Part shown: piece after piece, positions 1 through 64,000 of the stretch
Position numbering within the stretch: position 1 is the first letter of the stretch
Layout: each line of letters starts with the position of its first letter
DNA from: Parcubacteria group bacterium GW2011_GWA2_40_14
GTDB lineage: Bacteria > Patescibacteriota > Minisyncoccia > Phycocordibacterales > DATDWN01
DNA: 64,000 bases
NCBI GenBank assembly: GCA_000996025.1
Contig: LBYF01000001.1
Coordinates: 3,507 to 67,506, forward strand
Reading direction: 5' to 3'
Made by a program: the position numbers and the translations under genes
The notes under the pieces: model-generated
Told to the model about the DNA's origin: nothing
What the model saw: the letters and a program-made list of their open reading frames with translations, nothing else
Database searches by the model: none

Positions 1-490
1 CTTTTGAGAGTGGTTGGCCTGTATTTTTTGCAAGCATCTTATTTAGAGTCTCACGATTTTTTAGAATGCGTTTTGCGGATATTTCTATATCAGAAGCTTG
101 TCCTTCGGTTCCGCCATGAGGTTGGTGAATCATAACTTCAGCATTTGGCAGGGCAAATCTTTTGCCTTTTGCGCCGGCGGAGAGTATGACTGCTCCCATA
201 GATGCGGCAAGTCCAACACCTACAGTAGAGATATCATTTTTGAGGTGATTCATAGTATCTACTATTGCAAGACCGGCAGTGATTGAACCTCCAGGTGAGT
301 TTACATAGAAAGAAATGTCTTTTTTGGAATCTTCAGACTGGAGGAAAAGCATTTGGGCGATAATAAGGTTTGCCACATGGTCGTCAATAGGACCATCCAG
401 GAAAATAATATTGTCGCGCAAAAGCCGTGAGAAAATATCGTAAGCTCTTTCCCCGAATTGTGATTTTTCTATTACTGTAGGTATAAGCAT
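1..490 (-). CDS. clpP: ATP-dependent Clp protease proteolytic subunit ClpP; 3' end runs off the window
   Basis: The reverse-strand translation starts [24 protein letters not shown] and contains the ClpP Ser-His region ([22 protein letters not shown]). It was not in the ORF track because it has no stop inside the window. Confidence 0.85.
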
Positions 491-572
491 AAATATACGA
501 AATAACGAATTAAAACACGAATGGCTACGAATAATTCGTTGCAATTCGTAGACTCATTTGTTACTTCGTATA
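491..572. repeat. Family-1 palindromic repeat copy (upstream of rsmE)
   Basis: The sequence atacgaaataacgaattaaaacacgaatggctacgaataattcgttgcaattcgtagactcatttgttacttcgtatat is nearly identical to the copy at 8884. Confidence 0.75.
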
Positions 573-619
573 TTATCAGAAAATAAAAAATAGTCAAAAT
601 TGTGTTATATTAGGTAATC

Positions 620-1354
620 ATGAGACTTCATAGATTTTATGTAGACAAACCTATCACCGATGAAACATTTGATGTGAATGACAGAGACTTAATTGCCCAG
701 TGGCGGAGTGTTTTTCGCTACAATGTCGGTAGTCAAGTGGTACTTTTTGATGGTTCGGGGGTAGATTATCTTTGCATGATTACATCACTTCGCAATCTTG
801 GCGCCACTGTTTCTATTATAAAAAAGACCAAGAATGATTTTGTTCCGAGTTGTGAACTGTGGCTGTGTGTTGGAATTATAAAAAAAGATAATTTTGAGCT
901 GGTGGTGGAGAAAGCAACAGAACTTGGGGTGTTACATATCGTTCCAATACTTTGCGACAGAAGCGAGAAAAAAAATATAAATATGGAACGCTTACAAAAA
1001 ATTGCAATTGAGTCTAGCGAGCAGTCCGGCAGGGGAGATGTGCCTGTTATACACGAAATCATTAACCTTTCTATGTTACTAATGTCAAAGAGTCCCTTTG
1101 ACATTATGCCAAAGGAGAAAATAGTATTACAGCTAAATAGCCGATATATCGGTGATTTTCTTGAAAAGCAACCGCTGGAAGCGAGCAGTGGTCGCATGAC
1201 CAAGTTGGCGGTTTTTATTGGTCCGGAAGGTGGATGGAGTGATAACGAACTGAAAGATTTTGCTCTGCACAACATACCCTCTGTCTCTCTTGGCCACCAA
1301 ATCCTCCGCACCGAAACCGCATCCATCGCCGTTTCAAGTTTATTGCTTTTGTAA
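620..1354 (+). CDS. rsmE: 16S rRNA (uracil1498-N3)-methyltransferase RsmE
   Basis: The 244-aa ORF has RsmE family signatures, including the C-terminal SLGxxILRTETA motif. Confidence 0.8.
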   Translation: MRLHRFYVDKPITDETFDVNDRDLIAQWRSVFRYNVGSQVVLFDGSGVDYLCMITSLRNLGATVSIIKKTKNDFVPSCELWLCVGIIKKDNFELVVEKATELGVLHIVPILCDRSEKKNINMERLQKIAIESSEQSGRGDVPVIHEIINLSMLLMSKSPFDIMPKEKIVLQLNSRYIGDFLEKQPLEASSGRMTKLAVFIGPEGGWSDNELKDFALHNIPSVSLGHQILRTETASIAVSSLLLL

Positions 1355-1357
1355 AAA

Positions 1358-1397
1358 TAAATGTGTAAGGGTTCGCCTTACACATTTGGTTTCATTT
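1358..1397 (+). terminator. Rho-independent terminator after rsmE
   Basis: An 11-bp stem (aatgtgtaagg / ccttacacatt) is followed by a T-rich run. Confidence 0.55.
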
Positions 1398-1528
1398 GAG
1401 GAGCCAGTTATTGAATTGTGTTAATAGTAGTTGTGTCACCCAAAAGGCAATTACTGACGGTATCAAACCTATTAGAAATTGTTTTGTAATTCTCATACAA
1501 ATCTCCAGTCTCCTTTCCTATTTGCATT

Positions 1529-2425
1529 TTAACATTTTTCCAGAAATTGGAATACCAACTCGTTAGTCAGAAAAGTCTCCACATACATTCGTACTCGGAA
1601 ACGGTCAGCATCTTTGTGATGGACCAGAATATTTTCCATCTCTTTTTTTACATCCTCCTCTTTTGGCACAATATTTTCTTCTTTTGCTATTGTATTTAAT
1701 ATCACTTGCGATTTGGCTCGTTTGATTGCTGTGTCTTTCCATTCCATACGCAAATCATTTTCAGTTTTCTTTATACGTTTCAAATAGTCCTCAAATGATA
1801 TGCCGGATTTACCAATATCGTCTTTGAACTGGGCCAACATTTTCTCCATCTCGCCTTCCACGATTATTTTTGGCAGGTCAATTGTTGATTCACTCATAAT
1901 TTTTTCCAAAATCCCTATTCGTCTTTTGTCTTTCTCTGTCGTAGCGTCCGCCTTATATGTTTTATTGCTTTCGGTCTCTGTCAGCGAAATACTAGATGCG
2001 ATTTTTTTGTAATCGGTTAGCGAAACCTCCGGCATAAGGGCCGTTTTTATTTTGAATTCCAAAGGATTTCTAGGAGCCATTTTTGTAATAGATATCTCTG
2101 GTCGTCCGATTGCATCCACATGATGTTCTTCTAAAATGTTTGGATACTCTTCGGACAAGGCCATTTCTGCCGCTTCTTCCAAAATTCTCATTTCGCCAAC
2201 TTTTTGTACGAGGATAGCATCCGGAACATTTCCTTTGCGAAAACCAGCTATTTCCACAGATTCTTTCAGTCTATTGAGTGCTTTTTGTCGCATAAGCGAC
2301 ATTTTTTCAACAGTGATTGCGCCTACAATCTCCAGTTCTCTCTCGGGAAGGGAATTAAGCGTTATGTCTTTGTATCCTTTTATCATAATGTTTTCTAGTC
2401 TATATTTTTCGTGGATTTTTTGCAA
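1529..2425 (-). CDS. tig: Trigger factor (short form)
   Basis: The N-terminal ribosome-binding signature GFRKGNVP is present. At 298 aa it is shorter than the canonical trigger factor. Confidence 0.7.
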   Translation of the reverse strand: MQKIHEKYRLENIMIKGYKDITLNSLPERELEIVGAITVEKMSLMRQKALNRLKESVEIAGFRKGNVPDAILVQKVGEMRILEEAAEMALSEEYPNILEEHHVDAIGRPEISITKMAPRNPLEFKIKTALMPEVSLTDYKKIASSISLTETESNKTYKADATTEKDKRRIGILEKIMSESTIDLPKIIVEGEMEKMLAQFKDDIGKSGISFEDYLKRIKKTENDLRMEWKDTAIKRAKSQVILNTIAKEENIVPKEEDVKKEMENILVHHKDADRFRVRMYVETFLTNELVFQFLEKC

Positions 2426-2429
2426 TCTA

Positions 2430-2470
2430 AAAACTTGCTAACACTGGGTGTTAGCAAGTTTTTAGATTTA
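2430..2470. repeat. Family-6 hairpin with conserved ACACTGGGTGT loop; bidirectional terminator between tig and the upstream minus-strand gene
   Basis: The sequence gctaacactgggtgttagc is flanked by A and T runs, and the same loop recurs at 26868-26935. Confidence 0.6.
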
Positions 2471-2505
2471 GAACTGCAAACTTTTTAAATCTTTTGACTT
2501 ATCTC

Positions 2506-2772
2506 TTACTCTGCTTCTGGGCTAAGGTTCGTAGTGTTTGTGCTACTTAAGTCTGCCTCTATTGAGCCCAGGTCATCTGACGAACTCATGCTTTTTATTG
2601 TTGCCGCTTCAGAAATATCTGCTGTCGGCTCACTACCGCCCCCGACTAAATTTTGAGCTGTTTTTGATTCCTCAATTCGCTTGCCCCAGAAATATAGTCC
2701 GCCGAGGATAATCAAAGCGATGATAACGATTGTGCCCACGATAGAGCCGATTGATGATTTGTTTTCTTCCAT
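2506..2772 (-). CDS. Small membrane protein (one TM, Ser/Asp-rich tail)
   Basis: The 88-aa ORF has a hydrophobic segment IVGTIVIIALIILGGLYFW. No family was recognised. Confidence 0.35.
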   Translation of the reverse strand: MEENKSSIGSIVGTIVIIALIILGGLYFWGKRIEESKTAQNLVGGGSEPTADISEAATIKSMSSSDDLGSIEADLSSTNTTNLSPEAE

Positions 2773-2806
2773 GGTGTTTGGTTAATTTTCAATTTTTAAA
2801 CAATTT

Positions 2807-3517
2807 TTAATTTTGTACTTTTGTTTCTGTTTTCACAGTAGTAGAAACTCCTTTCAGACTACCAACTGCTTTTTCTAGAGATTTGCGAGCGCTCCCCAAA
2901 TTTTTCTCAATATCTTTCGCTATTTTAGCCAAAGCGGAGAGAGAGACTTTTGCTTGTGCTCTGGTTGTTGTTGCATTTTCTAGAGCGACTGTCGCCTCTG
3001 CAGTTGTTTTGAGACTGATAAGTAAAACTTTTGCCGCCTCAAGTGATACTTTTGCATCATTAACATATCTTTCAGCAACTAGAATATCTCCTCCGGCATT
3101 TTTTATTTTTTCAATTCTACTCTGAACTCGGACTACAAGCCCTTCTAGTCGTTCAATAGTTGCTTGAAATCTCGCATTCATCTTTTCAAAACGATTTTCC
3201 ACCCTTTCTCTTAATTTCTCTATTCTCTTTTCTTCAATTTTTCCTTTTACCTCCTCTTTTCTCTCTTTTATATCACTTTTTGCCTCTTCTCGCCTATCTT
3301 TTATTTCACCCTTAGCTTCTATTCTTATAGCTTTGACATCCGCTCTTGTTTCTGTTCGAATTTCCTTTTTACCTTCAATTAATGCTTTTAACCTTGGTAA
3401 TAATTTTTGTTTTGTTTCCACCGTTACATTTGTATCCGTATCTGTTTCTGCATACGCAAATCCTGCGCTGGATAAAACAAGCATGGCAATTAATGTTTTT
3501 AGTATTATATGTTTCAT
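2807..3517 (-). CDS. Secreted coiled-coil protein (signal peptide plus K/E-rich heptads)
   Basis: MKHIILKTLIAMLVLSSAGFAYA looks like a signal peptide, and the rest is a charged repetitive coiled-coil-like sequence. Confidence 0.5.
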   Translation of the reverse strand: MKHIILKTLIAMLVLSSAGFAYAETDTDTNVTVETKQKLLPRLKALIEGKKEIRTETRADVKAIRIEAKGEIKDRREEAKSDIKERKEEVKGKIEEKRIEKLRERVENRFEKMNARFQATIERLEGLVVRVQSRIEKIKNAGGDILVAERYVNDAKVSLEAAKVLLISLKTTAEATVALENATTTRAQAKVSLSALAKIAKDIEKNLGSARKSLEKAVGSLKGVSTTVKTETKVQN

Positions 3518-3656
3518 TTGTTTTGTTATTATAATTTATTACCAGAACTTATCTGGCAGTAGCTCCATTATACAGTAAAAAGCCACTGTCTACAATAAGC
3601 AAGGGCTTTCATAACAAAAGAGGACTAAAGCCCTATTTTACTTGATAGTCTAGTTT

Positions 3657-4241
3657 TTACTCAAAATTCTTTAGATAGATATCTTTGTATCTTTGTTTAC
3701 ATTCCTCGATAACCTTGATAGCTTCATCTTTATCAAAAAAACCCTTGGTAATACCTGCACCAGGTTTTTTTAGGTATTTAATGTGTTCCCAGTAATAAGT
3801 GGTTTCTTTTTTGAATTGTTCGCCCAGGTCTTCAACTGACTGGATGTGGTCACTTCTTCGATCATCTGCAAGCACGGCGATTATTTTGTCGTCAACTTCT
3901 CCAGCATCTTCAAACTTCATAACTCCAATGATTCGAGCTTCAACTAAACACCCAGGTACAAGTGGTTCCATAACATTTACAATTTCAACATCAAGAGGAT
4001 CATTATCATAGTCCCAAGTTTGTGGGATTGCTCCGTAAGCAAAAGGGCAAGCAAGAGAGGAGTAACCAACCCGGTCAAGTTTTAACTGTCCTGATTCGGT
4101 TACGGTCTCGTATTTGTTTATAGTACCAGAATTAATCTCAACAATTGCGTTGACTCTATCTGATTGTTCGTCTACAAAAGCCGGTAGGACATGCAACAGA
4201 TTGAGCATGTATTTTGAAGGTTTGTGATTTATGTTTGCCAT
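3657..4241 (-). CDS. ppa: Inorganic pyrophosphatase (family I)
   Basis: The 194-aa ORF carries PPase-like motifs (PLDVEIV, IIAVLADD). Confidence 0.85.
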   Translation of the reverse strand: MANINHKPSKYMLNLLHVLPAFVDEQSDRVNAIVEINSGTINKYETVTESGQLKLDRVGYSSLACPFAYGAIPQTWDYDNDPLDVEIVNVMEPLVPGCLVEARIIGVMKFEDAGEVDDKIIAVLADDRRSDHIQSVEDLGEQFKKETTYYWEHIKYLKKPGAGITKGFFDKDEAIKVIEECKQRYKDIYLKNFE

Positions 4242-4255
4242 ACTGATTGATTATA

Positions 4256-5491
4256 TTATTTTTCTTCCTTAATTTCAACAGGAGTTTCTTCAACCTTCTC
4301 TTCTTTTATTTCACCTCGAGGATTTGTGGACTTTATATCTATTTTCCACCCAGTCAGTTTGGCCGCCAGCCGGACATTTTGTCCACCTTTGCCTATAGCC
4401 AAAGATTGCTGGTCTTCGGAAACAGTGACGCTTGCTTGTTTTTCTGTCTCATTTATTTCTACAGACAATACTTTGGCAGGGGACAGAGCATCTTCTATAA
4501 ATTTCTTAGGGGCTTCCGACCATTCAATAATATCTATTTTTTCTCCACCAAGCTCGGACATGACAGTAGAAACACGAACACCGCGCCCACCGACCATAGA
4601 GCCGACAGGGTCAATATGAGCATCTTTGGACGTCACGGCTATTTTTGTCCGAGAGCCGGCTTCACGGGCAATAGACTTTACAACCACAGTGCCATTGGCA
4701 ATCTCTGGTGTTTCTGTTTCAAAAAGTTTTTCTAAAAATTTTGGATGTGAACGAGAAAGTCGCAAAAACACTCCTTTGCTAGAGTCTTCCACTCGATAGA
4801 GATAGGCCCGGACACGCTCGCCTTGAGCAAATCGCTCTCCCGGAATCTGTTCTTCGTACGGTAATATACCTGGGGCACGACCCATATCTATGAAAATATT
4901 TCCTCGCTCCATTCTTTGTACTGTGCCAGAGACAATTTCACCTTCTTTCTTGCCATACTCACTGACAATATGTATTTTCTCGGCCTCGCGAATTTTCTGC
5001 ATGATAACTTGTTTGGCGGTTTGAGCGGCAATGCGACCATAGTCTCCTTGCGATTCCAGAGGGAAAACCATTTCATCACCCAAGGCAATATCTTTTTTGA
5101 TGCGTCGAGCATCGCTTAACATAATATGATGTTCGGGGTTATAGAGTTCAATTTCGGCATCGGGCGTCCCGGTGCCGATGTTGCCTTCTGCTCCGACGAC
5201 GTCACTTTTGGCCTTTTGGGACTTGCTGCCAAAGGCAGGTTCAACGTCGGCATCGGGACGCTCTGTCATAAAGACAGTATTTTCATCCACCACAATTTTA
5301 ACCTGAAACATTTCAGTTTTTCCGGTATTGAGGTCAAATTTTGCTCGCACAATCTGGCCTTTCTTGCCATATTCTTTTTTGTAGGCAGTTGCCAAAGCAA
5401 GCTCAATGGCTTCTATTATTTTTTCTTTTGGAATCCCGCGCTCTTCTTCAAGTTGGGTTAGCACAGAATTTACTACTTTTAGATCAATCAT
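4256..5491 (-). CDS. nusA: Transcription termination/antitermination factor NusA
   Basis: The N-terminal domain, S1 and KH regions are recognisable (MIDLKVV...QLEEERGIPKE), with a K/E-rich C-terminal tail. Confidence 0.9.
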   Translation of the reverse strand: MIDLKVVNSVLTQLEEERGIPKEKIIEAIELALATAYKKEYGKKGQIVRAKFDLNTGKTEMFQVKIVVDENTVFMTERPDADVEPAFGSKSQKAKSDVVGAEGNIGTGTPDAEIELYNPEHHIMLSDARRIKKDIALGDEMVFPLESQGDYGRIAAQTAKQVIMQKIREAEKIHIVSEYGKKEGEIVSGTVQRMERGNIFIDMGRAPGILPYEEQIPGERFAQGERVRAYLYRVEDSSKGVFLRLSRSHPKFLEKLFETETPEIANGTVVVKSIAREAGSRTKIAVTSKDAHIDPVGSMVGGRGVRVSTVMSELGGEKIDIIEWSEAPKKFIEDALSPAKVLSVEINETEKQASVTVSEDQQSLAIGKGGQNVRLAAKLTGWKIDIKSTNPRGEIKEEKVEETPVEIKEEK

Positions 5492-5500
5492 ACAAATAAG

Positions 5501-5540
5501 TTTATAAAGTTATAAAGTTTGTAAAGTTCATAAAGCTAAT
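5501..5540. repeat. Family-2 repeat (GTAAAGTTATAAAGTT words), partial copy upstream of nusA
   Basis: The sequence gtttataaagttataaagtttgtaaagttcataaagc recurs at 37634, 38802 and 56755. Confidence 0.6.
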
Positions 5541-5624
5541 TTTGATAAAAAGAATGTCCGCTCCCATGAGCGAACTTCAATGCACCTATACTATCATAAG
5601 CTCTATAGTCTTGTCAACAAAACA

Positions 5625-5672
5625 AAAAAAGAAAAACCCACCTAAGTCTTGCAAAGCAAAACTTAGGTGGGT
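5625..5672. terminator. Hairpin terminator between the convergent or divergent ends of nusA and the Clp-type ATPase
   Basis: The stem cccacctaagt...acttaggtggg is preceded by an A-run, which gives a T-run on the minus strand. Confidence 0.55.
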
Positions 5673-5698
5673 CCAATCCCAATGTTCAATCGGAAAGT

Positions 5699-6772
5699 TC
5701 ATAACGACACAGAGGTTCCCATCTCTTTGGAAAAGAGCATTTTGTCTACCGATTTTGCCAGATCAACCTTGATGATGTCGCCCAGGCCAATCTGTCCTGT
5801 GGCAATCAAATTGGAAAGTGGATAGACCAAAAACTTTTCGATCGCTCGCTTCAAATGACGCGCGCCATACTTTAGGTCCGTTCCTTGACGAAGCAGGAAT
5901 TCCTTGGCTTCTCCTGTGCATCTGAAGATGAACTGTTTGCCGGACTGCGACGCCAGGATGCGGTTCTGAACGTCGTTGAGTTCGATGTCCAGGATCTGCC
6001 TGAGGTGTTGTTGATTCAATGTGCGGAACACCACGACCTTATCGAGTCTGTTCATGAACTCCGGCGAAAACTTGCGCTTCGCCACTTCGAGAGCAGTGCG
6101 GTACATCTTCCGGTCGATATCGGCCAGATTGGATTCATCGGTCCGTACACCGGACGTGAATCCGATTCCGCCGGTCAGCATTTCACTCATCTCAACCGCC
6201 CCGAGGTTGGATGTCATGAACACCACGCATCGCGACAAGTCCACCTTGCGGTTGTCGCCTAAGGTGAGCGTGGCTTTATCCAGAATACCCAAGAGAAGCT
6301 GCCACAGCGCGTTATTGGCCTTTTCGATTTCGTCGAAGAGTATGAAACTTAACTTGCAAGTATCGGTCTGGTACTGATCAATTGCCCCCTGCGTCAAAAT
6401 CGGCGGAGTTTCGCGGTGTCCCAGATAGCCCGGAGGCGATCCGATGAGTTTCGCAATCTCATGGCTGTGCTGAAACTCGGCGCAATCGAGCTTGATAAAT
6501 GCCCGGGGGCTACCAAACAGGATTTCCGCGGAAGCTTCGACAACTCTGGTTTTTCCGGAACCGGTCGGTCCCAAAAACAGGAGGTTACCAATGGGACGAT
6601 TGGGCTGTGCCATACCTACCAGATAGACTTGGTACATGTTCACAATTTGACGAACTGCGCGATCCTGACCAATGATTTTGTTCAGCAGACCCTGTTCAAA
6701 GTCCAAGATTTCGTTGCTTTTTCTATCGGGGTTTAACACTACTTCTTCAGACTTTTTCATTACAGGCTTCAT
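5699..6772 (-). CDS. Stand-alone Clp/Hsp100-family AAA+ ATPase, D2 domain only
   Basis: Walker A (GPTGSGKTR), the sensor region and GSPPGYLGH are present, and the sequence aligns with the ClpB/ClpC second nucleotide-binding domain. It is noticeably more GC-rich than its neighbours and has a strong SD (aaaggagagact ATG). Confidence 0.8.
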   Translation of the reverse strand: MKPVMKKSEEVVLNPDRKSNEILDFEQGLLNKIIGQDRAVRQIVNMYQVYLVGMAQPNRPIGNLLFLGPTGSGKTRVVEASAEILFGSPRAFIKLDCAEFQHSHEIAKLIGSPPGYLGHRETPPILTQGAIDQYQTDTCKLSFILFDEIEKANNALWQLLLGILDKATLTLGDNRKVDLSRCVVFMTSNLGAVEMSEMLTGGIGFTSGVRTDESNLADIDRKMYRTALEVAKRKFSPEFMNRLDKVVVFRTLNQQHLRQILDIELNDVQNRILASQSGKQFIFRCTGEAKEFLLRQGTDLKYGARHLKRAIEKFLVYPLSNLIATGQIGLGDIIKVDLAKSVDKMLFSKEMGTSVSL

Positions 6773-6914
6773 AGTCTCTCCTTTGGATTAAAGCAGACAT
6801 TTAGAATTTGAAACACTATCAAAAAACAATCTGATTTACTTATAATATATTTACGAAAAAATATCAAATCAGAGTTTATCTGTTCTTATTCACACAATTT
6901 CGTGCCGGAGGAAG

Positions 6915-7015
6915 AATATTTTGATATACTAGATACGAAGTAACGAATAAGTTAACGAATTGCAACGAATAGAATCCATTCGTAGCCATTCGTGTTTTAA
7001 TTCGTTACTTCGTAT
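6915..7015. repeat. Family-1 palindromic repeat (TACGAA/TTCGTA words); abuts the pilB start codon
   Basis: This copy is the reverse complement of the copies at 491-572 and 8884-8967, and it ends ...cgttacttcgtatATG. Confidence 0.75.
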
Positions 7016-8785
7016 ATGCATATTGAAGAAAAACAATTAAAAGATTTTATTTTGGACTCGGGGCTTGTCTCGCGGGCTGACTTAACTCTGGCTGAAAAAG
7101 AAGGTCTGGAAAAGGGAGTAAGCTTGGGCAAAGTTTTGGTGAGCAAAGGAAAGCTTTCAGAAGATGATTTACGACGGATGCAGGCCTATATTCTGGGTAT
7201 TCCTTTTGTGGACCTCAAGGGCGAGAAATTGCCATTTGAAGTTCTCTCTCTTATTCCGGAGCCGATTGCTCGCAATCACAATATTGTAGCTTTCAAGAAA
7301 ACAGACTCTAGTTTGGAGGTAGCTATGTTAGACACCGAGGATTTGACTGCCATTGATTTTATCAAAAAGAAAGTAGGCCTCCGAATTTTACCTCGCTTGA
7401 CCGATGCCGACTCTGTCAAAAGCGCAATCCTCCAATATCAAAAGTCTCTCAAGGCGGAGTTTGGCGATTTAATTGCCAAGGAGGTTTCGTCACTTGAATT
7501 GAATCCGCTGAAACGAAGTGAAGGCGATGAAAACGAGGTCATAACTACGACAGAAGATTTGAAAAAAATGGCCGATGATGTGCCTGTGGTGCGCATAGTG
7601 GATACATTGCTGAAGCATGCCATTTTGCAAAACGCATCCGACATTCACATAGAGCCGCAGGAGCTGGAACTTCTGGTTCGCTATCGTATTGATGGCTTGC
7701 TTCACGATGCCATGCTCCTGCCGAAAAATGTGGGAGCATCCATTGCCGCTCGTATCAAAGTTTTGGCCATGCTCAAGCTTGATGAAAAGCGTTTGCCACA
7801 GGACGGCAGATTCAAAATTGACATGAATGGCGAGAAAGTTTCTTTTCGTGTTTCCACCTTGCCGACATATTATGGTGAGAAAACAGTTATGCGACTCCTC
7901 CGCGAAAATGTTTCCGGCTTTACACTGGAATCCCTCGGTTTTCATGGTGTGGGACTGGAGCGTATTCACAGAGCCGTCCAATCCACGACCGGCATGATAC
8001 TGGCTACCGGCCCGACTGGTTCTGGAAAAACCACCACTTTGTATACTATTTTGGATATTTTAAATACTGTTGATGTCAATATTTCCACAATTGAAGACCC
8101 AATAGAATATCAGATGAAGCGTATTAACCAAACTCAAGTTCGTCCAGAGATAGGATTAACATTTGCAAACGGATTGCGCACTTTGGTTCGCCAAGACCCG
8201 GATATTATTATGGTCGGTGAAATTCGTGACAATGAAACGGCTAATCTGGCTATAAATGCGTCGCTCACCGGTCATGTCGTTCTCTCAACACTTCATACAA
8301 ACTCTGCCGCCGGAGCCGTCCCTCGCTTGATAGATATGAAAGTGGAACCGTTTCTTATTGTTTCCACTGTTAATGTTATTATTGCCCAGCGTCTTATCCG
8401 AAAACTTGGAGATGGAAAAGAAAAATATTTTTTGACCAAAGCCGAGCTTCTAACTTTGGGCAAGAGAGTTAATTTAGACAAAGTCTTAGCTACTTTGAAG
8501 GAAGAAAAAATTGTAGGTCAAAGCGATGTTTGGGAACAAGTTCCTTTTTGGCGCCTGAAAAAGAATGTTTCATCCGAAGACGGTTTCTCCGGACGCATTG
8601 GCATTCACGAAATATTGAAAGTTTCTTTGCCAATAAAAGATATTATTCTCAAAGACGGCACCTCGGACGCAATCCAAAAACAAGCTGAAAGCGAAGGTAT
8701 GCTGACTATGTTTGAGGACGGCATCTTCAAAGCGGTACAAGGTGTAACCACCATTGAGGAAGTTCTTAGGGTTATCTCGGAATAG
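7016..8785 (+). CDS. pilB: Type IV pilus / type II secretion assembly ATPase PilB/GspE
   Basis: The ORF has an N-terminal GspE-N domain, Walker A GPTGSGKTTT, and Asp and His boxes. Confidence 0.9.
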   Translation: MHIEEKQLKDFILDSGLVSRADLTLAEKEGLEKGVSLGKVLVSKGKLSEDDLRRMQAYILGIPFVDLKGEKLPFEVLSLIPEPIARNHNIVAFKKTDSSLEVAMLDTEDLTAIDFIKKKVGLRILPRLTDADSVKSAILQYQKSLKAEFGDLIAKEVSSLELNPLKRSEGDENEVITTTEDLKKMADDVPVVRIVDTLLKHAILQNASDIHIEPQELELLVRYRIDGLLHDAMLLPKNVGASIAARIKVLAMLKLDEKRLPQDGRFKIDMNGEKVSFRVSTLPTYYGEKTVMRLLRENVSGFTLESLGFHGVGLERIHRAVQSTTGMILATGPTGSGKTTTLYTILDILNTVDVNISTIEDPIEYQMKRINQTQVRPEIGLTFANGLRTLVRQDPDIIMVGEIRDNETANLAINASLTGHVVLSTLHTNSAAGAVPRLIDMKVEPFLIVSTVNVIIAQRLIRKLGDGKEKYFLTKAELLTLGKRVNLDKVLATLKEEKIVGQSDVWEQVPFWRLKKNVSSEDGFSGRIGIHEILKVSLPIKDIILKDGTSDAIQKQAESEGMLTMFEDGIFKAVQGVTTIEEVLRVISE

Positions 8786-8790
8786 ACGAA

Positions 8791-8826
8791 GACTTCCAAA
8801 TCTGGCGCATTTCGTTGTTGGAAAGC
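8791..8826. repeat. Family-5 motif (GACTTCCAAATCTGGCG...GTTGTTGGA) immediately after the pilB stop
   Basis: The same words follow the tuf stop at 31221. Confidence 0.6.
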
Positions 8827-8883
8827 AAAAAATAAATCTTATACACAATTTTTGTGAAAATAAAATAAAATTTTGGTACAATA

Positions 8884-8967
8884 AACATACGAAATAACGA
8901 ATTAAAACACGAATGGCTACGGATTATTCGTTGCAATTCGTAGACCCATTCGTTACTTCGTATATTT
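8884..8967. repeat. Family-1 palindromic repeat; abuts the pilC start codon
   Basis: The copy ends ...cgttacttcgtatatttATG. Confidence 0.75.
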
Positions 8968-10182
8968 ATGTTATTTCATTACAAAGCACTGGATAGTACA
9001 GGGAAAGAGGTTGAGGCAAATCTGGAAGCCAAGGACAGGTTTGCTCTGTATCATGCCGTAAAAAAAGATGGCAATACAGTTATCTTTACAGAGGAAGTCA
9101 AAGCCAAAGGAAGATTTTCCTTGATAAAACTTTTACCATTTTTGGATAATGTTACAGCCCATGACAAAATAATTTTTGCCAGAAATCTTTCCAAAATGAT
9201 TCTGGCCGGTCTGCCCATTACTCGGGCCCTCTCTATTATGGAGAGGCAAGCCCGCGGCGGATTAAAGTCAGTTTTGAAAAATTTGAGTGAATCGGTAGGA
9301 AAAGGCACTACACTTTCCGAATCAATGAAAAATTTTCCAGATGTTTTTTCAACCCTTTTTACTTCAATGGTCCGAGCTGGAGAAGAATCAGGGAATTTGG
9401 CAACTAGCTTGGAGAATGTTGGTATGCAAATGGAGAAAACATACCAGCTTAATCGTAAAATACGCGGAGCAATGCTCTATCCGGCCATTATTCTGCTACT
9501 GATGGTCGCTATAGGTATTCTGATGATGGTTTATATGGTGCCGACATTAACTGCCACATTTATCGGTCTCAATTTAGACCTGCCGGTTTCTACACGCATT
9601 ATCATTTTTGTCAGTAATTTTCTAGCCGGTTATTTTACATTTTTTATTTTGGGAGTTGTGGTGACGACTGTCCTCCTCGTTTTTGCTTTTCGTAGCGACC
9701 AAGGGAAACGACTTTTAGAGGCGTTTCTTCTTCGCCTACCTATTATCGGAGAAATAGTAAAGGAGATTAATTCAGCGCGGACGGCCCGAACATTATCCTC
9801 GCTTCTTTCTTCGGGGGTGGATATTGTCTTGGCAGTCGGAGTGACAAAAGATGTCATACAAAACTCCTATTACAAAAAAGTTTTGGAAGAAGTGCAGATT
9901 AATATTCAAAAAGGAGAGGCCATCTCATCAGTTTTTTCATCTCATATTGATTTATATCCTATTTTTGTCGGGGAAATGGTAAATGTGGGAGAGGAAACGG
10001 GTAAAATAGCCGAAATGCTTAGCAATGTTGCTTTATTTTATGAGGAAGAAGTAGACCAAAAGACAAAAGATATTTCCTCTTTGATTGAACCGTTTTTGAT
10101 GATTTTTATTGGTTTGGCAGTTGGATTTTTCGCCATGGCGGTTATTAGCCCTATCTACTCATTAGGGGACTCCATACAATGA
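8968..10182 (+). CDS. pilC: Type IV pilus inner-membrane platform protein PilC/GspF
   Basis: There are two GspF repeats with TM segments. The stop overlaps the next start (ATGA). Confidence 0.9.
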   Translation: MLFHYKALDSTGKEVEANLEAKDRFALYHAVKKDGNTVIFTEEVKAKGRFSLIKLLPFLDNVTAHDKIIFARNLSKMILAGLPITRALSIMERQARGGLKSVLKNLSESVGKGTTLSESMKNFPDVFSTLFTSMVRAGEESGNLATSLENVGMQMEKTYQLNRKIRGAMLYPAIILLLMVAIGILMMVYMVPTLTATFIGLNLDLPVSTRIIIFVSNFLAGYFTFFILGVVVTTVLLVFAFRSDQGKRLLEAFLLRLPIIGEIVKEINSARTARTLSSLLSSGVDIVLAVGVTKDVIQNSYYKKVLEEVQINIQKGEAISSVFSSHIDLYPIFVGEMVNVGEETGKIAEMLSNVALFYEEEVDQKTKDISSLIEPFLMIFIGLAVGFFAMAVISPIYSLGDSIQ

Positions 10183-10643
10183 AATTAAATTATAAATCTG
10201 GGTTTACAATTTTTGAATTTCTCATAGCCATTTCTATCATGGCTCTTCTTGTGGCCATAGTATTTTCTGGTTTTATAAACTTGAGGAAACATCAGGCCTT
10301 AAAATTGGATACGGAAACTATCGCGGGAATATTACGAGAAGCTAGGAGTGAAACTCTGGCATCCAAAAATGGAACGCGATATGGAGTGCATTTCTCGGCT
10401 ACAAAAGTTACTCTCTTTGCCGGTTCTGTGTACAATCCAAGCGACCCCAATAACAAAGATTTTATGTTGAATGCAAGTGATGCAGTTTTTAACATCACTC
10501 TTGCCGGTGGAGGAAGCGATGTTATCTTTAATCGTTTGACCGGAGAAACATCGCAAAATGGCGTGATTACTCTTTCCTCCCCATCCACAGCACAAATAAA
10601 AACTGTTACAGTATACAAAACAGGAGTAGTTGAAAGTAATTAG
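10179..10643 (+). CDS. Prepilin-type N-terminal cleavage/methylation domain pseudopilin
   Basis: The N-terminus KSGFTIFEFLIAISIMALL is a class III signal (G|FTxxE plus a hydrophobic helix). Confidence 0.7.
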   Translation: MKLNYKSGFTIFEFLIAISIMALLVAIVFSGFINLRKHQALKLDTETIAGILREARSETLASKNGTRYGVHFSATKVTLFAGSVYNPSDPNNKDFMLNASDAVFNITLAGGGSDVIFNRLTGETSQNGVITLSSPSTAQIKTVTVYKTGVVESN

Positions 10644-10669
10644 GGAGTCTATAATACAATTTATATACA

Positions 10670-11158
10670 ATGTGGTCATACAATAAAAAAAACAATCGCG
10701 GTATGGCTCTAATAGAAATAGTCATAGGGGCCTCTATCATATCGGTCGGCATTTTGGCCATTTCTACCGCTTACAATACATATGTACAGCATGCTTTTGC
10801 AAACGAGAAAAATATCCAGGCGGCCTATATTTTGGAGGAGGGATTGGAAGCGGTAACACTCCTGCGTGACAAGGGGTGGAATGCAAATATCAAACTGCTT
10901 TCCACCACAACCACATATTATTTGACCTTGGTCCCGACCTACTGGGCTACCACAACCACACCACAATATATTGATGGAACATTTCTACGAAATATTGCTA
11001 TTACCGATGTAAAGCGCGACCTAAACGACCGTATCGCCACCGCAGGCACATATGACCCAAACACAAAACTAGTCACGGCGACAGTTTCCTATTTCCAAGG
11101 ACACGGCACGACCACGCGCTCCCTTTCAACTTATATAGCTAACATATATAACAACTGA
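10670..11158 (+). CDS. Pseudopilin (prepilin-type N-terminus)
   Basis: The N-terminus reads RGMALIEIVIGASIISVGILAI. Confidence 0.65.
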   Translation: MWSYNKKNNRGMALIEIVIGASIISVGILAISTAYNTYVQHAFANEKNIQAAYILEEGLEAVTLLRDKGWNANIKLLSTTTTYYLTLVPTYWATTTTPQYIDGTFLRNIAITDVKRDLNDRIATAGTYDPNTKLVTATVSYFQGHGTTTRSLSTYIANIYNN

Positions 11159-11160
11159 AC

Positions 11161-11670
11161 ATGAAAGTCCTTACATACAAATCAGGATATTCGCTTGTGG
11201 AAATGCTTATATATGTCTCTATTTTATCGGTCATTTCGTTTTTAATGGTTAGTACGGTGCTCTCTTTTATCGGCTCGTATAGACAGCTTGTGGCCTTGCG
11301 TATCGTGGAGCATTCGGGCATAGATGCTATGGAAAAAATGACTCGTGATATTCGGGCCGGTACGACAATTGATACAGTGAACAGCACATTTGGAACAAAT
11401 CCGGGTGTTTTGACTTTGATTACCACAGCAAACAATGTTTCCACTACCACAAAATTTTATCTTCAAAACGGTATTGTCAAAGTAGACATAAATGGAAGTT
11501 ATTTCGGTCCCATAACTTCCTCCACTGCATCCACAACCAGTATCGTATTTACAAAATTAAACAGCTCTATTTCTAACGCAGTAAAAATTGACATGACTGT
11601 ATCGGCTACAGTTGGCACGACAAGTAGAACGAAAACCTATCACTCCACGGTTATTTTAAAAGGACAATAG
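11161..11670 (+). CDS. Pseudopilin (prepilin-type N-terminus)
   Basis: The N-terminus reads KSGYSLVEMLIYVSILSVISFL. Confidence 0.65.
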   Translation: MKVLTYKSGYSLVEMLIYVSILSVISFLMVSTVLSFIGSYRQLVALRIVEHSGIDAMEKMTRDIRAGTTIDTVNSTFGTNPGVLTLITTANNVSTTTKFYLQNGIVKVDINGSYFGPITSSTASTTSIVFTKLNSSISNAVKIDMTVSATVGTTSRTKTYHSTVILKGQ

Positions 11671-11701
11671 GGAAAAATTTCTAATTTCTAATTTTTAAAT
11701 A

Positions 11702-13000
11702 ATGGAGCAGAAGCAAAAAATGAAATATGATAAGGGAGCGGCTATGTTAATAGCAGTGATTTTATTTTTATTTGTCTCCTCCACAATTGTTCTTGGCATT
11801 ACCGCGCCAATCTTAAAGCAAGCAAGAATTTCTACCGACCTCGTTCGTTCAAAAGAAAGTTATTATTACGCCGAAGGGGCGCTGGAAGATGCTTTTTACA
11901 GAATTAAAAATGGCAAGAGTATTAGTTCTGGAGATACAATAATTACAAACGGCTATACCACTACGATTACTATCACCACGGCATCTGGAGTTAAAACTAT
12001 TCTCGCCGTGTCAAATCGAGATGGCATTATTAGAAAAATGCAATCCCAAGTAGTTGCTGGTGTGGGAGCATCTTTTAATTACGGTGTTCAAGTCGGTCTT
12101 GGAGGTTTTGTTTTGGAAAATAGTTCAACCATAACGGGCAATATTTACTCTGGTGGTCCCATAACTGGTGCTGGAAATACCATAAGTGGCGATGCTGTTT
12201 CCTCCGGTTCCTCTGGACTTATAGATGATGTTCACATCACCAATTCAGCTTACGCTCATACCATACAAGATTCTGATGTAGATGCTAATGCTTATTATGT
12301 AATAAAAACTAACACTACTGTAGGTGGCACTTCTTTTCCAAATAGTCCAGACCAACCTGTTGCCAACCTACCCATTTCCGATGAGCAGATTGCTCTACTA
12401 GAAGCCGACGCGGTAGCCGGGGGAGTCATAAGTTCTCCTTGTCCTTACAAAATTACTTCTACAGTAACTTTGGGTCCAAAGAAAATTACATGTGATTTGG
12501 AGGTCAGTGGTAGCGCAGTTGTCACTCTTGCCGGTTCTGTTTGGGTAACGGGTGATATTGATATAAAAAACAGCGCCTTAATTAAAATATCTTCCAGTTT
12601 TCCGGAAAATACAAGTCCGGCTCTTATAGCTGACAATCCGGCCAACAGGTCTTCAGGCAGTAAGATATCTTTGCAAAACACCGCCACTTTCCAGGGCTCC
12701 GGAGGTTCCGGTAATTCAGACTCTTACATATTTGCCATATCTCAAAACAATAGCGCCGAAACAGGCGGTACAAATGACGCTATTTCTATGAAAAACAGCA
12801 GTGCCGGGGAGGTTGTGTTGTACGCTGGTCATGGACAAATAAGCATAGAGAACAGCGCTACATTAAGGCAAGTTACTGGCTACAAAATTAAAATGAAAAA
12901 CTCGGCCAATCTTATATATGAGGAAGGTCTGGCCGACACGCTTTTCTCTTCAGGACCTTCGGGTGGGTGGAATATTTCCACTTGGCAAGAAGTACAATAA
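11702..13000 (+). CDS. PilX-like large pilus-associated protein (N-terminal TM, Thr/Ser-rich beta-rich body)
   Basis: The N-terminal anchor is AAMLIAVILFLFVSSTIVLG, and the gene sits in the pilin operon. Confidence 0.5.
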   Translation: MEQKQKMKYDKGAAMLIAVILFLFVSSTIVLGITAPILKQARISTDLVRSKESYYYAEGALEDAFYRIKNGKSISSGDTIITNGYTTTITITTASGVKTILAVSNRDGIIRKMQSQVVAGVGASFNYGVQVGLGGFVLENSSTITGNIYSGGPITGAGNTISGDAVSSGSSGLIDDVHITNSAYAHTIQDSDVDANAYYVIKTNTTVGGTSFPNSPDQPVANLPISDEQIALLEADAVAGGVISSPCPYKITSTVTLGPKKITCDLEVSGSAVVTLAGSVWVTGDIDIKNSALIKISSSFPENTSPALIADNPANRSSGSKISLQNTATFQGSGGSGNSDSYIFAISQNNSAETGGTNDAISMKNSSAGEVVLYAGHGQISIENSATLRQVTGYKIKMKNSANLIYEEGLADTLFSSGPSGGWNISTWQEVQ

Positions 13001-13021
13001 TCCCGTGTTACAATAAAACTC

Positions 13022-13780
13022 ATGAGAAAATTCAAAAAACTGATTATTGGAAACTGGAAGATGAACCCGCTTACTCTGGAAGAGGCCAAAGAAATGACCA
13101 CAAGAATAAAACGACTAACAAAATCTCTAAAAAAGACAAAGGTCGTTCTCTGCCCACCCTTCATTTTTCTTTCCGCGCTTCTCTCTAGTAAAAGCAGAGC
13201 AGTCTCCCTCGGCGCGCAGGATGCATTCTACCAATCAGCAGGACCATACACTGGAGAAGTCAGTTCAACTCAACTTTCCGCTTTTGGTGTTGATTATGTA
13301 ATCGTTGGACATTCAGAAAGGCGCTCTCATGGCGAAAGCGACGATATTGTAAACAAAAAAGTTAAAGCGACTGTAGGTGACGGTATGACTGCCGTACTGT
13401 GTGTTGGAGAAAAAGTTCACGACCAGCATGGAGAATATTTCAGTTTGGTAAAACAGCAGATTATTTCCGGGCTGAAAGATATTTCCAAAAAATCACTTGA
13501 TAGGATTGTTATTGCTTACGAGCCGGTCTGGGCTGTTGGCGCGAAAGAGGCCATGCGTCCTGCCGACATTGCTGAAATGGCCATTTTTATAAAGAAAACT
13601 TTGCGAGACGCATACGGTATTTTTGGAGACGATGTCAGAATTTTATATGGCGGAGATGTGACAGTGGGGAATTGTCTGGAAATTACCCTCGATGGTCATG
13701 TTGGAGGACTTCTCATAGGCCGTGAAAGTTTGAAAGTCAAAAATTTTATTGAGATTATAAAGATTATTGACTCAATATGA
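13022..13780 (+). CDS. tpiA: Triosephosphate isomerase
   Basis: The motifs GNWKMN, VGHSERR and AYEPVWAIG are present. The TGA stop overlaps the pgk ATG. Confidence 0.9.
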   Translation: MRKFKKLIIGNWKMNPLTLEEAKEMTTRIKRLTKSLKKTKVVLCPPFIFLSALLSSKSRAVSLGAQDAFYQSAGPYTGEVSSTQLSAFGVDYVIVGHSERRSHGESDDIVNKKVKATVGDGMTAVLCVGEKVHDQHGEYFSLVKQQIISGLKDISKKSLDRIVIAYEPVWAVGAKEAMRPADIAEMAIFIKKTLRDAYGIFGDDVRILYGGDVTVGNCLEITLDGHVGGLLIGRESLKVKNFIEIIKIIDSI

Positions 13781-14943
13781 TTAAATATTTAGATCAGTTA
13801 GAAAAAGATGATCTAAAAGGCAAAAAAGTTTTGCTTCGGCTGGATTTAAATGTGTCTGTTGCAGATGGCAAAGTGGTTGACCAGTTTCGGCTGGAAAAAA
13901 TAATTCCGACAATTGATTTTCTGCGAGAACACGACGCTCAAACTATTATTATTTCTCATGCAGAAAATAAAGAAGGTCAAAATGAAAGTCTTTTAACTGT
14001 ATGGAATTATTTGAAAGGATATTTTCCTGTGGAATTTTGTCCGACATATTTTACGCCGGAGGCAATTGATAAACTTTTGAAAATGCAGGACAAAGACGTA
14101 TTACTTTTTGAAAATGTTAGGAATAACATGGGTGAGAAAGAAAATAATCCAGAATTTGCCAAAAAATTAGCGCAAATGGCAGATATTTACGTAAATGATG
14201 CTTTCGGAGTTTCACATCGTCAGCATGCTTCAATTGTCGGTGTGCCACAATTCCTTCCACATTACGGCGGATTACTTATGCGACAGGAAATAGAGCATCT
14301 CTCACGTATTTTCAACCCACAACATCCGTTTGTTTTTATTTTGGGTGGAGCAAAGTTTGACACTAAACTTCCTCTGATAAAAAAATATCTGGAAAAAGCT
14401 GACCATGTCTTTGTCGGTGGCGCTCTTGCAAACGATATTTTCAAAGCCCGTGGCTATGAAGTCGGCACCTCTCTTGTGTCAAAGGCCGCCTTTGACACTT
14501 CTATTTTAGAAAATCCAAAGCTTGTTTTGCCTATTGATGTGACTGTAGCGAAAGATGATAAGAGTGTTTCATTTAAAAAACCAAATGAGGTAAAAAGTGA
14601 CGAATGTATTGTAGATGCTGGACCAGAAACTATTGAACAATTAAAAAACCTTTGTAATGATGCCCATTCGACAAGCTCAGGGCAGGCAAAAACAGTTGTT
14701 TGGAACGGACCGCTTGGCAATTATGAAAAAGGTTTTGGTGATAAAACGGAAAGTCTGGCAGAAATTATTGTGGAAATGACAAAAAATGACATTGAAACAA
14801 TTATTGGTGGGGGAGACACGCTGGCCTCAATTCATAAACTCGGCTTGAACGATTCTTTCACTTTCATCTCAACCGGTGGTGGGGCAATGCTGGATTTTCT
14901 TGTCAACGAAACCCTCCCCGGTCTTCGTGCTTTAGAAAAATAA
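13777..14943 (+). CDS. pgk: Phosphoglycerate kinase
   Basis: The ORF is 388 aa, with LRLDLNV near the N-terminus and a C-terminal GGGDT / STGGGA hinge. Confidence 0.9.
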   Translation: MIKYLDQLEKDDLKGKKVLLRLDLNVSVADGKVVDQFRLEKIIPTIDFLREHDAQTIIISHAENKEGQNESLLTVWNYLKGYFPVEFCPTYFTPEAIDKLLKMQDKDVLLFENVRNNMGEKENNPEFAKKLAQMADIYVNDAFGVSHRQHASIVGVPQFLPHYGGLLMRQEIEHLSRIFNPQHPFVFILGGAKFDTKLPLIKKYLEKADHVFVGGALANDIFKARGYEVGTSLVSKAAFDTSILENPKLVLPIDVTVAKDDKSVSFKKPNEVKSDECIVDAGPETIEQLKNLCNDAHSTSSGQAKTVVWNGPLGNYEKGFGDKTESLAEIIVEMTKNDIETIIGGGDTLASIHKLGLNDSFTFISTGGGAMLDFLVNETLPGLRALEK

Positions 14944-15042
14944 TTTTGGACTATAGATTGACATATTTTTTGGTTTCGTTACACTTAATAAGTTGAACTG
15001 TTTAACAGTTGAACTTTATAGTAATCATAATACGCATATTTT

Positions 15043-15327
15043 ATGTCTATAGTCACAATCAAAAATAAATATCAAATTGTTATTCCTCAAAGTGTTCGCA
15101 AACAAGTTGGGGTTGTTGTCGGTGACTTTCTGGAAGCTACAGTTGAAAAAGGCAAGATTGTCTTTCAGCCAAAATCCCTAGTTGATCGAGGTATTGCGCA
15201 GAGTTTAAAAGAATTTAAACAAGGACATTCTTTTGGTCCATTTGCCACTGCTAATGAAGTAATAGCGTCGCTTAAAGGTCAATTGAAAAAACGCGCTCTA
15301 GAGAAACATAAAAAAGTTTTGAAATAA
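15043..15327 (+). CDS. AbrB/MazE/SpoVT-type swapped-hairpin DNA-binding protein (orphan antitoxin-like regulator)
   Basis: KNKYQIVIPQSVRKQVGVVVGDFLE is typical of the SpoVT_AbrB domain. No toxin partner is adjacent. Confidence 0.6.
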   Translation: MSIVTIKNKYQIVIPQSVRKQVGVVVGDFLEATVEKGKIVFQPKSLVDRGIAQSLKEFKQGHSFGPFATANEVIASLKGQLKKRALEKHKKVLK

Positions 15328-15354
15328 TGAAAGCAATTTATAAATCCTTATCAT

Positions 15355-15759
15355 CTAAAAACTTTTTATTTTTTCGGCTGTCTGGTTCGCTAAGTTTTTA
15401 TCATAATCATTTGTCCTCCAGTGTGTGTGACCATCCGCTATATGTCGTGGTATGAGATGGAAATGTGTATGAAATACAACTTGGCCAGCAGCCTTTTCTA
15501 TGTTTGTAATGATGTTCATACCTTCAGCATTGACTACTTTTTGAATAATTGGACCAAGTTTTTTGGCTTGGGAAGCGATATAAGCTAGTACATCATCCGG
15601 TGTTTCAAAATAATTTTTATAATGAATTTTTGGGATAAGCACTGTATGCCCGTCATTATTTGGATTGATGCTTAAAAAGGCAAGACATTTATCGTCCTCA
15701 TAAACTTTTTCTGTAGGGATTTCTCCTTTTATTATTTTACAAAAAACGCAATCTTCCAT
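15355..15759 (-). CDS. HIT-family (histidine triad) hydrolase
   Basis: The HTHFHLIP histidine triad and an N-terminal CxxC (CVFCKI) are present. Confidence 0.85.
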   Translation of the reverse strand: MEDCVFCKIIKGEIPTEKVYEDDKCLAFLSINPNNDGHTVLIPKIHYKNYFETPDDVLAYIASQAKKLGPIIQKVVNAEGMNIITNIEKAAGQVVFHTHFHLIPRHIADGHTHWRTNDYDKNLANQTAEKIKSF

Positions 15760-15821
15760 GGGAAAATAATAGCATATCTCAGTTGTTATTCACTATTTCG
15801 GACTGTGGTAGACTGATACCT

Positions 15822-17645
15822 ATGAAAACGTATGCTATTCGTGAAGAGATTCCAAAAGATGTGTACGAGGCTCTAAGAGCGCATGATCCTCTAGTGCGCT
15901 CACTCCTTTACTCTCGCGGTGTCACAGATGGCGCTGCAGCAGATGTTTTTCTCAACCCCAACTATGATACGCATACTCACGATCCATTTTTGCTCCTAAA
16001 TATGGACAAGGTTGTGGAGAGAATTTTGAAAGCAATTGAGAGTAATGAAAAAGTAGCGATTTACAGCGATTATGATTGTGATGGCATACCGGGTGCTGTA
16101 GTTCTACACGATTTTTTAAAAAAAATAGGTTTCACAAATTTTGTAAATTATATACCAATGCGCAATGAAGAGGGTTATGGTCTAAATCACGATGCCATAG
16201 AAAGTTTGATAGCTGATGACGTGAAATTAATCATTACAATAGACTGCGGTATAACTGATTATACACATGCAGAATTTGCCCAGAGTGAAGGGATTGATTT
16301 GATTATCACAGACCACCATATTCCGGGAAAGGAAGTGCCGAAAGCATTTGCGGTGATAAATCCAAAACAAAAAGGATGCAAATATCCAGAGAAAATGATT
16401 TGCGGCTCTGGTGTCATTTTCAAAGTTGTTCAGGCGCTTATGAAAACAATGTCAAGGACTGCCCTTGACATGAATCCAAAGATGTCAAAGGCAGTCCTTG
16501 ACATTCCGCTTGGTTGGGAAAAATGGCTTCTGGATATGGTTGGTCTTGCCACGTTTTCGGACATGGTGCCGCTTGTGGGGGAGAACAGAGTTTTCTCGTA
16601 CTACGGTATGAAAGTTTTGCGTAAAAGTCCGCGAGTTGGGCTTATGAAAATGTTTAAGTCGCTCAAAATAAATCAACAAACGGTGACCGAAGACGATATT
16701 GCTTTTATGATTACACCTCGTATTAACGCCGCATCGCGTATGGGTATTCCACGAGATGCTTTTACATTACTTTCCACAACAGACGAAGTGGAGGCAGGAA
16801 AATATGCTGAACATTTAAATAAAAATAATGATGAGCGCAAAGGTGTAGTAGGAAGTATGGTCAAAGAAATAAAAAAATGGATTGCAAGTAGGGATGAAAT
16901 CCCGCCGAAGCAAAGTATAAATAAAGCTCAGGCGAATGCTACGACTGAGTCAGCTACGACAGCGATGAGGGGAGTGATTGTGCATGGCAATCCGCTTTGG
17001 AAACCGTCACTTCTTGGTTTGGTGGCAAACAGTTTTTCCGATGAACATTCACGTCCAGTATTTTTCTGGGGGCGGGAGGGCAATAAAGAGGGGAGCACGA
17101 TAATAAAAGGTTCGTGTCGTGCTGGTGGAGATACAGACGTTGTTAAGCTTATGGAAAAAGTCAAAGATATCTTAGTTGATTATGGTGGACACACGGGCGC
17201 AGGAGGATTTTCACTTCTTCAGGAAAATATTCATATGCTTGAAGAGAGATTAAACGAAGCTTTTCAGAAGCTAGCTCAGGAAGAAGAAATAATCCTTGAT
17301 ACACTCGTAGATACAAAACTCTCACTTGATGATGTGAACTGGCAGACATATTCGCACATAGAAAAATTCGCCCCATTCGGACTAGCAAATCCAAAACCGT
17401 TGTTTCTTTTTGAAAATATAATTGTTGACGCGGTGAAACAGTTCGGTAAAGATAAAAATCATTTGGAATTGAAATTTAAGAAATCAGACGGAAAAGATGT
17501 CACAGCTATCGCATTTTTCTCCACACAAGAAAAGTTCCCAGTGTCTCTCGACTCTGGAAACGTAATTAACCTCGTGGCAACTCTGGAAAAATCCACATTC
17601 CGCAACTTTCCAGAATTACGTCTGCGAATCGTAGACATTTTTTAG
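15822..17645 (+). CDS. recJ: Single-stranded-DNA-specific exonuclease RecJ
   Basis: DHH motifs (YSDYDCDG, ITDHH) and a DHHA1-like C-terminus are present. I chose the ATG at 15822; the track ORF begins at an upstream TTG (15783). Confidence 0.85.
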   Translation: MKTYAIREEIPKDVYEALRAHDPLVRSLLYSRGVTDGAAADVFLNPNYDTHTHDPFLLLNMDKVVERILKAIESNEKVAIYSDYDCDGIPGAVVLHDFLKKIGFTNFVNYIPMRNEEGYGLNHDAIESLIADDVKLIITIDCGITDYTHAEFAQSEGIDLIITDHHIPGKEVPKAFAVINPKQKGCKYPEKMICGSGVIFKVVQALMKTMSRTALDMNPKMSKAVLDIPLGWEKWLLDMVGLATFSDMVPLVGENRVFSYYGMKVLRKSPRVGLMKMFKSLKINQQTVTEDDIAFMITPRINAASRMGIPRDAFTLLSTTDEVEAGKYAEHLNKNNDERKGVVGSMVKEIKKWIASRDEIPPKQSINKAQANATTESATTAMRGVIVHGNPLWKPSLLGLVANSFSDEHSRPVFFWGREGNKEGSTIIKGSCRAGGDTDVVKLMEKVKDILVDYGGHTGAGGFSLLQENIHMLEERLNEAFQKLAQEEEIILDTLVDTKLSLDDVNWQTYSHIEKFAPFGLANPKPLFLFENIIVDAVKQFGKDKNHLELKFKKSDGKDVTAIAFFSTQEKFPVSLDSGNVINLVATLEKSTFRNFPELRLRIVDIF

Positions 17646-17678
17646 TTAACCCTTGACCACACTAATCTTTCTGATAAT

Positions 17679-17722
17679 ACACATACGTTAACTTCTTGCT
17701 ATAGCAAGAAGTTAACGTATGT
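17679..17722. repeat. Perfect 19-bp-stem palindrome with GCTATAGC centre (family-7-like) after recJ
   Basis: The sequence is cacatacgttaacttcttgctatagcaagaagttaacgtatgtg. Confidence 0.6.
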
Positions 17723-17768
17723 GGGTCTAAGAAGTTATTTATTGTGGATTGCCGTGTATAATGATGAA

Positions 17769-18449
17769 ATGGAAACAGTTATATTTACTGACGGTTCCGC
17801 TCGGGGCAATCCCGGACCGGGAGGTTGGGGAGCTATTGTCTTGACGTCTGACACAGCTATGGAGCTTGGTGGTAGGGAGGGACATACAACAAACAACAGG
17901 ATGGAACTTTTGGCTGTTATTTCTGCGCTGGAAAATGTAGCAACACATGAGGAAATCACCGTTTATACTGATTCAGCCTACATAGTCAACGGTATTACTC
18001 GTTGGGTCAAAGGATGGGCAGAAAATAAATGGAAAACCACTAAGAAAGAAGAAGTTTTAAATAAAGATTTGTGGCAACAGCTTACGCGGGCAACTGAACG
18101 CAGAGTAATTAAGTGGGAATTGGTAAAAGGACATGCGGGAGTAGGGGGAAATGAAAGGTGTGACGCTATCGCCACCGAATTTGCCGACAATAATCCTCTG
18201 GTTCTCTATAATGGTTCGCGTGAACGCTATGGTGTGGATGTTTCTGGTATTCAAACCAAAGAAGCAAAAAAATCAAAATCTAAAAGCAAAACCACAGCCT
18301 ATTCGTATGTAAGCGAAATTAACGGAGAGATTAAAGTCCACAAAACATGGGAAGAATGCAAGGCTCGAGTGCATGGAGTAGCCGCTCGTTTCAAGAAATC
18401 CGTCTCACCCGCAGACGAAGAGGAAATCATTCGTGAGTTCACCGAATAA
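17769..18449 (+). CDS. rnhA: Ribonuclease HI with a C-terminal hybrid-binding (Cauli_VI / RNase H1 N-terminus-like) domain
   Basis: The RNase H core reads TDGSARGNPGPGGWGAIV...YTDSAYIVNG. The C-terminal 50 aa (AYSYVSEINGEIKVHKTWEECKARVHGVAARFKKSVSPADEEEIIREF) match the HBD consensus. Confidence 0.8.
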   Translation: METVIFTDGSARGNPGPGGWGAIVLTSDTAMELGGREGHTTNNRMELLAVISALENVATHEEITVYTDSAYIVNGITRWVKGWAENKWKTTKKEEVLNKDLWQQLTRATERRVIKWELVKGHAGVGGNERCDAIATEFADNNPLVLYNGSRERYGVDVSGIQTKEAKKSKSKSKTTAYSYVSEINGEIKVHKTWEECKARVHGVAARFKKSVSPADEEEIIREFTE

Positions 18450-18523
18450 TTTGCATATGTATTCAAGAAACTCAATTATAATTTTGGCACAGTATATTGT
18501 ACCAAAATAGAAATATTAAACTC

Positions 18524-19999
18524 ATGATTATTTCAAGTATTTTTGGTTTTATTTCAGGTATTGGCGTGGGTTCATTTTTTTATATCAATCTCGGAATTTT
18601 TCTTGCCCTCGGGTTTTTGATAATAATATTTTTTATATATAAAAATTTTGTTCCTGAGGAAAATCGTCGTGTTTTAGTTTTTATTTCCATTTTTCTTCTA
18701 GGAACACTCTGTGGATTAGCTAGAGTAACATTTTCCAATCTTTATACCACATCGCAACTCGGTTCATTTGTAGAACAGAAAATTTCTACGGAGGGTATTA
18801 TCGTCGGTGAGCCGGATGTTAGAGAAAACAATACAAAATTGACCGTGCGTTTGTCGCAAGTTAATTTTTTAAATAGCACTACTTCTGTTTCAGAGAAAAT
18901 ATTGGTAACCACATCTCTGTATCCAGAATTTCATTATGGCGACAAAGTTGCAATAGTTTTAACTTTGAAAGAGCCAAAAAATATAGATTCTGGCGATGGA
19001 CATGTCTTTGATTATAAAGGGTATCTGAAAGTCAGGGGAATTTGGTATACAGCCAGTTTTGTCAAAATAAGCCTTATTTCTAGGGGCCATGGCAGTTTGA
19101 TTAAAACGGGATTATTCAAAATAAAGCACGCATTTACGGCTTCATTAAATAGAGTATTGCCCGAGCCAGAATCCAGTCTCATGGCAGGATTACTTCTCGG
19201 TACAAAACAATCTTTGGGCAAAGATTTACTTCTGGAATTTCAGAAGACGGGTGTGTCACATATAATTGTGCTTTCTGGTTACAATATTGCCATTGTGGCA
19301 ACAAGCATTATGTCTTTTTTGAGTTTCTTGCCGAAAAGTTTTTCTTTCAGTTTTGGAATTGGCAGTATTATTTTGTTTACTATTCTCTCTGGAGGAAGCG
19401 CTTCAGCATGGCGAGCGGCTATTATGGTCATGGCCGCTCTTGTAGCCAAAAGATATAACCGCGATTACAAAGCCAGTCGCGTACTCGGCTTTGCTATCGT
19501 GCTTATGCTTGCTCCCAACCCACTCCTTCTTATTTTTGACCCATCATTTCAACTTTCAGTGTTGGCTACTATCGGAATTATTTTTGTTTCACCTCTTATT
19601 TTCCCATATTTTAAATGGGTAACAAAAAAATGGGAGTTCCGAGAAATTATTTCCACCACCATCGCCACTCAATTAACCGTCCTGCCATTTCTTATTTACA
19701 ATACAGGTCTTTTCTCTCTTGTTTCTCTGCCGGTGAACATTTTAATTCTTGCTACCATACCCACAACAATGTTTCTCGGTTTTATTACCGGTATCGCTGG
19801 TTTAATTTCACTTTATCTATCTTTCATCCCGGCATTTTTTGCTTATATTCTCCTCTGGTATCAGCTCACAGTCGTCCACATTGGAGCTAGCCTACCTTTC
19901 GGCTCAATTCTTCTCGCCACATTTTCTCCACTCGTTTTAATTTTCACCTACTTAATAATTTTCCTATTTTTGTATTTTCTAAAAAAGCAAACTATTTAA
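18524..19999 (+). CDS. comEC: ComEC/Rec2 competence membrane channel protein (N-terminal and transmembrane part only)
   Basis: It is polytopic with a ComEC-like core; no beta-lactamase domain lies in the same ORF. The track ORF begins at a TTG at 18497. Confidence 0.7.
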   Translation: MIISSIFGFISGIGVGSFFYINLGIFLALGFLIIIFFIYKNFVPEENRRVLVFISIFLLGTLCGLARVTFSNLYTTSQLGSFVEQKISTEGIIVGEPDVRENNTKLTVRLSQVNFLNSTTSVSEKILVTTSLYPEFHYGDKVAIVLTLKEPKNIDSGDGHVFDYKGYLKVRGIWYTASFVKISLISRGHGSLIKTGLFKIKHAFTASLNRVLPEPESSLMAGLLLGTKQSLGKDLLLEFQKTGVSHIIVLSGYNIAIVATSIMSFLSFLPKSFSFSFGIGSIILFTILSGGSASAWRAAIMVMAALVAKRYNRDYKASRVLGFAIVLMLAPNPLLLIFDPSFQLSVLATIGIIFVSPLIFPYFKWVTKKWEFREIISTTIATQLTVLPFLIYNTGLFSLVSLPVNILILATIPTTMFLGFITGIAGLISLYLSFIPAFFAYILLWYQLTVVHIGASLPFGSILLATFSPLVLIFTYLIIFLFLYFLKKQTI

Positions 20000-20441
20000 A
20001 GTATTTGCTGAAGTAGTCTTTACAGTACTCAAAACTATATTGAAATCCAGAATGTAATGGTTCTGGTAAGTTATCTATTTTAAACCAACCAAGCTCTTCA
20101 ATTTTATGAGGCTCATTATTTTTTACTTCATCTCAATTTACTTTGATGATAAACGGCATTGCAATCCAGTGAGTTTTTACACCGTTGAACATTCTAAAAA
20201 TATCATGTGCGGGAAGGCGCTCTGAAATCTCTCCTTTGCACCCGTATTCTTCCCGCACTTCTTGGAGAACATTTTCCTCGACTAAAAGATTAAATTCTAG
20301 TTTTCCTCCACCCGGATCCCATTTTCCTTGCTCATCCCTACACTGCAGACCTCTTTTGTGCATGAATAGATTTCCTTCTCCATCGTGGCAATAGAATGGA
20401 GTTGTGATACCAACATAGTCGTATCCAATTTTCATATCCAT
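19992..20441 (-). pseudogene. NUDIX hydrolase interrupted by an in-frame TGA at 20133-20135
   Basis: The upstream part has the Nudix box GGGKLEFNLLVEENVLQEVREEYG. After the TGA the same frame continues for 46 codons with NUDIX-like sequence (DEVKNNEPHKIEELGWFKIDNLPEPLHSGF...) to a TAG at 19992. Confidence 0.55.
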
Positions 20442-20443
20442 AC

Positions 20444-21046
20444 TTATTTTGCTACACTGTTAAAATTCTCCTCAACCTTCTTCCAATTCAGATTTGCAAA
20501 AAAATCTTCAACGTATTGTTTCTTGCCAGATGGTTGGTAGTCGGCGACAAAGGCGTGTTCCCACATATCTAAAGCGAGTATCGGAGTGCATCCAACGAGC
20601 TGGCCGAGCTGATGGTCTTCAATGTAGGCGTTCAGTAGTCTGTGTTCTTTTGTATCTAGGTAGAGCATTGCCCAGCCTACTCCGCGAGTCATGGCGATTG
20701 ACTTGAACCTCGCAAGCCAAGTGTCAAATGAACCCCATAGATAGACAATTGATTTATATAATTCTCCGTCTGGTGAAATGGGAGATGGTCCGTCGGACAG
20801 AGAATCAAAATAAACTTCATGATTTCGCATACCGTCATATTCAAATCCAAACCTTCTCTGTGTTTCGTTGATAATGATAATATATGTATCCGTCTGGCCG
20901 GATTTTGTGAACTCATCGATTTTTTCCAAAGCAAAATTGGTATGTTTGACATATCCCGCATAGAGCTTCAAATGTTCCTCAATTGTCTTGCTCGAAACTC
21001 CTTTTAATTCGGGGATATTAAATTTTTTCTCTTCAAATTGCATCAT
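20444..21046 (-). CDS. sodA: Fe/Mn superoxide dismutase
   Basis: The DMWEHAF motif and the N-terminal helical hairpin H-x-x-H are present. Confidence 0.9.
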   Translation of the reverse strand: MMQFEEKKFNIPELKGVSSKTIEEHLKLYAGYVKHTNFALEKIDEFTKSGQTDTYIIIINETQRRFGFEYDGMRNHEVYFDSLSDGPSPISPDGELYKSIVYLWGSFDTWLARFKSIAMTRGVGWAMLYLDTKEHRLLNAYIEDHQLGQLVGCTPILALDMWEHAFVADYQPSGKKQYVEDFFANLNWKKVEENFNSVAK

Positions 21047-21094
21047 AGTAGTTTTTAAATTTTAAATTAAAAATTTTCCTATATACTATAGCAT

Positions 21095-22006
21095 ATGAGG
21101 CAAATTTTTCTGAATGTTCGGACTTATCTACGATGGTATGCTCTCATTTTTCTAGTATTTTTTAGCGTCATTTTGTGGTTTGCTGTAATCCACGAAGACA
21201 GAAATGGGATTTTGACTTTTGCTGTTCTGGATGTTGGCCAAGGCGATGCCCTTTTTATTGAATCTCCCACGGGTACGCAGGTTTTGGTGGATGGCGGTCC
21301 CGGCAAAACCCTTATGCGAGAAATAACCGCTGTCATGCCATGGTATGACAGACATATAGATATGTTGGTTGTAACCAATCCGGACAAAGACCACTACGAG
21401 GGATTCATACCTCTTACGGGCAAATATTCTATTGATGTAGTGGTTGAACCGGGAACAGTATCGCTAACTTCGGAGTATGCAGTGTTGGAAAAAGAAATTG
21501 CTGTGAAGAAAATAACCAAAATTTTGGCCAGACGAGGACAAATAATAGACCTCGGTGGAGGAGCGTATTTGCAAATCCTTTTTCCTGACCGTGACGTTTC
21601 CGGATTATCCTCAAATAACGGCTCAATTGTTACGCGTTTAGTTTATGGCCATACATCCGTTATCTTACAGGGCGATTCTACTTCAAATATAGAGAATTAT
21701 CTAGTTACACTAGGGGAGGGTAACTTAAAAAGCACCATACTCAAAGCTGGTCACCACGGCTCGCGGACAAGTACATCGGAAGAATATGTTACAGCGGTTT
21801 CACCGCTGTGGACGGTTATTTCTTCTGGGATAAATAATAGTTACGGACATCCGCACAAAGAAACGTTGGACACTTTGAATAAATTAAAAATCCCCACGCT
21901 CGATACTTGTAATAATGGCAGAATCATTTTTGAATCGGATGGCAAAAGTTTTATTCTGAAAAATAAAAATCCTATTCTCGCGATATCTGGATGTGTTAAG
22001 AAATAA
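21095..22006 (+). CDS. Membrane-anchored metallo-beta-lactamase-fold protein resembling the ComEC C-terminal domain
   Basis: There is an N-terminal TM and a LDVGQGDA...H.GSRTS MBL-type motif set, as in the ComEC nuclease domain. Confidence 0.65.
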   Translation: MRQIFLNVRTYLRWYALIFLVFFSVILWFAVIHEDRNGILTFAVLDVGQGDALFIESPTGTQVLVDGGPGKTLMREITAVMPWYDRHIDMLVVTNPDKDHYEGFIPLTGKYSIDVVVEPGTVSLTSEYAVLEKEIAVKKITKILARRGQIIDLGGGAYLQILFPDRDVSGLSSNNGSIVTRLVYGHTSVILQGDSTSNIENYLVTLGEGNLKSTILKAGHHGSRTSTSEEYVTAVSPLWTVISSGINNSYGHPHKETLDTLNKLKIPTLDTCNNGRIIFESDGKSFILKNKNPILAISGCVKK

Positions 22007-22023
22007 AATTTTCATATAATAAA

Positions 22024-22072
22024 ATCATACACGTTCTTTGCGATCGCAAAGAACGTGTATGATTTTATTATG
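22024..22072. terminator. Perfect 22-bp-stem palindrome centred on GCGATCGC between the convergent MBL gene and rpmB
   Basis: The sequence is aaaatcatacacgttctttgcgatcgcaaagaacgtgtatgatttt. Confidence 0.6.
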
Positions 22073-22089
22073 AGTAAAACGTGGGAGTT

Positions 22090-22332
22090 CTAAATAAGGT
22101 CGGCTTTTTTGAGAGTAGCAAAAGCGCCGTTTTTCTGGATGGTTTTGATGCCACGAGCAGAGAGGGTCAGTGTCATTGACTTTTTCAGTTCAGGAATGTA
22201 GATCTTCTTTTTTTGAAGATTTGCGTATTTACGCTTCATTCCCGTGGGGTTGAACTGGGTTGCACGAGTGCGGTTTGAGTATCCACCTTGCAGTTGGGAA
22301 GATTTCCCAGTTATGATACATACTTTAGCCAT
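22090..22332 (-). CDS. rpmB: 50S ribosomal protein L28
   Basis: MAKVCIITGKSSQLQGGYSNRTRATQFNPTGMKRK is typical of L28. The start was moved to the internal ATG. Confidence 0.8.
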   Translation of the reverse strand: MAKVCIITGKSSQLQGGYSNRTRATQFNPTGMKRKYANLQKKKIYIPELKKSMTLTLSARGIKTIQKNGAFATLKKADLI

Positions 22333-22445
22333 AGTGTTTACGACTTCCAAATTTGGCGAACTCCTTGCTAAAATCTGAAAAATTCTCGTCACCGTACATG
22401 AGTACGACTCCTCGCTTTTTTCAGATTTTCACTTCGGATTTCATC
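22333..22445. repeat. Family-5 element forming the rpmB 5' leader (CGCCAAATTTGGAAGTC motif 10 nt upstream of the ATG)
   Basis: It shares a GTCACCGTAC..GTACG hairpin core and CCAAATTTGG terminal words with the copies at 31221 and 43411. Confidence 0.65.
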
Positions 22446-22507
22446 CAAATTATGAAAGTCTTGAATATATAATAATATCCGCGTTATGGTATCATAGAAT
22501 TATAAAT

Positions 22508-23122
22508 ATGCAAATTGATTTTATATTTTCCATTTTGATACTTATTTTTTCTGTCATTGTCCATGAGGTTTCTCACGGGTTTGCGGCATATTTGCAAGGC
22601 GACAATACGGCAAAATTTGCTGGACGATTAACCCTAAATCCCCTCAGTCATTTGGAATGGTTCGGTTCCTTCCTCCTGCCAGTCATGTCCTATTTTCTCG
22701 GAGGGTTTATTATTGGCTGGGCAAAACCGGTGCCGTTTAATCCATACAATTTACGCAACCAAAGATGGGGAGAATCCATTGTAGCTTTTGCTGGACCGGC
22801 TGCAAATATTTGTTTAGCTCTAATCTTCGGATTGCTTATTCGTTTTGGAGTTTTGATTCAGTTTGGTGAAGCTTTTGTCCAAATAGCCGTTATGATTGTT
22901 TTTATAAATCTTATCCTTGCTACATTTAATCTCATTCCCATACCACCACTGGACGGTTCCAAAATCCTTTTTTCTGTTTTGCCAAATAGTTTACTTGAAG
23001 TCCGTTCGTTTCTAGAAAGAAACAGTATATTTATTTTAATTTTCTTTATCTTTTTCCTCTGGCAATTTATTTTGCCTCTCGTATCTCTTGAATTTTCTCT
23101 CATTACTGGATTTGCCTTGTAA
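22508..23122 (+). CDS. Site-2 protease family (M50) zinc metalloprotease
   Basis: HEVSHG (HExxH) lies within a TM helix, and the protein is polytopic. Confidence 0.75.
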   Translation: MQIDFIFSILILIFSVIVHEVSHGFAAYLQGDNTAKFAGRLTLNPLSHLEWFGSFLLPVMSYFLGGFIIGWAKPVPFNPYNLRNQRWGESIVAFAGPAANICLALIFGLLIRFGVLIQFGEAFVQIAVMIVFINLILATFNLIPIPPLDGSKILFSVLPNSLLEVRSFLERNSIFILIFFIFFLWQFILPLVSLEFSLITGFAL

Positions 23123-23180
23123 AATAAAGCTTTTTGGTGGGTTAGAAAAGAAAATAGAAAAATTGCTTGATTTTCAATGT

Positions 23181-23216
23181 CATCTCATACGATATATCGT
23201 ATGAGATGAAGTTTTG
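23181..23216. repeat. Family-7 perfect palindrome (catacgatatatcgtatg)
   Basis: The sequence is tctcatacgatatatcgtatgaga. Confidence 0.55.
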
Positions 23217-23264
23217 CATTTTGTTTGCAATTTTTTTCTATACACCACGAGCTTAAAAGACTTT

Positions 23265-23400
23265 CAGATTTGAGACAAGGTCGCGTATAAAATGCAAAAG
23301 AGAAGCGGAGGCGTACTTAGTGGTACGACGAGCATCACTTTTGCATTTTAGACGATGAGATTGGCCAAATGTGGAAGTCAAAAACCACACGGTTGCAATA
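23265..23400. promoter_or_regulatory. rpsL leader: 12-bp-stem hairpin (aaaatgcaaaag...cttttgcatttt) plus a GATTGGCCAAATGTGGAAGTC family-5 motif
   Basis: The same 14-mer gagattggccaaat occurs in the rplT leader, and related motifs occur in the tuf, rpmB and rpmC leaders. Confidence 0.55.
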
Positions 23401-23429
23401 TTGGTACATATGTATTACCATTGCAACCA

Positions 23430-23843
23430 ATGTCTACGATAAATCAGTTAGTCCGTCACAAGCGAACAAAAGTTAAAGTTAAGCCGCGAGCAGTGGCTCT
23501 TACTCGCGGATTTAACAATCTGACAAACCGTCCGGTTTTTTATCCTGCTCCATTCAAACGAGGGGTTTGCACAAAAGTAACAACAAAGACTCCAAAGAAA
23601 CCAAACTCTGCTATACGAAAGATTGCCCGTGTTCGTCTGACAAACGGCATGGAAGTGACAGCTTATATTCCGGGTATGGGACATACTCTACAAGAGCACT
23701 CTGTGGTTTTGCTTCGAGGCGGAAAGGTGAAAGATGTCGGTGTACGTTATACTATTGTCCGAGGGATGTTAGACGCGACTGGGGTAGAAAAGAGAATGAA
23801 GGGGCGAAGCCGTTACGGTGCCAAGAGACCGAAAGGCAAATAA
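23430..23843 (+). CDS. rpsL: 30S ribosomal protein S12
   Basis: [12 protein letters not shown]...[10 protein letters not shown] is S12-like. The start was moved to the internal ATG. Confidence 0.9.
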
Positions 23844-23936
23844 TCGAGACACGAGTACCGAGATACGAGAAACGAAGAAAATAAATGCATTCATAATCGT
23901 AATTCGGGTCTCGTAACTCTTAACTCTATCAAAAAG
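23844..23936. repeat. Family-3 palindromic repeat (CGTAACTCT words) between rpsL and rpsG
   Basis: The arms are cgagacacgagtaccgagatacgag...cgtaattcgggtctcgtaactcttaactc, and the copy ends 10 nt before the ATG. Confidence 0.7.
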
Positions 23937-24425
23937 ATGAGAAGAAAAGTCATAAACAGAAATATAGTTGGAAAAGATATTGAGTTCAACTCGGAAAAAG
24001 TTGGCAAATTTATTAATTATGTTATGGAAAGGGGTCAGAAAGAAACTGCGCGAAAAATTGTTTACGACGCATTTGAAATAATAAAAGATAAGGCGTTAGC
24101 TACGAAAGAAGCTACGATCGCGGATGCGCTTGAAATTTTTGAAACAGCTTTGAAAAATACGGGACCTTTGACAGAAGTTCGTTCACGAAGAGTTGGTGGG
24201 GCCAACTATCAGATTCCTCGTGAAGTTCGCCCAGAGAGACGAGTTTTCCTTTCCATGAAATGGATTATTGACTCTGCTCGCGATGGCAAGGGCAAGCCAA
24301 TGGCAAAAAAATTGGCAGATGAAATTATTTTAGCAAGTAAAAATGAAGGTAAAGCTGTTAAAAAGAGGGAAGATACGCACAAGATGGCGGAGGCCAATAA
24401 GGCCTTCGCCCATTTTGCATGGTAG
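23937..24425 (+). CDS. rpsG: 30S ribosomal protein S7
   Basis: The 162-aa ORF is typical S7 (GKKETA..VGGANYQIP). Confidence 0.9.
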   Translation: MRRKVINRNIVGKDIEFNSEKVGKFINYVMERGQKETARKIVYDAFEIIKDKALATKEATIADALEIFETALKNTGPLTEVRSRRVGGANYQIPREVRPERRVFLSMKWIIDSARDGKGKPMAKKLADEIILASKNEGKAVKKREDTHKMAEANKAFAHFAW

Positions 24426-24620
24426 TTTTTCTGGTCTTTTTGCCGAATTTCTTTGCTCTCGGTTTTGCCTGCTCCACGCAACGTACTGCTGTACGTTTTG
24501 GTCACAGTCAAAACCTGCGATCTTCGAAATTCAACAAAAATCCTCACAAAAACTTACAACTTTGACCTTTGCGAAAAATCCTCGGACCGAAAATATTCTC
24601 AACATCTGAATTTAACTAGG
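24426..24620. repeat. Degenerate family-5-like element in the rpsG-fusA spacer
   Basis: It contains an acgtac..gtacgt hairpin and a ggtcac word. This is the weakest match in the family. Confidence 0.35.
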
Positions 24621-24715
24621 CAAGACCTAGTCATATATTATAGATTGCTCAAAAAGGTGTTTTAGTATATAGTCTTATCTATTCTTATCCGAGAGGATTT
24701 TTTATTTTATAAACG

Positions 24716-26857
24716 ATGAATAGAGATTACACATTAGATAAAGTCAGAAATTTTGGAATCATAGCCCACATTGATGCGGGTAAAACAACCACATCTGAAC
24801 GCGTTTTATTCTATACAGGGATGACTCACAAAATCGGTGAGGTGCATGAAGGTGAAACGGTTACTGATTGGATGGATCAGGAGCGCGAGCGCGGAATTAC
24901 TATCACGGCTGCGGCCATTACCTGCTTCTGGAATAAAACGGATACAGAGAAAAAACCTGACAGCATGTATCGTTTCAATATTATTGACACTCCTGGTCAC
25001 ATTGATTTTACTGCAGAGGTTAAACGCTCGCTTCGCGTACTTGACGGGGCAGTAGTGGTTTTTGACGGTGTTGCCGGGGTTGAACCACAATCAGAAACTA
25101 ACTGGCGATATGCAGATGACGGAAATGTTCCAAGAATATGTTTTATAAACAAACTTGACCGAACAGGAGCTTCTTTTGAGCGTTCATACGCATCTATTTT
25201 AGACCGATTAAATAAAAATGCCGTACGTATGCAGATTCCGATGGGTTTGGAAGATAAGTTTGAGGGTGTTATTGACCTTTTAAAAATGAAAGCATACTTT
25301 TTTGAAGGAAATATGGGAATAACCATACGAGAGGAAGAAATTCCAGCTGAATTTCTAGAAGAAGCGAAAAAATACAGAGCAGAACTGATAGAGAAAATAG
25401 TGGAGCAGGACGACAAGATGATGGAGGCGTTTCTAGAAGGCAAGGAGCCATCGTTTGAGGATTTGAAAAAAACTTTGCGCAAAGCAACTCTGGCGGTAAA
25501 AATTATTCCTGTTTTTGCCGGTTCTGCACTGAAAAACAAAGGCGTTCAGCTTGTCCTTGACGCAGTGGTGGATTACCTGCCATCTCCTGTTGATATGCTT
25601 CCGGTTTGCGGACTTGACCCAAAAACAGGCGAGGAGATTTTCCGTAAGCCATCAGACGAAGAGCCATTTTCTGCTCTGGCTTTCAAACTCCAAAACGACC
25701 CGTTTGTTGGGCAGCTGACATTTTTCCGTGTCTACTCCGGAACGTTAGAAGCTGGAACATATATATACAACTCAACAACGGGCGAGAAGGAACGCCTTGG
25801 ACGTATTGTTCGCCTCCAGGCAGACAAACGTGAGGAGGTCAAAAAAGTTTTCTCTGGAGAAATCGCTGCGGCAGTGGGATTAAAGAGCGCAAAAACTTCT
25901 CACACTCTCTGCGATGAAGACAAACCGATTATTCTAGACCCAATTAAATTTGTGGACCCTGTCGTCTCTTTGCGTATTGAACCAAAAACAAAAGCTGACC
26001 AAGAAAAAATGGGTATGTCACTCAAAAAACTTGGAGACGAAGACCCCACCTTTGTTATTTCCTCAAACAGCGAAACAGGTGAAAGTATTATTTCCGGAAT
26101 GGGTGAATTGCATTTGGAAATTATGGTGGAACGTTTGAAACGAGAGTTTGGGGTAGAAGTAAATGTCGGCAAACCACAAGTGGCATATAGAGAAACAATT
26201 TTGGGTACTGCAGAAGCGGAACATAAATACATAAAACAAACAGGAGGCAAAGGACAATACGGACACGTCAAACTGACACTGAAGCCTTTGGAGAAAATTG
26301 AAGAAGGAAAAAAGATTCCAAAGAACACACATAGATACGAGGATTTTGAATTTATTGACTCAATAAAGGGAGGGGTTATTCCGCAAGAATTTATTCCGGC
26401 TGTAGAAAAAGGCGTACATGAGGCCATGGACCGGGGAATTGTGGCCGGATACAAAATGGTCAATGTATCCTGCGAGCTTACCTACGGTTCTTATCACGAC
26501 GTGGACTCATCGGAAATTGCATACAAAATTGCCGCTTCGCAGGCATTTCAAGATGCGGCAAAGAGAGCTCGTCCTGTTATCCTTGAGCCGATTATGAAAG
26601 TGGAAGCAATCATGCCGGAACAGTTCATGGGAGACATCACTGGTTCGCTTTCTGGAAAACGAGGTCAGATAGAAGGTATGGATGAACGTGGAATGCTCCG
26701 AGTTATACACGCCAAAGTGCCTCTGTCTGAAATGTTTGGCTATACCACAGACATCCGTTCAATGACCCAAGGTCGCGGTTCAGTCCAAATGGAATTTGAC
26801 CACTATGAGGTGGTGCCACCGAACGTGGCTACAACAATTATAGAATCAAGAAAATAA
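24716..26857 (+). CDS. fusA: Elongation factor G
   Basis: The 713-aa ORF has the G1 motif AHIDAGKTT and all five EF-G domains. Confidence 0.95.
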
Positions 26858-26867
26858 CATAAATTTT

Positions 26868-26935
26868 AAAAACTCTACAGACACTGGGTGTCTGTAGAGT
26901 TTTTTGCTAACACTGGGTGTTAGCAAGTTTTTAAT
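26868..26935 (+). terminator. Tandem pair of family-6 hairpins (both with an ACACTGGGTGT loop) after fusA
   Basis: Each of ctctacagacactgggtgtctgtagag and gctaacactgggtgttagc is followed by a T-run. Confidence 0.65.
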
Positions 26936-26969
26936 TGCGAGTAGTTTCTAAAGGCGATACAATATAAGT

Positions 26970-29528
26970 ATGAAAACTACTCCGGAGTATCCTACTCTCG
27001 CTATTTCATCTGAACTTGATGAAGTTTTAAATTCGAAAACACCTGCGCATTTTGATATTTTGCGTAAGCAAACTGAAACACCTCTGATTAGAGGAGGTGA
27101 AAAAGCTTTTTTGCAAGCAGCCAGAGAAAATCAGCCGACAGATTTACCTATTCCTTCCGATGAGGGAATTGTTCATTTTGAAAATGTAACAGTTTCTTCC
27201 TCTCCAGATAAAAATCGCCCTGAAAAAGTAAAAAATACGGAAGAAAAGAAAGAGGAAAAATTTCTTTTGCCTTCGCAAATATTGTTATCTCTGGATGAGA
27301 TGATAAAGAGTGGTCGCCTATTAAAATTCTTGAGATTTAGTGTGGCCGATGCAACTTCAAGTGACGACGTTGAATATTTTTTATTCATTGCCTGTGAAAA
27401 GGGTGATATTACAGTAGAAGAAAAACGAGAGATGCTCGCTTTTTTGAAATCGGAGACAACAGTTTCCTCCATCAGTGAAAAAGTGAAAAATCCTCCGAAT
27501 GCTGAAGGGGATTTAAAAATAGAAGAAGTGGTTGGAGAGACTTTACCGGAGCAGATAGAGGACACTCTTAGAGAGGCGCGTTCAGAATACGCAACACAAC
27601 TTATTGCTTGGAAAAATGAAATTCGGCAGAAAAAAGGAAAATTTGCAAAAGTTCTAGCAGACCTGGGTGGAGAACGGTCTCTGCCAGACCAAGAAAAGCC
27701 CCAAGAATTGAAAGATGCAGAAGAAGCTTATCTGGTAGCTAAAAAGAAAAAGAGACAAGTAATGTTTAGTCAGAGTGAAACTATGGTTGGAATGGAAGGC
27801 GACTACCAGTTCAATATGGAAATGATAAAAGAAGCCGAGAATGAATACATTTCTCTGCAAAGAAAAATTACAGAGTCACTGCCTCCTTTGGAAAAAGGCA
27901 TTGTCACAAAGGCCTTTGAAAAATGGGCCAAACTTCCTATGCCTGCACGGGTTGCTCTTAGTACGGCATTGCTTACAGGTACTTCTGTTGCTATTGGTTC
28001 TTTGGCACTCGGCGGCGCAGCGGCATATGGCGGATATCGTCTGGCACGCGGACTTGCTGGCGCCAGTGTCTCACAAGGAGTTGGTAAATTGGTAGACGGT
28101 ATATTTAGAAAAGGAAATGAAAGAATGAAGAGTAATATACTAGAGCAATATGGTACCAATATATCAGAAGAAAATTTTGAAAAGAAAGAGAAAGAAATGA
28201 TGCGAGCATTTGAGAAAGAAGAAAACGCTATAAAACGTCAGCGTTTATACAAAGCGACCGCGATGATAACTTCCGGTGGATTTGCAGCAGGAGTGCTTGG
28301 TAAAATTTCTTCTTTACAGAGCGCTGTGAATGCGCCAACTGTCGGAGGAGGAGTTCGTCTGTCGGAAAATATTCCAAAATCTGGGGTAATTGTATCGGAA
28401 CCTACGCCTCCTCCTGTGCCTGGACCCATGCTTGGACCAAAGGTGGTGGCAGAATTGCCGACAACGAAAGTGGAGCTTTCTCCGCGTGGATTTATTCAAG
28501 ATTTTGAAAATCTAAAAGCCAAGCTTGTAGAACAATATGGCGGGACGGATAAAGTGCCTGGGCAATACGAGCATTTTGTCAAAACTCCGGCTGTGAAACT
28601 GGCACAAGAGTTTGGTTTTTACGATGCAGAAAAAAATATGAGTGGAATAGGACTGAAAGGTGAGAGTTTGATACTGGACACAAAAGGCAACCTGGTCTAT
28701 CACCAGCTGGATGGTTCTGACCACATCATGATGGATACAAATACAGGAAGCGTGGAAGAAAAATTCAGTGGGAAAATGTTTACAAAGGATATTTCCGAAG
28801 AAGCAACTGCAGATAACGTTTCAGTTGAAACCAAGCCACAATCTGAAGTTTCTGTTGAACCGGAAGTAGTAGAAAATGCTCCACAGGCAACCGAGGCAGA
28901 AAATGTTCCTGAGATAAGTGAACCTGTTTCAGAGTCTGAAATGCCTGCTGAACCTCACGGAGCTGTTGAAAGCACTCCTATGGAAGCGGAAGCTAGTGTC
29001 TCCGAACCTCAGATTTTAAGGCATTTTCCAAGAAGCTTTGAAGAAACATCCATTAGTACACCTTCTGGAGTAACTCTCCACTATGACATTTCAACTGGCA
29101 AGAGCATTCCTGAATCGCTTCTTCTCAATGAGGTAGAATTTGCCCGTCGCTATAACTCTGGCGGAGCTGAAATATGGAAACTGGATGATAAATTTCAGAA
29201 TGGGAATGAATACAAAAATGTGCGCGCACTTTTAGCCCAATCAACCGAAGACCCAAGATATGTAAAACAGTTGGGCCGAATTGTGATGTCTGTGCCGTTT
29301 GAAGATGGCAAAATCCATATTGTTCAGGGTGTAGGCGGAGGCAATCCGAATGAAGCGACAGTTCTTTTGAATGGCAAAGAAGTTGCTAGAGGCACTCTGA
29401 CCCAAACCGGCCCGAAAATAGAATTAATCAAGGGACTCAAAGGAGGATTGCTTTTCCCTGACACGGCTTACGAGCGAGCATTCAAAAAAGTTTTACCTGT
29501 TATTAAGACATTAAAAATGAGAGAATAA
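26970..29528 (+). CDS. Large hypothetical membrane protein (852 aa; acidic, two Gly/Ala-rich TM helices)
   Basis: The long ORF has no internal stops and TM segments at ARVALSTALLTGTSVAIGSLALGGAAAYGGY and ATAMITSGGFAAGVLG. No family was recognised. It lies between fusA and tuf. Confidence 0.6.
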   Translation: MKTTPEYPTLAISSELDEVLNSKTPAHFDILRKQTETPLIRGGEKAFLQAARENQPTDLPIPSDEGIVHFENVTVSSSPDKNRPEKVKNTEEKKEEKFLLPSQILLSLDEMIKSGRLLKFLRFSVADATSSDDVEYFLFIACEKGDITVEEKREMLAFLKSETTVSSISEKVKNPPNAEGDLKIEEVVGETLPEQIEDTLREARSEYATQLIAWKNEIRQKKGKFAKVLADLGGERSLPDQEKPQELKDAEEAYLVAKKKKRQVMFSQSETMVGMEGDYQFNMEMIKEAENEYISLQRKITESLPPLEKGIVTKAFEKWAKLPMPARVALSTALLTGTSVAIGSLALGGAAAYGGYRLARGLAGASVSQGVGKLVDGIFRKGNERMKSNILEQYGTNISEENFEKKEKEMMRAFEKEENAIKRQRLYKATAMITSGGFAAGVLGKISSLQSAVNAPTVGGGVRLSENIPKSGVIVSEPTPPPVPGPMLGPKVVAELPTTKVELSPRGFIQDFENLKAKLVEQYGGTDKVPGQYEHFVKTPAVKLAQEFGFYDAEKNMSGIGLKGESLILDTKGNLVYHQLDGSDHIMMDTNTGSVEEKFSGKMFTKDISEEATADNVSVETKPQSEVSVEPEVVENAPQATEAENVPEISEPVSESEMPAEPHGAVESTPMEAEASVSEPQILRHFPRSFEETSISTPSGVTLHYDISTGKSIPESLLLNEVEFARRYNSGGAEIWKLDDKFQNGNEYKNVRALLAQSTEDPRYVKQLGRIVMSVPFEDGKIHIVQGVGGGNPNEATVLLNGKEVARGTLTQTGPKIELIKGLKGGLLFPDTAYERAFKKVLPVIKTLKMRE

Positions 29529-29537
29529 ACATATTGT

Positions 29538-29837
29538 ATGAGCAACATTTTATCAAAGGATATAATAAAAGAATGGGGACTTGGTACTTTACCAGAAGCA
29601 AAACAATTGGAGATTGTAGAGCGTATGGGACGTCTCTTGTACCAGGCTTTACTTGTACGAGCTCTGGATATTCTCTCTGAAAAAGAGCAGGTGGAGTTTG
29701 ATTTGCTTTTGGACGAAGATACTACAACACCTCAAGATGTTTTAAAATTTCTGGAGTCAAAAATTCCAACATTTGACATTCTCCTTGCCGAAGAAAAACA
29801 AAAATTGAAAGAAGATTTACTTGTGCCCGTGGCGTAA
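29538..29837 (+). CDS. Hypothetical 99-aa protein, coupled to the preceding ORF by a 9-nt spacer
   Basis: This is an ORF-only call. The sequence is acidic and helical. Confidence 0.4.
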   Translation: MSNILSKDIIKEWGLGTLPEAKQLEIVERMGRLLYQALLVRALDILSEKEQVEFDLLLDEDTTTPQDVLKFLESKIPTFDILLAEEKQKLKEDLLVPVA

Positions 29838-29838
29838 T

Positions 29839-29867
29839 TTGACATTGGAAGTCATTTTGTATAGTAT
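29839..29867 (+). promoter_or_regulatory. Sigma70-type promoter for tuf (TTGACA - 17 nt - TAGTAT)
   Basis: The -35 and -10 hexamers and the spacing are a perfect consensus. Confidence 0.6.
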
Positions 29868-29940
29868 ATTAAACATCGCGTTTTCGTGATTTTTTAATTT
29901 TATAAACAATTTATTAAATAACCACACGCTTTCAGATTTG

Positions 29941-29993
29941 GATGCCGAGCACCAGAAAATTCATTGGTGCTTCGGCGCCAAATGTGGAAGCTC
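29941..29993 (+). promoter_or_regulatory. tuf 5' leader: hairpin (gccgagcacc...ggtgcttcggc) followed by the family-5 motif GCGCCAAATGTGGAAGCTC
   Basis: The motif is complementary to the tuf trailer motif at 31221-31240. Confidence 0.5.
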
Positions 29994-30016
29994 TGTGACT
30001 AACATACAAAAATACA

Positions 30017-31222
30017 ATGGCAGAATCAGCAAAATTTGATAGAAGCAAGCCCCACATCAATGTGGGTACTATTGGTCACGTTGACCACGGCAAGACTACA
30101 TTAACAGCAGCTATTTTGGCTGTGCTTGGAAGAGCTGGCGCGGGATATTCATCCAGACTAAAAGGAGTTGACCAAATCGACTCCGCACCTGAAGAAAAAG
30201 CTCGTGGAATCACCATCGCTTTATCCCACAACGAGTATGAGACACCTGCCCGTCACTATGCTCACGTGGATGCTCCTGGTCACGCCGACTATATTAAAAA
30301 CATGATTACTGGCGCCGCACAGATGGACGGCGCAGTCCTTGTGGTTGCCGCAACAGACGGTGTCATGCCTCAAACACGAGAGCATGTTCTCCTTGCAAAA
30401 CAAGTTGGTGTGCCAAAGATAATCGTATTTCTAAACAAATGCGATATGGTTCCAGACAAAGAGCTTATTGATTTGGTGGAGGAAGAAGTTCGAGAACTTC
30501 TAACAAAACAAGGTTTTGATGGCGCGGGAGCTCCTGTAATCCGAGGTTCAGGATTGAAAGCTCTTGAGTCAAAAGACAATACAGACGAATGGGCAATGAA
30601 AGTTCTGGACTTGGCTAGTGCATTGGACACATATTTCCCAATTCCACAGCGAGATTTGGACAAGCCATTCCTCATGCCAGTTGAAGACATTTTCTCTATT
30701 GAAGGACGAGGTACTGTAGTAACAGGCCGTATTGAAAGAGGCGTTGTTAAAGTTGGCGAGGAAATAGAATGTATTGGATTGAAAGACACACAGAAATATA
30801 CAGTTACTGGTATTGAAATGTTCAACAAGTCTCTTGACCAAGGTCAGGCAGGAGACAACGCTGGAATCTTGCTCCGTGGTGCCAAGAAAGAAGAAATTCA
30901 CCGAGGTCAGGTGCTGTCAAAGCCAAAGTCTGTTACTCCTCACACAGAATTTACAGCAGAGGTTTATATCTTGAAGAAAGAAGAAGGTGGACGACACACA
31001 CCTTTCTTTACTGGTTACAAACCGCAGTTTTACATCCGAACAACAGATGTTACAGGTGACGTTACTCTAAACGAAGGTGTTGAGATGGTCATGCCTGGAG
31101 ATACAGTCACTTTCAAAGTAAAGCTCGTTGCTCCGGTTGCGCTTGAAGACAATACGCGATTTGCTATACGCGAGGGAGGAAAGACTGTTGGCGCTGGGGT
31201 CGTTACCAAGATCATAGCGTAA
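30017..31222 (+). CDS. tuf: Elongation factor Tu
   Basis: The G1 motif [10 protein letters not shown] and the rest of the 401-aa ORF are canonical EF-Tu. Confidence 0.95.
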
Positions 31223-31340
31223 CTTCCAAATTCGGCGTACTGCGTTGTTGGACTTCAAAATTTGATTGTCACCGTACGACGAGTACGGCTCCAATCAAAT
31301 TCCTCGTCCGCCTAGCATCGCATCTAAATTTGAAAGTTAG
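31221..31340. repeat. Family-5 element after tuf (AACTTCCAAATTCGGCG ... GTCACCGTACGACGAGTACGGCTCC ... AAATTTGAAAGTT)
   Basis: It has CCAAAT-type terminal inverted repeats and a central hairpin, and there are about nine related copies. Confidence 0.7.
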
Positions 31341-31374
31341 AGATTACTTACTATTTAGTTTTCAAAAGTTATAA

Positions 31375-31405
31375 TAAAAAACTGCTCATGTGAGCAGTTT
31401 TTTGT
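31375..31405 (+). terminator. Rho-independent terminator downstream of tuf
   Basis: The sequence aaaaactgctcatgtgagcagttttttg has a 9-bp stem and a T-run. Confidence 0.65.
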
Positions 31406-31740
31406 ATTGACTTTTATTTTTCATCTTCTATTTTAAATCCGTCTGCAGGTTGACCTTCTTTTAATGCTCGTACCGCAGCTTCCAAAGCAAGCACACTCAT
31501 TTTATATTGGTCTTCCTTGGCTTTGTTAATTATAGATAGAATTTATTCTCCTAAAGCTTTTTTCTTTTCAATTTCTCCCACTTGTTCTGGTGGCATCTCC
31601 ATACTGGATGTTTCTTCACTCATGATTTTTTGTTATTTAATATGTCATCATTATAGCATGGGAAGTGATTTTGAGTTAATAACTTCACTACGATACCCCA
31701 TCATTTAGAGGCGGGGGTTTGTTTTGCCAAAAATTCATCT

Positions 31741-31805
31741 CTTACGATATCTCGTAATAAATACACCTATCATACGCTATAGCGTATGATAGGTGTATAG
31801 TGAAC
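31741..31805. repeat. Family-7 perfect palindromes (cttacgatatctcgtaa; atacacctatcatacgctatagcgtatgataggtgtat)
   Basis: The second palindrome is nearly identical to the copy at 40262. Confidence 0.6.
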
Positions 31806-31925
31806 TATTCATTTTAGGGTTACTATGTAGTTTTGTTTTTGTCAAAAATTTGCCAAAATTTAATTTAAAACTGATATAATTTAGTAAATGATTAATTTCA
31901 AAAAACTACTGAAAGAGAAAAGGGC

Positions 31926-32291
31926 TTGATATATAAAACTGTCGGAAAAGTTTATCGTCCTATTTTGAAAGAATATGTTACTTTTAATTCTAAAGGTTTT
32001 TATCACTTACGATACGATACTCACGAGAAAGCGAGAAGGGTGAAAGAACAAATATACAAATTTAATTTGCTTCCACTTATTATTCCCGCAATTAAAAACG
32101 CAAAAAATGTGTTTGATTATAAAAAAGAGCAGTATTCCAAACTCCTTGGCAAATATTACGAAATATGGGAACTTCGAGAAACTGTTGGAGGGAAAAACCC
32201 AACTTCGCTATCTGTGATTTTGAGAAGGATCGGGAACGGAAATATTACATTTCTTAGTGTGTATGACAGAAAACCAAAAATGAAAAAATAG
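31926..32291 (+). CDS. Hypothetical protein; the C-terminal half weakly resembles RelE/ParE-fold toxins
   Basis: YEIWELRETVGG...SVILRRIGNGNITFLSVYDRK echoes the RelE pattern (ELR..YRIIY..V.IL.IGHRK). The match is weak. Confidence 0.3.
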   Translation: MIYKTVGKVYRPILKEYVTFNSKGFYHLRYDTHEKARRVKEQIYKFNLLPLIIPAIKNAKNVFDYKKEQYSKLLGKYYEIWELRETVGGKNPTSLSVILRRIGNGNITFLSVYDRKPKMKK

Positions 32292-32435
32292 AAACAAAAA
32301 AGCCATCATGGGGATGGTATTTTTGTGACGTCCACTTTCGGCGTAGAGTAACCTCAAGCCGAATAAAGCTTGCGCTTGATGGACGCTAGAGGCAGTATAT
32401 ATGGAAAGGCATTAAAAGTCAATGAATGAATAAAT

Positions 32436-32464
32436 TTGACCCCATAACTATTCTCTGCTAGTAT
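32436..32464 (+). promoter_or_regulatory. Sigma70-type promoter for the S10 operon (TTGACC - 17 nt - TAGTAT)
   Basis: The hexamer spacing is exact, and the promoter lies 12 nt upstream of rpsJ. Confidence 0.55.
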
Positions 32465-32475
32465 CTTTCTTACAT

Positions 32476-32898
32476 ATGGTAACGAAAGAAGCTCCTACAA
32501 AGAAAGTGGCGGGAAAGACGGCGGTCAAAAAGACTGCGGCTAAAGTTGTTGCCAAACCTAAAGTTGCAAAGGCGCCCGCAAAGCAAGAAACAGTTTCCAA
32601 ACTGCGTATTCGGGTACAGGCCTACGAATACAAGATTCTTGATTTGTCAGTCAAGCAAATCATAGATACGGCTATTCGTTATGATGCTGTAGTGCAAGGA
32701 CCTATTCCTCTTCCGACAAATATAAAAAAATACACTGTCAATCGTTCGGCATTTATTTTTAAAAACGCCCGCGAGCAGTTTGAAATGCGAATTCACAAAC
32801 GACTGATTGATATTTTGAACCCTACTCCAAAGATAATGGAGGCACTGACGAATCTCTCACTTCCGAGTGGTGTAAATATTGATGTAAAAATTATTTAA
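32476..32898 (+). CDS. rpsJ: 30S ribosomal protein S10 with a 40-aa Lys/Ala-rich N-terminal extension
   Basis: The S10 core begins KLRIRVQAYEYKILD. The N-terminus KKVAGKTAVKKTAAKVVAKPKVAKAPAK is histone H1-like. Confidence 0.9.
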   Translation: MVTKEAPTKKVAGKTAVKKTAAKVVAKPKVAKAPAKQETVSKLRIRVQAYEYKILDLSVKQIIDTAIRYDAVVQGPIPLPTNIKKYTVNRSAFIFKNAREQFEMRIHKRLIDILNPTPKIMEALTNLSLPSGVNIDVKII

Positions 32899-33019
32899 CC
32901 GTATGGTTGAATAAAAAGCTGATATCTGCTAATGTATCTCAATCCCATTAGAACTAACGGATTTATAAAATCCTATTTCTAACGGGATAAATCGCCGTTA
33001 CGGCATTTTTATTTTTCTT

Positions 33020-33655
33020 ATGACTAAATTTATATTAGGCACAAAAATAAATATGACCCAAATCTTTGACGAGGCGGGGATTGTTCATCCAGTAACTGCC
33101 ATCAAGGCGGGACCGATGATTGTCACACAGGTTAAGTCTGAAAAAACAGATGGTTATTCTGCCATCCAAGTCGGTTTTGGCGCACGCAAAGCAAAAAATA
33201 TAAATAAACCTTTGAGAGGTCATATTAAAGATAATAATTTTATGTATCTTCGCGAATTTCGTACAGATGATACACAGGGTAACCCTGTGTATACTGTCGG
33301 CGATGCGATTGACATTTCCACTTTTTCTGAAGGTGATAAAGTTACTGTTTCCAGTATTTCAAAAGGCAAAGGTTTTCAAGGTGTTGTAAAGCGACACGGT
33401 TTTAAAGGGGGTCCTCGTTCACACGGACAAAAGCATTCCGAACGCGAGCCGGGCTCTATAGGTGGCGGTGGTCGTGACGGCGGACGTGTGGCAAAAGGAA
33501 AAAGAATGGCAGGTCGTATGGGCGGAGACAGAATCACTTCAAAAGGTTTGACGATAGTTTCTGTCAAACCAGAAACAGGCGAGCTTTTTATTCGTGGAGC
33601 GGTGCCGGGAAGAAGGGGAACATTAATAGAGATAAGAGATACGAGTAAAGAGTAA
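33020..33655 (+). CDS. rplC: 50S ribosomal protein L3
   Basis: MTKFILGTKINMTQIFDEAG begins a typical L3. The last 7 codons are encoded by the family-3 repeat arm. Confidence 0.9.
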   Translation: MTKFILGTKINMTQIFDEAGIVHPVTAIKAGPMIVTQVKSEKTDGYSAIQVGFGARKAKNINKPLRGHIKDNNFMYLREFRTDDTQGNPVYTVGDAIDISTFSEGDKVTVSSISKGKGFQGVVKRHGFKGGPRSHGQKHSEREPGSIGGGGRDGGRVAKGKRMAGRMGGDRITSKGLTIVSVKPETGELFIRGAVPGRRGTLIEIRDTSKE

Positions 33656-33710
33656 CGGATTTGAATTATTCGTAACTCGTATCTCGATACTCGTAACTCT
33701 ATTCAAAATT
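33640..33710. repeat. Family-3 palindromic repeat overlapping the rplC 3' end
   Basis: The arms are agagataagagatacgagtaaagagtaacg / cgtaactcgtatctcgatactcgtaactct, and the copy ends at the rplD ATG. Confidence 0.75.
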
Positions 33711-34427
33711 ATGGAAGGAACAATTTACAACCAAAAAGGAAAGGAATCAGGAAAAATCTCCCTGCCGGAAGCAGTTTTTGGTTTGAAGTGGAATGCCGAC
33801 CTTGTGCATCAGGTTGTTGTTTCTATGGAATCAAGCGCCCGTACACCTGTGGCTCATGCAAAAAACCGTGGGGATGTAAGAGGCGGAGGTAAAAAGCCAT
33901 GGAAGCAAAAAGGCACTGGTCGTGCTCGCCATGGTTCAATCCGTTCTCCCCTCTGGAGACATGGAGGTGTTACGCACGGCCCAACAAATCTGAAAAATTT
34001 TGATAGAAAAATAAACAAGAAAATGAAAGCCAAAGCGCTTTACACAATCCTTTCCAAAAAATTTAAAGATAATCAGGTAGTTTTTGTTGATAAGATTGAA
34101 TTTTCTTCTATAAAAACAAAATTTGCGAAAGAAGTGATGGATTCACTGTTTGATAAAGCTTCAAAAAAGAAAAACAATGCAATTCTTCTTACAATTCCAA
34201 AGAAAGATAAAAACGTGGAAAAAAGTTTCAGTAATTTTGGCAATCTAAAAGTGGATGAAATTCGAAACATTAGTCCGATTGATTTGATGAAATATAAATA
34301 TGTTGCTATCGTTGATCCAGAAAAAGGTCTACCACAAATTTCTAATAAAATCGAGGTAAGAGTAAAGAGTAAAGAGTTACGAAAAATCCAAAATTCAGAT
34401 TCTAAACTCGATACTCATAACTCGTAA
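33711..34427 (+). CDS. rplD: 50S ribosomal protein L4 with a repeat-encoded C-terminal tail
   Basis: The L4 core is followed by 25 aa (VRVKSKELRKIQNSDSKLDTHNS) encoded by a family-3 repeat. Confidence 0.9.
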   Translation: MEGTIYNQKGKESGKISLPEAVFGLKWNADLVHQVVVSMESSARTPVAHAKNRGDVRGGGKKPWKQKGTGRARHGSIRSPLWRHGGVTHGPTNLKNFDRKINKKMKAKALYTILSKKFKDNQVVFVDKIEFSSIKTKFAKEVMDSLFDKASKKKNNAILLTIPKKDKNVEKSFSNFGNLKVDEIRNISPIDLMKYKYVAIVDPEKGLPQISNKIEVRVKSKELRKIQNSDSKLDTHNS

Positions 34428-34438
34428 CTCTACCCAAT
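34355..34438. repeat. Family-3 palindromic repeat overlapping the rplD 3' end
   Basis: The copy reads gagtaaagagtaaagagttacg...cgatactcataactcgtaactct. Confidence 0.7.
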
Positions 34439-34717
34439 ATGAATGATCTGACACATATTTTAATAAGACCGCACATTACCGAGAAAGCAACAATATCGGC
34501 GGAGTCTTCAGTCTATGTTTTTGAAATAGATGCTCGTACCACAAAAGCTATAGTGAAAAAAGCATTTGTAGAAAAATACAAAATCACTCCGCTAAAAATC
34601 AGAACGGTTACTATTCCAGCCAAGCAAGTTTTTGTCCGAGGCAAGAGAGGGACAAAGGCCAGTTACAAAAAGGCCTACATTTATTTAAAGAAAGGAACTA
34701 AGGTAGAAAATTTATAG
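34439..34717 (+). CDS. rplW: 50S ribosomal protein L23
   Basis: The 92-aa ORF reads ...ITEKAT....VFEID. Confidence 0.85.
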   Translation: MNDLTHILIRPHITEKATISAESSVYVFEIDARTTKAIVKKAFVEKYKITPLKIRTVTIPAKQVFVRGKRGTKASYKKAYIYLKKGTKVENL

Positions 34718-34772
34718 GAATAATAAAGCCGCGCTAAAAGGACGGTTGCGCGACATGATTTCGCTAAATCAC

Positions 34773-35615
34773 ATGAAAAGATATAAACCAACAACAAAAT
34801 CCCGCCGACAAATGACAACTATTTCATTTGGGGATTTTGTGACAACAAACGAGCCGGAGAAATCGTTAACGCACGGTTTCCGAAGACAAATGGGACGAAA
34901 CCATCACGGCAAAGTAACAACTCGTCACAAAGGAGGTGGTCACAAAAGACTCTTCCGAGAGATTGATTTTAAATACGACAAAATAAATGTTCCGTACACT
35001 ATAAAAACAGTAGAGTATGACCCAAACCGCTCTGGCTTTATTGGCTTGGCACAGTATAAAGATGGTGAGAAAAGATACGTTCTTCTTCCTCGTGGAGTAA
35101 AAGTGGGCGATATCCTAGTGACTTCGGAGACAGCAGAAGTAAAAGTTGGAAACAGGCTACCTCTCCGTAACATCACTATCGGCACATTTGTTTACAATGT
35201 AGAAGTCAAGCCAAAAGGTGGCGCAAAAATGGCTCGTTCTGCAGGAAACTTTGTGGAGGTCATTGCAAAGGACGCCGGTTATGTGGACATCAAACTTCCT
35301 TCTACTGAAATCCGCAAAGTGTTGGACACAGCATGGGCATCAATTGGAGATGTTTCAAATCAGGAAAACCGACTGGTCAATCTCGGCAAAGCCGGCCGTT
35401 CACGATGGCTTGGCATACGCCCAACTGTTCGTGGTACGGCCATGAACCCAGTTGACCACCCACACGGAGGAGGTGAAGGTCGCCAAGGTCGCGGCCGCAG
35501 ACGAGCAATCTCCATCTACGGTAAGGGAACAGGAAAGGGTCAGAAGTCCCGAACTCCAAAGAAGTACTCCAATAAATTCATCGTCTCACGAAGAAAAGTT
35601 GGAAAAAGAAAGTAA
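34773..35615 (+). CDS. rplB: 50S ribosomal protein L2
   Basis: MKRYKPTTKSRRQMT...GGGHKR...HPHGGGEG are L2 signatures. The start was moved to the internal ATG. Confidence 0.9.
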   Translation: MKRYKPTTKSRRQMTTISFGDFVTTNEPEKSLTHGFRRQMGRNHHGKVTTRHKGGGHKRLFREIDFKYDKINVPYTIKTVEYDPNRSGFIGLAQYKDGEKRYVLLPRGVKVGDILVTSETAEVKVGNRLPLRNITIGTFVYNVEVKPKGGAKMARSAGNFVEVIAKDAGYVDIKLPSTEIRKVLDTAWASIGDVSNQENRLVNLGKAGRSRWLGIRPTVRGTAMNPVDHPHGGGEGRQGRGRRRAISIYGKGTGKGQKSRTPKKYSNKFIVSRRKVGKRK

Positions 35616-35644
35616 AAATGATATAGTTGGTTGAGGAGGGACAC

Positions 35645-35893
35645 ATGAGTCTAGAAGAGAGAGAGAGCTTAGAGACAATCGCCAGTCAATTAGGAAAAGA
35701 ATTGGTCGGAGTTATTCCGGGCGTTTGGGGCACCAGTCTTACTGCAAGGCCTGTAAAAGAGCCAGAGTTAAAGCTTAAAGTGATTTGTACCGAGGAAGCT
35801 AAACAAAAAGTTCTTCAAAAATACGGCGACGATAGTTACCGAGGTCATAAACTTTATTTTCAAATTTCAGAACAAGGTCCTCGATTTGCGTAA
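35645..35893 (+). CDS. Hypothetical 82-aa protein inserted between rplB and rpsS, with a strong SD (GAGGAGGG) and its own terminator
   Basis: This is an ORF call. It has an SD 6 nt upstream of the ATG and is followed by a GC hairpin plus T-run. No family was recognised. Confidence 0.5.
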   Translation: MSLEERESLETIASQLGKELVGVIPGVWGTSLTARPVKEPELKLKVICTEEAKQKVLQKYGDDSYRGHKLYFQISEQGPRFA

Positions 35894-35905
35894 CCATAAT
35901 TTTCT

Positions 35906-35936
35906 CCAGGGCGGTCCAGGCGACCGCCCTTTTTCA
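35906..35936 (+). terminator. Rho-independent terminator (gggcggtc caggc gaccgccc plus a T-run)
   Basis: The GC-rich stem is unusual in this AT-rich context. Confidence 0.7.
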
Positions 35937-35965
35937 TTTGACAATATATAGTATATTATATAGTA
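35937..35965 (+). promoter_or_regulatory. Internal sigma70-type promoter ahead of rpsS (TTGACA - 17 nt - TAGTAT)
   Basis: The hexamers and spacing are a perfect consensus, directly after the terminator. Confidence 0.55.
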
Positions 35966-36055
35966 TGTAGCCCAAGTAAAGAGCCCATTACCTCTTATAC
36001 GATTTGTTTGCGGTAGTCGACAGAATACCACTAACAAAGTGGTTTTTAATTTGTT

Positions 36056-36100
36056 TTTTTATTCGTATCCATTCGTGTTTTAATTCGTTATTTCGTATTT
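36056..36100. repeat. Family-1 repeat half-copy abutting the rpsS ATG
   Basis: The sequence is attcgtatccattcgtgttttaattcgttatttcgtatttATG. Confidence 0.65.
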
Positions 36101-36454
36101 ATGACAAGGTCATCAAAAAAAGGTCCATATGTAGATGAACGAGTTCTCAAGAAAATTGAGGGCAAAAAGCCACTTGAAACAGGGGTTATTAAAACGTGGT
36201 CAAGAGCTTGTGTCATATCACCAGAAATGGTCGGTTTTAATTTTGGTGTTCACAATGGCAGAACTCATCTGGAAGTTCTTGTCTCCGAAGACATGGTCGG
36301 ACACCGTCTGGGTGAATTTTCTCCAACTAAAAAGTTTATAAAACACGGAGGAAAGATGCAGAAAGAGCAAGAGCAGAAAGCAAAGGAAGGCGAGATTGCC
36401 GCCGCACAGTCTGCAAAGGCAGTGACCGCTGAACCAGCAGGAGCAAAAAAATAA
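36101..36454 (+). CDS. rpsS: 30S ribosomal protein S19 with a 24-aa K/Q/A-rich C-terminal extension
   Basis: [13 protein letters not shown]...GHRLGEF is the S19 core. Confidence 0.9.
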
Positions 36455-36465
36455 CCGCGATACAA

Positions 36466-36545
36466 ATATGCGAATACATACGAATAAAACGAATAGAATA
36501 CAAGAAATGGAATTAATTTTCGTATCATTCGCATAAATTCGTATA
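36466..36545. repeat. Degenerate family-1 repeat upstream of rplV
   Basis: The tacgaata / attcgcata words are arranged palindromically. Confidence 0.5.
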
Positions 36546-36563
36546 TTGGTATCGATAAACTAT

Positions 36564-36962
36564 ATGAAAACTGCTCACGCCACACTTTCAAATTTCCGAC
36601 AAGCACCACGCAAAATGCGTATGGTGGCAAATACTGTACGTGGTAAAAGAGTTGTTGATGCCTTGATTAATTTGGAATTTACTGCAAAAAAAGCCTCACT
36701 TCCTATAAAAACTCTTATACAATCTGCCGTGGCAAATGCAAAAGCTATGGACTTGCCTACAGAAAATCTAATAATAAAAACTATCAAAGTAGATTCAGGC
36801 AAAATTTTATACAGGCGAATGCCAGCCGCTCAAGGAAGCGCGCACCCTATACGTAAGAGAACCAGTTCAATCTTTGTTGAACTGGGCGAGAATCGAGAAC
36901 CGAGTACCGAGAAACGAAAAATCAAGAATCCAAAATCGAAACTCGTATCTCGTATCTCTTAA
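36564..36962 (+). CDS. rplV: 50S ribosomal protein L22 with a repeat-encoded C-terminal tail
   Basis: The L22 core is followed by ENREPSTEKRKIKNPKSKLVSRIS, which is encoded by the family-3 repeat. Confidence 0.85.
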   Translation: MKTAHATLSNFRQAPRKMRMVANTVRGKRVVDALINLEFTAKKASLPIKTLIQSAVANAKAMDLPTENLIIKTIKVDSGKILYRRMPAAQGSAHPIRKRTSSIFVELGENREPSTEKRKIKNPKSKLVSRIS

Positions 36963-36973
36963 CTCTACCTACC
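36885..36973. repeat. Family-3 palindromic repeat overlapping the rplV 3' end
   Basis: The copy reads gagaatcgagaaccgagtaccgagaaacg...cgaaactcgtatctcgtatctcttaactct. Confidence 0.7.
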
Positions 36974-37633
36974 ATGACACATACCGTTCATCCATATTCA
37001 CATCGCCTAGGAATCATCCGAGATTGGAAATCTCGCTGGTTTGGCGTAAAAAATAAATACAAGGAATTTTTGAAAAGTGATGTGCTTTTACGGGAGTATT
37101 TGGAGAAAAAACTTCGTGATAACTATGTCAGCAATATAGAAATGGAGCGAGGTGAGAAAGTGTTGCGTATTATTATTGAGACATCTCGTCCAGGTATGAT
37201 TATTGGTCGCTCAGGTGATGGCGCCGTTAAATTAAAAAAGGATATTTCTGCATTTTTGAATAAACATAAACTTTCTCCTCTCGGCGAAGTGAAAGTGGAT
37301 ATAAAAGAAATTAAATCTCCCGAGTCAAACGCCACAATCGTTGCCCAAATGGTTGCCGATGGATTGGAAAAGCGTTTGCCTTTCCGCCGTGTGGTGAAAC
37401 AGATGGTGGAAAAAGTTATGGCAAATCGTGATGTCCTTGGTGTAAAGATAGAATTGTCTGGACGACTCGGTGGCGCTTCAATGGCACGTCAGGAAAAAAT
37501 AAAGAAAGGTCGTATTCCGCTTCAGACTTTCCGCGCCGATGTGGATTTTTGTAAATATAAAACAAGAGTCCCTTATGGGGGTGTTGGTATTAAGGTTTGG
37601 ATATATAAGGGAGAAGTGTTCGCAAAAAAGTAA
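36974..37633 (+). CDS. rpsC: 30S ribosomal protein S3
   Basis: The 219-aa ORF has a KH domain and the S3 C-terminus. Confidence 0.9.
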   Translation: MTHTVHPYSHRLGIIRDWKSRWFGVKNKYKEFLKSDVLLREYLEKKLRDNYVSNIEMERGEKVLRIIIETSRPGMIIGRSGDGAVKLKKDISAFLNKHKLSPLGEVKVDIKEIKSPESNATIVAQMVADGLEKRLPFRRVVKQMVEKVMANRDVLGVKIELSGRLGGASMARQEKIKKGRIPLQTFRADVDFCKYKTRVPYGGVGIKVWIYKGEVFAKK

Positions 37634-37721
37634 AAAGTTTGTAAAGTTATAAAGTTCATAAAGTAAAATCCATAATCCACTTTACAAACTTTAAAAACTT
37701 TCAACTTTATAAACTAAATTT
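37634..37721. repeat. Family-2 palindromic repeat between rpsC and rplP
   Basis: The copy reads aaagtttgtaaagttataaagttcataaagt ... ctttacaaactttaaaaactttcaactttataaact. Confidence 0.75.
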
Positions 37722-38138
37722 ATGTTGTTACCAAAAAAAGTAAAATACAGAAAGTGGCAAACATTTCGAAAGAACGCTAATAAAGTTGGTGTGGCTTCAC
37801 GTGGTACCACTATTTCTTTCGGCTCTCATGCCTTGAAAGCCCTGTCAGGAGCGCGTATTATGTCAAACCAGATTGAAGCTGGCAGAAAAGCCCTATCTCG
37901 CGCAGTTGGTAAGACCGGCAAGATTTGGATCCGCATTTTTCCAGATATGCCCCTGACCAAAAAGCCAGCTGAAGTGAAGCTTGGTAAAGGAAAGGGTGAT
38001 TTGTTTGGCTACTGCGCGCCGGTTAAGCCAGGAAGAATTATTTTTGAAGTTGATGGTGTTACGGATGCAGTTGCCAGAGAAGCTTTGCGAAAAGCTGGAA
38101 CGAAATTACCCCTCAAAACAAAGATAATCTCTCACTAG
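37722..38138 (+). CDS. rplP: 50S ribosomal protein L16
   Basis: [11 protein letters not shown]...GKGKGD is typical of L16. Confidence 0.9.
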
Positions 38139-38320
38139 AACTTCCAAATTATGACCAATGTGATTTTTCACAATTCAACTTCAGATTTTCCTCCTTACAG
38201 GAGCAGTACACCTTTTCGATCTTTTGAGTACAAAAACTCTGAAAAGGTCTTGCGAAGTCATACCCATGACTTCTCACTCGACCTTGGCCAAATTTGAAAG
38301 TTCTAGCCAAATGTGAAATT
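38139..38320. repeat. Family-5 element after rplP with 14-bp terminal inverted repeats (AGAACTTCCAAATT / AATTTGAAAGTTCT); it also supplies the rpmC leader motif GCCAAATGTGAAAT
   Basis: It has a terminal-inverted-repeat structure and shares its internal start AAATTATGACC with the copy at 43411. Confidence 0.7.
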
Positions 38321-38333
38321 TAGTGTATATTAA

Positions 38334-38537
38334 ATGAAATTTATGAAAGAGTTTACAAACAAAAGTAAAAAGGAACTACAGACAATACTTTCAGAAAAAA
38401 GACTAGCTTTGCGCACATTTCGCTTTTCCATAGCGGGTAGCAATATGCGCAATGTGAAAGAAGGTAGCGCACTGAAGAAAGATATTGCTATGGTGTTGAC
38501 TCTTTTGAATGTGAAAGCAAAAGTGAATAACGAATAA
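38334..38537 (+). CDS. rpmC: 50S ribosomal protein L29
   Basis: The helical ORF is 67 aa, begins KSKKELQTIL, and is in the expected operon position. Confidence 0.75.
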   Translation: MKFMKEFTNKSKKELQTILSEKRLALRTFRFSIAGSNMRNVKEGSALKKDIAMVLTLLNVKAKVNNE

Positions 38538-38543
38538 AGAATA

Positions 38544-38801
38544 ATGAATAATGAAAAAATAAAAAATAATACAGTAAAAACTCTCTCGGGAGTAGTAGTG
38601 TCAAATAAGATGACAGACACTGTTGTGGTGGAAGTTGTTCGTTTTGTAAAACATCCAAAGTACGGCAAGTACGTCTCTAAAAGCAAAAAGTTTAAAGCCC
38701 ACGATGTCGGCAATACAAAGCAAATTGGGGATAAGGTTACCATAGAGGAGTGCAGACCAATTTCAAAAGATAAACACTTTAGAATAGTCGAAAGTTCGTA
38801 A
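38544..38801 (+). CDS. rpsQ: 30S ribosomal protein S17
   Basis: [18 protein letters not shown]...HD is the S17 OB fold. Confidence 0.85.
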
Positions 38802-38878
38802 AGTTATAAAGTTCATAAAGCAGACTCAAAACCCACTTTACAAACTTTAAAAACTTTATAACTTTATAAACTAAAATT
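38802..38878. repeat. Family-2 palindromic repeat between rpsQ and rplN
   Basis: The copy reads gaaagttcgtaaagttataaagttcataaagc...ctttacaaactttaaaaactttataactttataaact. Confidence 0.75.
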
Positions 38879-39250
38879 ATGATCCAACCGCAATCAATTG
38901 TCAAAATAGCAGATAACACCGGAGCAAAAATCGGACGCGTGTTCAAAGTGCTCGGAAGTTCCAAAAAGAGATACGCCAGCATAGGCGAGTTGGTGGTTCT
39001 CTCTGTCCAGAAAGCTGAACCTAGAAAAACAACAAAGAAAAAAGATATTTTGTATGCAGTGGTTGTCCGTCAACGAGCGCCTTTTCGAAGAAAGGACGGC
39101 TCATATATTCGTTTTGACGAAAATGCAGTAGTTATAGTGGTCAAAGATAAAAAAGAGCCGGTAGCAGGACGTATTTTCGGTCCTATCCCGCGGGAACTTG
39201 GTGAGATGGGGTATCAAAAGATTATTAGTTTAGCCCCAGAAGTAGTCTAA
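38879..39250 (+). CDS. rplN: 50S ribosomal protein L14
   Basis: MIQPQSIVKIADNTGAK is typical of L14. Confidence 0.9.
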   Translation: MIQPQSIVKIADNTGAKIGRVFKVLGSSKKRYASIGELVVLSVQKAEPRKTTKKKDILYAVVVRQRAPFRRKDGSYIRFDENAVVIVVKDKKEPVAGRIFGPIPRELGEMGYQKIISLAPEVV

Positions 39251-39335
39251 AATTGAGTCAAGAGTAGCGAGATAAGAGTCACGAAGAATGCAAAATCGTA
39301 ACTCGAGTCTCGGAACTCGTAACTCTATCAATATC
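39251..39335. repeat. Family-3 palindromic repeat between rplN and rplX
   Basis: The copy reads gagtagcgagataagagtcacg...cgtaactcgagtctcggaactcgtaactct. It creates a spurious upstream ORF extension of rplX. Confidence 0.7.
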
Positions 39336-39602
39336 ATGAATGTAAAAAAAGATGACAAAGTAATAGTGCTCACCGGTAAAGACAAAGGTAAAACAGGAAC
39401 CGTTGTCAAATCATTTCCAAAAGAAAACAGAGTCATTGTTTCTGGTGTAAATATTTTGAAAGTTCATCAGAAGCCTCGAAAGAGTGGAGAGAAAGGACAG
39501 ATACTAGACAAGACCATGCCGATAGATGTATCCAACGTAAAAAGGGTCGAGGCACGAGGTACGAGAAAAGAGACCCGAAAAATCAAAGGCTCAAAATCGT
39601 AA
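39336..39602 (+). CDS. rplX: 50S ribosomal protein L24 with a repeat-encoded C-terminal tail
   Basis: MNVKKDDKVIVLTGKDKGK is the KOW domain. The track ORF starts 16 codons upstream, inside the repeat. Confidence 0.85.
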   Translation: MNVKKDDKVIVLTGKDKGKTGTVVKSFPKENRVIVSGVNILKVHQKPRKSGEKGQILDKTMPIDVSNVKRVEARGTRKETRKIKGSKS

Positions 39603-39637
39603 CTCTATACTCGTAACTCTTAACTCTATTAAAAACT
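39560..39637. repeat. Family-3 palindromic repeat overlapping the rplX 3' end
   Basis: The copy reads gtacgagaaaagagacccg...cgtaactctatactcgtaactcttaactct. Confidence 0.7.
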
Positions 39638-40234
39638 ATGGAATCAATCAAAGAAAAAACAAAAGAAGCTTTTGATATTATGAAATCGGAGTTTCATTAT
39701 AAAAACATCATGCAAGCCCCAAAAATAGAAAAGGTGGTGATTTCTTGTGGTGTTGGTTCGCAGAAAGACAAAAAGAAACTAGACCTTATAGAAGACCGCC
39801 TCTTAAAAATCACAGGACAGAAACCTGTTCGCAAGGGCGCAAAAATATCAATCGCCGCTTTCAAAGTGCGAGAAGGGGATACTGTCGGTATGCAAATCAC
39901 TTTGCGTGGACAGAGAATGTATGATTTTCTGGACCGATTGGTCAATATTGCACTTCCTCGCACGAAAGATTTTCGAGGAATCTCAGCAAATGCAGTTGAT
40001 GAAATGGGTAACTACACTTTAGGTATAAAAGAAAACACTATTTTCCCAGAGTCGTCCGATGAAGATTTGAAAGATGTTTTCGGTCTTGCCGTTACTATTG
40101 TTACAAATGTTAAAAACAAAGATGAGACAAAAGCTTTTTTGACTCACCTCGGTTTTCCCTTCAAAAAACAATCAGCCGATAAGGCGAAAGCTACGACAGT
40201 CCATGTATCAAAAAGCCGAGCCCCAAAGAAGTAA
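39638..40234 (+). CDS. rplE: 50S ribosomal protein L5
   Basis: The 198-aa ORF has L5 motifs and a basic C-terminal tail. Confidence 0.9.
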   Translation: MESIKEKTKEAFDIMKSEFHYKNIMQAPKIEKVVISCGVGSQKDKKKLDLIEDRLLKITGQKPVRKGAKISIAAFKVREGDTVGMQITLRGQRMYDFLDRLVNIALPRTKDFRGISANAVDEMGNYTLGIKENTIFPESSDEDLKDVFGLAVTIVTNVKNKDETKAFLTHLGFPFKKQSADKAKATTVHVSKSRAPKK

Positions 40235-40261
40235 AATTATTTTCATCTACAATAAATGGAA

Positions 40262-40310
40262 TTTTTTACTCATACACCTATCACACGCTATAGCGTGTGA
40301 TAGGTGTATG
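40262..40310. repeat. Family-7 perfect palindrome (20-bp stem, GCTATAGC centre)
   Basis: The sequence is actcatacacctatcacacgctatagcgtgtgataggtgtatgagt. Confidence 0.7.
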
Positions 40311-40424
40311 AGTTGAACAAGTTTTAATAGGTTTATATATTATTATGTGCTAATATTAATAATAGAAGTTGAGACAGTTTAGTCTCAATATATTTTGTCA
40401 GAAATCACGACTAAAGGAGAAAGT

Positions 40425-40664
40425 ATGAAGTCAAAGAGTTATCTTGGATTTTTGATGTTGTTGGCGTTGATGTTATTTTTGGTTTTGCTTCCGTCCGCAT
40501 TTTCAAGTGTCTATCAAAACACCGGAAACGGGTTGATTCCAGAGTGGACATTTGGAACAAAAACACAAGACCGTGTTGAGACAAACCAAAAGAAGGAGTG
40601 TTTTGAGACGGATGCAAAACAGCCATTCAAGTTTGATGTCTGTTATGTGCCAAACAGACCTTAG
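40425..40664 (+). CDS. Small secreted/membrane protein (signal-anchor) with an SD (AAGGAG)
   Basis: MKSKSYLGFLMLLALMLFLVLLPSAF is a hydrophobic N-terminus. The ORF is inserted between rplE and rpsN. Confidence 0.45.
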   Translation: MKSKSYLGFLMLLALMLFLVLLPSAFSSVYQNTGNGLIPEWTFGTKTQDRVETNQKKECFETDAKQPFKFDVCYVPNRP

Positions 40665-40937
40665 AGAAAGAAAGACGTTCCAGCTTCGACCTTGCCGAAC
40701 TTTTCTCTGCTGTAAAGTCCACGAACTATAAGGAGTTAAAACTTGTATTTGTGGCCACAAGTAGGAGTGGAGATGTAAGTAAAGTTGAATGCACATTCAA
40801 GTTTCAATGAACTGGGCGGGTGGATTTTCAAGGCGGTGAGGAGAGACCTGCCGCCTTTTTGTTTTGTTTGACAATTTGTGTGTATATATGGTAGTTTGTT
40901 TTTAGAATCAGTTCGTCAAAAACAGGGGGGATTATCG

Positions 40938-41912
40938 ATGTCAAAGACTCAACAGCTTGGCAAAAACATGAGTCCAAGCAAAACAAAACTGGGAAAGTTT
41001 TTACGAAAATGTCGTATTAAACTTGGATTAAGGCAAGTTGAAGTAGGCAGACTTTCAATGGTTAAACAATCAGACTACAGTCATTTTGAAACTGGTAGAT
41101 CCAAATATCTCAATCCCAAACAAATCAAAGGTTTAGCCAAAACTCTGAAGTGTCAAGAGGTGGAATTGGAAATTCTTGTTCCACCAAAACCAAAACCAAA
41201 ACAGGAACCTACAACTGAACTCGGCTTACTTATCCGCAACCGAAGGGAAGAGCTTGGGCTGACGATTGAGACTTTTGCCAAAAAGCTCAAAATATCCCTG
41301 GCACAAGCAAAATGTTTGGAAACCCGAATAGCCGAGCGAATGAAGTACAAGTTGTTTGAACCTCTTTTAAGAGTTCTGGAATTAAAACCGTCAGATTTAG
41401 GTAGATTTGTGGGCTGGACTAAAAACGAAAGCCTCACCAGTTTAGGTCAAGTCATCCGTTCACGCCGTAAAGAGCTTGGATTTTCGTTAGCAAGTCTTGG
41501 CCAGAAATTAGGTATCACTCGCGAGCGAGTACGTCAGATTGAGAATAATCGGTCTTCCTTTAGTAATAAAGGGAATAAACTTAAGAAGATAGCTAAAATT
41601 CTCAATCTGAATTTTTCTGAATTGCAAGCATTACAGCCGGCGCGGAGATTCAAAAGAGGCAAGATAGGTACCGACACATTTGGTGGGTTTCTGACTGCTC
41701 GGAGGGTAGAACTTCACCTGACACAATACGAACTTGCTGAACGTGTGGGAATTTCACCAAACACAATCTGTGCCACAGAATTAGGAAAATTTGTGCCTAA
41801 TTCCGATATGTTGGGAAAGATGGCGACGGCTCTTGACTGCGTTATTCCATCTCAACTCATTCTGATTCCTCGTAAGCGCGGTCGTCCTCGGAAGGATTTG
41901 ATTAACTCGTGA
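40938..41912 (+). CDS. Four-repeat XRE-type helix-turn-helix DNA-binding protein with a C-terminal AT-hook (RGRPRK)
   Basis: There are four HTH_XRE-like units (LRQVEVGRLS..., LTIETFAKKL..., FSLASLGQKLGITRERVRQIE..., LTQYELAERVGISPNTIC...), an SD (aggggg), and the ORF sits inside the spc operon. Confidence 0.7.
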   Translation: MSKTQQLGKNMSPSKTKLGKFLRKCRIKLGLRQVEVGRLSMVKQSDYSHFETGRSKYLNPKQIKGLAKTLKCQEVELEILVPPKPKPKQEPTTELGLLIRNRREELGLTIETFAKKLKISLAQAKCLETRIAERMKYKLFEPLLRVLELKPSDLGRFVGWTKNESLTSLGQVIRSRRKELGFSLASLGQKLGITRERVRQIENNRSSFSNKGNKLKKIAKILNLNFSELQALQPARRFKRGKIGTDTFGGFLTARRVELHLTQYELAERVGISPNTICATELGKFVPNSDMLGKMATALDCVIPSQLILIPRKRGRPRKDLINS

Positions 41913-41924
41913 CTGAACTGAATA

Positions 41925-41965
41925 GCCCGTGACCCTCTTTTGGGGTCATGGGCTCATTTATTTTC
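41925..41965 (+). terminator. Rho-independent terminator after the HTH gene (gcccgtgaccc / gggtcatgggc plus a T-run)
   Basis: The GC-rich stem is followed by a T-run. Confidence 0.65.
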
Positions 41966-42030
41966 ATTTGACTTTGTAGATTCTCTTTGCTACTATCTTT
42001 TGAGCTTGCAAAAGCTATTTTTTGTTAGAT

Positions 42031-42216
42031 ATGGCGAAAACATCCGTAAAAGCTAGAGCGGCAAAAGTGCCGAAATTTAAAACACGAGCTACAAATCGTT
42101 GTTTTAAATGCGGACGCGGACATGGATTTATGAGAGACTTCGGTCTATGCAGAATCTGTTTTAGGGAATTAGCAAACGAAGGCAAAATCCCCGGTGTTAA
42201 AAAGTCTAGCTGGTAA
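42031..42216 (+). CDS. rpsZ: 30S ribosomal protein S14, zinc-binding Z-type
   Basis: The 61-aa ORF has CFKCGR...CRICFR (two CxxC pairs). Confidence 0.85.
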
Positions 42217-42345
42217 CCAGAAAAATGTAAACTGTAAAAATCAAAATGGAAAATGACAGATTAAAATTAAAAATGATGAATTCAGAAATTTTGCATTTTA
42301 CATTGTCATTTTGATTTTTGATATTTACATTTTTAATTATATTTT
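42217..42345. repeat. Family-4 AT-rich ~120-bp palindromic repeat (core AGATTAAAATTAAAAATGATGAATTCAGAAATTTTGCATTTT)
   Basis: Three copies share an identical 42-nt core, and each ends at the next start codon. Confidence 0.8.
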
Positions 42346-42732
42346 ATGGACCCAATTGCAGACATGATTGTCCGAATAAAGAATGCATCAGATTCAAAGA
42401 AAAAATCTGTGGTTTTTCCACATTCAAAATTGAAACTGACTATTGCGGACGTTTTGATGAAAGAGGGATTTATAAAATCTTTCAGTAAGAAAGGCAAAAA
42501 ATTGATTAAGTTTATTGAAGTGGAGCTTATTCATACGGATGGCGTCCCAAGAATTCACGGAGTAGAGCGTGTATCAAAATCTTCCAAGAGGATTTATCAA
42601 AAATCTAAAGATATTCGAAAAGTTAAATCTGGAATGGGAGCTCTTGTACTTTCCACACCAAAAGGCATTATGACGGACAAGCAAGCAAGGATAGAAAATG
42701 TCGGTGGAGAAGCTCTCTTCAAAGTGTGGTAA
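42346..42732 (+). CDS. rpsH: 30S ribosomal protein S8
   Basis: MDPIADMIVRIKNA is typical of S8. Confidence 0.9.
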   Translation: MDPIADMIVRIKNASDSKKKSVVFPHSKLKLTIADVLMKEGFIKSFSKKGKKLIKFIEVELIHTDGVPRIHGVERVSKSSKRIYQKSKDIRKVKSGMGALVLSTPKGIMTDKQARIENVGGEALFKVW

Positions 42733-42864
42733 CACTTTGAAGAATGTAAAGTGTAAATATCAAAATGAAAAATTATAGATTAAAATTAAAAATGATGAAT
42801 TCAGAAATTTTGCATTTTACATTGTCATTTTACACTTCGATTTTTTAATTTTACATTTACTACC
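42733..42864. repeat. Family-4 repeat copy
   Basis: It has the same core as the copy at 42217. Confidence 0.8.
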
Positions 42865-43410
42865 ATGTCAAGAATCGGAAAAAAAGTAATAGCAATTCCT
42901 GAAAAGACCGAAGTATCCATAACTTACGGAATTTTCACCGTAAAAGGCCCGTTAGGAACTCTTACAAAAAAATTCAAGCCAGAAATTGAAATCACAATCG
43001 GGGCAAATGAAAAAAGTAGCGAAGTTAGACTTGTGCCAAAGCGTATAACTCTAGAGAACAAAGCTTTGTGGGGGACATACGCTTCTCATATTATGAATAT
43101 GATTTCTGGTGTAACTACCCCATACATTAAGAAATTGATTATTGAAGGTATTGGATACAAATCAGAAGTTAAGGGTGATAAACTTGTTCTTGCTCTCGGC
43201 TTTTCTCATCCTGTTATTGTTCCTATACCGGCGACACTTAAAGTTACTGCCGAGAAAAATATAATCACAGTAACTGGTATAGACAAAGAGGAGGTCGGTG
43301 GATTTGTGGCCAATATTCGCTCTCTCAAAGTACCAGAGCCATATAAAGGAAAAGGAATTAGGTATGAGGGGGAAGTAATCAAACGCAAGCAAGGCAAGAA
43401 AACTGCCTAA
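42865..43410 (+). CDS. rplF: 50S ribosomal protein L6
   Basis: MSRIGKKVIAIPEK is typical of L6. Confidence 0.9.
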   Translation: MSRIGKKVIAIPEKTEVSITYGIFTVKGPLGTLTKKFKPEIEITIGANEKSSEVRLVPKRITLENKALWGTYASHIMNMISGVTTPYIKKLIIEGIGYKSEVKGDKLVLALGFSHPVIVPIPATLKVTAEKNIITVTGIDKEEVGGFVANIRSLKVPEPYKGKGIRYEGEVIKRKQGKKTA

Positions 43411-43535
43411 ACTTTCAAATTATGACCCATCTCATCGTCTAAAATTTGAAAAAGAATCGTCACCTACGCACTCAGGTAGGCTCCAATTCTTTTTCAAATT
43501 TTATACGCGACCTAGGTCAAATTTGAAAGTTTAGG
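43411..43535. repeat. Family-5 element with a perfect 13-bp terminal inverted repeat (AAACTTTCAAATT / AATTTGAAAGTTT) and a central hairpin GTCACCTAC...GTAGGCTCC
   Basis: It has terminal inverted repeats, and its internal hairpin is shared with the copy at 56405. Confidence 0.75.
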
Positions 43536-43539
43536 TATC

Positions 43540-43899
43540 ATGGAAATTATGAAATCATCAAATGTAAAAAAAGAAAAGAGAATACGGAGACATGCCAGGA
43601 TTCGGGCAAAGATTTCTGGCACGGCGGATTTACCACGCTTATCGGTTTTCAAATCAAATAAACATATCTCCGTTCAACTTATTGATGACCAAAATGGACA
43701 AACGCTCGCTTCAGCTCACTCACGCGATGTTAAAGGTAAAACCATGATGGAAAAAGCAGGCGAGGTCGGACAGCTCATTGCCGAAAAAGCAAAAGCAAAA
43801 AAAATCACTGAAGTTGCCTTTGACCGCGGAGGATTTATTTATACAGGAAACATTAAAACACTGGCGGACGGAGCTAGGAAAGGAGGGTTACATTTTTAA
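43540..43899 (+). CDS. rplR: 50S ribosomal protein L18
   Basis: RRHARIRAKISGT...LSVFKSNKHI is typical of L18. Confidence 0.85.
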   Translation: MEIMKSSNVKKEKRIRRHARIRAKISGTADLPRLSVFKSNKHISVQLIDDQNGQTLASAHSRDVKGKTMMEKAGEVGQLIAEKAKAKKITEVAFDRGGFIYTGNIKTLADGARKGGLHF

Positions 43900-43908
43900 T
43901 TTATTATC

Positions 43909-44487
43909 ATGGAACCAGAAATACAAAAAGAAATAATAAACGAAGAAGTCATAGAAACACCTGTTGTAAAGGGTATTATTTCTGTACCTGCTATCCGTGA
44001 ATTCAGAAAGAATTCTCGCAAGCCATCTCCTCGTCGGGAAGGACGTGTCAAAGCGGAGTTTGACCAGAAAATTGTCAGCATCAGACGTGTTACTCGTGTT
44101 GTTACCGGTGGTCGTCGCTTTGCTTTCTCTGTCGGTATAGTTATCGGTGATAGAAAGGGCAGAGTGGGTGTTGGACAAGGAAAGGCCGGAGATACACCTC
44201 TTGCTATAGACAAAGCGGTACGCGATGCAAGAAAAAATATGATTAGAGTGGCTATGACAAAGAACTCCTCCATTTCTCACGAGGTGGATGCCAAGTTCGG
44301 GAGCTCTCGCGTTCTTATCATGCGAGCTCCGGGCAAGGGAATTCTAGCGGGTTCTTCTGTCCGAACAGTTCTGGAATTTGCCGGTGTAAAAGAAGTAAGC
44401 GCAAAGTTGTTTTCTAGGAGCAAAAATAAAGTAAACAATGCCAAAGCGGCCATTAAAGCTTTAGCACAGCTAAAGCCTAAAATGTAA
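43909..44487 (+). CDS. rpsE: 30S ribosomal protein S5
   Basis: The S5 dsRBD and C-terminal domain are present (RRVTRVVTGGRRF). Confidence 0.9.
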   Translation: MEPEIQKEIINEEVIETPVVKGIISVPAIREFRKNSRKPSPRREGRVKAEFDQKIVSIRRVTRVVTGGRRFAFSVGIVIGDRKGRVGVGQGKAGDTPLAIDKAVRDARKNMIRVAMTKNSSISHEVDAKFGSSRVLIMRAPGKGILAGSSVRTVLEFAGVKEVSAKLFSRSKNKVNNAKAAIKALAQLKPKM

Positions 44488-44602
44488 AATTTAAAAATCA
44501 AAATGGAAAATGACAGATTAAAATTAAAAATGATGAATTCAGAAATTTTGCATTTTGTATTGTCATTTTAATTTTTGATATTTACATTTTTAATTTATTA
44601 TC
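44488..44602. repeat. Family-4 repeat copy (in the position where rpmD/L30 would normally sit)
   Basis: It has the same core as the copy at 42217. Confidence 0.8.
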
Positions 44603-45043
44603 ATGCAATCCCATAACTTAAAAAGAAATCACCCGAACAAAAAGTCCCGACAAAAAGGTCGTGGCGGTACTCGTGGCAAGACAGCTGGTCGTGGTACAAA
44701 AGGCCAAAATGCCAGAGCTGGACACAAAAAACGTCCGGAAATTCGCGATTTTATAAAACGAATACCAAAGCTTCGCGGTCGTGGTAAAAATATAAACACA
44801 AGCATCCAAAACAAACCTTCTGTTGTTAATGTTGGAGATTTGAATAAAATGTTTAAGGCGGGAGATATCGTATCACCTCAAACACTTCTAAAAAATGGTA
44901 TGGTTAAGATGTTCGCTGGTGTTCTGCCGAGAGTAAAAATTCTTGCTACTGGAGCTTTGGATAAAATCCTTATAATAAAAGATTGCCAAGTTTCAGCATC
45001 TGCAAAGGTCGCTATAGAAAAAGCAGGTGGGCAGATAGTTTAA
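44603..45043 (+). CDS. rplO: 50S ribosomal protein L15
   Basis: GRGGTRGKTAGRGTKGQ is the L15 glycine/arginine signature. Confidence 0.85.
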   Translation: MQSHNLKRNHPNKKSRQKGRGGTRGKTAGRGTKGQNARAGHKKRPEIRDFIKRIPKLRGRGKNINTSIQNKPSVVNVGDLNKMFKAGDIVSPQTLLKNGMVKMFAGVLPRVKILATGALDKILIIKDCQVSASAKVAIEKAGGQIV

Positions 45044-45070
45044 AGCAAAGCATAACTTACACAACTAATC

Positions 45071-46330
45071 ATGAATAAATTAAAACTAGTTTTACAAGAC
45101 AAAATACTGCGAAAGCGCATACTTTTTACTCTTTCTGCATTGGTTATTTTCCGCATACTGGCCTCTATCCCCGTTCCTGGTGTGGATGGCAGTCGCTTGG
45201 CCCAATTTTTTGCAAGTAATGAATTTTTTGGCTTGCTTAATATTTTCTCTGGAGGCGGACTTTCTCAATTATCCATCGTTATGCTTGGTGTTGGTCCATA
45301 TATCACTGGCTCTATCATCATGCAGCTTTCAACCATCATGTTTCCCAAGCTGAAGGAGATGTATCAAGAAGAAGGCCAAGCTGGTCGCAGAAAATTTGCA
45401 CAGTATGGTCGTATCTTGACTATTCCCCTGGCTCTTATCCAAGGTTTCAGTTTTATTAAAATCCTTCAGAGTCAACAAGTTCTCGGGGAATTGTCCTATT
45501 TTACTCTGGGAGTTGACCTTATTATTATTACGGCTGGTTCAATTCTCCTGATGTGGATTGGAGAACTTATTTCTGAATATGGCGTAGGCAATGGGCTTTC
45601 GCTTATTATATTTGCCGGCATTGTGGCTAGTTTGCCTGCAACCGTCAGTCAGCTCATCTTTGCTTTTGACCCTGCACAGCTTCCACTTTATATTGTGGCT
45701 TTCGTTGCTTCTATTTTGGTTATTATCGGTGTGGTTATTATCACCGAAGCGGAGCGGCCAATACCTGTGACCTATGCCAAGCAAGTTCGCGGTAATAGGG
45801 TCTATGGCGGTACCTCTACCTATCTGCCTTTGCGCATAAATCAAGCTGGGGTTATTCCTATTATATTTGCTTTGTCCATTTTACTTTTTCCTCAAATGAT
45901 TTTGCGCTTTTTGCAGAATTCAAGCTATACATTTCTAAGTAGCATTTCAAGGACTCTCCTAGATGTTTTGGCTAATCAATGGTTCTATGCCATAGCATAT
46001 TTCTTTTTGGTTTTTGTTTTTACTTATTTCTACACGGCTGTTACATTTGACCCTGACCAAATCTCTACAAATCTCCAGAAAAATGGGGCTTTCATTCCTG
46101 GTGTTCGTCCAGGACACTCAACTTCCGAGCACATCTCTCGGATACTCACTCGTTTGACCTTGGTTGGGGCTATTTTCCTCGGTTTTATCGCCGTTCTTCC
46201 CCTCATCATGAGTGGGGTTACGGGCATTACTGCAATTTCCATCGGAGGGACAGCCCTTTTGATTGTTGTGTCGGTGGTTATTGACCTGATTAAAAAAATC
46301 GACGCGCAAGTTTCTATTAGAGAATATTAG
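45071..46330 (+). CDS. secY: Preprotein translocase subunit SecY
   Basis: The 419-aa ORF has 10 TM segments and LNIFSGGGLSQLSI. Confidence 0.9.
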   Translation: MNKLKLVLQDKILRKRILFTLSALVIFRILASIPVPGVDGSRLAQFFASNEFFGLLNIFSGGGLSQLSIVMLGVGPYITGSIIMQLSTIMFPKLKEMYQEEGQAGRRKFAQYGRILTIPLALIQGFSFIKILQSQQVLGELSYFTLGVDLIIITAGSILLMWIGELISEYGVGNGLSLIIFAGIVASLPATVSQLIFAFDPAQLPLYIVAFVASILVIIGVVIITEAERPIPVTYAKQVRGNRVYGGTSTYLPLRINQAGVIPIIFALSILLFPQMILRFLQNSSYTFLSSISRTLLDVLANQWFYAIAYFFLVFVFTYFYTAVTFDPDQISTNLQKNGAFIPGVRPGHSTSEHISRILTRLTLVGAIFLGFIAVLPLIMSGVTGITAISIGGTALLIVVSVVIDLIKKIDAQVSIREY

Positions 46331-46407
46331 TAAAAACCTCGATAAAAGACTTCCATACTGTTGTTTGTTTTTAACTTTTGTAAGAAAATTGCATATGCTA
46401 TAATCTT

Positions 46408-47022
46408 ATGTATATGGACAGAGGAGAAGAATACAAAAAAAGGCTAAAAGACTTTCTAGATTCTGATACTACAGAAGCAAAAATTGCAATGGTGGCTCTT
46501 TGTGTATTTGCTGTAGCCTCCCTCCCCATTCTCGTGGTTGGGGTTGCGGCTATGGGTAATGTGGTGCAGACGTTTCAGATGTTTAAGAGGTCTAAAAAGT
46601 ATTCTAGAATGCAAATTCAAAGCGCGGTTGAAAGTACTAAGCGTCAAAAGCTTATAGAATATGTTACTGACAAAGACGGAAAAACAATAGTAAAAATTAC
46701 AAAGAAAGGTGAAACTAAGTTAAGAACTTTTGACATTGAGCTTATGTGTATTAATACGCCAAAGAAATGGGATGGTAAATGGAGATTGGTCATGTTTGAT
46801 ATTCCTATGCGATTTACAAAAGGCAGAGAAGCTCTGAGATATCATTTGAAAAATTTAGGTTTTCTCCAATTTCAGAAATCCGCATGGATACACCCTTTTC
46901 CTTGTGAAGATGAAATCTTGTTTATTGCCGATTTTTTTGGAATAGGGAAGCACGTGGAAATTTTAACTGTAGAAAATCTCTTAAACGACGAAAAATTAAA
47001 GAAACATTTCCGACTTGATTAG
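46408..47022 (+). CDS. Membrane-anchored PaaX C-terminal-domain-like (Cas2/VapD-fold) protein
   Basis: There is an N-terminal TM. KKWDGKWRLVMFDIPMRFTKGREALRYHLKNLGFLQFQKSAWIHP matches the PaaX_C W-G-W motif region. Confidence 0.5.
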   Translation: MYMDRGEEYKKRLKDFLDSDTTEAKIAMVALCVFAVASLPILVVGVAAMGNVVQTFQMFKRSKKYSRMQIQSAVESTKRQKLIEYVTDKDGKTIVKITKKGETKLRTFDIELMCINTPKKWDGKWRLVMFDIPMRFTKGREALRYHLKNLGFLQFQKSAWIHPFPCEDEILFIADFFGIGKHVEILTVENLLNDEKLKKHFRLD

Positions 47023-47098
47023 TTTTTTTCTTACATAAGATTACAGCATATGCAGAAAAGTTATTAATTATACAAATCATATAAATTGAAACAATGTT

Positions 47099-47845
47099 TT
47101 GCAAGTTGTGGTTTCCGACATTCTTATACAAGACATAAATGACCAGAAAGAGTTTTTCTGCTATACTTATTTAAGTATGTTTATATGGAATCTATTAGTT
47201 AAAAATTTTCCTGAATACTGTGAATCAGTAGCTGGCTTTTGGACGGTTGAACCACTGAACGCACTAACTAACTTCGCGTTTTTTATCGGAGCATATTATT
47301 TATTGAAATATATCCGTGTTAATAATTTAAAAAACCGCTTAAGCATTTTCTTGACAGGATTAATGGTAGTTATGGGATTAGGCAGTCTATTGTGGCATTC
47401 GTATAGATCAGAAATAACGATGTTGCTTGATACCTTGCCGATTTACATTTTCTTTATTTTAGCCCTTTATCTTTTTGTACAGGTTCTTACAAAAAATAAA
47501 AAACTTACCATTGTTATTTTGGCTTTATTAGGATTAATATATTATTTAATTTTTACTTATATTCCTGGTCTAAATATTTTTAGTGGTTCACTAAAGTATA
47601 TTTTTATTCTTATAGTTTTAGTAGCATTAAGTTTTTTTATAAGAAAGAAGTATGGATATGATTATAACTTTTTAACACCACTAGGCATCTTTTTAGTGGC
47701 GATAATGTTAAGGACGATTGATATTTTTATGTGTCCATTTTTCCCATTCGGAACTCATTTTATATGGCATATTTTGATTGCAATAGCTATGTATTTCGGT
47801 TCAACTCTAATTTTGCGTTTAAATGCTAAAATGAATCAAGTCTGA
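47099..47845 (+). CDS. Polytopic membrane protein (7-TM, possibly ceramidase-like hydrolase)
   Basis: This is a hydrophobic ORF with conserved His residues (WHSYRSE, THFIWHIL). The family assignment is uncertain. Confidence 0.35.
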   Translation: MQVVVSDILIQDINDQKEFFCYTYLSMFIWNLLVKNFPEYCESVAGFWTVEPLNALTNFAFFIGAYYLLKYIRVNNLKNRLSIFLTGLMVVMGLGSLLWHSYRSEITMLLDTLPIYIFFILALYLFVQVLTKNKKLTIVILALLGLIYYLIFTYIPGLNIFSGSLKYIFILIVLVALSFFIRKKYGYDYNFLTPLGIFLVAIMLRTIDIFMCPFFPFGTHFIWHILIAIAMYFGSTLILRLNAKMNQV

Positions 47846-47863
47846 TTAACAATTTCAATTCTC

Positions 47864-48184
47864 GTGTTTTTGGTGTATAATAAAGAAATGAAATTAAGTA
47901 TTGAGGAAATAAAAGAAAAAATAACTCCGATTTTGGAGAAGTACGGCGTGACTTACGCCGGTGTTTTCGGTAGTGTGGCGCGCGGTGATGCTCGTCCGGA
48001 CAGTGACGTGGATATTCTCGTTAAAATCCGTAATCCCATTAGCATATTCGTCTTTTTTAAGATGAATGATGAATTGGAAGAAATATTGGGACGAAAGGTG
48101 GATTTAGTGACGGAAAACTCTCTTATTCGTTATTTCAAGCCATATGTGATGCTTGATTTAAAGCCACTCTATGAAGTCAGATAA
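47864..48184 (+). CDS. Nucleotidyltransferase antitoxin MntA (minimal NTase)
   Basis: GVFGSVARGDARPDSDVDILV is the pol-beta-type NTase signature. Confidence 0.8.
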   Translation: MFLVYNKEMKLSIEEIKEKITPILEKYGVTYAGVFGSVARGDARPDSDVDILVKIRNPISIFVFFKMNDELEEILGRKVDLVTENSLIRYFKPYVMLDLKPLYEVR

Positions 48185-48488
48185 AGTATACTGCGAATAT
48201 ATTATCAGTTGTATAGATAAAGTTGGCCGTTTTACTTCTGGAATGAAACGAGAGGATTTTCTTGCAAGTGAGTTAGTGCAAAGTGCAGTAATCTTGCAAC
48301 TCCTTCTTATTGGTGAATTGTCAAAAAATTTATCGTCTGAATTTAAGAAAAGTACTGATTTGCCTTGGACACAAATTTCCGGTTTCCGAAATAGAGCAAT
48401 CCATAATTATTATGAACTTGAGCTGGAATTCGTTTGGTTTGCAGTTCAAAATGATTTGTTTCCTATTAAAGAAGCTGTCTCCAAATAA
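48171..48488 (+). CDS. HepT (DUF86) HEPN-family toxin
   Basis: RNRAIHNY matches the R-x4-H-x-Y HEPN motif. The gene overlaps the NTase gene by 14 nt. Confidence 0.8.
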   Translation: MKSDKVYCEYIISCIDKVGRFTSGMKREDFLASELVQSAVILQLLLIGELSKNLSSEFKKSTDLPWTQISGFRNRAIHNYYELELEFVWFAVQNDLFPIKEAVSK

Positions 48489-48493
48489 AAATC

Positions 48494-49084
48494 ATGTCTC
48501 CTCAAACTTTTATTTTTATCGGCAGGTCCGGGTGTGGTAAAGGAACACAGGCCGAGCTTTTACAAAAACGGGTCAAAGAAAAAGACCAATCGAGTGAGAT
48601 TTTTTATCTTGAAACTGGAGCATATTTCAGAGAGTTTTTAAGGGGAGAAAAATATTCAAATAAATTAGCAAATGAAATATATAAAAAAGGCGAGCGCCAG
48701 CCGGACTTTCTGGCTGTGCATATTTGGTCGCATATTCTTATCGGAGATTTCAAAGGCACAGAGCACGCATTTTTTGACGGTATTTGCCGCTCTCTTCCGG
48801 AAGCCACCACTTTTACCACTGCTTTGGAGTTTTATGGACGCAAAGCCATTGTAATTTATCTGAATGTTTCGCGGGAATGGTCGGAGGAGCGCCTTCTTCT
48901 CCGCGGGCGAGCAGATGACAAGAGTAAGGAAGAAATAAAAAAACGACTTGACTGGTTTGATAAAGATTCGTATCCTGCAGTAGAGTATTTTAATATGCAC
49001 AAACAATATACTCTTTTGGATATAAACGGCGAGCAGAGTATAGAAAAGGTACATGCCGATATTGTAGGGAAGCTGGGATGGTAG
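48494..49084 (+). CDS. adk: Adenylate kinase (short-LID type)
   Basis: The P-loop is GRSGCGKGTQ, the LID is short (RGRADD), and the gene is in the expected operon position. Confidence 0.7.
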   Translation: MSPQTFIFIGRSGCGKGTQAELLQKRVKEKDQSSEIFYLETGAYFREFLRGEKYSNKLANEIYKKGERQPDFLAVHIWSHILIGDFKGTEHAFFDGICRSLPEATTFTTALEFYGRKAIVIYLNVSREWSEERLLLRGRADDKSKEEIKKRLDWFDKDSYPAVEYFNMHKQYTLLDINGEQSIEKVHADIVGKLGW

Positions 49085-49129
49085 CAAAACCCTTGACTTC
49101 TGTATATACTCCGCATATACTGTGTATAT

Positions 49130-49399
49130 ATGACACAAGTAGTTATAAATTTCAAAACGGATGCTAAGCTAAAGAGCGCAGCCAAAGATGTTCTCGATGA
49201 GATGGGTCTGAATTTTTCCATTGCTTTTAACGCCTACATGAAAAAGTTGATTACTGAGAGGAGAATAGAGTTTACCACGCCAGAGATACCCAACGCTCGA
49301 CTCCGGAAAGCAATAAAAGAGGCGGATAAAGAGTATAAGAGCGGTAAGTTAAAGTTTTATACTGATATGCGCGAGATGCGCAAGTCATTAGGTGTATAA
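49130..49399 (+). CDS. RelB/DinJ-family antitoxin
   Basis: The small RHH-like protein immediately precedes a YafQ-like toxin. Confidence 0.6.
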   Translation: MTQVVINFKTDAKLKSAAKDVLDEMGLNFSIAFNAYMKKLITERRIEFTTPEIPNARLRKAIKEADKEYKSGKLKFYTDMREMRKSLGV

Positions 49400-49402
49400 A
49401 CT

Positions 49403-49663
49403 ATGCACATCGCTTTTTCTTCGAGTCTTAATAAAAAGATTAAGAAAATTCCAACAAAAATAGTTGATAAATTTTTTGAGCGATTGGAGATTTTTAAAAA
49501 GGATATATTTAGTCCAATTTTAAACAATCATAAATTGCACGCTGAATACGAAGGGTGTAGCAGTATAAATGTCACAGGTAATTTTCGAGCGATATTTAAG
49601 CATGTCGATGATAATCATGTCGTTTTTTCTGATTTAGATACTCACCCCGAACTCTACGGCTAA
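49403..49663 (+). CDS. YafQ/RelE-family mRNA interferase toxin
   Basis: The C-terminus HKLHAEYEGCSSINVTGNFRAIFKHVDDNHVVFSDLDTHPELYG parallels the YafQ C-terminus. Confidence 0.65.
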   Translation: MHIAFSSSLNKKIKKIPTKIVDKFFERLEIFKKDIFSPILNNHKLHAEYEGCSSINVTGNFRAIFKHVDDNHVVFSDLDTHPELYG

Positions 49664-49679
49664 TTTTTATTTTTGAATT

Positions 49680-50447
49680 ATGATTACAATAAAAAAACCA
49701 GAAGAAATAGAAATTTTGAAAGAAGGCGGGAGACGGCTTGGTATTGTTTTGCGCAAAGTAAGCGAGATTGTCAAACCAGGCATTTCTACACAGGAACTTG
49801 AGGACTTGGCACGCAAACTGATAGAAGATGGTGGTGATACCGCATCATTTCTAAATTACAAACCGCGTGGAGCAAAACGGCCGTTTCCTGCGGCCATATG
49901 TGTGTCCATAAACAACGAAATCGTTCACGGTATTCCCAACGAAAGGCCACGCATAATTCAAGAGGGCGACATTGTTTCTCTTGATTTAGGTATTACACAC
50001 AAAGGTATAATAACAGACAGTGCCGTGTCTGTGGGTGTTGGTAAAATGGCGCCTATTGACCAGAAGCTGATAGACCATTGCAGGGAAGCTTTAGCACTCG
50101 GTATCAAGGCCGCTCGCGGCGGTAATCACATAGGCGATATTGGCTATGCAATAGAGTCGTTTGCCCGCCCTCTGGGCTACGGGCTATCAGAGGGGCTTGC
50201 AGGACATGGGGTTGGTTACAAGGTTCACGAAGACCCATTTGTGCCAAACGAAGGGGAAATCGGTAGAGGCGAGCTTCTGCGTCCAGGTATGGTCCTAGCC
50301 CTTGAGCCGATGCTGACTCTCGGCACAGACAAAATAGTTCTAGACAAAGATGGCTATACATACAAAACCGCCGATGGTACAAACGCCGCCCACTGGGAAC
50401 ATTCTATTGTCATCACGGAAGGAGAGCCGATAATTTTGACAAAATAA
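49680..50447 (+). CDS. map: Methionine aminopeptidase type I
   Basis: The pita-bread metal ligands are in typical context (D..D, H, E, E). Confidence 0.9.
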   Translation: MITIKKPEEIEILKEGGRRLGIVLRKVSEIVKPGISTQELEDLARKLIEDGGDTASFLNYKPRGAKRPFPAAICVSINNEIVHGIPNERPRIIQEGDIVSLDLGITHKGIITDSAVSVGVGKMAPIDQKLIDHCREALALGIKAARGGNHIGDIGYAIESFARPLGYGLSEGLAGHGVGYKVHEDPFVPNEGEIGRGELLRPGMVLALEPMLTLGTDKIVLDKDGYTYKTADGTNAAHWEHSIVITEGEPIILTK

Positions 50448-50503
50448 ATATTTAAACATACAAATAGTTGCTTTTCAGAGAAATATGATTTACTATACGT
50501 TAC

Positions 50504-50692
50504 ATGAACACTATGACTAAAAAAGTAAAAAAACAAAAAAATCTTTTACAGCATATTTTTAACGAAATCCGCTTATTGCGAAGCGAGGTAACTTTATTTA
50601 TGCCTGACGAAAATTTAAATGGGTATGCCCATCCATCAAGAATAAAAAAATCTTTCGAAAGAGCTTTACGTCAATACCCAAGAACAATCTAA
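50504..50692 (+). CDS. Putative antitoxin partner of the downstream RelE/ParE toxin
   Basis: The small basic ORF overlaps the toxin start (TAATG). Confidence 0.35.
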   Translation: MNTMTKKVKKQKNLLQHIFNEIRLLRSEVTLFMPDENLNGYAHPSRIKKSFERALRQYPRTI

Positions 50693-50949
50693 TGTATGTC
50701 ATTAAAACTTCTGATTTTGAAAGAGCATATAAAAGGTTACCTTTTGGCATACAAAAACTTTGTCTTATTCAAGAAGAAAGATTTGCTTTAAGTTCTCGCG
50801 ATCCAAGGTTACATATAAAAAAACTGAAAGATTTTGATGATGCCTTTTCTTTCAGGATTACTAGAAAATATCGGGCATTGTTTTATTTTCAAAATGCAGA
50901 GACTGTGATATGTTTTGATATTGACCATCGTAAAGATGTTTACAAATAG
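50692..50949 (+). CDS. RelE/ParE-family toxin
   Basis: LHIKKLK...FSFRITRKYRALFYF...VICFDIDHRKDVYK matches the RelE/ParE fold pattern. Confidence 0.7.
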   Translation: MYVIKTSDFERAYKRLPFGIQKLCLIQEERFALSSRDPRLHIKKLKDFDDAFSFRITRKYRALFYFQNAETVICFDIDHRKDVYK

Positions 50950-50985
50950 TTGCTTTTTATTACCGTATCGATATACTGATGCTCT

Positions 50986-52056
50986 ATGAAAGTTGATACT
51001 TTGAAGCTGTCCAGAACTAAAGTTGCTGGTCTTACAAAAAAATTTGATTTAAATAACCCCGTATCGCGCAAGCTATATTTTGTGGCTAAGGTGGGTAAAG
51101 AGATAAAGGCTCTGCAAAAATATTTAAAATCGGGCAAGCGTTTTGTGGCATTTCTCATTGGTATAAAAAATTCCGGTAAAGGAACGTATGCAAAATTGTT
51201 TCTGGAAGCAGTAGGTCCTCTCGCCGTCCATATATCTATCGGGGATATTGTGCGCGATGTTCATACGAGCATCGAAACCCCAACTGGCAAGAAAAAATTA
51301 ATCAATTTTTTGAAGAAAAACTATCGCGGATTTCATAGTCCAGAAGAAACTATTAAAGCAATACTCGGACGCAGTCAATCAACTCTCATTACTTCTGAAC
51401 TTATTTTGGCCCTTATCAAATTTGAAATAAGCAAACATCCGAACCAGTCATTATTTATTGACGGTTTCCCTCGCGCTTTTGACCAGATTCCGTACTCACT
51501 CTTTTTGAAAGAGATTATTGGTTATCAAGGAGTGCCAGACGTTTTTGTTTTCTTTAATGTTCCAACCAGTGTGATTGACGAGCGCATTAAGACTCGGGTT
51601 ATTTGTCCTGTTTGCAAAACATCGAGGGGTTTGAAACTTTTGCCAACAACAAAAGTCGGATATGATGCAAAAAATAAAAAGTTTTATCTAGAATGTGACA
51701 ATCTTTCCTGTCCTGGCTCACGAATGATAGCGAAAGAGGGCGACGAGCTTGGTATAGAACCTATCCGTGAACGAATCGAAACTGATTCAAAAATTTCCAA
51801 AGAATTACAAAAAATTCACGGTGTGCCAAAAGTATTTCTGCGCAACGCCATTCCAGTTGTACACGCCAAAAAAATCGTAGATGATTACGAAATTACCCCT
51901 GAATATCAGTACAAACTAGATAAATCAGGTAAGGCGGTTATTGTAGAAGTACCATGGACAGTTAAAGACGACCAGGGAGTAAAATCTTACAGTCTCCTGC
52001 CCTCTGCGGTTGTCATTTCACTTATAAAGCAATTAGCCAATATTCTTACTAAATAA
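50986..52056 (+). CDS. Second adenylate/nucleoside-monophosphate kinase paralog with a zinc-ribbon LID and N- and C-terminal extensions
   Basis: The P-loop is GIKNSGKGT, followed by IDGFPRAFDQ and a LID with CPVC...CDNLSCPG (four Cys). Only the middle ~250 aa of the 356-aa ORF is the kinase core. Confidence 0.65.
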   Translation: MKVDTLKLSRTKVAGLTKKFDLNNPVSRKLYFVAKVGKEIKALQKYLKSGKRFVAFLIGIKNSGKGTYAKLFLEAVGPLAVHISIGDIVRDVHTSIETPTGKKKLINFLKKNYRGFHSPEETIKAILGRSQSTLITSELILALIKFEISKHPNQSLFIDGFPRAFDQIPYSLFLKEIIGYQGVPDVFVFFNVPTSVIDERIKTRVICPVCKTSRGLKLLPTTKVGYDAKNKKFYLECDNLSCPGSRMIAKEGDELGIEPIRERIETDSKISKELQKIHGVPKVFLRNAIPVVHAKKIVDDYEITPEYQYKLDKSGKAVIVEVPWTVKDDQGVKSYSLLPSAVVISLIKQLANILTK

Positions 52057-52589
52057 GCTTTCTCATGACAAAGTCATTAATTATCACTTAGTTCAGGAAG
52101 ACATTCTCTACGACGTTAATTTAGACGGTATATTAGAATAGAAGCTGCTTCGCGCTTTTATTTCACTCACCCTACGTCAGGCTTAAAAGTCAATAGCCCA
52201 ACTTCATCGTGTATTCCTCCAGCTGTGATACAATATAAACAGGGTTACGTATATTTTCTACCTAACCATTTTTTAGGGAGTCCAATATTTTTGTGCCACG
52301 ATGAGTAAAATTTATTATTTTGTTCTGACGAGTACAATTGCGGACACCCACCTACGAGTTTTGTAGGAGAATATTCGTAATCCGATTAAGCTATCCAGTA
52401 TTTTTGCAAAAAGAGCTGGATGTTTTAATTTATCTTATTTTCGGATTTTTTGTAATCCTGAATACACATCATCAAAATTACAAAATCGTTAATAAGTACT
52501 TATTTATAGCCATATATACTTTGTTAATTCATTGAATATATTAACTTAATCAATTTGGATTATAAACAAATTCGTGTTAAAATAGATGT

Positions 52590-52868
52590 ATGAATACACC
52601 CTTAAGTCAGTTTATAAAACAGAGGCCTCATTTGATTTGGTATACCAAAAACTATGACGGTTTGGACGCCGAATCCATCGTTGAAGCTACACTAAACTAT
52701 GGTAATTGGGACGATGTGCAGGAACTTATAAAAATTCTAGGAATGAAAAAAACCGCCCAGATTTTCCGAGAAAAATCCAAACCGGATAAATTTGGCAGAC
52801 AGAATTACGATTCTCGGGTAAAAAATTATTTTCAACTATACTTTGGTAAATATGTCAAACATGCATAA
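52590..52868 (+). CDS. Hypothetical protein, possible cognate partner of the downstream AbiEii-like toxin
   Basis: The ORF overlaps the next gene by 26 nt. No family was recognised. Confidence 0.3.
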   Translation: MNTPLSQFIKQRPHLIWYTKNYDGLDAESIVEATLNYGNWDDVQELIKILGMKKTAQIFREKSKPDKFGRQNYDSRVKNYFQLYFGKYVKHA

Positions 52869-53472
52869 AGAAATTTTTACACAAGAACAGATTAAACTTC
52901 TACCTTTGATTAGGAAATTTTCCAAGGATTTCGGTCTTGTTGGTGGGACAGCCATTGCATTGCATTTAGGTCATAGGCGCTCAATAGACTTTGACATGTT
53001 TTCCAATAAACCGTTCAATAATGTGGCTGTGCGTAGGAAAATAAAAAATACGCACAGTATTCAAAAGGTCTTCAAAGACGAAACAGGACAATACACTTTT
53101 TTTGTTAATGAGGTGCAAATGACTTTTTATCATTTTCCCTATGAGATTGATTATTCGGAAAAATTTGAAGATTATGTCAAAATACCAAATCTGCTCATTC
53201 TCGCTGCGATGAAAGCTTTTGCTCTTGGTGGAAGAAATAAATGGAAGGACTATGTTGATTTATATTTTATTCTCAATAACCGTTTTTCTGTAGATGAAAT
53301 CTCCAAAAAAGCCAAAGAACTTTTCCAGGGAGAATTTAATGAAAAAATTTTTCGAAATCAGCTAGCTTATTTTGACGATATAAATTACAAGGAAACGGTG
53401 GACTTTCTGCCGGATTTTGAAGTGAGCGATGAAACGGTAAAAAAAGCTCTGATTGATTTTAGTATTTCCTGA
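52843..53472 (+). CDS. AbiEii/AbiGii-family nucleotidyltransferase toxin (DUF1814)
   Basis: GLVGGTAIALHLGHRRSIDFDMF is the characteristic DUF1814 motif. Confidence 0.7.
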   Translation: MVNMSNMHKEIFTQEQIKLLPLIRKFSKDFGLVGGTAIALHLGHRRSIDFDMFSNKPFNNVAVRRKIKNTHSIQKVFKDETGQYTFFVNEVQMTFYHFPYEIDYSEKFEDYVKIPNLLILAAMKAFALGGRNKWKDYVDLYFILNNRFSVDEISKKAKELFQGEFNEKIFRNQLAYFDDINYKETVDFLPDFEVSDETVKKALIDFSIS

Positions 53473-53654
53473 CATTGAAAGGGATATGTATAAAAACGAT
53501 TTATTTAAGTTCACAGATTTTACTTTCGAGCCCAAACACATTCAATTTTCCCAAGAAATTTTAAGAGAATCTCGAGTGCCGAACGAGGTATGGGTCATTG
53601 CTTCCCGGAAGTTCGAGTAAAATTGGACGAACTTAAAGCTATTAAAGTCACAGT

Positions 53655-54056
53655 ATGATGTTTCAAACAAAACTTTTTAAACAAGCATTCCTTCTGCTTT
53701 TTGTTGTTGGTATTTTAAATTTGGTTGGAACAGAACTATATTTGTATTGGACACTCTGGTGGTATGACATTATTCTACATTTTCTCTCTGCTGGGGTGGT
53801 TTCTCTAGCTACCATTGTATTCTTTCGCATCTTTCTTGGAAAACGGTTGTCAGGTCAGACATTAATTAAATATGCGGTTTTTTGCGCCCTAGTAGTTGGT
53901 ATTATCTGGGAAATATATGAACTTTATTTTGAGATGACATATCTTTCTGACGGCATGATTTATGTAACAGACACAGTATCAGACCTTATTATGGACATTG
54001 CAGGTGGACTTCTCGGTTCAATATATGCAATTAGATTAGTAAAAAATAATGAGTAA
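53655..54056 (+). CDS. Small 4-TM membrane protein
   Basis: The hydrophobic ORF overlaps the downstream beta-CASP gene by 8 nt. Confidence 0.4.
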   Translation: MMFQTKLFKQAFLLLFVVGILNLVGTELYLYWTLWWYDIILHFLSAGVVSLATIVFFRIFLGKRLSGQTLIKYAVFCALVVGIIWEIYELYFEMTYLSDGMIYVTDTVSDLIMDIAGGLLGSIYAIRLVKNNE

Positions 54057-55422
54057 ATTACAAATAACTTTTTATGGCGGAGTAGGCACTGTTACAGGGG
54101 CAAATTTCTTGCTTGAAAGTAATAACACCAAGATTCTTATTGATTGTGGACTATTACAAGGCACACCCGATGGAGTGGAGGAAAATAGGAAACCATTTCC
54201 ATATGATACAAAATCAATAGATTATCTTTTTATCACCCATGCTCACATGGACCATATAGGCAGAGTGTGCAAGCTAGTCAGAGATGGTTTTAGAGGGACA
54301 ATTTATTCAACACCTGAAACAAGAGAGATTGCTAGTGTCATGATTCTTGATGCATTAAAAATAATGGACCAAAATTATCGCAATCCACAAAACGGAGTTA
54401 GCGAAAGGCCATTATATGAACTAGCTGACTATAACCAAGCGTTTTCTATATGGAAAACCATAGAATATGATACCCAAACTGAAATTAATGAAGAATTTTC
54501 AGTTTATCTGAAAGATGGTGGGCATATTCTGGGCTCTGCCATGTATGAATTTAGTTATAATGGTAAAAAAGTTGTTTTTACGGGCGATTCTGGGAATTCT
54601 CCCTCACCGCTTTTGAAAAATACAGAAAATGTGACTGATGCAGATTATCTAATCATTGACAGTGTTTATGGCGACAGAAATCATGAGCCAAAAGAGGAAA
54701 GAGACCAAAGATTTAAGCAAATTATTTTAGATACGATAGAAAAAAGAGGGGCACTAGTTATTCCAGCATTTTCTGTAGAGCGAACGCAAGTTATTTTGTA
54801 TGAATTAAATAATCTAGTTGAAGAAAAAAAGATCCCATCTGTGCCAGTTTTTCTAGATTCACCTTTGGGTTCAAAAGTGACGAACATTTACGCTAGAAGT
54901 TCAAAAGATTTTAATACTGGAGTGCAGAGAGAAATAAAAGAAGGAGATGATATTTTTAATTTTCCAAAACTGACTATCACTGCGGGTTCAGGGGATTCCA
55001 AACAGATTGTCAGTATTCCAAATCCCAAAATAATCGTGGCGGGTTCAGGAATGTCTTCTGGTGGCAGGGTATTGTGGCACGAGATGCAATACTTGCCAGA
55101 CCCAAAGAACACAGTACTTCTCATGGGCTACCAAGCACTTGGCACATTGGGTAGAAGAATACAGGACAAACCAAAGGAAGTGGAAATACATGGTCAAATC
55201 GTACCCATTCGTGCTCGTATAGAAATGATTTCCGGCTACTCATCGCACAAAGACTCTGATAGCTTGGTGGCTATGGTTGAGCAAACAAAAGCTACGTTGA
55301 AAAAAGTTTTTGTAGTCATGGGCGAACCAAAGTCATCCACATATCTGGCCCAGCGTCTGCGCGATGAGCTTCTCGTGGAAGCTATTTACCCAGAAAAAGG
55401 CAAACCTTATCTATTGGAGTAA
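54049..55422 (+). CDS. Beta-CASP / MBL-fold RNA-metabolising metallo-hydrolase (RNase J/CPSF-like)
   Basis: ITHAHMDHIG (HxHxDH), DSVYGD, and a beta-CASP middle region with an RNA-specificity C-terminus are present. Confidence 0.8.
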   Translation: MSKLQITFYGGVGTVTGANFLLESNNTKILIDCGLLQGTPDGVEENRKPFPYDTKSIDYLFITHAHMDHIGRVCKLVRDGFRGTIYSTPETREIASVMILDALKIMDQNYRNPQNGVSERPLYELADYNQAFSIWKTIEYDTQTEINEEFSVYLKDGGHILGSAMYEFSYNGKKVVFTGDSGNSPSPLLKNTENVTDADYLIIDSVYGDRNHEPKEERDQRFKQIILDTIEKRGALVIPAFSVERTQVILYELNNLVEEKKIPSVPVFLDSPLGSKVTNIYARSSKDFNTGVQREIKEGDDIFNFPKLTITAGSGDSKQIVSIPNPKIIVAGSGMSSGGRVLWHEMQYLPDPKNTVLLMGYQALGTLGRRIQDKPKEVEIHGQIVPIRARIEMISGYSSHKDSDSLVAMVEQTKATLKKVFVVMGEPKSSTYLAQRLRDELLVEAIYPEKGKPYLLE

Positions 55423-55467
55423 ATTGCTAATTGATTTTTAATGACGAAGTGATATACTGGAGGCACT

Positions 55468-55656
55468 ATGAGCAAAGCTGAAAAGGAAATTGTAAAAGTG
55501 GTCAAAAAGACAATTCTCGAATCTATTCATGGGGTTTTTGCCGACCCTGATCAAGGACTGGAACTCAAAGAATCTATAAAAAGACGCCTGAAAAAAGCAT
55601 CGTTATCTCCCAAAGGATTTATTACCCTTCCATCCGCCAGAAGAAAATTTGCTTAA
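55468..55656 (+). CDS. Putative antitoxin for the downstream RelE/ParE toxin
   Basis: The 62-aa ORF has an SD (GGAGG) and sits 5 nt before the toxin gene. Confidence 0.45.
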   Translation: MSKAEKEIVKVVKKTILESIHGVFADPDQGLELKESIKRRLKKASLSPKGFITLPSARRKFA

Positions 55657-55661
55657 TTTAT

Positions 55662-55925
55662 ATGTTGCGCTGGAAAGTAATTTTTTCGCTTGACGCACAA
55701 GATGATTTGGATAATTTGTCTCGCTCAGTGCGGGATAGGGTTTTTGATAAGCTGGGATGGTTTGAAAATAATTTTGACTCAATAACACCTCTCCTTTTAA
55801 CTGGGAAGTTTAACGGTTTCTACAAGTTGCGAGTGGGTGATTGGCGGGTAATGTATCAGATTGATTGGAATAAAAATTATATTATTATTCATGTTATTGA
55901 CCACAGATCAAACATCTACAAGTAA
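55662..55925 (+). CDS. RelE/ParE-family toxin
   Basis: YKLRVGDWRVMYQIDWNKNYIIIHVIDHRSNIYK is the canonical RelE/ParE C-terminus. Confidence 0.75.
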   Translation: MLRWKVIFSLDAQDDLDNLSRSVRDRVFDKLGWFENNFDSITPLLLTGKFNGFYKLRVGDWRVMYQIDWNKNYIIIHVIDHRSNIYK

Positions 55926-56059
55926 CTGTTATGAGGAAACGCTTTAAAAATAAGAGAGAGAGTCATGTGCTTTATGTAAACCCCATAAGCGAGGTTGGGC
56001 AATGCGCTGGAGTTCAAAAGAAGCCGAACTACTTAGAGTTTTTGAAAGAGAGAAGGCTC

Positions 56060-56404
56060 TTACTTTGCGAATTCCAGAATTTTTTTAAATGTATTAGGAT
56101 TTTCAATAACAAGAGTAGCTAGAATTTTGCGGTCTAGGAGGATGCCTTTCTTTTTTAAACCACCCATAAGTTTGCTATATGATGTCCCAAGTTCTTTTGA
56201 GGCGTATGAAATTTTGACATTCCAGAGTTTGCGAGCGTCGCCCTTTTTGTCTCGTCTGTGCGCAAAAGCGTAAGCTCCAGCGTGAAAGATGGCTTCTTGG
56301 GCTTCCCGCTCCTTTGTAGAACGGCCATGTCGATAGCCTTTTGTCTTACGAAGAATGTTTTTACGATTCTTTAATGCATTGACCCCTTTTTTTACTCGTG
56401 TCAT
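56060..56404 (-). CDS. rplT: 50S ribosomal protein L20
   Basis: MTRVKKGVNALKNRKNILRKTKGYRHGRS is typical of L20. Confidence 0.9.
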   Translation of the reverse strand: MTRVKKGVNALKNRKNILRKTKGYRHGRSTKEREAQEAIFHAGAYAFAHRRDKKGDARKLWNVKISYASKELGTSYSKLMGGLKKKGILLDRKILATLVIENPNTFKKILEFAK

Positions 56405-56530
56405 AAATGTTACGATTTACATATTTGGCCAATCTCTGCGTTAAAACTGCAAAAATGCTCGTCACCTACCAACGAGGTAGGCTCCTCAATTTTTGCAATT
56501 TTGCCTTGATATTGTCTCAAATCTGTAAAT
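56405..56530. repeat. Family-5 element forming the rplT 5' leader (minus strand); GAGATTGGCCAAATATG lies 20 nt upstream of the ATG
   Basis: It shares the 14-mer gagattggccaaat with the rpsL leader and the hairpin CGTCACCTAC..GTAGGCTCC with the copy at 43411. Confidence 0.7.
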
Positions 56531-56563
56531 CTCGTTTTCATAATTATTTTTAATTTTTAACTT

Positions 56564-56752
56564 TTAATTTGTAATAAATCTTGCCTTATCTTTGTTACTC
56601 ATCGGGAAATTGACCATGCCTTTTTTGGCAAGTTGAGAACGGCGACTTTCTTTTGCATTGAAATGGTTTTGACCAGTTTTTCTTGCCGAAATTTTTCCAT
56701 TCTTGCTGACTTTTAGTCGTTTTGTAAAACTTTTATTTGTTTTTGTGCTCAT
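56564..56752 (-). CDS. rpmI: 50S ribosomal protein L35
   Basis: The small basic ORF (MSTKTNKSFTKRLKVSKNGK) sits between infC and rplT. Confidence 0.85.
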   Translation of the reverse strand: MSTKTNKSFTKRLKVSKNGKISARKTGQNHFNAKESRRSQLAKKGMVNFPMSNKDKARFITN

Positions 56753-56754
56753 AT

Positions 56755-56844
56755 GTTTAGTTTGTAAAGTTATAAAGTTTGTAAAGTTTCTAAAGTGGAA
56801 TGCATTTGATGTTACTTTATGAACTTTATAACTTTATGAACTTT
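56755..56844. repeat. Family-2 palindromic repeat between infC and rpmI
   Basis: The copy reads tttgtaaagttataaagtttgtaaagtttctaaagt...ctttatgaactttataactttatgaactttc. Confidence 0.75.
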
Positions 56845-57354
56845 CTAACTTCTCTCGATTACTATCGAGAGACCTTTCAAACTTTTCTTGGCGGGATCTG
56901 CCACTTTATATTCTTCGGTAATCAGTTTCAAAACCCTTTCTATGCGTTCCTTTAGAAACTTGATATCCATATATTTGGTTCTACCTGGCAAAAAAAGGTC
57001 TATTTTGATGCGATTTCCTTCCTTGAGCCAGCCACTGGCCTTTTTGGCTTTGAGCTCTAAGTCGTGTTCCCCAGTGCCTACTTTTATTTGAATATTCTTT
57101 ACCTCTACCGTATGTTGCTTGGTTTTTGCTGTTTTAAGCTTTTTGTTTTCAGCGTATTGAAATTTACCATAATCCATGATTTTTGCAACCGGTGGGTTGG
57201 CGTTTGGTGATATTAGAATAAGGTCAAGCCCCGCCTCACGGGCTTTTTCCAAAGCTTCTTTGAAAGAGATAACTCCCAGATTCGTGCCATCATCTAAAAG
57301 CACACGTAACTCTGGAGCTTGGATTTGATTGTTTATTTTTACGAATGTAGACAA
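56845..57354 (-). CDS. infC: Translation initiation factor IF-3
   Basis: IRAPELRVLLDDG..GVISFKEAL and the C-terminal domain are present. The true start codon may be non-canonical. Confidence 0.9.
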   Translation of the reverse strand: MSTFVKINNQIQAPELRVLLDDGTNLGVISFKEALEKAREAGLDLILISPNANPPVAKIMDYGKFQYAENKKLKTAKTKQHTVEVKNIQIKVGTGEHDLELKAKKASGWLKEGNRIKIDLFLPGRTKYMDIKFLKERIERVLKLITEEYKVADPAKKSLKGLSIVIERS

Positions 57355-57514
57355 TATTTTAGAACTGAATGTTCGCGATTTAACTTATAATAAAATATAG
57401 CAATAAGATATCATATTTTTTTTGGGAATGCAAAATTCATACAAGCAGTTGACTTTGGAGAGATATTACTTTAGTTTTATCTATGGATTAGCACATCGAC
57501 ATAAGGAGGCATTC

Positions 57515-58252
57515 ATGGATGCAAAAGAAAAAATTATCCTCGCACTGGATGTTAATTCCAGAGAGGAAGCACTAGAGTTGGTTCGGATATTCAGGAATTT
57601 CGTTTCAATGTTCAAAGTAGGATTGCGGCTTTTTGTGGCTTGCGGGCCAAACCTTGTCAAAGAAATCATCGGGCAAGGGAATAAGGTTTTTCTTGACTTG
57701 AAATTTAATGATACGCCAAAGACAGTAGGAGAGGCGACCAAAGAAGCTTCCATGCTGGGCGTGGAAATGTTCACTGTTCACGCCTCTGCTGGTATTTCTG
57801 CCATGAAGGAGGCAGTTGCCAATAAGGGGAATTCAAAACTGCTGATTACCACGGTTCTGACCTCGCTTTCGGATAACCATCTGAATCCTCGTAATACTAC
57901 GCGTTATATTTTAGGAGAAATAACACAACAGAAGGTCAGGCACTTCTCCGAAGACGCTGTTTATGTTGGGGCAGATGGCATTACCTGTTCACCTCAAGAC
58001 CTCAAAATGCTTGAGTTTCACATGGGACATGAATCCTTTCGGCGGTTACTAAAAGTAACTCCTGGAATTTGCGAAACAAATGATCTGCCAAGTGGTCAAA
58101 AACGCACAATGACAGCAAGAGAAGCTATCTTGGATGGAGCAGATTATCTCGTTCTTAGCCGAGTTATTACAGAAACAAAAGTAGGTAGTCCGATGAACGC
58201 GCTACTTCGCATCACTGCGGAAATTTCTTCCGTCGAAAGGAGAACGAATTGA
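57515..58252 (+). CDS. pyrF: Orotidine 5'-phosphate decarboxylase
   Basis: ILALDV...DLKFNDTPKT is the catalytic Asp-Lys-Asp context. An SD (AAGGAGG) is present and GC is higher than in flanking DNA. Confidence 0.8.
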   Translation: MDAKEKIILALDVNSREEALELVRIFRNFVSMFKVGLRLFVACGPNLVKEIIGQGNKVFLDLKFNDTPKTVGEATKEASMLGVEMFTVHASAGISAMKEAVANKGNSKLLITTVLTSLSDNHLNPRNTTRYILGEITQQKVRHFSEDAVYVGADGITCSPQDLKMLEFHMGHESFRRLLKVTPGICETNDLPSGQKRTMTAREAILDGADYLVLSRVITETKVGSPMNALLRITAEISSVERRTN

Positions 58253-58980
58253 ATATTTTGGAAATGAATCGAGCGAAGCTTATGACCTTGCCTATCTGGA
58301 AAGTGCGGGAGCCGTTCAGTGCCGACGAAATTTTCCACATCGTAGATGTTTTCGGGGCTTCCTGGTCGTATGACTATGAAGCGGCAAAAAGAGGTAAGGT
58401 AGGCTTGCATGCTAAGCTGAAATCCGGCCGACACGCCAATCGAGCCTTTAATTCGCGGGTCTTGTTTCAAGCTCCGAATATCAGACGTATCATGGCTTGC
58501 CAGATTGCCATGCGTTTGTATGGAGTTCTTCCGCAAACCCCTGACTATGTAGCCGGCATTCCCAACGGCGCAACAGACTTGGGTAAAGACCTTGCCTGGA
58601 TATTGAGCGCCAAAGAAGCCGAGATGAAAAAGTGTAATGGGAAGATTCATCTTGTAACGAACATTGGCTTGAGCTCAATTCTTTTTGTGGACGATTTCTT
58701 TTCCGTAGGTACAGGCTTGCGAGAAGCAGTCTTGCAGACTCACCAATCTCAACCGGAGGCAAATATAGTAAACTGCGCTCCATCCATTCTGAATCTGGGA
58801 GAGAAAAACCTTATTGTAGTTGAAGATGTCGGGATTTTTCCAATATTTTCAGTCGCCGATGGAAAAGTTCAAAGTTGGGAAAAATCTAAGTGTGTGCTCT
58901 GCAATGAGTTTGGTTCCAAACCAATAAAGTTCAAAGAGACCGATGAAAACTGGACTCTTCTGACCACATCTCAAAAATAA
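58249..58980 (+). CDS. Phosphoribosyltransferase-family protein (orotate PRTase-like)
   Basis: ILFVDDFFSVGTGL resembles a PRPP-binding motif. It is coupled to pyrF by a TTGA overlap and has an SD (AGGAGA). Confidence 0.55.
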   Translation: MNILEMNRAKLMTLPIWKVREPFSADEIFHIVDVFGASWSYDYEAAKRGKVGLHAKLKSGRHANRAFNSRVLFQAPNIRRIMACQIAMRLYGVLPQTPDYVAGIPNGATDLGKDLAWILSAKEAEMKKCNGKIHLVTNIGLSSILFVDDFFSVGTGLREAVLQTHQSQPEANIVNCAPSILNLGEKNLIVVEDVGIFPIFSVADGKVQSWEKSKCVLCNEFGSKPIKFKETDENWTLLTTSQK

Positions 58981-59094
58981 AGAAAGGAGAAACGGGGCGG
59001 ACTGCATGTTCGCCTCTGTTTATGTTTATGGCATATATACAAAAAGTATGTTATTGTGGAGAGTAAACTATTTAATATTTTTAAAATCAAAAAC

Positions 59095-59691
59095 ATGAAA
59101 ACAGAAAATTCTGTACTGATGAAACAGGCACGAGAAGCACTCTCGGGCAAATGGGGTTTAGCGATTTGGGCATTTTTTCTCTACTTTTTAATTACTTTGA
59201 TCATTCAAAATATTCCAAAAGTTGGGTCATTTATCCCGTTGTTCATCAGTGGACCAATGGCTCTTGGCTTTGCTATTTTTTCTTTGTCTATATCAAGAAA
59301 TCAAAACCCAAAACTTGAACAAATATTTGAGGGTTTTAAAAGATTCGGTACATCACTTGTAGCGTTTATACTGATGAGTTTGTTTACATTATTATGGACG
59401 CTCCTTCTCATAGTTCCGGGCATTATAGCCAGTTTATCGTATTCAATGACATTTTATATTATCGCTGATGACAGTTCTATGGGAGCAATAGAAACCATAA
59501 AAAGAAGCAAAAAAATGATGTACGGTTTCAAATGGAAGTATTTAGAACTACAACTTCGATTTTTAGGTTGGGCTCTCTTGTCTATCCTGACGCTCGGCAT
59601 TGGTCTCCTTTGGCTTGTTCCGTATATGAGTATCAGTAATGCTAAATTCTACGAGGATATAAAAATAGTTAACCTGACACCTGTATTTTAA
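59095..59691 (+). CDS. DUF975-like polytopic membrane protein
   Basis: This is a hydrophobic ORF with a conserved GxW / LLW pattern. Confidence 0.45.
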   Translation: MKTENSVLMKQAREALSGKWGLAIWAFFLYFLITLIIQNIPKVGSFIPLFISGPMALGFAIFSLSISRNQNPKLEQIFEGFKRFGTSLVAFILMSLFTLLWTLLLIVPGIIASLSYSMTFYIIADDSSMGAIETIKRSKKMMYGFKWKYLELQLRFLGWALLSILTLGIGLLWLVPYMSISNAKFYEDIKIVNLTPVF

Positions 59692-59732
59692 TACAGGTGT
59701 TGCAATTGATTGTTGAACTAGATTAATTATAC

Positions 59733-59760
59733 AAAAAGCCTTAAAAATAGGGCTTTTTGT
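59733..59760 (+). terminator. Rho-independent terminator (aaaagcc ttaaaaatag ggctttt)
   Basis: A stem plus T-run is present, and a near-identical copy occurs at 61353-61380. Confidence 0.55.
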
Positions 59761-59908
59761 TAGTTTGTGGACATGGACCCAAATACTTGGAACCAGTTGC
59801 ATGATTATGTACTGGAATGGCACCCGGCTGTAGAGGAAAATTCTCGTCGAGTGGAAGAAAAGTAATCAATAATTGAAATATTAAAAATAATTTGAGACAA
59901 TACAGTCA

Positions 59909-60295
59909 ATGAAAAAAGATTTTGATGATTGGAACAAAAAGAAAAAGAAAATTCATAAAAATGATAATGCTCCATTTTGTCACGAAAGGGAGCTCTGGTG
60001 GGGTGCTCTCGGTGTGAACATAGGTTCTGAACAAGATGGTTCTGGTAAAGAAGATTCTCGTCCAATACTTGTACTGAAAGGTTTGAGTGTCCAAACATGC
60101 GTCGTTATACCTCTTACTACTTCTACAAGTATTCATACACTGCGACCATCAGTCGGAATTGTGGAAGATGAAGAAGCACATGCTTTGATGTCACAAATTA
60201 GAGTCATTGATACAAAACGACTAATCCGCAAAATAGGTTATCTTGATAAAAAGATATTTCAACAGATACGAAAAATCGCCAAAGACATGCTTTAG
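59909..60295 (+). CDS. MazF/PemK-family toxin (no adjacent antitoxin gene recognised)
   Basis: WWGALGVNIGSEQDGSGKEDSRPILVL...VVIPLTTS parallels the MazF/Kid fold motifs. Confidence 0.65.
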   Translation: MKKDFDDWNKKKKKIHKNDNAPFCHERELWWGALGVNIGSEQDGSGKEDSRPILVLKGLSVQTCVVIPLTTSTSIHTLRPSVGIVEDEEAHALMSQIRVIDTKRLIRKIGYLDKKIFQQIRKIAKDML

Positions 60296-60383
60296 CGATT
60301 TTTCTCCCTCTTATTTTTTCTGCCGTTTGCCTCTTACGAGGCGAGGCCGAAGCCACTTGTACTGTAAGTATAGCAAGTCTCTA

Positions 60384-61340
60384 ATGAATGTCAAATTAAA
60401 TATAATAAAACGAATGAAAGAAAATCTACAACTTAATGAAGAAATTGTAAAAATTATTCAAAAATTAAAACTAGAACCAGTTCGAATGTCTTTTGCAGTT
60501 ATAAATTTACATACTCCAGAGCCAGAAATTGCTGGATATCACATGGATGAGTTTATATATCCCGCAAGTATATATAAAGTTTTTGTGGGAGCAGAAATTT
60601 TGCGGAAAGTTTATGAAAAAATATTGAACCTATCGGATATAGTAGAAATCAAATCTCCAAATGATGTTGATAGGGATATTTGCCTTTTTCCTAAAACTAC
60701 TAGCAAAGACCACAGACCACCCTTGAAAGCTGGCGATAAAATGACCATTGATTATCTCCTTGATCTTGTATTCAGTCGAAGTGACAATACTGCTTCTAAT
60801 ACGCTCATAGATATTGCAGGTAGAGAAGATATCAATAGCCATATTATTTTACCAAATGGATGGAAAGGAAGTGAAGTTACTAGAAAATTTCTTGACCGAT
60901 TAAAAGAAGAAAAAGAATATAGAGTTTCGCGTATTACCGTATCAAATGCTCGGTATCTGGCAGAATTTTTTTATAAAATAGAAAAAGGAGAATTAGTTAG
61001 TAAATGGGTCTCAGAGAAATTAAAAGCTTACATGCAAAATTGGAATCGTGAAGGAAGAAGTGGATTAAACCTTCCTGAGTTTGTTAATTACTATAGAAAA
61101 GGCGGATGGCTTGAAATAAATGGATACAAATATAACTTTTTAAGCGCGATAAAAAACGTCACCAAGAAAGGATATGCGGTCAACAAATGGAGTAATGACG
61201 CTGGAGTAGTCACTGGTCAAAATTCACATTATGCTCTGGCACTTTTATCACTTACTAAGTCAGCGTGGCCATGGACAGAGTTTCCTTTGAAATCATTTGC
61301 AAAAGAGATACACATCTTGATGGAAAAATTAGATAGATAA
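60384..61340 (+). CDS. Class A beta-lactamase-related serine hydrolase
   Basis: S-x-x-K (ASIYK), SDN (SRSDN) and a KGG triad-like motif are present. The start was moved to the internal ATG. Confidence 0.6.
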   Translation: MNVKLNIIKRMKENLQLNEEIVKIIQKLKLEPVRMSFAVINLHTPEPEIAGYHMDEFIYPASIYKVFVGAEILRKVYEKILNLSDIVEIKSPNDVDRDICLFPKTTSKDHRPPLKAGDKMTIDYLLDLVFSRSDNTASNTLIDIAGREDINSHIILPNGWKGSEVTRKFLDRLKEEKEYRVSRITVSNARYLAEFFYKIEKGELVSKWVSEKLKAYMQNWNREGRSGLNLPEFVNYYRKGGWLEINGYKYNFLSAIKNVTKKGYAVNKWSNDAGVVTGQNSHYALALLSLTKSAWPWTEFPLKSFAKEIHILMEKLDR

Positions 61341-61352
61341 ATTTTATACAAC

Positions 61353-61380
61353 AAAATAGCCTTATTTTAGGGCTTTTTGT
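61353..61380 (+). terminator. Rho-independent terminator paralogous to the one at 59733
   Basis: The sequence is aaatagccttattttagggctttttgtt. Confidence 0.5.
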
Positions 61381-61919
61381 TGTTGTGGCGCTTCACGAGT
61401 ACATTCAGCATCCTACAAAAATATAGTCGCTTCGCTTGTTATTTTGTGGAAGTGGCGATATCGAAATCGCATGCATACAGAGAATTGAAACGAATCTACA
61501 GCGCGTAGTTTATTTAATGTTTAAATCATATTGCTTGGAACAAACAAAATGCGATACAATCGAGTCTTCTTTATTTCAAAATATTTCCGAGACAAAAAAT
61601 ATTTCTAACCTCAAGTTATGTCAATCAACTCCTCGTACGAGATATGTGAGGAGCGACCGTCTCTTAGGGCTGTTGTTTAGACAGTGGCGTAAGAGAAAGC
61701 GAAGTCGTTTGCTCCATAAAATGGAGAGACGATTGCTTTAGATAAGTTTTTTACACTTAATCTTTCCAAACTGTTTTAGGAGAGCTTGGCGCTCCGCGTT
61801 GCCTGAATCAATGTCATCTATATGTCAAAACCTGTCACTCCCGAAAAATAGTAGTCAATAGCTAGTATTTAGTAGCCAGGTGAAGACAACTACTTTTCGG
61901 GAATTTTTGGTTTATCTTG

Positions 61920-62363
61920 TCAACGATCTTTAAAATCTCTTCCTATCTCTCTTTCCGTATCTCGTTTTTTCAATGTCTCGCGTTTATCAAACTTTTTCTT
62001 ACCTTTTGCAGTGGCAATATCAATCTTCACTTTCGGTCCTTTATTATATACCGAAAGAGGGACAATTGTCAACCTGTTTTTTTGGTCTATGGATACGAGC
62101 TCGGATATCTCTTTTTTTGTAAGCAATAGTTTGCGATTGCGGTAGGGGTCATAATCTTTCGGCGTATTTGCCGGCTGATATGGTGGAACGAACATCCCAA
62201 CTACGTATGCTTCACCACCTCGTATGGTAATATGAGCACCCTCCAATGAGCCCTGACCAGCTTTTAGGGATTTTACTTCAAAACCAAAAAGCTCTATGCC
62301 AGCAACATAGGTATCCAATATCTCGTAATTAAACCTAGCTTTTTTATTGGTTATGAGTGACAT
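61920..62363 (-). CDS. smpB: SsrA-binding protein SmpB
   Basis: ARFNYEILDTYVAGIEL.G.EVKSL is the SmpB signature. Confidence 0.9.
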   Translation of the reverse strand: MSLITNKKARFNYEILDTYVAGIELFGFEVKSLKAGQGSLEGAHITIRGGEAYVVGMFVPPYQPANTPKDYDPYRNRKLLLTKKEISELVSIDQKNRLTIVPLSVYNKGPKVKIDIATAKGKKKFDKRETLKKRDTEREIGRDFKDR

Positions 62364-62433
62364 GCCATAATCCTAACACAAAAACTTTTACTTCACTTTT
62401 ACTTTACTTAAATTCGTGTATACTACGGCTAAT

Positions 62434-64000
62434 ATGAATAGTCCCAATCAAAAGTCATCAGAAAAGACCAAGATAATTATAAAGAAAACAAACAAAGGTG
62501 ACAAAGGGCCAGAAGGTAACTCTATTGTCAGCTACATTGTTTCTGTGCTGATCATGTTTATTGTTTTATCCGCATTGTACTCTTTTGTTTCTGGCAAAAC
62601 TGAGAAGAAAGCGGAAAACATTCCTATTTCAGAGTTGGCGGCGGATATTAAATCTGGCGTCGTAAAAAATATTATCGTCAAAGGAGATGTGCTTCTCGTT
62701 GAGTATACATCCGGCGACGAAAAAACATCCAAGAAAGAAACAGACGTTGCTTTATCGCAAACCCTGGTGAATTATAGTGTGACCAAAGAGCAACTTGCTC
62801 TTATAAGCATAAATATAAAAGAGGAAAGCAGTCTTAGTTACTGGCTCATGAATCTGGCGCCGATTATTTTTCCAATTTTATTTATTTTTGTTTTTATTTG
62901 GTTTATCTCCAGGCAAGTTAAAGGTGCTGGCATACAAGCGTTGACTTTTGGCCAGTCCAAAGCGCGGATGATTGACCCAAACGACAAGAACAGCCGAGTA
63001 ACTTTCAAAGACGTGGCTGGTTGCAAGGAAGCAAAAGAAGAACTGGCAGAAATAGTGGACTTTCTGCGTAATCCAAAAAAGTTTTTAGACATTGGGGCTC
63101 GTATTCCAAAAGGTATTCTACTTATGGGGCCACCGGGTAGTGGAAAAACTCTACTGGCAAGAGCTGTTAGCGGTGAAGCTGGTGTGGCCTTTTTTTCCAT
63201 CTCTGGCTCGGAGTTCGTGGAAATGTTTGTTGGTGTGGGAGCGTCACGAGTCAGAGATTTGTTTCTCTTGGCCAAGAAAAATGCCCCAGCTATTATTTTT
63301 GTAGATGAGATAGATGCTGTTGGGCGAATACGTGGCGCTGGTCTCGGTGGGGGAAACGACGAGCGCGAACAAACATTGAATCAGATTCTAGTTGAGATGG
63401 ATGGTTTTGAGCCGAATGAAAAAGTTATTGTTATGGCTGCAACGAATCGTCCAGACGTTCTGGACCCTGCCCTCCTTCGTCCCGGCAGGTTTGATAGGCG
63501 AGTAACTCTGGACTTACCAGACCGCAAAGACCGTGAAGATATTTTGATTGTTCATAGCAAAGAAAAACCATTTGCAGAAGATGTAAATCTGAAAGTTATA
63601 GCCGAACGTACTCCGGGATTTTCTGGCGCGGATTTGTATTCACTTATGAACGAAGGAGCAATACTTGCCGCTCGTGAAAATCGCACCACGGTTGCTCAAT
63701 ACGACCTTATACGTTCTATTGAAAAAGTTATGCTCGGTCCTGAACGCAAAAGTCACATTCTTTCCAAAAAAGAAAAAGAAATCACTGCCTATCACGAAGC
63801 GGGACACGCAGTTTTGGCATCTCTTTTGCCATATGCCGACCCGGTACACAAGATTTCAATTATTGCTCGTGGTCATGCCGCTGGGTATGTTTTGAAACTT
63901 CCACTAGAAGACAGCAGAATGCAATCAAAAAAAGAATTTCTGGATGATATTGCAGTTTCCCTAGGAGGATATGTTACAGAGAAATTGCTTTTTGATGACT
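62434..64000 (+). CDS. ftsH: ATP-dependent zinc metalloprotease FtsH; 3' end runs off the window
   Basis: Two TM segments, an AAA domain ([16 protein letters not shown]), SRH, and the start of the HEAGHA zinc site are present. It is absent from the ORF track because there is no stop inside the window. Confidence 0.9.

What the first reader, a model, noticed from the sequence alone, without database searches (positions are those of the whole stretch)
42217..44602. Family-4: three ~120-bp AT-rich palindromes with an identical 42-nt core occupy spc-operon spacers, one where rpmD would normally be
The spacers rpsN-rpsH, rpsH-rplF and rpsE-rplO each hold a copy with the identical core AGATTAAAATTAAAAATGATGAATTCAGAAATTTTGCATTTT, flanked by inverted arms (aaaatgtaaa...tcaaaatggaaaatgacag / ctgtcattttga...tttacatttt). 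Each copy runs right up to the next ATG. The third copy sits between rpsE and rplO, where L30 is encoded in most bacteria. Very high identity implies recent spread or strong selection.
Basis: seen in the sequence. Interest (0 to 1): 0.7.

Follow-up and report, generated by a model that had tools for sequence, protein, structure and literature searches.

The report
Miniature IVS-like cassettes in spc operon
Three near-identical hairpin-forming inserts between ribosomal-protein genes of a groundwater CPR bacterium are gutted, gene-less copies of a widespread selfish gene cassette (the kind otherwise known as 'intervening sequences' in 23S rRNA), not a regulatory RNA and not a stand-in for the missing L30 gene.

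Summary
Three 108-115-nt AT-rich imperfect palindromes with an identical 42-nt centre fill the rpsN|rpsH, rpsH|rplF and rpsE|rplO spacers. A 24-nt solo 3' end lies at rplR|rpsE. Seven independent assemblies carry all three copies, so they are not an artefact.

The copies are lineage-specific insertions. Related Zambryskibacteria-like genomes have 5-47 nt at rpsH|rplF and 1-31 nt at rpsE|rplO. None of them has L30, so the 'rpmD slot' is a coincidence.

A degenerate arm pattern hits at least 120 metagenome contigs. The 430-500-nt members carry, between the same arms, a 123-aa PF05635/TIGR02436 four-helix-bundle gene ('23S rRNA intervening-sequence protein', S23p). Its start codon lies inside the 5' arm. 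Family-4 is that cassette minus about 325 nt of ORF interior. The 'core' is the deletion junction, and a 22-codon ORF stub remains.

So these are ORF-less miniatures of an IVS-like selfish cassette that colonises stop/start junctions in CPR bacteria. I found no target-site duplication, no transposase, no covariation and no Rfam match.

The way it works is inferred, not shown: a co-transcribed hairpin that is probably an RNase III substrate, tolerated because it brings stop codons in all three frames and leaves the next start codon just past the stem.

The parts
42224..42331 (+). Family-4 copy 1 (rpsN|rpsH spacer). The 5' arm starts AATGTAAA and the 3' arm ends TTTACATT. A/T extensions reach 42221-42338.
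   Evidence: Arm models built without the window copies score E 1.5e-8 (5' arm) and 2.2e-9 (3' arm).
42743..42857 (+). Family-4 copy 2 (rpsH|rplF spacer). Its 3' arm has 7 nt more (ACACTTC) than copies 1 and 3, and its arms are closest to the wider family consensus.
44481..44588 (+). Family-4 copy 3 (rpsE|rplO spacer). The rpsE stop codon TAA (44485-44487) lies inside the 5' arm.
42258..42299 (+). The identical 42-nt 'core' of copy 1 (also at 42777-42818 and 44515-44556). It consists of codons ~5-13 of the former four-helix-bundle ORF, the deletion junction, and the first bases after the former stop codon.
   Evidence: alignment A4 with ORF-bearing cassettes
42246..42314 (+). Remnant ORF of copy 1: MENDRLKLKMMNSEILHFTLSF*. 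Its first 9 codons match the MENDxVKFK start of the 123-aa PF05635 proteins. Copy 2 stub: 42765-42848 (27 codons). Copy 3 stub: 44503-44571 (22 codons).
   Evidence: sequence
43888..43911 (+). Solo 3' end of a Family-4 element at the rplR|rpsE junction. TTACATTTTTAATTTATTATCATG is identical to the last 24 nt of the copy 3 region. It recodes the L18 C-terminus as GLHF*, where relatives have GL[K/E/Q]F*.
   Evidence: family D10
42228..42256 (+). Stop codons in all three reading frames inside the 5' arm of copy 1: TAA 42228, TAA 42235, TGA 42254. Any upstream ORF that reads into the element is therefore closed quickly.
   Evidence: sequence. Across the family, upstream stops often lie 2, 7 or 14 nt inside the arm.
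42717..42742 (+). Perfect 10-bp inverted duplication around the rpsH stop codon, CTTCAAAGTG-TGGTAA-CACTTTGAAG, directly abutting copy 2. The right half is an inverted copy of the last rpsH codons. It is absent in relatives.
   Evidence: sequence

Best explanation
WHAT IT IS (shown). The three palindromes, and a fourth solo 3' end, are ORF-less internal-deletion derivatives of a selfish gene cassette that is widespread in CPR/Patescibacteria. The intact cassette is about 430-500 nt. It carries a 123-aa four-helix-bundle gene (Pfam PF05635 '23S rRNA intervening-sequence protein'/S23p, NCBIfam TIGR02436). The gene is bracketed by about 50-nt AT-rich inverted arms built of heptamer repeats, and its start codon lies inside the 5' arm. 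Family-4 keeps both arms and roughly the first 13 codons and has lost about 325 nt of ORF. All window copies share the same junction, so one gutted progenitor was copied within this genome. The copies were inserted, in this lineage only, exactly at stop/start junctions of the spc operon.

HOW IT WORKS (inferred).
- The element has no promoter or terminator of the local type, so it is transcribed as part of the operon mRNA.
- Its arms fold into a long A-U hairpin. By analogy with rRNA intervening sequences that carry the same gene family, this hairpin is probably cut out by RNase III. I put that step at about 50%.
- It is tolerated in tightly coupled ribosomal-protein junctions for three reasons. 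The entry arm supplies stop codons in all three frames. The hairpin brings the upstream stop and the downstream start together. The exit arm leaves an A/U-rich, Shine-Dalgarno-less leader of 7-14 nt before the next ATG.
- I expect little or no benefit to the host.
- How the DNA moves is unknown. There is no target duplication and no transposase. The four-helix-bundle protein or host recombination are the candidates.
For: - Reality and lineage specificity.
- The arm pattern AATGTAAANTNTAAANATCAAAATG, which fits all three copies, hits at least 120 metagenome contigs. These are 117 distinct insertions in hosts of 29-58% GC.
- 80 of 123 hits have the inverted partner arm. Most elements are 75-180 nt, and a separate class is 430-500 nt.
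- The long class encodes a 122-125-aa ORF that starts 22 nt into the arm. It matches PF05635 at E 1e-17 to 1e-18 and TIGR02436 at E 5e-22, and PDB 2RLD.
- Alignment A4 shows Family-4 collinear with three ORF-bearing cassettes at both ends, with one ~325-column gap. Other miniatures have other breakpoints: L130 keeps ~9 codons and L114 ~17.
- Models built only from the foreign elements, or only from the three ORF-bearing cassettes, find exactly the three window copies at E 1e-5 to 1e-11 and nothing else in 64 kb.
- The protein is 74-85% identical across Magasanikbacteria, Moranbacteria, Kerfeldbacteria and Parcubacteria, in 4487 clusters. That fits horizontal spread.
- Family context: 43 elements sit stop|element|start, 11 sit stop|element|stop, and 0 sit start|element|start. 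About 12% of junctions in the same contigs are divergent.
- The arm end lies 0-11 nt from the next ATG in most cases, and upstream stops are often inside the arm.
- The stem register is 81% paired, against 38-55% when the partner is slid.
- The + strand folds better than the - strand in all three copies.
- Precedent: the Coxiella IVS is 428 nt, has a 28-bp terminal stem, heptamer repeats before the S23p ATG, and is excised by RNase III (PMC4990558).
Against: - No ORF-bearing copy is present in the window. The rest of this genome could not be read, so a master copy and the genome-wide copy number are unknown.
- The three copies lie within 2.4 kb. Local duplication or gene conversion is as likely as transposition.
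- There is no target-site duplication, no transposase in 64 kb, and no known mobility function for PF05635 proteins.
- There is no covariation in the arms. Shuffles do as well as the real data, RNAalifold finds no consensus on 33 members, and the three copies show no compensatory pair. Sequence rather than structure may be what is conserved.
- Hairpins of copies 2 and 3 are only weakly better than shuffles (z -1.3 and -1.7).
- The 42-55-nt centre is more conserved than the arms, roughly p 0.002 under uniform rates by my own estimate. My explanation, faster slippage in the heptamer arms, is only an inference.
- RNase III cleavage, co-transcription and neutrality are untested.
Confidence: 0.75

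Rival explanations
1. Internal promoter modules. The 3' arm would carry an outward-facing sigma-70-type promoter (TTGTCA or TTTACA, 17 nt, TACATT). This would restart transcription just before the next gene and give very short-leadered or leaderless mRNAs.
For: - All three copies have a 9/12 match with a 17-nt spacer on the + strand, at 42303-42331, 42829-42857 and 44560-44588.
- In copy 2 the 7-nt insertion recreates a -35-like TTTACA at exactly 17 nt.
- Across the family the arm, which ends in this -10-like hexamer, lies a median of 6-7 nt from the ATG. That is the usual -10 to +1 distance.
Against: - Promoter-like hits in the region are not enriched over shuffles: 15 observed against 9.5 +/- 3.4. 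The sequence is very AT-rich.
- Promoters that look real in this clade read TTGACT-17-TAnnAT, with a 25-35-nt leader (41968-41996 and the equivalent sites in relatives).
- The 6-7-nt distance is equally well explained by the original short spacers of 1-18 nt.
- The elements avoid divergent, promoter-bearing spacers and always follow a stop codon. That fits passengers in transcripts.
Confidence: 0.1
2. A host cis-regulatory RNA of the spc operon. The hairpins would be functional intercistronic structures selected in this organism, for example a translational-coupling device, a segmental mRNA stabiliser, or a ribosomal-protein binding site.
For: - The copies sit in four consecutive junctions of one operon, all in the sense orientation.
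- The sense strand folds better than the antisense strand.
- The geometry places the upstream stop and the downstream start at the base of the stem.
- The centre is perfectly conserved.
Against: - The element is absent from the same spacers in all relatives, which manage with 1-47 nt.
- The same element family sits next to unrelated genes and between tRNA genes in more than 100 other organisms.
- There is no covariation and no Rfam family.
- The sequence derives from a protein-coding cassette.
Confidence: 0.08
3. A classical MITE. This would be a non-autonomous derivative of an insertion sequence, moved in trans by a DDE transposase that recognises the terminal inverted repeats.
For: - The element is small, has no intact gene, and has terminal inverted repeats (AAAAATGTAAA / TTTACATTTTT).
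- It is multicopy, and presence or absence varies between species.
Against: - There is no target-site duplication, in the window or in 65 family members compared with a permuted control.
- The longer relatives encode a four-helix-bundle protein, not a transposase.
- No transposase is encoded in the window.
Confidence: 0.04
4. A small-protein gene. The 22-27-codon ORF that runs through the core would be expressed and functional.
For: An ATG-started ORF is intact in all three copies, at 42246-42314, 42765-42848 and 44503-44571. It could also serve as a relay ORF for re-initiation.
Against: - It is the N-terminal stub of the PF05635 gene fused to the non-coding 3' arm.
- Copy 2 has E2K and D4Y and loses the stop, adding 5 residues. 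Copy 3 has T19V. There is no sign of purifying selection.
- Other miniatures of the family have other junctions or no ORF at all.
Confidence: 0.02
5. An assembly artefact, in which a repeat was copied into three places or collapsed.
For: One megahit contig (L003) misjoins copy 2 to copy 3. This shows that the repeat does confuse assemblers.
Against: - Seven independent assemblies from different samples and pipelines have the same three copies in the same places.
- The copies differ from one another by 4-15% outside the core.
Confidence: 0.01

Closest known systems
Intervening sequences (IVS) of bacterial 23S rRNA that carry an S23p ORF (Coxiella burnetii, Leptospira, Brucella; Warrier et al. 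2016, PMC4990558)
   Same: - The cargo gene family is the same (PF05635 four-helix bundle).
- The size is the same: 428 nt in Coxiella against 429-449 nt for the intact CPR cassettes.
- Both have terminal inverted repeats that close the element into a long stem.
- Both have heptamer repeats around the start codon.
- Both are selfish, horizontally spread elements embedded in a highly expressed transcript.
- ORF decay is seen in both.
   Different: - The CPR elements lie in intercistronic spacers of protein-coding operons and between tRNA genes, not in helix 9, 25 or 45 of 23S rRNA.
- The arms are longer (about 35-50 bp), very AT-rich and have periodic mismatches.
- The start codon is inside the stem.
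- ORF-less 75-180-nt miniatures are the majority.
- RNase III excision has not been tested here.
Bacterial MITEs in transcribed spacers: Neisseria Correia elements and enterobacterial ERIC/IRU repeats (from my own knowledge; general review PMC10969869 was seen in a search listing only)
   Same: - They are 100-150-nt imperfect palindromes without a gene.
- They are inserted between co-transcribed genes, often touching stop or start codons.
- They fold into RNA hairpins that can be RNase III or RNase E targets and can carry promoter-like hexamers.
- They are species-specific in position.
   Different: - Correia and ERIC elements make TA target duplications and are thought to derive from IS elements.
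- Family-4 has no duplication, and its parent carries a four-helix-bundle gene instead of a transposase.
REP / REPIN elements with RAYT transposases (PMC3116915, PMC3337134; seen in a search listing)
   Same: Both are extragenic palindromic repeats found after stop codons, in operons, and avoiding promoter regions. A REPIN is likewise a long hairpin of about 100 nt.
   Different: - REPs are short GC-rich hairpins present in hundreds of copies, with a conserved GTAG head and a RAYT gene flanked by them.
- None of these features was seen here.
RNase III processing hairpins between cistrons of phage T7 early mRNA (Dunn and Studier 1973, as cited in PMC4990558)
   Same: This is how Family-4 may work: a long intercistronic stem cut by RNase III, turning a polycistronic RNA into separate messages.
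   Different: - The T7 sites are evolved phage signals of about 60 nt, not mobile repeats.
- Cleavage of Family-4 is only an inference.
Avd, the accessory protein of diversity-generating retroelements (same Pfam family PF05635; PMC10053308 was seen in a search listing)
   Same: The protein is a homologous four-helix bundle, and CPR genomes are rich in such proteins.
   Different: No reverse transcriptase, template repeat or variable repeat accompanies the cassettes seen here.

Membership tests
rRNA intervening sequence (IVS) with S23p ORF | Inserted in a helix of the 23S (or 16S) rRNA gene | tested here: not met
   All three copies lie between ribosomal-protein genes. Family members lie between protein genes or tRNA genes.
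rRNA intervening sequence (IVS) with S23p ORF | Terminal inverted repeats that close the element into a long stem | tested here: met
   - In a gapless register 38-41 of 57 positions are Watson-Crick pairs.
- The consensus hairpin has 43 pairs.
- Across the family a 35-bp register is 81% paired, against 38-55% when slid.
rRNA intervening sequence (IVS) with S23p ORF | Encodes a PF05635 / S23p four-helix-bundle protein | tested here: not met
   - Family-4 keeps only about 13 codons.
- Its 430-500-nt relatives do encode the protein (PF05635 E 1e-17 to 1e-18; TIGR02436 E 5e-22).
rRNA intervening sequence (IVS) with S23p ORF | Excised from the transcript by RNase III | not testable with these tools
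   This needs RNA end mapping or an in vitro RNase III assay.
MITE (miniature inverted-repeat transposable element) | Small, without an intact gene, with terminal inverted repeats, and in several copies | tested here: met
MITE (miniature inverted-repeat transposable element) | Flanked by a target-site duplication | tested here: not met
   None is present at the three window copies. Among 65 family members there is no excess over permuted flanks.
MITE (miniature inverted-repeat transposable element) | Deletion derivative of a longer element that encodes a transposase | tested here: not met
   It is a deletion derivative of a longer element. However, the gene of that element is a four-helix-bundle protein with no known transposase activity.
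REP / REPIN-RAYT | Short GC-rich REP hairpins with a GTAG head, paired as REPINs, and a RAYT (Y1 transposase) gene in the genome | tested here: not met
   - The arms are about 15-20% G+C and are not themselves hairpins.
- There is no Y1 transposase among the window proteins.
- The rest of the genome was not available.
Any curated RNA family (Rfam 15) | Score at or above the gathering threshold of a covariance model | tested here: not met
   Only tmRNA passes in the window. No hit touches the three copies even at E up to 10.
Ribosomal-protein autoregulatory leader or mRNA mimic | Conserved at the same operon position in related species, with structure-preserving changes | tested here: not met
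   It is absent from the same spacers in relatives, and there is no covariation.
Integron attC site | A single imperfect palindrome downstream of the cassette ORF, next to an integrase and in a cassette array | tested here: not met
   In the intact relatives the two arms lie on either side of the ORF. No integrase is encoded in the window.

The most novel reading that the evidence does not exclude
Family-4 would be the visible tip of an undescribed class of CPR mobile cassettes. In this reading, S23p/Avd-like four-helix-bundle genes are bracketed by heptamer-repeat inverted arms. They insert, without target duplication, exactly at stop/start junctions of co-transcribed genes. They bring stop codons in all frames on entry and a restart context on exit. 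They spawn gene-less miniatures that can fill ribosomal-protein operons. They would be the mRNA counterpart of rRNA intervening sequences and would be cut out by RNase III, so these operons would be expressed from processed pieces. The four-helix-bundle protein would be the long-sought mobility or RNA-handling factor of IVS elements.
Probability: 0.3. Interest if true: 0.8.

Novelty: new variant of a known kind. Interest (0 to 1): 0.6.

Why it matters
Intervening sequences with an S23p gene have been known in 23S rRNA since about 1990, yet no origin, mobility mechanism or protein function has been established (PMC4990558).

This work shows that the same gene family travels in a palindromic cassette that is common and diverse in CPR bacteria. 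The cassette lands in operon junctions rather than in rRNA, and it repeatedly decays to hairpin-only miniatures.

This gives a large natural data set for working out how such elements move and what the protein does. I saw at least 117 independent insertions, and the protein search returned 4487 clusters at E up to 1e-10.

It also explains why some CPR ribosomal-protein operons have 100-130-nt spacers, when these operons are normally the most compact and conserved part of a genome. It raises a testable question about how translational coupling and stoichiometry survive such inserts.

There are two practical consequences. These repeats break and misjoin metagenome assemblies inside marker-gene operons, as in contig L003. 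They can also be mistaken for regulatory RNAs.

Tried and rejected
- **Core in public collections.** The exact 22-mer of the core gave 0 hits in genome contigs, metagenome contigs and viral contigs. In hindsight this is because the core is a junction private to this species. Those collections also appear to lack the Rifle contigs found, because the first metagenome scan missed them.
- **Rfam.** Neither the gathering threshold nor E up to 10 gave a hit on the copies.
- **Terminator.** The only good terminator is at 41924-41954, upstream of rpsN. None lies in the elements.
- **Transposase or RAYT.** Pfam scans of 40 window proteins found none.
- **Intact four-helix-bundle gene in the window or close relatives.** tblastn and hmmsearch found none.
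- **Family-4 in relatives.** nhmmer on 11 related loci found nothing.
- **Covariation.** The three copies have 0 compensatory pairs. RNAalifold predicts no structure on 33 family members. Counts on a hand-set register are not above shuffles.
- **Target-site duplication and insertion into the tip of a host hairpin.** Neither exceeds permuted controls.
- **IHF-site consensus in the arms.** No match on inspection.
- **Operator sites for the neighbouring 4xHTH protein (40878-41912).** I considered this and have no evidence beyond adjacency. The element family occurs in many genomes without that gene.
- **Literature.** Searches for CPR palindromic repeats, MITEs, hairpins, or PF05635 together with Patescibacteria found no description.
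Full report
**1. Observation**

The repeat extends to about 117 nt. The copies at 42222-42338, 42741-42857 and 44479-44595 are 86-96% identical. No fourth full copy exists in the 64 kb by blastn or nhmmer.

Each copy is an imperfect palindrome whose axis is the GAATTC at 42278-42283. In a gapless register 38-41 of 57 positions are Watson-Crick pairs, plus 2-5 G:T pairs. RNAalifold draws one 43-pair hairpin for the three copies, with no compensatory change.

As RNA the sense strand folds to -29.0, -19.3 and -20.0 kcal/mol, with z-scores of -4.1, -1.3 and -1.7. The antisense strand is weaker in every copy.

The flanking genes are S14, S8, L6, L18, S5, L15 and SecY (precomputed Pfam hits).

**2. 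Not an artefact; the organism**

The S8 protein is identical to that of Parcubacteria group bacterium GW2011_GWF2_39_8b, from the Rifle aquifer. The next relatives are 82% identical or less and include Candidatus Zambryskibacteria.

Nine contigs from JGI, ENA and NCBI assemblies carry this S8. Seven of them hold all three copies at the same places and are at least 99.6% identical to the window. One ends before copy 3. One (L003, megahit) jumps from copy 2 to copy 3 and drops three essential genes, which is a repeat-induced misjoin.

**3. Lineage-specific insertions; L30 is a red herring**

I compared the spacers in related genomes (loci L010-L019).

| Junction | Window | Relatives |
|---|---|---|
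| rpsH\|rplF | 132 nt | 5, 18, 11, 44 and 43 nt |
| rpsE\|rplO | 115 nt | 1, 6, 10, 13 and 31 nt |

None of the relatives has L30. CPR bacteria commonly lack L30 (bioRxiv 10.1101/2022.01.07.475337). nhmmer finds no Family-4 sequence in these loci.

The inserts changed their neighbours:
- S5 ends ..KPKM*, with its stop codon inside the 5' arm. Relatives end ..KK* or ..RK*.
- L18 ends GLHF*, where relatives have GL[K/E/Q]F*.
- The last 12 nt of rplR, the 9-nt spacer and the rpsE ATG (43888-43911) are identical to the 3' end of the copy 3 region. A solo 3' end therefore sits at a fourth junction.
- Next to copy 2, the last ten coding bases of rpsH are repeated in inverted form just after the stop codon (42717-42742).

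**4. What it is not**

- No Rfam family matches, even at E up to 10.
- There is no intrinsic terminator in the elements.
- Each copy has a 9/12 sigma-70-like match (TTGTCA or TTTACA, 17 nt, TACATT). Such matches are not enriched over shuffles in this AT-rich region. Convincing promoters in the clade look different (TTGACT-17-TAnnAT).
- No transposase is found among 40 window proteins.
- No target-site duplication is present.

**5. The key result**

The exact core is found nowhere else. These represent 117 distinct insertions in hosts of 29-58% G+C.

Eighty of 123 hits have the inverted partner arm. Most elements are 75-180 nt, and a separate class is 430-500 nt. That class holds a 122-125-aa ORF whose ATG lies 22 nt into the 5' arm: MENDxVKFKNEFKKRLYxWVLRLIKFI..GKQLLRSGTSILANYIEANSASSKKDF... 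It matches PF05635 '23S rRNA intervening-sequence protein' (E 1e-17 to 1e-18), TIGR02436 'four helix bundle protein' (E 5e-22) and PDB 2RLD.

In an alignment with three such cassettes, Family-4 is collinear at both ends and lacks about 325 columns of ORF interior:
- 5' side: AATGTAAA..ATCAAA ATG GAA AAT GAC AGA .. AAA AAT GA. GAA TTC A
- 3' side: ATTTTGCATTTTACATTGTCATTTT..GAT..TTTACATTTT

Other miniatures have other breakpoints. L130 keeps about 9 codons and L114 about 17.

Models built without the window copies, or from the three ORF-bearing cassettes alone, recover exactly the three window copies (E 1e-5 to 1e-11) and nothing else.

The 'identical core' is thus the deletion junction. All three copies share this junction, so one gutted progenitor was copied within this genome.

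**6. Properties of the family**

- The protein is 74-85% identical in Magasanikbacteria, Moranbacteria, Kerfeldbacteria and Parcubacteria, among 4487 clusters at E up to 1e-10. That suggests horizontal spread (inference).
- Of the elements with classifiable flanks, 43 lie stop|element|start, 11 lie stop|element|stop, and none lies between divergent starts. Twelve percent of junctions in the same contigs are divergent.
- The upstream stop codon often lies 2, 7 or 14 nt inside the arm. The arm carries stops in all three frames (42228, 42235 and 42254 in copy 1).
- The arm end lies mostly 0-11 nt before the next ATG.
- There is no target duplication and no excess of inverted flanks.
- A 35-bp arm register is 81% paired, against 38-55% when slid. 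Covariation does not exceed shuffles, and mismatches recur at the variable position of each heptamer.
- Other PF05635 subfamilies have different arms that are also built of heptamers. One sits just before rplI.

**7. How it most likely works**

Shown: the descent from the cassette, the lineage-specific insertion at stop/start junctions, the hairpin potential, the stops in all frames, the short A/U-rich leader, and the absence of local promoter or terminator signals.

Inferred:
- The element is transcribed with the operon.
- The long stem is an RNase III substrate, as in the Coxiella IVS. That element is 428 nt, has a 28-bp terminal stem and heptamer repeats before the S23p ATG, and is excised by RNase III (PMC4990558).
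- The insert is tolerated because the stem keeps the upstream stop and the downstream start together. A ribosome terminating at the stem base would open the strand that lies just upstream of the next ATG.
- The host gains little or nothing.

How the DNA moves is unknown. That the centre is better conserved than the arms (roughly p 0.002 under uniform rates, my estimate) may reflect slippage in the heptamer arms. This point is unexplained rather than shown.

**8. Rivals**

| Rival | Confidence |
|---|---|
| Outward promoter | 0.10 |
| Host regulatory RNA | 0.08 |
| Classical transposase-driven MITE | 0.04 |
| Small-protein gene | 0.02 |
| Assembly artefact | 0.01 |

The evidence for and against each is given in the Rival explanations section.

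**9. Comparison with known elements, and novelty**

The closest known kind is the rRNA intervening sequence with an S23p ORF. It shares the cargo family, the size, the terminal stem and the heptamers. Family-4 fails two defining features: it is not in rRNA, and it has no intact ORF.

It behaves like Correia or ERIC-type MITEs but has no target duplication and no transposase parent. It is not a REP/REPIN.

I found no paper that describes PF05635 cassettes with inverted arms, or their miniatures, in CPR operon junctions. I therefore rate it a new variant of a known kind.

**10. Limits**

- Only 64 kb of this genome, plus flanks, could be read. The genome-wide copy number and a possible master copy are unknown.
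- ORF calls in the foreign contigs are crude.
- Nothing about RNA processing, transcription or mobility was measured.

Noticed in passing
window 43411-43536 (rplF|rplR); also 38139-38310 (rplP|rpmC) and 31222-31340 (after tuf); loci L012-L020: A different element of about 125 nt, folded as a nested hairpin: AACTTCCAAATT..TCACCTAC-GCACTCAG-GTAGGCTCC..AAATTTGAAAGTT.
- It is conserved across species and sits at different junctions, always in the gene orientation.
- Nine copies give 42 pairs, and 19 of these have compensatory changes.
- The exact 25-mer of its apex is found in 6 GTDB species.
- There is no Rfam family for it.
- It looks like a genuinely structured mobile or regulatory RNA, and it lies inside the coordinates of the finding.
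   Followed up: partly
window 32899-45043 (rpsJ to rplO): About 14 of 20 gene junctions of the S10-spc cluster hold a palindromic element of one of at least five families. The arm motifs are GAGTAAC.., AAAGTTATA.., ACGAAATAACGAAT.., the nested hairpin described in the first item of this list, and Family-4. Relatives have far fewer, and different, occupants. Copies of several families also occur in other CPR contigs.
   Followed up: partly
window 34349-34432, 36884-36967, 33618-33701, 39545-39628: Elements of the GAGTAAC/CTCGTAACTCTA family are read through by the upstream ORFs (L4, L22, L3, L24). The stop codon is the TAA of ..CGTAACTCTA, so up to about 26 C-terminal residues of ribosomal proteins are encoded by a repeat.
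   Followed up: no
window 40235-42030 (between rplE and rpsN): The spc operon is interrupted by an insert.
- It encodes an 89-aa ORF and a 344-aa protein with four XRE-type HTH domains (40878-41912).
- A strong terminator follows at 41924-41954, and then a promoter-like site (TTGACT-17-TACTAT, 41968-41996) before rpsN.
- The insert differs between strains, with HTH proteins of 273-344 aa.
- Relatives carry other cargo at the same place, for example a reverse transcriptase in L012.
   Followed up: partly
loci L010, L012, L013, L014, L016 and L019, just upstream of rpsH: All relatives share a motif, GAGATACTnnC..GATATAATA, in the rpsN|rpsH spacer. It is absent from the whole window, where Family-4 copy 1 fills the spacer. 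It could be an S8-related leader or a promoter that this species has lost.
   Followed up: partly
window 42002-42017 and the equivalent sites in L010, L013 and L014: A small hairpin in the rpsN leader (GAGCTTGCAAAAGCT) is conserved in relatives, with pair-preserving changes (GAGCCTTAAGGGCTT in L014).
   Followed up: no
window 31761-31798 and 40272-40309: Two copies (95% identical) of a perfect 38-nt palindrome, ATACACCTATCA[T/C]ACGCTATAGCGT[A/G]TGATAGGTGTAT. One lies after the 63-aa ORF upstream of rpsJ and the other just after rplE. Other perfect palindromes without a loop lie at 22016-22071, 17683-17720 and 2424-2468.
   Followed up: no
window 46408-50949 (between secY and the genes after map): The distal spc region is loaded with accessory genes: a PaaX/Cas2-like protein, a ceramidase-like membrane protein, a nucleotidyltransferase/HepT toxin-antitoxin pair, and RelB, interleaved with adk and map. 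An AbiEii toxin gene follows at 52843-53472.
   Followed up: no
locus L003 (ENA ERZ27254763 k141_551385): This contig joins Family-4 copy 2 to copy 3 and thereby deletes rplF-rplR-rpsE. It also has a different upstream context. It is an example of these repeats causing misassembly inside a phylogenetic marker operon.
   Followed up: partly
window 61444-61842 (- strand): A tmRNA gene (Rfam RF00023, 76.9 bits). ARAGORN reported no tRNA or tmRNA in the window.
   Followed up: no
loci L028 and L057: A short member of the Family-4 superfamily sits between two tRNA genes, directly after a ..CCACCA 3' end. The cassettes therefore also colonise stable-RNA operons, which brings them closer to the rRNA IVS situation.
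   Followed up: no

What the first reader, a model, noticed from the sequence alone, without database searches (positions are those of the whole stretch)
46408..60295. TA/defence-rich accessory island replaces the usual infA-rpmJ-rpsM-rpsK-rpsD-rpoA-rplQ continuation after secY-adk-map
After secY the window carries a PaaX_C-like Cas2-fold protein, a 7-TM protein, MntA/HepT, then adk, then DinJ/YafQ, then map, then an antitoxin/RelE pair, a second kinase, a 92-aa ORF plus AbiEii, a 4-TM protein plus a beta-CASP RNase, an antitoxin/RelE pair, and finally a solitary MazF at 59909. The alpha-operon genes are absent and rplT-rpmI-infC follow on the opposite strand. Six toxin-like genes within about 14 kb, interleaved one by one with essential genes (adk, map), is a striking arrangement. 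Interleaving with essentials would stabilise the TA genes against deletion.
Basis: partly seen in the sequence, partly recalled or inferred. Interest (0 to 1): 0.7.

Follow-up and report, generated by a model that had tools for sequence, protein, structure and literature searches.

The report
Toxin-antitoxin pairs peppering a core operon

Summary
The gene content is confirmed. HepT/MNT, RelB plus a YafQ/RelE-like toxin, a second RelE-like pair, AbiEii, a ParE/RelE pair and a solitary MazF are all present between secY and 60.3 kb. About 85 related Paceibacteria loci share the backbone secY-adk-map-(ndk or a 356-aa Adk-like kinase)-structured RNA-DUF2238-beta-CASP RNase, then rplT/rpmI/infC on the other strand. 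None has infA...rplQ within 10 kb of secY, so the alpha operon's absence is ancestral. DUF2238, the beta-CASP RNase, the "second kinase" and the PaaX_M protein are conserved lineage genes, not island cargo. There is no integrase and no att-like repeat. What is special to this species is that five of the seven junctions between adjacent backbone features from secY to rplT each hold one co-oriented toxin-antitoxin pair. The inserted genes have lower GC (33.9% against 40.0%). The closest relatives have the same backbone with no such pairs. Related pairs sit between other core genes elsewhere in the lineage, for example rpoB|rpoC. The best reading is repeated small insertions at junctions flanked by core genes. 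Separately, the 534-bp "gap" holds a truncated ndk and a conserved, covarying 151-nt RNA that is absent from Rfam.

The parts
45071..46330 (+). secY, a backbone gene
   Evidence: Pfam SecY, 336 bits. It served as the anchor for 80 related loci.
46408..47022 (+). PaaX_M (Cas2-like domain) protein with an N-terminal hydrophobic segment. It is a conserved lineage gene that has been relocated here, not a defence gene.
   Evidence: Pfam PaaX_M, 73 bits. Cas2 models score below their cut-offs. Homologues are 70-78% identical in Nomurabacteria, where the order is trmD-PaaX_M-rpoB-rpoC. A 23-nt inverted repeat at 46390-46412 and 47032-47054 brackets the gene.
47099..47845 (+). Ceramidase-like 7-TM membrane protein, a species-specific insertion
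   Evidence: Pfam Ceramidase, 56 bits. It has no homologue in the 80 relatives. Its GC is 29%.
47864..48488 (+). MNT (47864-48184) plus HepT (48171-48488), a type VII toxin-antitoxin pair inserted 5 nt upstream of adk
   Evidence: Pfam NTP_transf_2 and Polbeta, 55 bits each; HepT-like, 71 bits. PADLOC PDC-S09 matches the MNT. The sequence shows the motifs GSvaRGdarpdSDvD and RnraiH. The two genes overlap by 14 nt. The same junction is occupied in L023, at 68% and 51% identity.
48494..49084 (+). adk, the short form; a backbone gene
   Evidence: Pfam ADK, 59.5 bits. Positional orthologue in nearly all relatives, 32-80% identical.
49130..49663 (+). RelB/DinJ antitoxin (49130-49399) plus a YafQ/HigB/RelE-like toxin (49403-49663), inserted between adk and map
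   Evidence: RelB, 38.7 bits, above its cut-off. The toxin scores 23.6 bits for HigB-like and 18.9 for YafQ, both below cut-off. A homologous pair lies between rpoB and rpoC in L097, where the toxin has a precomputed YafQ_toxin hit. adk and map are adjacent in the relatives.
49680..50447 (+). map (methionine aminopeptidase), a backbone gene
   Evidence: Pfam Peptidase_M24, 141 bits.
50504..50949 (+). 62-aa putative antitoxin (50504-50692) plus an 85-aa RelE-like toxin (50692-50949), inserted between map and adk2
   Evidence: Neither has a Pfam or NCBIfam hit. The toxin matches PDB RelE3 (3bpq) at E=0.002 over its full length. It clusters with the YafQ-like family, every member of which has a small ORF just upstream. 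The stop and start codons overlap (ATGA). In L090 map and adk2 are 37 nt apart with no pair between them.
50986..52056 (+). adk2, a 356-aa Adk-like nucleoside monophosphate kinase with a Cys4 lid. It is a conserved CPR gene occupying the ndk slot.
   Evidence: ADK, 46 bits. PDB adenylate kinases match at about 1e-8. There are 3925 homologues, about 60% identical across CPR phyla. The order map-adk2-RNA-(DUF2238)-beta-CASP occurs in L087, L090 and L091; L092 shows adk2 followed by beta-CASP. L089 has it in a different context.
52058..52141 (+). Remnant of the last 27 codons plus stop of ndk, which has been truncated
   Evidence: The translation ...DKVINYHLVQEDILYDVNLDGILE* is 70% identical to the C-terminus of L008 ndk, at E of about 1e-9 against many relatives. 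Intact ndk fills this slot in most relatives.
52229..52426 (+). Conserved structured RNA: -10 box at 52229-52234, RNA core at 52238-52388, intrinsic terminator at 52393-52426. It lies upstream of DUF2238 and beta-CASP throughout the lineage.
   Evidence: Nucleotide conservation is 74-82% in relatives. The covariance model finds it in 46 of the 80 relatives plus the window, and in L087 and L088, always on the + strand and always next to DUF2238 or beta-CASP. 94% of cells are paired against 76% in shuffles, 28 of 34 pairs show compensatory changes, and slid controls give 39-55%. 45 of 47 have a -10 box at a fixed distance and 39 of 47 have a terminator. There is no Rfam 15 match.
52590..53472 (+). 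92-aa DUF6922-like protein (52590-52868) plus an AbiEii-family nucleotidyltransferase (52843-53472), inserted between the RNA and DUF2238
   Evidence: AbiEii, 41.7 bits, above its cut-off; DUF6922, 20.5 bits, below its cut-off. PADLOC AbiEii matches. The sequence shows the NTase motif GGt...DfDmF. The genes overlap by 26 nt. Among the 47 loci with the RNA, only the window has anything between the RNA and DUF2238/beta-CASP.
53655..55422 (+). DUF2238 membrane protein (53655-54056) plus a beta-CASP (RNase J-like) metallo-beta-lactamase RNase (54049-55422); backbone genes, not accessory
   Evidence: Pfam Beta-Casp, 108 bits; RMMBL; Lactamase_B. DUF2238 is a precomputed hit. The pair is present in this order in most relatives.
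55468..55925 (+). 62-aa putative antitoxin (55468-55656) plus a ParE/RelE-family toxin (55662-55925), inserted between the beta-CASP gene and the end of rplT
   Evidence: ParE_toxin, 39.1 bits, above its cut-off. The partner has no family hit. The spacing is 5 nt. In L007, beta-CASP and rplT are 30 nt apart with nothing between them.
56060..57354 (-). rplT, rpmI and infC; backbone genes, convergent with the + strand cluster
   Evidence: Pfam L20, L35p, IF3_N and IF3_C. The same position and orientation hold in the relatives.
59909..60295 (+). Solitary MazF/PemK toxin gene
   Evidence: PemK_toxin, 44.9 bits. The 217 nt upstream hold no + strand ORF of 40 aa or more. A homologue occurs only in L058.

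Best explanation
The region is not a mobile island and did not displace the alpha operon. It is a lineage-wide conserved housekeeping backbone: secY-adk-map-(ndk or adk2)-leader-like RNA-DUF2238-beta-CASP RNase, convergent with rplT-rpmI-infC.

In this one Zambryskibacteria species, separate small insertions have accumulated in that backbone. Five of the seven junctions between adjacent backbone features from secY to rplT now carry one two-gene toxin-antitoxin module. The two without a pair are adk2|RNA and the overlapping DUF2238|beta-CASP:
- MNT/HepT
- RelB plus a YafQ/RelE-like toxin
- 62-aa ORF plus a RelE-like toxin
- DUF6922-like ORF plus AbiEii
- 62-aa ORF plus ParE/RelE

The secY|adk junction also holds a relocated PaaX_M gene and a ceramidase-like membrane gene.

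Shown here:
- the backbone, and its empty state in the closest relatives;
- the family assignments;
- the co-orientation and tight spacing of the inserted genes;
- their lower GC;
- a deletion scar, the truncated ndk.

Inferred:
- The modules are autonomous, addictive or abortive-infection cassettes of known types. The toxins would be RNases or nucleotidyltransferases, held in check by a co-translated partner.
- They arrived without any recombinase of their own, by recombination in the highly conserved flanking core genes. The organism encodes ComEC and type IV pilus DNA-uptake genes.
- They are transcribed by read-through with the operon.
- They persist because losing the antitoxin is lethal, and because deletions that spill into the neighbouring genes are purged.
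For: - Backbone and ancestral absence of the alpha operon: with the positive control.
- The closest relatives have the same backbone, including adk2, with no toxin-antitoxin pairs in the secY-to-rplT stretch: L087, L090/L091 and L092.
- Family assignments.
- No integrase and no att-like repeats.
- Inserted genes have GC 33.9% against 40.0% for the backbone. Every module has overlapping or nearly abutting genes (at most 5 nt apart) and is co-oriented with the backbone.
- The scan found no intergenic terminator-like site on the + strand between secY and adk2.
- The ndk 3' remnant next to adk2 shows that this slot has been remodelled by deletion.
- Homologous RelB/YafQ-like pairs sit at different junctions between core genes in relatives: rpoB|rpoC in L097, before rpsN in L037 and L071, after map in L068. 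A HicA pair lies between rplE and rpsH in L087.
- Relatives also carry varied, mostly non-toxin-antitoxin insertions at the same junctions, so these junctions are generally permissive.
- ComEC and type IV pilus genes are in the window.
- Published framework: many horizontal-transfer hotspots lack mobile-element genes, show recombination at flanking core genes, and are commoner in transformable bacteria (PMC5635113).
- The arrangement is stable across samples: five of the six contigs retrieved agree wherever they overlap the window.
Against: - No toxin or antitoxin activity was tested.
- Two putative antitoxins (the 62-aa ORFs) and one toxin (the 85-aa ORF) have no curated family match.
- The YafQ-like toxin scores below the Pfam cut-offs.
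- The genome-wide number of toxin-antitoxin pairs in this organism is unknown. The enrichment is therefore shown only against the other 54 kb of the window and against relatives.
- The number and order of insertion events is inferred, not reconstructed. MNT/HepT is shared with L023, while adk2 is shared with a different set of relatives. This could mean recombination of larger segments rather than single-module insertions.
- Co-transcription, and the route of acquisition by transformation and recombination, are inferences only.
- In a streamlined genome most junctions are flanked by important genes, so landing "between essential genes" may carry little information.
Confidence: 0.75

Rival explanations
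1. One reading: a single toxin-antitoxin/defence accessory island was inserted after secY and replaced the infA...rplQ (alpha operon) continuation.
For: The alpha-operon genes are indeed absent, and the region is rich in toxin genes. The inserted genes have lower GC.
Against: - The alpha operon is absent from this position in all 80 relatives and in the closer metagenomic relatives, which have no such pairs between secY and rplT.
- The "island" is interrupted by six backbone features that keep the lineage's order.
- DUF2238, beta-CASP, adk2 and PaaX_M are conserved lineage genes.
- There is no integrase and there are no att repeats.
Confidence: 0.03
2. Anchoring by essential neighbours is the main cause. 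Toxin-antitoxin modules land everywhere but survive preferentially between essential, co-transcribed genes. There, deletions and polar disruptions are purged, and read-through transcription guarantees antitoxin supply.
For: - Five of the seven junctions are occupied.
- All modules are co-oriented and tightly spaced.
- Similar pairs lie between rpoB|rpoC and rplE|rpsN/rpsH in other Paceibacteria.
Against: - There is no genome-wide baseline.
- Relatives with the same essential backbone have zero or one pair, so anchoring alone does not explain why this species has five.
- In tiny genomes most junctions border important genes anyway.
- This reading is compatible with the best explanation rather than exclusive of it.
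Confidence: 0.25
3. Domesticated regulators. The toxins are RNases acting on mRNA, tRNA or the ribosome. They have been recruited into the translation/secretion operon to couple growth arrest to expression of that operon in an episymbiotic lifestyle.
For: The modules are co-oriented with the secY-adk-map genes and probably co-transcribed with them. An RNase J-like gene and a conserved leader-like RNA lie in the same cluster.
Against: The modules are absent from the closest relatives, which share the same operon and lifestyle. They belong to five unrelated families and have low GC, as expected for recent accessory genes. There is no expression data.
Confidence: 0.08
4. Assembly or binning artefact: foreign toxin-antitoxin genes have been chimerically joined to a ribosomal contig.
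For: One contig, L004, departs from the window at 52416, inside the terminator hairpin.
Against: Five other contigs from different samples and assemblers give the identical order at 99.86-99.98% identity. Each insertion is flanked on both sides by backbone genes on the same contig.
Confidence: 0.02

Closest known systems
HepT/MntA (HEPN-MNT) type VII toxin-antitoxin systems
   Same: An MNT gene lies upstream of a HEPN/HepT gene and overlaps it. The GSx10DxD-type and Rx4H motifs are present. Both Pfam scores are above their cut-offs. The known mechanism is that MNT NMPylates and so neutralises the HEPN RNase (PMC11586414, abstract seen).
   Different: The pair is embedded 5 nt upstream of adk inside the secY-adk-map cluster of a CPR bacterium. 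Its activity has not been tested.
RelBE / DinJ-YafQ / ParDE type II toxin-antitoxin systems
   Same: Three modules have a small upstream partner and an 85-87-aa toxin of the RelE/ParE superfamily. They are translationally coupled. One antitoxin is a bona fide RelB/DinJ.
   Different: Two antitoxins match no curated family. Two toxins are below the family cut-offs. Whether the ParE-family member acts on gyrase or on mRNA cannot be told from sequence.
AbiE (AbiEi/AbiEii) type IV toxin-antitoxin / abortive infection system
   Same: The toxin is an AbiEii/DUF1814-family nucleotidyltransferase with the NTase motif, and it overlaps its upstream partner.
   Different: The partner is a 92-aa DUF6922-like protein, not an AbiEi (COG5340 winged-helix) antitoxin. 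The toxin is short, at 209 aa.
Horizontal-transfer hotspots flanked by core genes and lacking mobile-element genes (Oliveira et al. 2017, PMC5635113)
   Same: The accessory genes sit between conserved core genes. There is no integrase. Relatives carry different cargo at the same junctions. DNA-uptake genes are present.
   Different: Here there are several adjacent micro-hotspots inside one operon-like cluster, each holding a single toxin-antitoxin pair. Recombination at the flanking genes was not measured.
Toxin-antitoxin cassettes in chromosomal integrons and defence islands
   Same: Several unrelated toxin-antitoxin modules are packed within about 10 kb.
   Different: There is no integron integrase and there are no attC-like repeats. 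The modules are separated by housekeeping genes rather than forming an array.

Membership tests
HepT/MntA type VII toxin-antitoxin system | A minimal nucleotidyltransferase (MNT) with the GSx(9-11)DxD motif | tested here: met
   NTP_transf_2, 54.7 bits (cut-off 21); Polbeta, 55.7 bits. The sequence shows FGSVARGDARPDSDVDILV.
HepT/MntA type VII toxin-antitoxin system | A HEPN toxin with the Rx4-6H motif, adjacent to the MNT | tested here: met
   HepT-like, 70.9 bits (cut-off 23.5). The sequence shows RNRAIH. The genes overlap by 14 nt.
HepT/MntA type VII toxin-antitoxin system | RNase toxicity neutralised by AMPylation | not testable with these tools
   This needs expression and biochemical assays.
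RelBE / DinJ-YafQ type II (49130-49663) | An antitoxin of the RelB/DinJ family directly upstream of the toxin | tested here: met
   RelB, 38.7 bits (cut-off 22.4). The spacing is 3 nt.
RelBE / DinJ-YafQ type II (49130-49663) | A toxin that passes a RelE/YafQ/HigB family model | tested here: inconclusive
   HigB-like, 23.6 bits (cut-off 27); YafQ, 18.9 (cut-off 30); RelE_StbE, 19.4 (cut-off 27.9). The homologue in L097 has a precomputed YafQ_toxin hit.
RelE-type type II (50504-50949) | A toxin with RelE-family similarity | tested here: inconclusive
   No Pfam or NCBIfam hit. PDB RelE3 (3bpq) matches at E=0.002 over the full length. BLAST against the YafQ-like toxin gives 5e-5. The protein falls in the same single-linkage cluster.
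RelE-type type II (50504-50949) | A recognisable antitoxin family | tested here: not met
   The 62-aa ORF has no hit in Pfam or NCBIfam. Only its position and the ATGA stop/start overlap support the role.
ParDE/RelBE type II (55468-55925) | A toxin that passes the ParE/RelE model | tested here: met
   ParE_toxin, 39.1 bits (cut-off 23).
ParDE/RelBE type II (55468-55925) | A recognisable ParD/RelB/Phd antitoxin | tested here: not met
   The 62-aa ORF has no family hit. It lies 5 nt upstream of the toxin.
AbiE type IV toxin-antitoxin system | An AbiEii (DUF1814) nucleotidyltransferase toxin | tested here: met
   AbiEii, 41.7 bits (cut-off 22.5). PADLOC AbiEii matches at 2.4e-7.
AbiE type IV toxin-antitoxin system | An AbiEi (COG5340, winged-helix) antitoxin upstream | tested here: not met
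   The upstream partner is 92 aa and only weakly DUF6922-like, at 20.5 bits against a cut-off of 27. It has no PADLOC hit.
MazEF type II | A PemK/MazF toxin | tested here: met
   PemK_toxin, 44.9 bits (cut-off 23.1).
MazEF type II | An adjacent MazE antitoxin | tested here: not met
   There is no + strand ORF of 40 aa or more in the 217 nt upstream. The only MazE-like gene in the window is at 15043-15327.
Integrative genomic island | An integrase or recombinase, and flanking direct (att) repeats | tested here: not met
   No such domains in any ORF between 45 and 61 kb. The longest direct repeats are at most 31 nt; the longest (31 nt) is a pair of terminator hairpins and the rest are short two- or three-copy matches at 68-88% identity.
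Integrative genomic island | A contiguous block that is absent as a whole from relatives | tested here: not met
   The insertions sit at five separate junctions of a backbone that is conserved in about 85 related loci.
Canonical spc-alpha operon continuity (map-infA-rpmJ-rpsM-rpsK-rpsD-rpoA-rplQ) as the lineage's normal state | Relatives carry infA/rpsM/rpsK downstream of map | tested here: not met
   tblastn with E. coli InfA, RpmJ, RpsM and RpsK gives no hit at E<=1e-4 in 86 loci or the window; at E<=1 only chance-level RpsK hits remain, best 0.07. The control queries work.
CRISPR Cas2 | Passes a Cas2 model, with cas1 or a CRISPR array nearby | tested here: not met
   TIGR01573 cas2 scores 18.2 bits against a cut-off of 24.5. 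There is no cas1 gene or repeat array. The best match is PaaX_M.

The most novel reading that the evidence does not exclude
Two readings remain open.

(a) In Paceibacteria, the junctions between genes of core information-processing operons (secY-adk-map, rpoB|rpoC, rplE|rpsN) may be the preferred capture-and-retention sites for toxin-antitoxin cassettes. The cassettes would be exchanged by transformation and recombination in the conserved flanks and anchored by their essential neighbours. This window would be the extreme case.

(b) The 151-nt RNA at 52238-52388 may be a previously undescribed structured RNA found across Paceibacteria. It has a promoter, a three-way-junction fold, an intrinsic terminator and then a start codon. 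This suggests a riboswitch-like or autoregulatory leader of the DUF2238/RNase J-like operon, or possibly a 6S-like RNA. In this species the AbiE-like pair has been inserted between that leader and the genes it precedes.
Probability: 0.4. Interest if true: 0.6.

Novelty: new member of a known kind. Interest (0 to 1): 0.38.

Why it matters
Ultra-small CPR/Patescibacteria genomes are often said to have shed classical defence and toxin-antitoxin systems; one paper makes this statement citing earlier work (PMC12455944). Here a member of that group carries five toxin-antitoxin pairs in 10 kb, threaded through one of its most conserved gene clusters.

This gives a clean natural example of how accessory genes enter a streamlined genome that has almost no spare room. 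They enter as two-gene units at junctions flanked by core genes, without any recombinase of their own. The comparison also corrects an annotation trap: in this lineage the spc cluster does not continue into the alpha operon.

The by-products may be worth more than the original finding:
- a conserved, covarying RNA upstream of an RNase J-like gene that is not in Rfam;
- an in-place replacement of ndk by an Adk-like kinase.

Tried and rejected
- **Integrase and att repeats at the proposed borders.** None were found. The only notable repeats are terminator hairpins and a 23-nt inverted repeat that brackets only the PaaX_M gene.
- **Alpha-operon genes elsewhere in the window or within 10 kb of secY in relatives.** None, with a working positive control.
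- **Rfam.** Only tmRNA passes in the whole window. Permissive scans of the conserved RNA in three genomes gave only chance-level hits.
- **Promoter scan.** The counts are at the level of shuffled sequence, so it is uninformative.
- **PADLOC.** It supports only the MNT (PDC-S09) and AbiEii. It gives nothing for HepT, MazF or the small partners.
- **The idea that the PaaX_M/Cas2-like gene, the second kinase, DUF2238 and beta-CASP are island cargo.** Rejected after the homologue and synteny searches.
- **The idea that relatives' insertions at the same junctions are also mostly toxin-antitoxin pairs.** Rejected. Of 106 distinct inserted ORF clusters, only a few match toxin-antitoxin families (HicA 2, RelB 2, HepT 1). 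The rest are methyltransferases, kinases, transporters, DGR-like genes and others.
- **The L004 variant junction at 52416.** Its GC is similar on both sides, so chimera and real variant cannot be told apart.
- **DUF6922.** No literature was found on it.

Full report
**1. What is in the sequence**

All genes below are on the + strand.

- secY: 45071-46330.
- A PaaX_M (Cas2-like) protein: 46408-47022.
- A ceramidase-like 7-TM protein: 47099-47845.
- MNT (47864-48184), overlapping HepT (48171-48488).
- adk: 48494-49084.
- RelB (49130-49399) and a weak YafQ/HigB/RelE-like toxin (49403-49663).
- map: 49680-50447.
- A 62-aa ORF (50504-50692) and an 85-aa ORF (50692-50949).
- A 356-aa Adk-like kinase: 50986-52056.
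- A 534-nt stretch with no gene.
- A DUF6922-like 92-aa ORF (52590-52868), overlapping AbiEii (52843-53472).
- DUF2238 (53655-54056), overlapping a beta-CASP RNase (54049-55422).
- A 62-aa ORF (55468-55656) and a ParE/RelE toxin (55662-55925).

rplT, rpmI and infC follow on the - strand (56060-57354). After them come pyrF, two unknown genes, a solitary MazF (59909-60295) and a beta-lactamase-like gene.

The 85-aa ORF has no Pfam hit. It matches RelE3 (PDB 3bpq) over its full length at E=0.002. It also matches the window's YafQ-like toxin by BLAST.

The MNT, HEPN and AbiEii catalytic motifs are visible in the translations. PADLOC adds PDC-S09 for the MNT and AbiEii models. MazF has no antitoxin-sized ORF upstream.

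The rest of the window was scanned for comparison. It holds only one toxin-antitoxin-like gene, a MazE/AbrB-like ORF at 15043-15327.

**2. Whose genome, and is the assembly sound**

The Map protein occurs on many contigs. Six were retrieved. They come from JGI, ENA and NCBI and include two Rifle "Candidatus Zambryskibacteria" MAGs.

Five of the six give the same order at 99.86-99.98% identity wherever they overlap the window. The sixth, L004, departs at 52416.

**3. Comparison with relatives**

A SecY-anchored scan of one genome per species returned 80 loci with 64-83% SecY identity. They are labelled Zambryski-, Nomura-, Kaiser-bacteria and "Paceibacterota".

tblastn and ORF clustering show a shared backbone: secY-adk-map-ndk-DUF2238-beta-CASP, convergent with rplT-rpmI-infC. 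Several genomes have nothing else in between, for example L007, L009, L020, L024, L055 and L064.

E. coli InfA, RpmJ, RpsM and RpsK find nothing at E<=1e-4 in any locus or in the window; at E<=1 only chance-level RpsK hits appear (best 0.07). Three other E. coli ribosomal proteins, used as controls, find their CPR orthologues at 1e-25 to 1e-37.

The alpha operon's absence after map is therefore ancestral for this large clade.

**4. Which "island" genes are really accessory**

Four of the supposed cargo genes are not accessory.

- DUF2238 and the beta-CASP RNase are part of the backbone.
- The 356-aa kinase has thousands of homologues, about 60% identical across CPR phyla.
  - In the closest relatives found it sits exactly here. 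L087, L090 and L091 have map-adk2-(RNA)-(DUF2238)-beta-CASP, and L092 has adk2 followed by beta-CASP. None has a toxin-antitoxin gene between secY and rplT.
  - A more distant homologue lies between aspS and a NUDIX gene.
- Directly after adk2, the window still encodes the last 27 codons of ndk (52058-52141). ndk was therefore truncated when this slot was remodelled.
- The PaaX_M protein is 70-78% identical in Nomurabacteria. There it lies between trmD and rpoB. It is a conserved gene relocated here, not a Cas2 or a toxin.

The truly species-specific insertions are:
- the ceramidase-like gene;
- MNT/HepT, which is also found at the same junction in L023;
- RelB plus the YafQ-like toxin;
- the 62-aa plus 85-aa pair;
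- DUF6922-like plus AbiEii;
- the 62-aa plus ParE pair;
- MazF, further on.

Their pooled GC is 33.9%, against 40.0% for the backbone. Every pair overlaps or is at most 5 nt apart, and all are co-oriented with the backbone. No integrase or att-like repeat exists.

**5. Is the pattern special**

Relatives do carry insertions at the same junctions, but of many kinds. Among 106 distinct inserted ORF clusters only a few are toxin-antitoxin families: HicA 2, RelB 2, HepT 1.

No relative has more than one pair in this backbone; the window has five. Five of the seven junctions between adjacent backbone features from secY to rplT are occupied.

The same YafQ/RelE-like family, always with a small upstream partner, appears at other core junctions in the lineage:
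- between rpoB and rpoC in L097;
- before rpsN in L037 and L071, and after map in L068;
- a HicA pair also lies between rplE and rpsH in L087.

Toxin-antitoxin insertion between core operon genes therefore recurs in Paceibacteria.

**6. Most likely mechanism**

Shown: a conserved backbone, its empty state in close relatives, separate small co-oriented insertions, a deletion scar, and no recombinase.

Inferred:
- The modules are ordinary addictive or abortive-infection cassettes. HepT is an RNase neutralised by MNT-mediated NMPylation (PMC11586414). RelE/ParE-type toxins and the AbiEii NTase make up the rest.
- They were acquired without mobile-element machinery, by recombination in the conserved flanking genes. 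This matches the description of hotspots free of mobile elements, particularly in transformable bacteria (PMC5635113).
- The window itself encodes ComEC and type IV pilus genes.
- Retention is helped by addiction and by the cost of deletions that reach adk, map or secY.

It is untested, and it cannot explain why sister species with the same backbone have no pairs.

**7. The 534-nt "gap"**

Besides the ndk remnant, the gap contains a 151-nt element (52238-52388) that is 74-82% identical at the nucleotide level in relatives.

Alignment and RNAalifold give a fold with four parts:
- a closing stem;
- a long AU-rich stem;
- a junction with highly conserved unpaired bases and an invariant GGG/CCC helix;
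- a variable apical arm.

A covariance model finds it in 46 of the 80 relatives plus the window. It also finds it in L087 and L088. It is always on the + strand and always next to DUF2238 or beta-CASP.

Support for the structure is strong. The caveat is that the alignment was fitted to the model.
- 94% of cells are paired, against 76% in shuffles.
- 28 of 34 pairs show double changes.
- Slid controls give 39-55%.
- A small 3' hairpin also covaries, though less strongly.

45 of 47 copies have a TATAAT/TATACT box at a fixed distance upstream. 39 of 47 have a hairpin plus a T-run 20-35 nt downstream. The DUF2238 start codon usually follows within 35-90 nt of the RNA's 3' end. That layout points to a cis-acting leader rather than a free sRNA. 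A 6S-like RNA is not excluded.

Rfam 15 has no match.

Only in the window does anything separate this RNA from DUF2238/beta-CASP: the AbiE-like pair.

**8. Verdict**

The toxin-antitoxin modules belong to known families. The arrangement is an unusual but explicable accumulation at core-flanked junctions. The "replacement of the alpha operon" is not real.

Noticed in passing
window 52229-52426 (+): A conserved 151-nt structured RNA (core 52238-52388) with its own -10 box and an intrinsic terminator. It lies upstream of DUF2238 and the beta-CASP RNase in 46 of the 80 related genomes, and also in L087 and L088. Covariation is strong and Rfam 15 has no match. It is a candidate leader or riboswitch of an RNase J-like operon, or possibly a 6S-like RNA.
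   Followed up: partly
window 52058-52141 (+); 50986-52056: A remnant of the last 27 codons of ndk lies directly after the 356-aa Adk-like kinase. That kinase occupies the ndk slot in this sub-lineage (L087, L090, L092) and independently in L080. ndk itself occurs as two types, about 40% identical, distributed patchily among relatives. This suggests repeated replacement at the slot, and that the kinase may substitute for Ndk.
   Followed up: partly
window 46390-46412 and 47032-47054; L079 11961-11997 / 12566-12602; L073 14475-14513 / 15119-15157: The PaaX_M gene is bracketed on both sides by copies of a palindromic site (core TGCATATGC in the window and in L079). The site sequence differs in each genome, but the layout is the same. 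In relatives, orthologues lie immediately upstream of rpoB-rpoC. The sites could be operators of an autoregulator, or the ends of a small cassette.
   Followed up: partly
L097 9996-11268; L087 2007-2430; L037 6757-7254; L071 5212-5728: Toxin-antitoxin pairs inserted between other core genes in related genomes. A RelB/YafQ-like pair, plus a 209-aa ORF, lies between rpoB and rpoC. A HicA pair lies between rplE and rpsH. RelE-like pairs lie just before rpsN.
   Followed up: partly
window 40395-41912: Inside the spc operon, between rplE and rpsN/rpsH, there is an ORF of unknown function and a protein with four tandem HTH_3 domains (40878-41912). Both are absent from the 80 relatives. The population is polymorphic at 40663. 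L001 and L002 carry 127 extra bases, which extend the 89-aa ORF to 170 aa. L004 carries about 680 extra bases.
   Followed up: partly
L004 12737 onward (window 52416): One contig from another sample follows the window up to the 3' arm of the RNA's terminator hairpin. It then continues into unrelated genes (BcrAD_BadFG/HGD-D on the other strand), with similar GC. Chimera and real rearrangement cannot be told apart.
   Followed up: partly
window 15043-15327 (+): A solitary MazE/AbrB-type (SpoVT-AbrB fold) gene, 45 kb away from the solitary MazF at 59909.
   Followed up: no
window 26970-29837 and 31926-32291: An 852-aa ORF with no Pfam match, together with a weak DUF5663-like 99-aa ORF, sits between fusA and tuf. 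A 121-aa ORF with no match sits between tuf and rpsJ. These are further non-canonical insertions in the str/S10 region.
   Followed up: no
window 61444-61842 (-): A tmRNA gene (Rfam 76.9 bits) lies next to smpB (61920-62363, - strand). The 101-aa ORF at 61436-61741 overlaps it and is probably spurious.
   Followed up: no
L007-L086, inserted ORFs between secY and infC: Among relatives' insertions in the same backbone are bAvd-like (2) and reverse-transcriptase (1) matches, suggesting a diversity-generating retroelement. A recurrent ~920-aa ORF cluster with no assigned family also lies after map in about 17-20 loci. The loci carrying bAvd and the reverse transcriptase were not identified.
   Followed up: no

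What the first reader, a model, noticed from the sequence alone, without database searches (positions are those of the whole stretch)
48494..52056. Two adenylate-kinase-family paralogs flank map; the second (356 aa) has a four-Cys zinc LID plus 60-aa N- and 100-aa C-terminal extensions
The first (196 aa) is short-LID type with a divergent P-loop (GRSGCGKGTQ), in the canonical secY-adk-map slot. The second has P-loop GIKNSGKGT, IDGFPRAF, and a LID with CPVC...CDNLSCPG, embedded in a much longer protein. Either this is a duplicated NMP kinase with a new specificity (important for a salvage-dependent organism), or one copy is a regulatory or toxin-associated kinase-fold protein.
Basis: partly seen in the sequence, partly recalled or inferred. 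Interest (0 to 1): 0.5.

Follow-up and report, generated by a model that had tools for sequence, protein, structure and literature searches.

The report
Conserved long adenylate-kinase-like enzyme of Patescibacteria
The 356-residue gene is a real, strongly conserved and uncharacterised enlarged adenylate-kinase relative found only in tiny symbiotic (Patescibacteria) bacteria, and here it sits where close relatives carry a nucleoside-diphosphate kinase gene, of which a dead stub remains.

Summary
Both ORFs exist as described and both belong to the adenylate kinase (Adk) family (Pfam ADK 5.5e-16 and 6.2e-12). They are not a recent duplication, because pairwise BLASTP finds no similarity (E = 1.1).

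The 356-aa form is not a fusion artefact. Full-length relatives of 354-367 aa, 56-82% identical, occur in at least 496 species-level genomes. Every informatively titled record is Patescibacteria. They are annotated only as 'nucleoside monophosphate kinase'.

The AlphaFold model (pLDDT 89.6) is an Adk core with four additions:
- a 55-aa N-terminal extension
- a ~25-aa insert in the NMP-binding domain (motif YRGFH)
- a Cys4 LID with non-canonical spacing

There is no 100-aa C-terminal tail. Catalytic residues are kept, except that a Lys stands at the E. coli R156 position.

The short form has a full catalytic set but a changed NMP site (Q92 to E, L58-V59 to R-Q).

The neighbouring toxin-antitoxin pairs are independent insertions.

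In sister lineages the slot after map holds ndk instead, and a 27-codon ndk remnant lies 1 nt after the long gene's stop. Substrate specificity is unresolved.

The parts
48494..49084 (+). Short Adk-family kinase (196 aa). It has a short Mycobacterium-type LID and a full catalytic set, but a re-specified NMP site (LETG-x-x-FR, GERQP, DGICRSLPE).
49680..50447 (+). Methionine aminopeptidase (map), the gene flanked by the two kinases.
   Evidence: Peptidase_M24, 7.5e-41.
50986..52056 (+). Long Adk-like kinase (356 aa, predicted pI 9.7), a member of a Patescibacteria-restricted conserved family.
50986..51150 (+). N-terminal extension, residues 1-55. It consists of an extended segment and a 24-residue helix (residues 25-48) that carries the invariant residues R28, Y31, F32, K35 and G37.
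   Evidence: It is absent from all solved Adks: at most 212 of 356 residues align.
51160..51186 (+). P-loop GIKNSGKGT (residues 59-67), with a family-specific Lys (K61) where E. coli Adk has P9.
51295..51375 (+). Insert of about 25 aa in the NMP-binding domain. It adds an extra helix and the conserved motif N-Y-R-G-F-H (residues 112-117).
51592..51756 (+). LID (residues 203-257). It contains R204, C207-P-x-C210, R214, C237-D-N-x-x-C242, R246 and K250-E-G-D253.
51844..51999 (+). C-terminal beta mini-domain (residues 287-338), inserted between the last core strand and the last helix. It is predicted with high confidence when modelled alone.
52058..52141 (+). Pseudogene remnant of ndk. These are the last 27 codons plus the stop of the 200-aa Patescibacteria-type nucleoside-diphosphate kinase. 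It begins 1 nt after the stop codon of the long gene and has no start codon.

Best explanation
The 356-aa ORF is a catalytically competent nucleotide phosphotransferase of the adenylate kinase family. It belongs to a distinct, strongly conserved subfamily found in Patescibacteria (Parcubacteria-type lineages).

Proposed mechanism:
- It works like a long-LID Adk. A nucleoside triphosphate binds at the P-loop under a Cys4 (presumably zinc-stabilised) LID.
- A nucleoside monophosphate binds in the NMP-binding domain.
- Closure of the two lids brings the conserved Lys/Arg cluster onto the transferred phosphate.

Because the acceptor site keeps the residues that E. coli Adk uses for AMP, I take AMP/ADP to be the most likely substrate of that site.

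The lineage-specific parts are the N-terminal helix, the YRGFH insert in the NMP lid and the beta mini-domain next to the donor-base loop. I take them to modify substrate range or partner binding.

The 196-aa ORF is a separate short-LID Adk-family kinase. Its acceptor site has been re-specified, so it probably acts on a nucleotide other than AMP.

Together with ndk, these genes form an exchangeable nucleotide-kinase slot at the end of the ribosomal-protein operon.

Shown: family membership, fold, conservation, distribution, synteny and the ndk remnant. Inferred: activity, zinc binding and substrates.
For: Family and fold:
- Pfam ADK scores are above the gathering cut-off for both ORFs.
- The best PDB sequence and structure matches are all Adks.
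- The AlphaFold model has pLDDT 89.6 and pTM 0.88, with the Adk strand/helix order.

Catalytic residues:
- In the long family, the equivalents of K13, D33, R36, D84-G-F-P-R88, Q92, R119, R123, D159 and R167 are invariant or nearly invariant.
- They persist in divergent 320-346-aa relatives.

Not an artefact:
- The top 120 database hits are all 350-368 aa, 56-99% identical, and cover 95-100% of the query.
- 496 species-representative genomes encode a relative.
- A profile search of 1.84 billion representatives gives a compact family: 64 hits at E <= 1e-30, many of them fragments.

Conservation:
- The protein is 57% identical between the window and L049. Over the same distance SecY is 64%, Map 47% and the short form 43% identical.

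Housekeeping context in other lineages:
- The usual order is RF - ComEC - (AspRS or PPIase) - long - NUDIX ... M50 - S12 - S7 - EF-G.

Short form:
- All Adk catalytic Arg/Lys residues are present. E is invariant at the Q92 position, and R-Q replaces L58-V59.
Against: - No biochemical data exist for any member. NCBIfam adk, UMP-CMP kinase and all equivalog models score far below their cut-offs (65.8 vs 168 bits for TIGR01351).
- A Lys occupies the position that MAFFT aligns with the catalytic R156 of E. coli Adk, and Gly the position of D158. In canonical Adks, Arg-to-Lys changes at catalytic arginines are strongly deleterious (my own knowledge), so activity would need compensation by K61, R214 or R246.
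- T31 of the AMP site is replaced by Ile/Val.
- The conserved R114/H117 of the NMP-lid insert could redefine the acceptor.
- I could not inspect model coordinates, so the residue-to-site assignments rest on sequence alignment and secondary structure only.
Confidence: 0.6

Rival explanations
1. The long form functionally overlaps with, or substitutes for, nucleoside-diphosphate kinase. It would be an Adk-fold enzyme with a canonical ADP/AMP site and a relaxed donor-site base preference. It would regenerate all NTPs by NDP + ADP -> NTP + AMP. Lineages would therefore keep either it or ndk in the same slot.
For: - The slot after map holds the long form in the window, L049, L086, L087 and L088. 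It holds ndk in L085, L106, L107 and the P0448 contig.
- On a SecY+short+Map tree the two states are interleaved, and the window's sister L106 has ndk.
- The window carries a decayed 27-codon ndk tail directly after the long gene.
- None of the 9 sampled loci keeps both genes intact in the slot.
- Adenylate kinase has been suggested to compensate for loss of Ndk in E. coli (PMC12934123).
- A 2026 preprint proposes that Patescibacteria regenerate NTPs from RNA-derived NDPs through such phosphotransferases (10.64898/2026.06.21.733656).
- The beta mini-domain is inserted right next to the loop that reads the donor base in Adk.
Against: - L080 has an E. coli-type ndk 6.5 kb from an intact long gene, so the two are not mutually exclusive.
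- Whole-genome co-occurrence could not be tested.
- The alternation could reflect neutral reshuffling of a variable slot. L106 carries a different NDK variant there, and toxin-antitoxin modules also insert there.
- The loop before the last helix (S-L-L-P339) seems retained.
Confidence: 0.17
2. The long form is an NMP kinase for a non-adenine or broad substrate set, for example a GMP-kinase analogue or a broad (d)NMP kinase fed by ComEC-imported DNA. The short form in the secY-map slot would then be the organism's ordinary adenylate kinase.
For: - The short form sits in the syntenic adk slot.
- In 37 of 83 loci the long gene lies within four genes downstream of ComEC, and in 24 of 83 a NUDIX gene follows it.
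- The NMP lid has a conserved insert with R114/H117, and T31 is lost.
- A cultivated patescibacterium lacks Gmk.
Against: - The residues equivalent to L58, V59, F86, P87, R88 and Q92 of E. coli Adk are kept in the long form but altered in the short form.
- The ComEC and NUDIX proximity is conserved synteny at the edge of the ribosomal superoperon and need not be functional.
Confidence: 0.2
3. The long form is a non-catalytic, regulatory or toxin-linked kinase-fold protein, or an assembly or fusion artefact.
For: - Toxin-antitoxin pairs lie on both sides.
- There is a Lys at the R156 position.
- The protein has a high pI (9.7) and many extra conserved basic residues.
Against: - The P-loop and almost all catalytic residues are invariant across hundreds of species.
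- The toxin-antitoxin pairs are absent in relatives with the same kinase genes.
- The same 354-367-aa architecture recurs on contigs from many independent assemblies.
- There are no significant PADLOC or PHROG hits.
Confidence: 0.03

Closest known systems
Zinc- or metal-containing long-LID bacterial adenylate kinases (Bacillus subtilis 1P3J, Geobacillus 1ZIN, Desulfovibrio gigas 3L0P)
   Same: - Shared P-loop, NMP-binding domain and a four-stranded LID with a CxxC first half-site.
- Same catalytic Lys/Arg set.
   Different: - About 145 extra residues in four places.
- The second Cys pair is CX4C, placed 26 residues after the first. It aligns with the R-x-D-D segment and not with the canonical C150/D153.
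- K instead of R at the E. coli 156 position.
- K instead of P at P-loop position 9.
- Scores far below the NCBIfam adk cut-offs.
Short-LID Adk / UMP-CMP kinase type (Mycobacterium tuberculosis Adk 1P4S/2CDN, yeast Ura6 1UKY, AK1)
   Same: - The 196-aa ORF has the same short LID (R-G-R-A-D-D) and the same length.
- Its best PDB hit is yeast uridylate kinase (1.3e-12), closely followed by Adks.
   Different: - NMP-site residues are changed: E for Q92, R-Q for L58-V59, I-C for F86-P87, and D33 is variable.
- An 8-12-aa insert follows helix 1.
- It lies below all NCBIfam cut-offs.
Adk-family enzymes with nucleoside-diphosphate kinase activity (E. coli Adk as backup for Ndk; human AK9)
   Same: - Adk fold.
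- Precedent that this fold can phosphorylate NDPs (PMC12934123; the AK9 activity is from my own knowledge).
   Different: - No sequence relationship beyond the family level.
- Activity of the long form is untested.
- The link here is positional: it alternates with ndk in one genomic slot.
Patescibacteria-type NDK (about 200 aa, PF00334, C-terminal tail ...LYDVNLDGILE)
   Same: - It occupies the same slot between map and DUF2238 in sister genomes.
- It is itself 74-90% conserved.
- Its last 27 codons survive in the window.
   Different: It has an unrelated fold and mechanism (a phospho-histidine ping-pong enzyme). In the window only a non-functional stub remains.

Membership tests
Adenylate kinase family (Pfam PF00406 ADK): long form | Score above the Pfam gathering threshold | tested here: met
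   46.3 bits against a 26.8 cut-off, but only residues 130-253 match the model.
Adenylate kinase family (Pfam PF00406 ADK): long form | P-loop GxxGxGK with the catalytic Lys | tested here: inconclusive
   The sequence is G59-I-K-N-S-G64-K65-G-T. The Walker A motif GxxxxGK and the Lys are invariant. The second Gly of the Adk motif is Asn, and the first Gly is lost in divergent relatives.
Adenylate kinase family (Pfam PF00406 ADK): long form | NMP-binding domain with the R36 and R88 equivalents and the D-G-F-P-R motif | tested here: met
   R90 and D159-G-F-P-R163 are invariant, and so is Q167 (= Q92). The domain carries a ~25-aa insert.
Adenylate kinase family (Pfam PF00406 ADK): long form | LID and core arginines R119, R123, R156, R167 | tested here: inconclusive
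   R200, R204 and R263 are invariant. The R156 position aligns with K250, which is >=90% conserved. The alignment of this loop is uncertain without coordinates.
Adenylate kinase family (Pfam PF00406 ADK): long form | Adk three-domain fold (CORE, NMPbind, LID) | tested here: met
   [not shown]
Bona fide adenylate kinase, EC 2.7.4.3 (NCBIfam TIGR01351 / PRK00279 equivalogs) | Score above the curated equivalog or subfamily cut-off | tested here: not met
   The long form scores 65.8 against 168 bits, and the short form 67.4 against 168 bits. All equivalogs score far below their cut-offs.
Bona fide adenylate kinase, EC 2.7.4.3 | ATP:AMP phosphotransferase activity | not testable with these tools
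   This needs an enzyme assay.
Zinc-LID (Gram-positive type) adenylate kinases | Cys-X2-Cys-X16-Cys-X2-Cys/Asp metal site in the LID | tested here: not met
   Four conserved Cys are present, but the spacing is CX2C-X26-CX4C. Divergent relatives have CxxC as the second pair. Metal binding itself is not testable here.
UMP-CMP kinase family (TIGR01359) | Score above the cut-off | tested here: not met
   The short form scores 61.0 and the long form 32.3, against a cut-off of 207.6 bits.
Toxin-antitoxin-associated kinase (zeta toxin type) or defence-system kinase | Match to toxin or defence models, and conserved pairing with an antitoxin gene | tested here: not met
   Zeta_toxin scores only 15.8 bits, below its cut-off, and only for the short form. 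The PADLOC VakA hits at E about 0.002-0.005 are not significant. The toxin-antitoxin neighbours are absent in L049, L086 and L087.
Nucleoside-diphosphate kinase (PF00334): the stub at 52058-52141 | Complete NDK domain with the catalytic His | tested here: not met
   Only residues 174-200 of a 200-aa NDK are left. There is no start codon, and positions that are conserved in the family have changed.

The most novel reading that the evidence does not exclude
The long Adk-like family is an Adk-fold analogue of nucleoside-diphosphate kinase. Its added modules would broaden the donor-site base range, so that one enzyme equilibrates all NDP/NTP pools against ADP/AMP. Patescibacteria that live on scavenged RNA or DNA would therefore keep either it or ndk, which would explain the reciprocal occupancy of the slot after map and the dead ndk stub in this genome.
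Probability: 0.17. Interest if true: 0.7.

Novelty: new variant of a known kind. Interest (0 to 1): 0.5.

Why it matters
Patescibacteria lack de novo nucleotide synthesis and most energy metabolism. A recent preprint argues that they live on host nucleic acids, with phosphotransferases of exactly this type regenerating NTPs.

This uncharacterised Adk-like enzyme is restricted to the phylum. It is nearly as conserved as SecY, and it exchanges places with ndk. That makes it an obvious candidate for a key step in that economy.

The short paralogue has a re-specified acceptor site and may fill one of the 'missing' NMP kinases. Both predictions can be tested with recombinant protein.

The result also warns that automatic 'adenylate kinase' labels in these genomes hide at least two distinct enzymes.

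Tried and rejected
- **Fusion or misassembly:** rejected. The full-length architecture recurs in hundreds of independent assemblies.
- **Recent tandem duplication:** rejected. There is no pairwise similarity.
- **Toxin-antitoxin or defence association:** rejected.
- **Phage dNMP-kinase relationship:** no PHROG hit for the long form.
- **AFDB search:** the library was unavailable.
- **Other NMP kinases nearby:** tblastn with E. coli Gmk, Cmk, Tmk and PyrH found none in the window, and only one PyrH in 104 loci. The genome's kinase complement therefore stays unknown.
- **Closer relatives from metagenome contigs:** the scan returned only relatives of 56% identity or less.
- **An intact tandem long-ndk arrangement:** none was found among the 9 relatives examined.
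- **ndk remnants in other long-type loci:** none.
- **Literature:** no paper describing this family was found.
Full report
**Observation**

The window is a low-GC (about 39%) stretch with a gene content typical of Patescibacteria. It holds type IV pilus genes, TIM, PGK, RecJ, RNase H, ComEC, an M50 peptidase, S12-S7-EF-G-EF-Tu, the spc operon, secY, L20/IF3, SmpB and tmRNA.

The two ORFs exist exactly as reported.
- The short one runs from 48494 to 49084 (196 aa).
- The long one runs from 50986 to 52056 (356 aa).
- map (49680-50447) lies between them.
- Both pass the Pfam ADK threshold (5.5e-16 and 6.2e-12).
- Both fall far below every NCBIfam adenylate-kinase or UMP-CMP-kinase cut-off.

The quoted motifs are all present. 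The closest homologues of the short form are labelled Candidatus Zambryskibacteria.

**The two genes are not a duplicated pair**

- BLASTP between them finds nothing (E = 1.1).
- Each has its own family of close homologues. The top 120 hits of the short form are mostly 195-205 aa and 59-99% identical. The top 120 hits of the long form are 350-368 aa and 56-99% identical over 95-100% of the query.
- The small genes between them are self-contained toxin-antitoxin modules:
  - MNT/HepT at 47864-48488;
  - RelB plus a RelE/HigB-like toxin at 49130-49663;
  - a 62-aa ORF plus a RelE-like toxin at 50504-50949.
- Relatives keep secY-short-map-long without these modules (L049, L086, L087). The kinases are therefore not toxin-associated.

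**The long form is a real, conserved family**

- A pattern scan of one genome per GTDB species found 496 species encoding a relative.
- Every informative record title is Patescibacteria: Doudna-, Lipton-, Komeili-, Jorgensen-, Buchanan-, Nealson-, Giovannoni-, Wildermuth- and Portnoybacteria, Paceibacterota and Minisyncoccia.
- Some third-party-annotated MAGs carry titles such as 'uncultured Gammaproteobacteria'. L006, L021, L024 and L028 share one neighbour order (ComEC - its C-terminal piece - ... - long - same downstream gene); L006 and L021 carry the 'Gammaproteobacteria' title, L024 and L028 are titled Patescibacteria. I treat those titles as placeholders.
- A profile search of 1.84 billion representative proteins gave a compact family: 938 hits at E <= 1e-3 and 64 at E <= 1e-30, many of them fragments. 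Beyond the main clade there are divergent full-length relatives of 320-346 aa that still cover profile positions about 25-355.
- The only divergent relative that carries a name is again Patescibacteria.
- Source annotations say only 'nucleoside monophosphate kinase', 'adenylate kinase family enzyme' or 'hypothetical protein'. I found no paper on the family.

**Anatomy of the long form**

Combining the secondary structure with the alignments, the Adk core is complete:
- P-loop G59-IKNS-G64-K65-GT;
- G86-D87-x-x-R90, equivalent to G32-D33-x-x-R36 of E. coli Adk;
- L134-I135, equivalent to L58-V59;
- D159-G-F-P-R163-x-x-x-Q167, equivalent to D84...R88...Q92;
- D198-x-R200-x-x-x-R204, equivalent to R119 and R123;
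- R263, equivalent to R167.

The extra residues form four modules.
1. **N-terminal extension (residues 1-55).** It has a 24-residue helix carrying the invariant R28, Y31, F32, K35 and G37.
2. **Insert in the NMP-binding domain (about 25 residues).** It adds a helix and the conserved N-Y-R-G-F-H motif (residues 112-117).
3. **Enlarged LID.** It has C207-P-x-C210 and C237-D-N-x-x-C242.
4. **Beta mini-domain (residues 287-338).** It is inserted between the last core strand (ending in the invariant R286-N287) and the loop S336-L-L-P339 that precedes the C-terminal helix.

So the '100-aa C-terminal extension' does not exist as such.

The Cys spacing is not the canonical CX2C-X16-CX2C/D. HMMER aligns the second pair with the R-A-D-D segment of the Bacillus enzyme. 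Divergent relatives use CxxC there.

In the MAFFT alignment the position of catalytic R156 is a conserved Lys (K250), and D158 is a Gly. Family-specific basic residues (K61, R114, H117, R214, R246) might compensate or bind something extra. I could not open the coordinates, so these assignments are inferences from alignment.

**The short form**

- It resembles short-LID enzymes such as the M. tuberculosis Adk.
- It has every catalytic Lys/Arg/Asp.
- Its acceptor site is altered in a conserved way:
  - E103 replaces Q92 and is invariant;
  - G-E-R-Q-P replaces G-K-L-V-T;
  - I-C replaces F-P before R88;
  - D33 is not kept.
- The long form, not the short one, therefore keeps the AMP-type acceptor residues. 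T31, which becomes Ile/Val, is the exception.
- An Arg plus a carboxylate in the base pocket would suit guanine or cytosine. That is only a lead.

**Genomic context and the ndk link**

In most lineages the long gene is not near map. Clustering of neighbours in 83 loci gave these counts:
- ComEC lies within four genes upstream in 37 loci.
- AspRS lies directly upstream in 29 loci.
- A PPIase lies directly upstream in 12 loci.
- A NUDIX gene lies downstream in 24 loci.
- The M50-S12-S7-EF-G block often follows.

The gene therefore sits at the head of the ribosomal superoperon. In the window, ComEC (18497-19999) and M50 (22508-23122) are present without it.

In the window's own clade the gene has moved to the slot after map. 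That slot alternates between two occupants.
- The long form occupies it in the window, L049, L086, L087 and L088.
- A roughly 200-aa NDK occupies it in L085, L106, L107 and the P0448 contig.
- In both cases it is followed by DUF2238 where that gene is present, and then by a beta-CASP RNase gene.
- On a SecY+short+Map neighbour-joining tree the two states are interleaved. The window's sister (L106) has NDK and the outgroup (L049) has the long form.

The window carries a remnant of ndk.
- tblastn with the L085 NDK hits window 52058-52138, 1 nt after the long gene's stop. This corresponds to residues 174-200 of NDK, ending ...ILYDVNLDGILE followed by a stop.
- It matches family tails at up to 21 of 27 positions. 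It has substitutions at positions that are otherwise more than 90% conserved, and it has no start codon. It is therefore a pseudogene stub.
- At the DNA level it is 87% identical to L085 over 38 nt.

The simplest history is an ancestral map-long-ndk tandem followed by reciprocal losses. The alternative is repeated replacement at a variable slot. Either way, ndk at this locus is dead in this genome.

This makes a functional overlap between the long form and NDK worth testing.
- Adenylate kinase is cited as a backup for Ndk in E. coli (PMC12934123).
- A 2026 preprint proposes NTP regeneration from RNA-derived NDPs by such phosphotransferases in a cultivated patescibacterium.
- However, L080 has an E. 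coli-type ndk 6.5 kb from an intact long gene, and I could not survey whole genomes. I rate this reading at about 0.17.

**Verdict**

- The finding is real and partly mis-described.
- The long ORF is a member of an uncharacterised, strongly conserved Adk-like subfamily found in Patescibacteria, with three or four added modules. It is most likely an active phosphotransferase with an AMP/ADP-type acceptor site.
- The short ORF is a second, independent Adk-family kinase with a re-specified acceptor site.
- Specificities remain unresolved.
- I class this as a new variant of a known kind, of moderate interest. The ndk alternation is the most promising lead.

Noticed in passing
window 52058-52141 (+): A 27-codon remnant of a Patescibacteria-type ndk gene (...ILYDVNLDGILE followed by a stop) lies 1 nt after the stop of the long Adk-like gene. 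Sister genomes have an intact ndk in this slot instead of the long gene.
   Followed up: yes
window about 52243-52397 (+); also L085:10101-10224, L107:7773-7923, L087:8385-8526, L106:5946-6117: A conserved intergenic element, always between the NDK/long-Adk slot and the DUF2238/beta-CASP genes, folds into a rod-like structure of 43 pairs in 5 helices. 93.8% of cells are paired, against 39-53% when the partners are slid, and 16 pairs show compensatory double changes (0 of 500 shuffles reach this). A TATAAT-like box lies just upstream. There is no Rfam match, even at E <= 1. The shape recalls 6S RNA, which is an untested guess.
   Followed up: partly
window 47864-48488, 49130-49663, 50504-50949, 52590-53472, 55468-55925, 59909-60295: An unusual density of toxin-antitoxin-type modules is inserted between housekeeping genes at the end of the ribosomal operon. 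They are MNT/HepT, RelB/RelE-like, a small ORF plus a RelE-like toxin, a weak DUF6922 match (E = 3.4e-4, below the Pfam cut-off) plus AbiEii, a small ORF plus ParE, and a MazF/PemK-like toxin. Most are absent from relatives with the same backbone.
   Followed up: partly
window 48494-49084 (+): The short Adk-family kinase in the adk slot has an invariant Glu at the Q92 position and Arg-Gln at L58-V59. This suggests an acceptor other than AMP.
   Followed up: partly
window 18497-19999 (+) and 22508-23122 (+): ComEC and the M50 peptidase are present, but the long Adk-like gene that lies between them in many other Parcubacteria is missing there. In this clade the gene has relocated to the slot after map.
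   Followed up: partly
window 50447-57354: map is not followed by the usual infA-rpmJ-rpsM-rpsK-rpsD-rpoA-rplQ block. It is followed instead by the kinase slot, a DUF2238-like membrane protein (by synteny; no Pfam hit in the window), a beta-CASP/RMMBL RNase (54049-55422), and L20 and IF3 on the opposite strand. The same order is seen in L085, L086, L106 and L107.
   Followed up: no
window 57422-58252 (+): There is an OMP-decarboxylase/HUMPS-family gene (Pfam 9e-37) in a lineage generally thought to lack de novo pyrimidine synthesis. It could be a hexulose-phosphate synthase type instead.
   Followed up: no
window 46408-47022 (+) and 47099-47845 (+): A PaaX-like (Cas2-like middle domain) protein and a ceramidase-family membrane protein are inserted between secY and the short kinase. 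A PaaX-like gene also occurs in L049, but downstream of the long gene.
   Followed up: no
window 61444-61842 (-) and 61920-62363 (-): tmRNA (Rfam, 76.9 bits) lies next to SmpB. ARAGORN did not report the tmRNA and found no tRNA in the 64 kb.
   Followed up: no
L106:5350-5934: The window's closest relative with available context carries a different NDK variant in the slot (194 aa, tail ...FQYKRFGVDD). The slot has therefore been exchanged more than once.
   Followed up: partly
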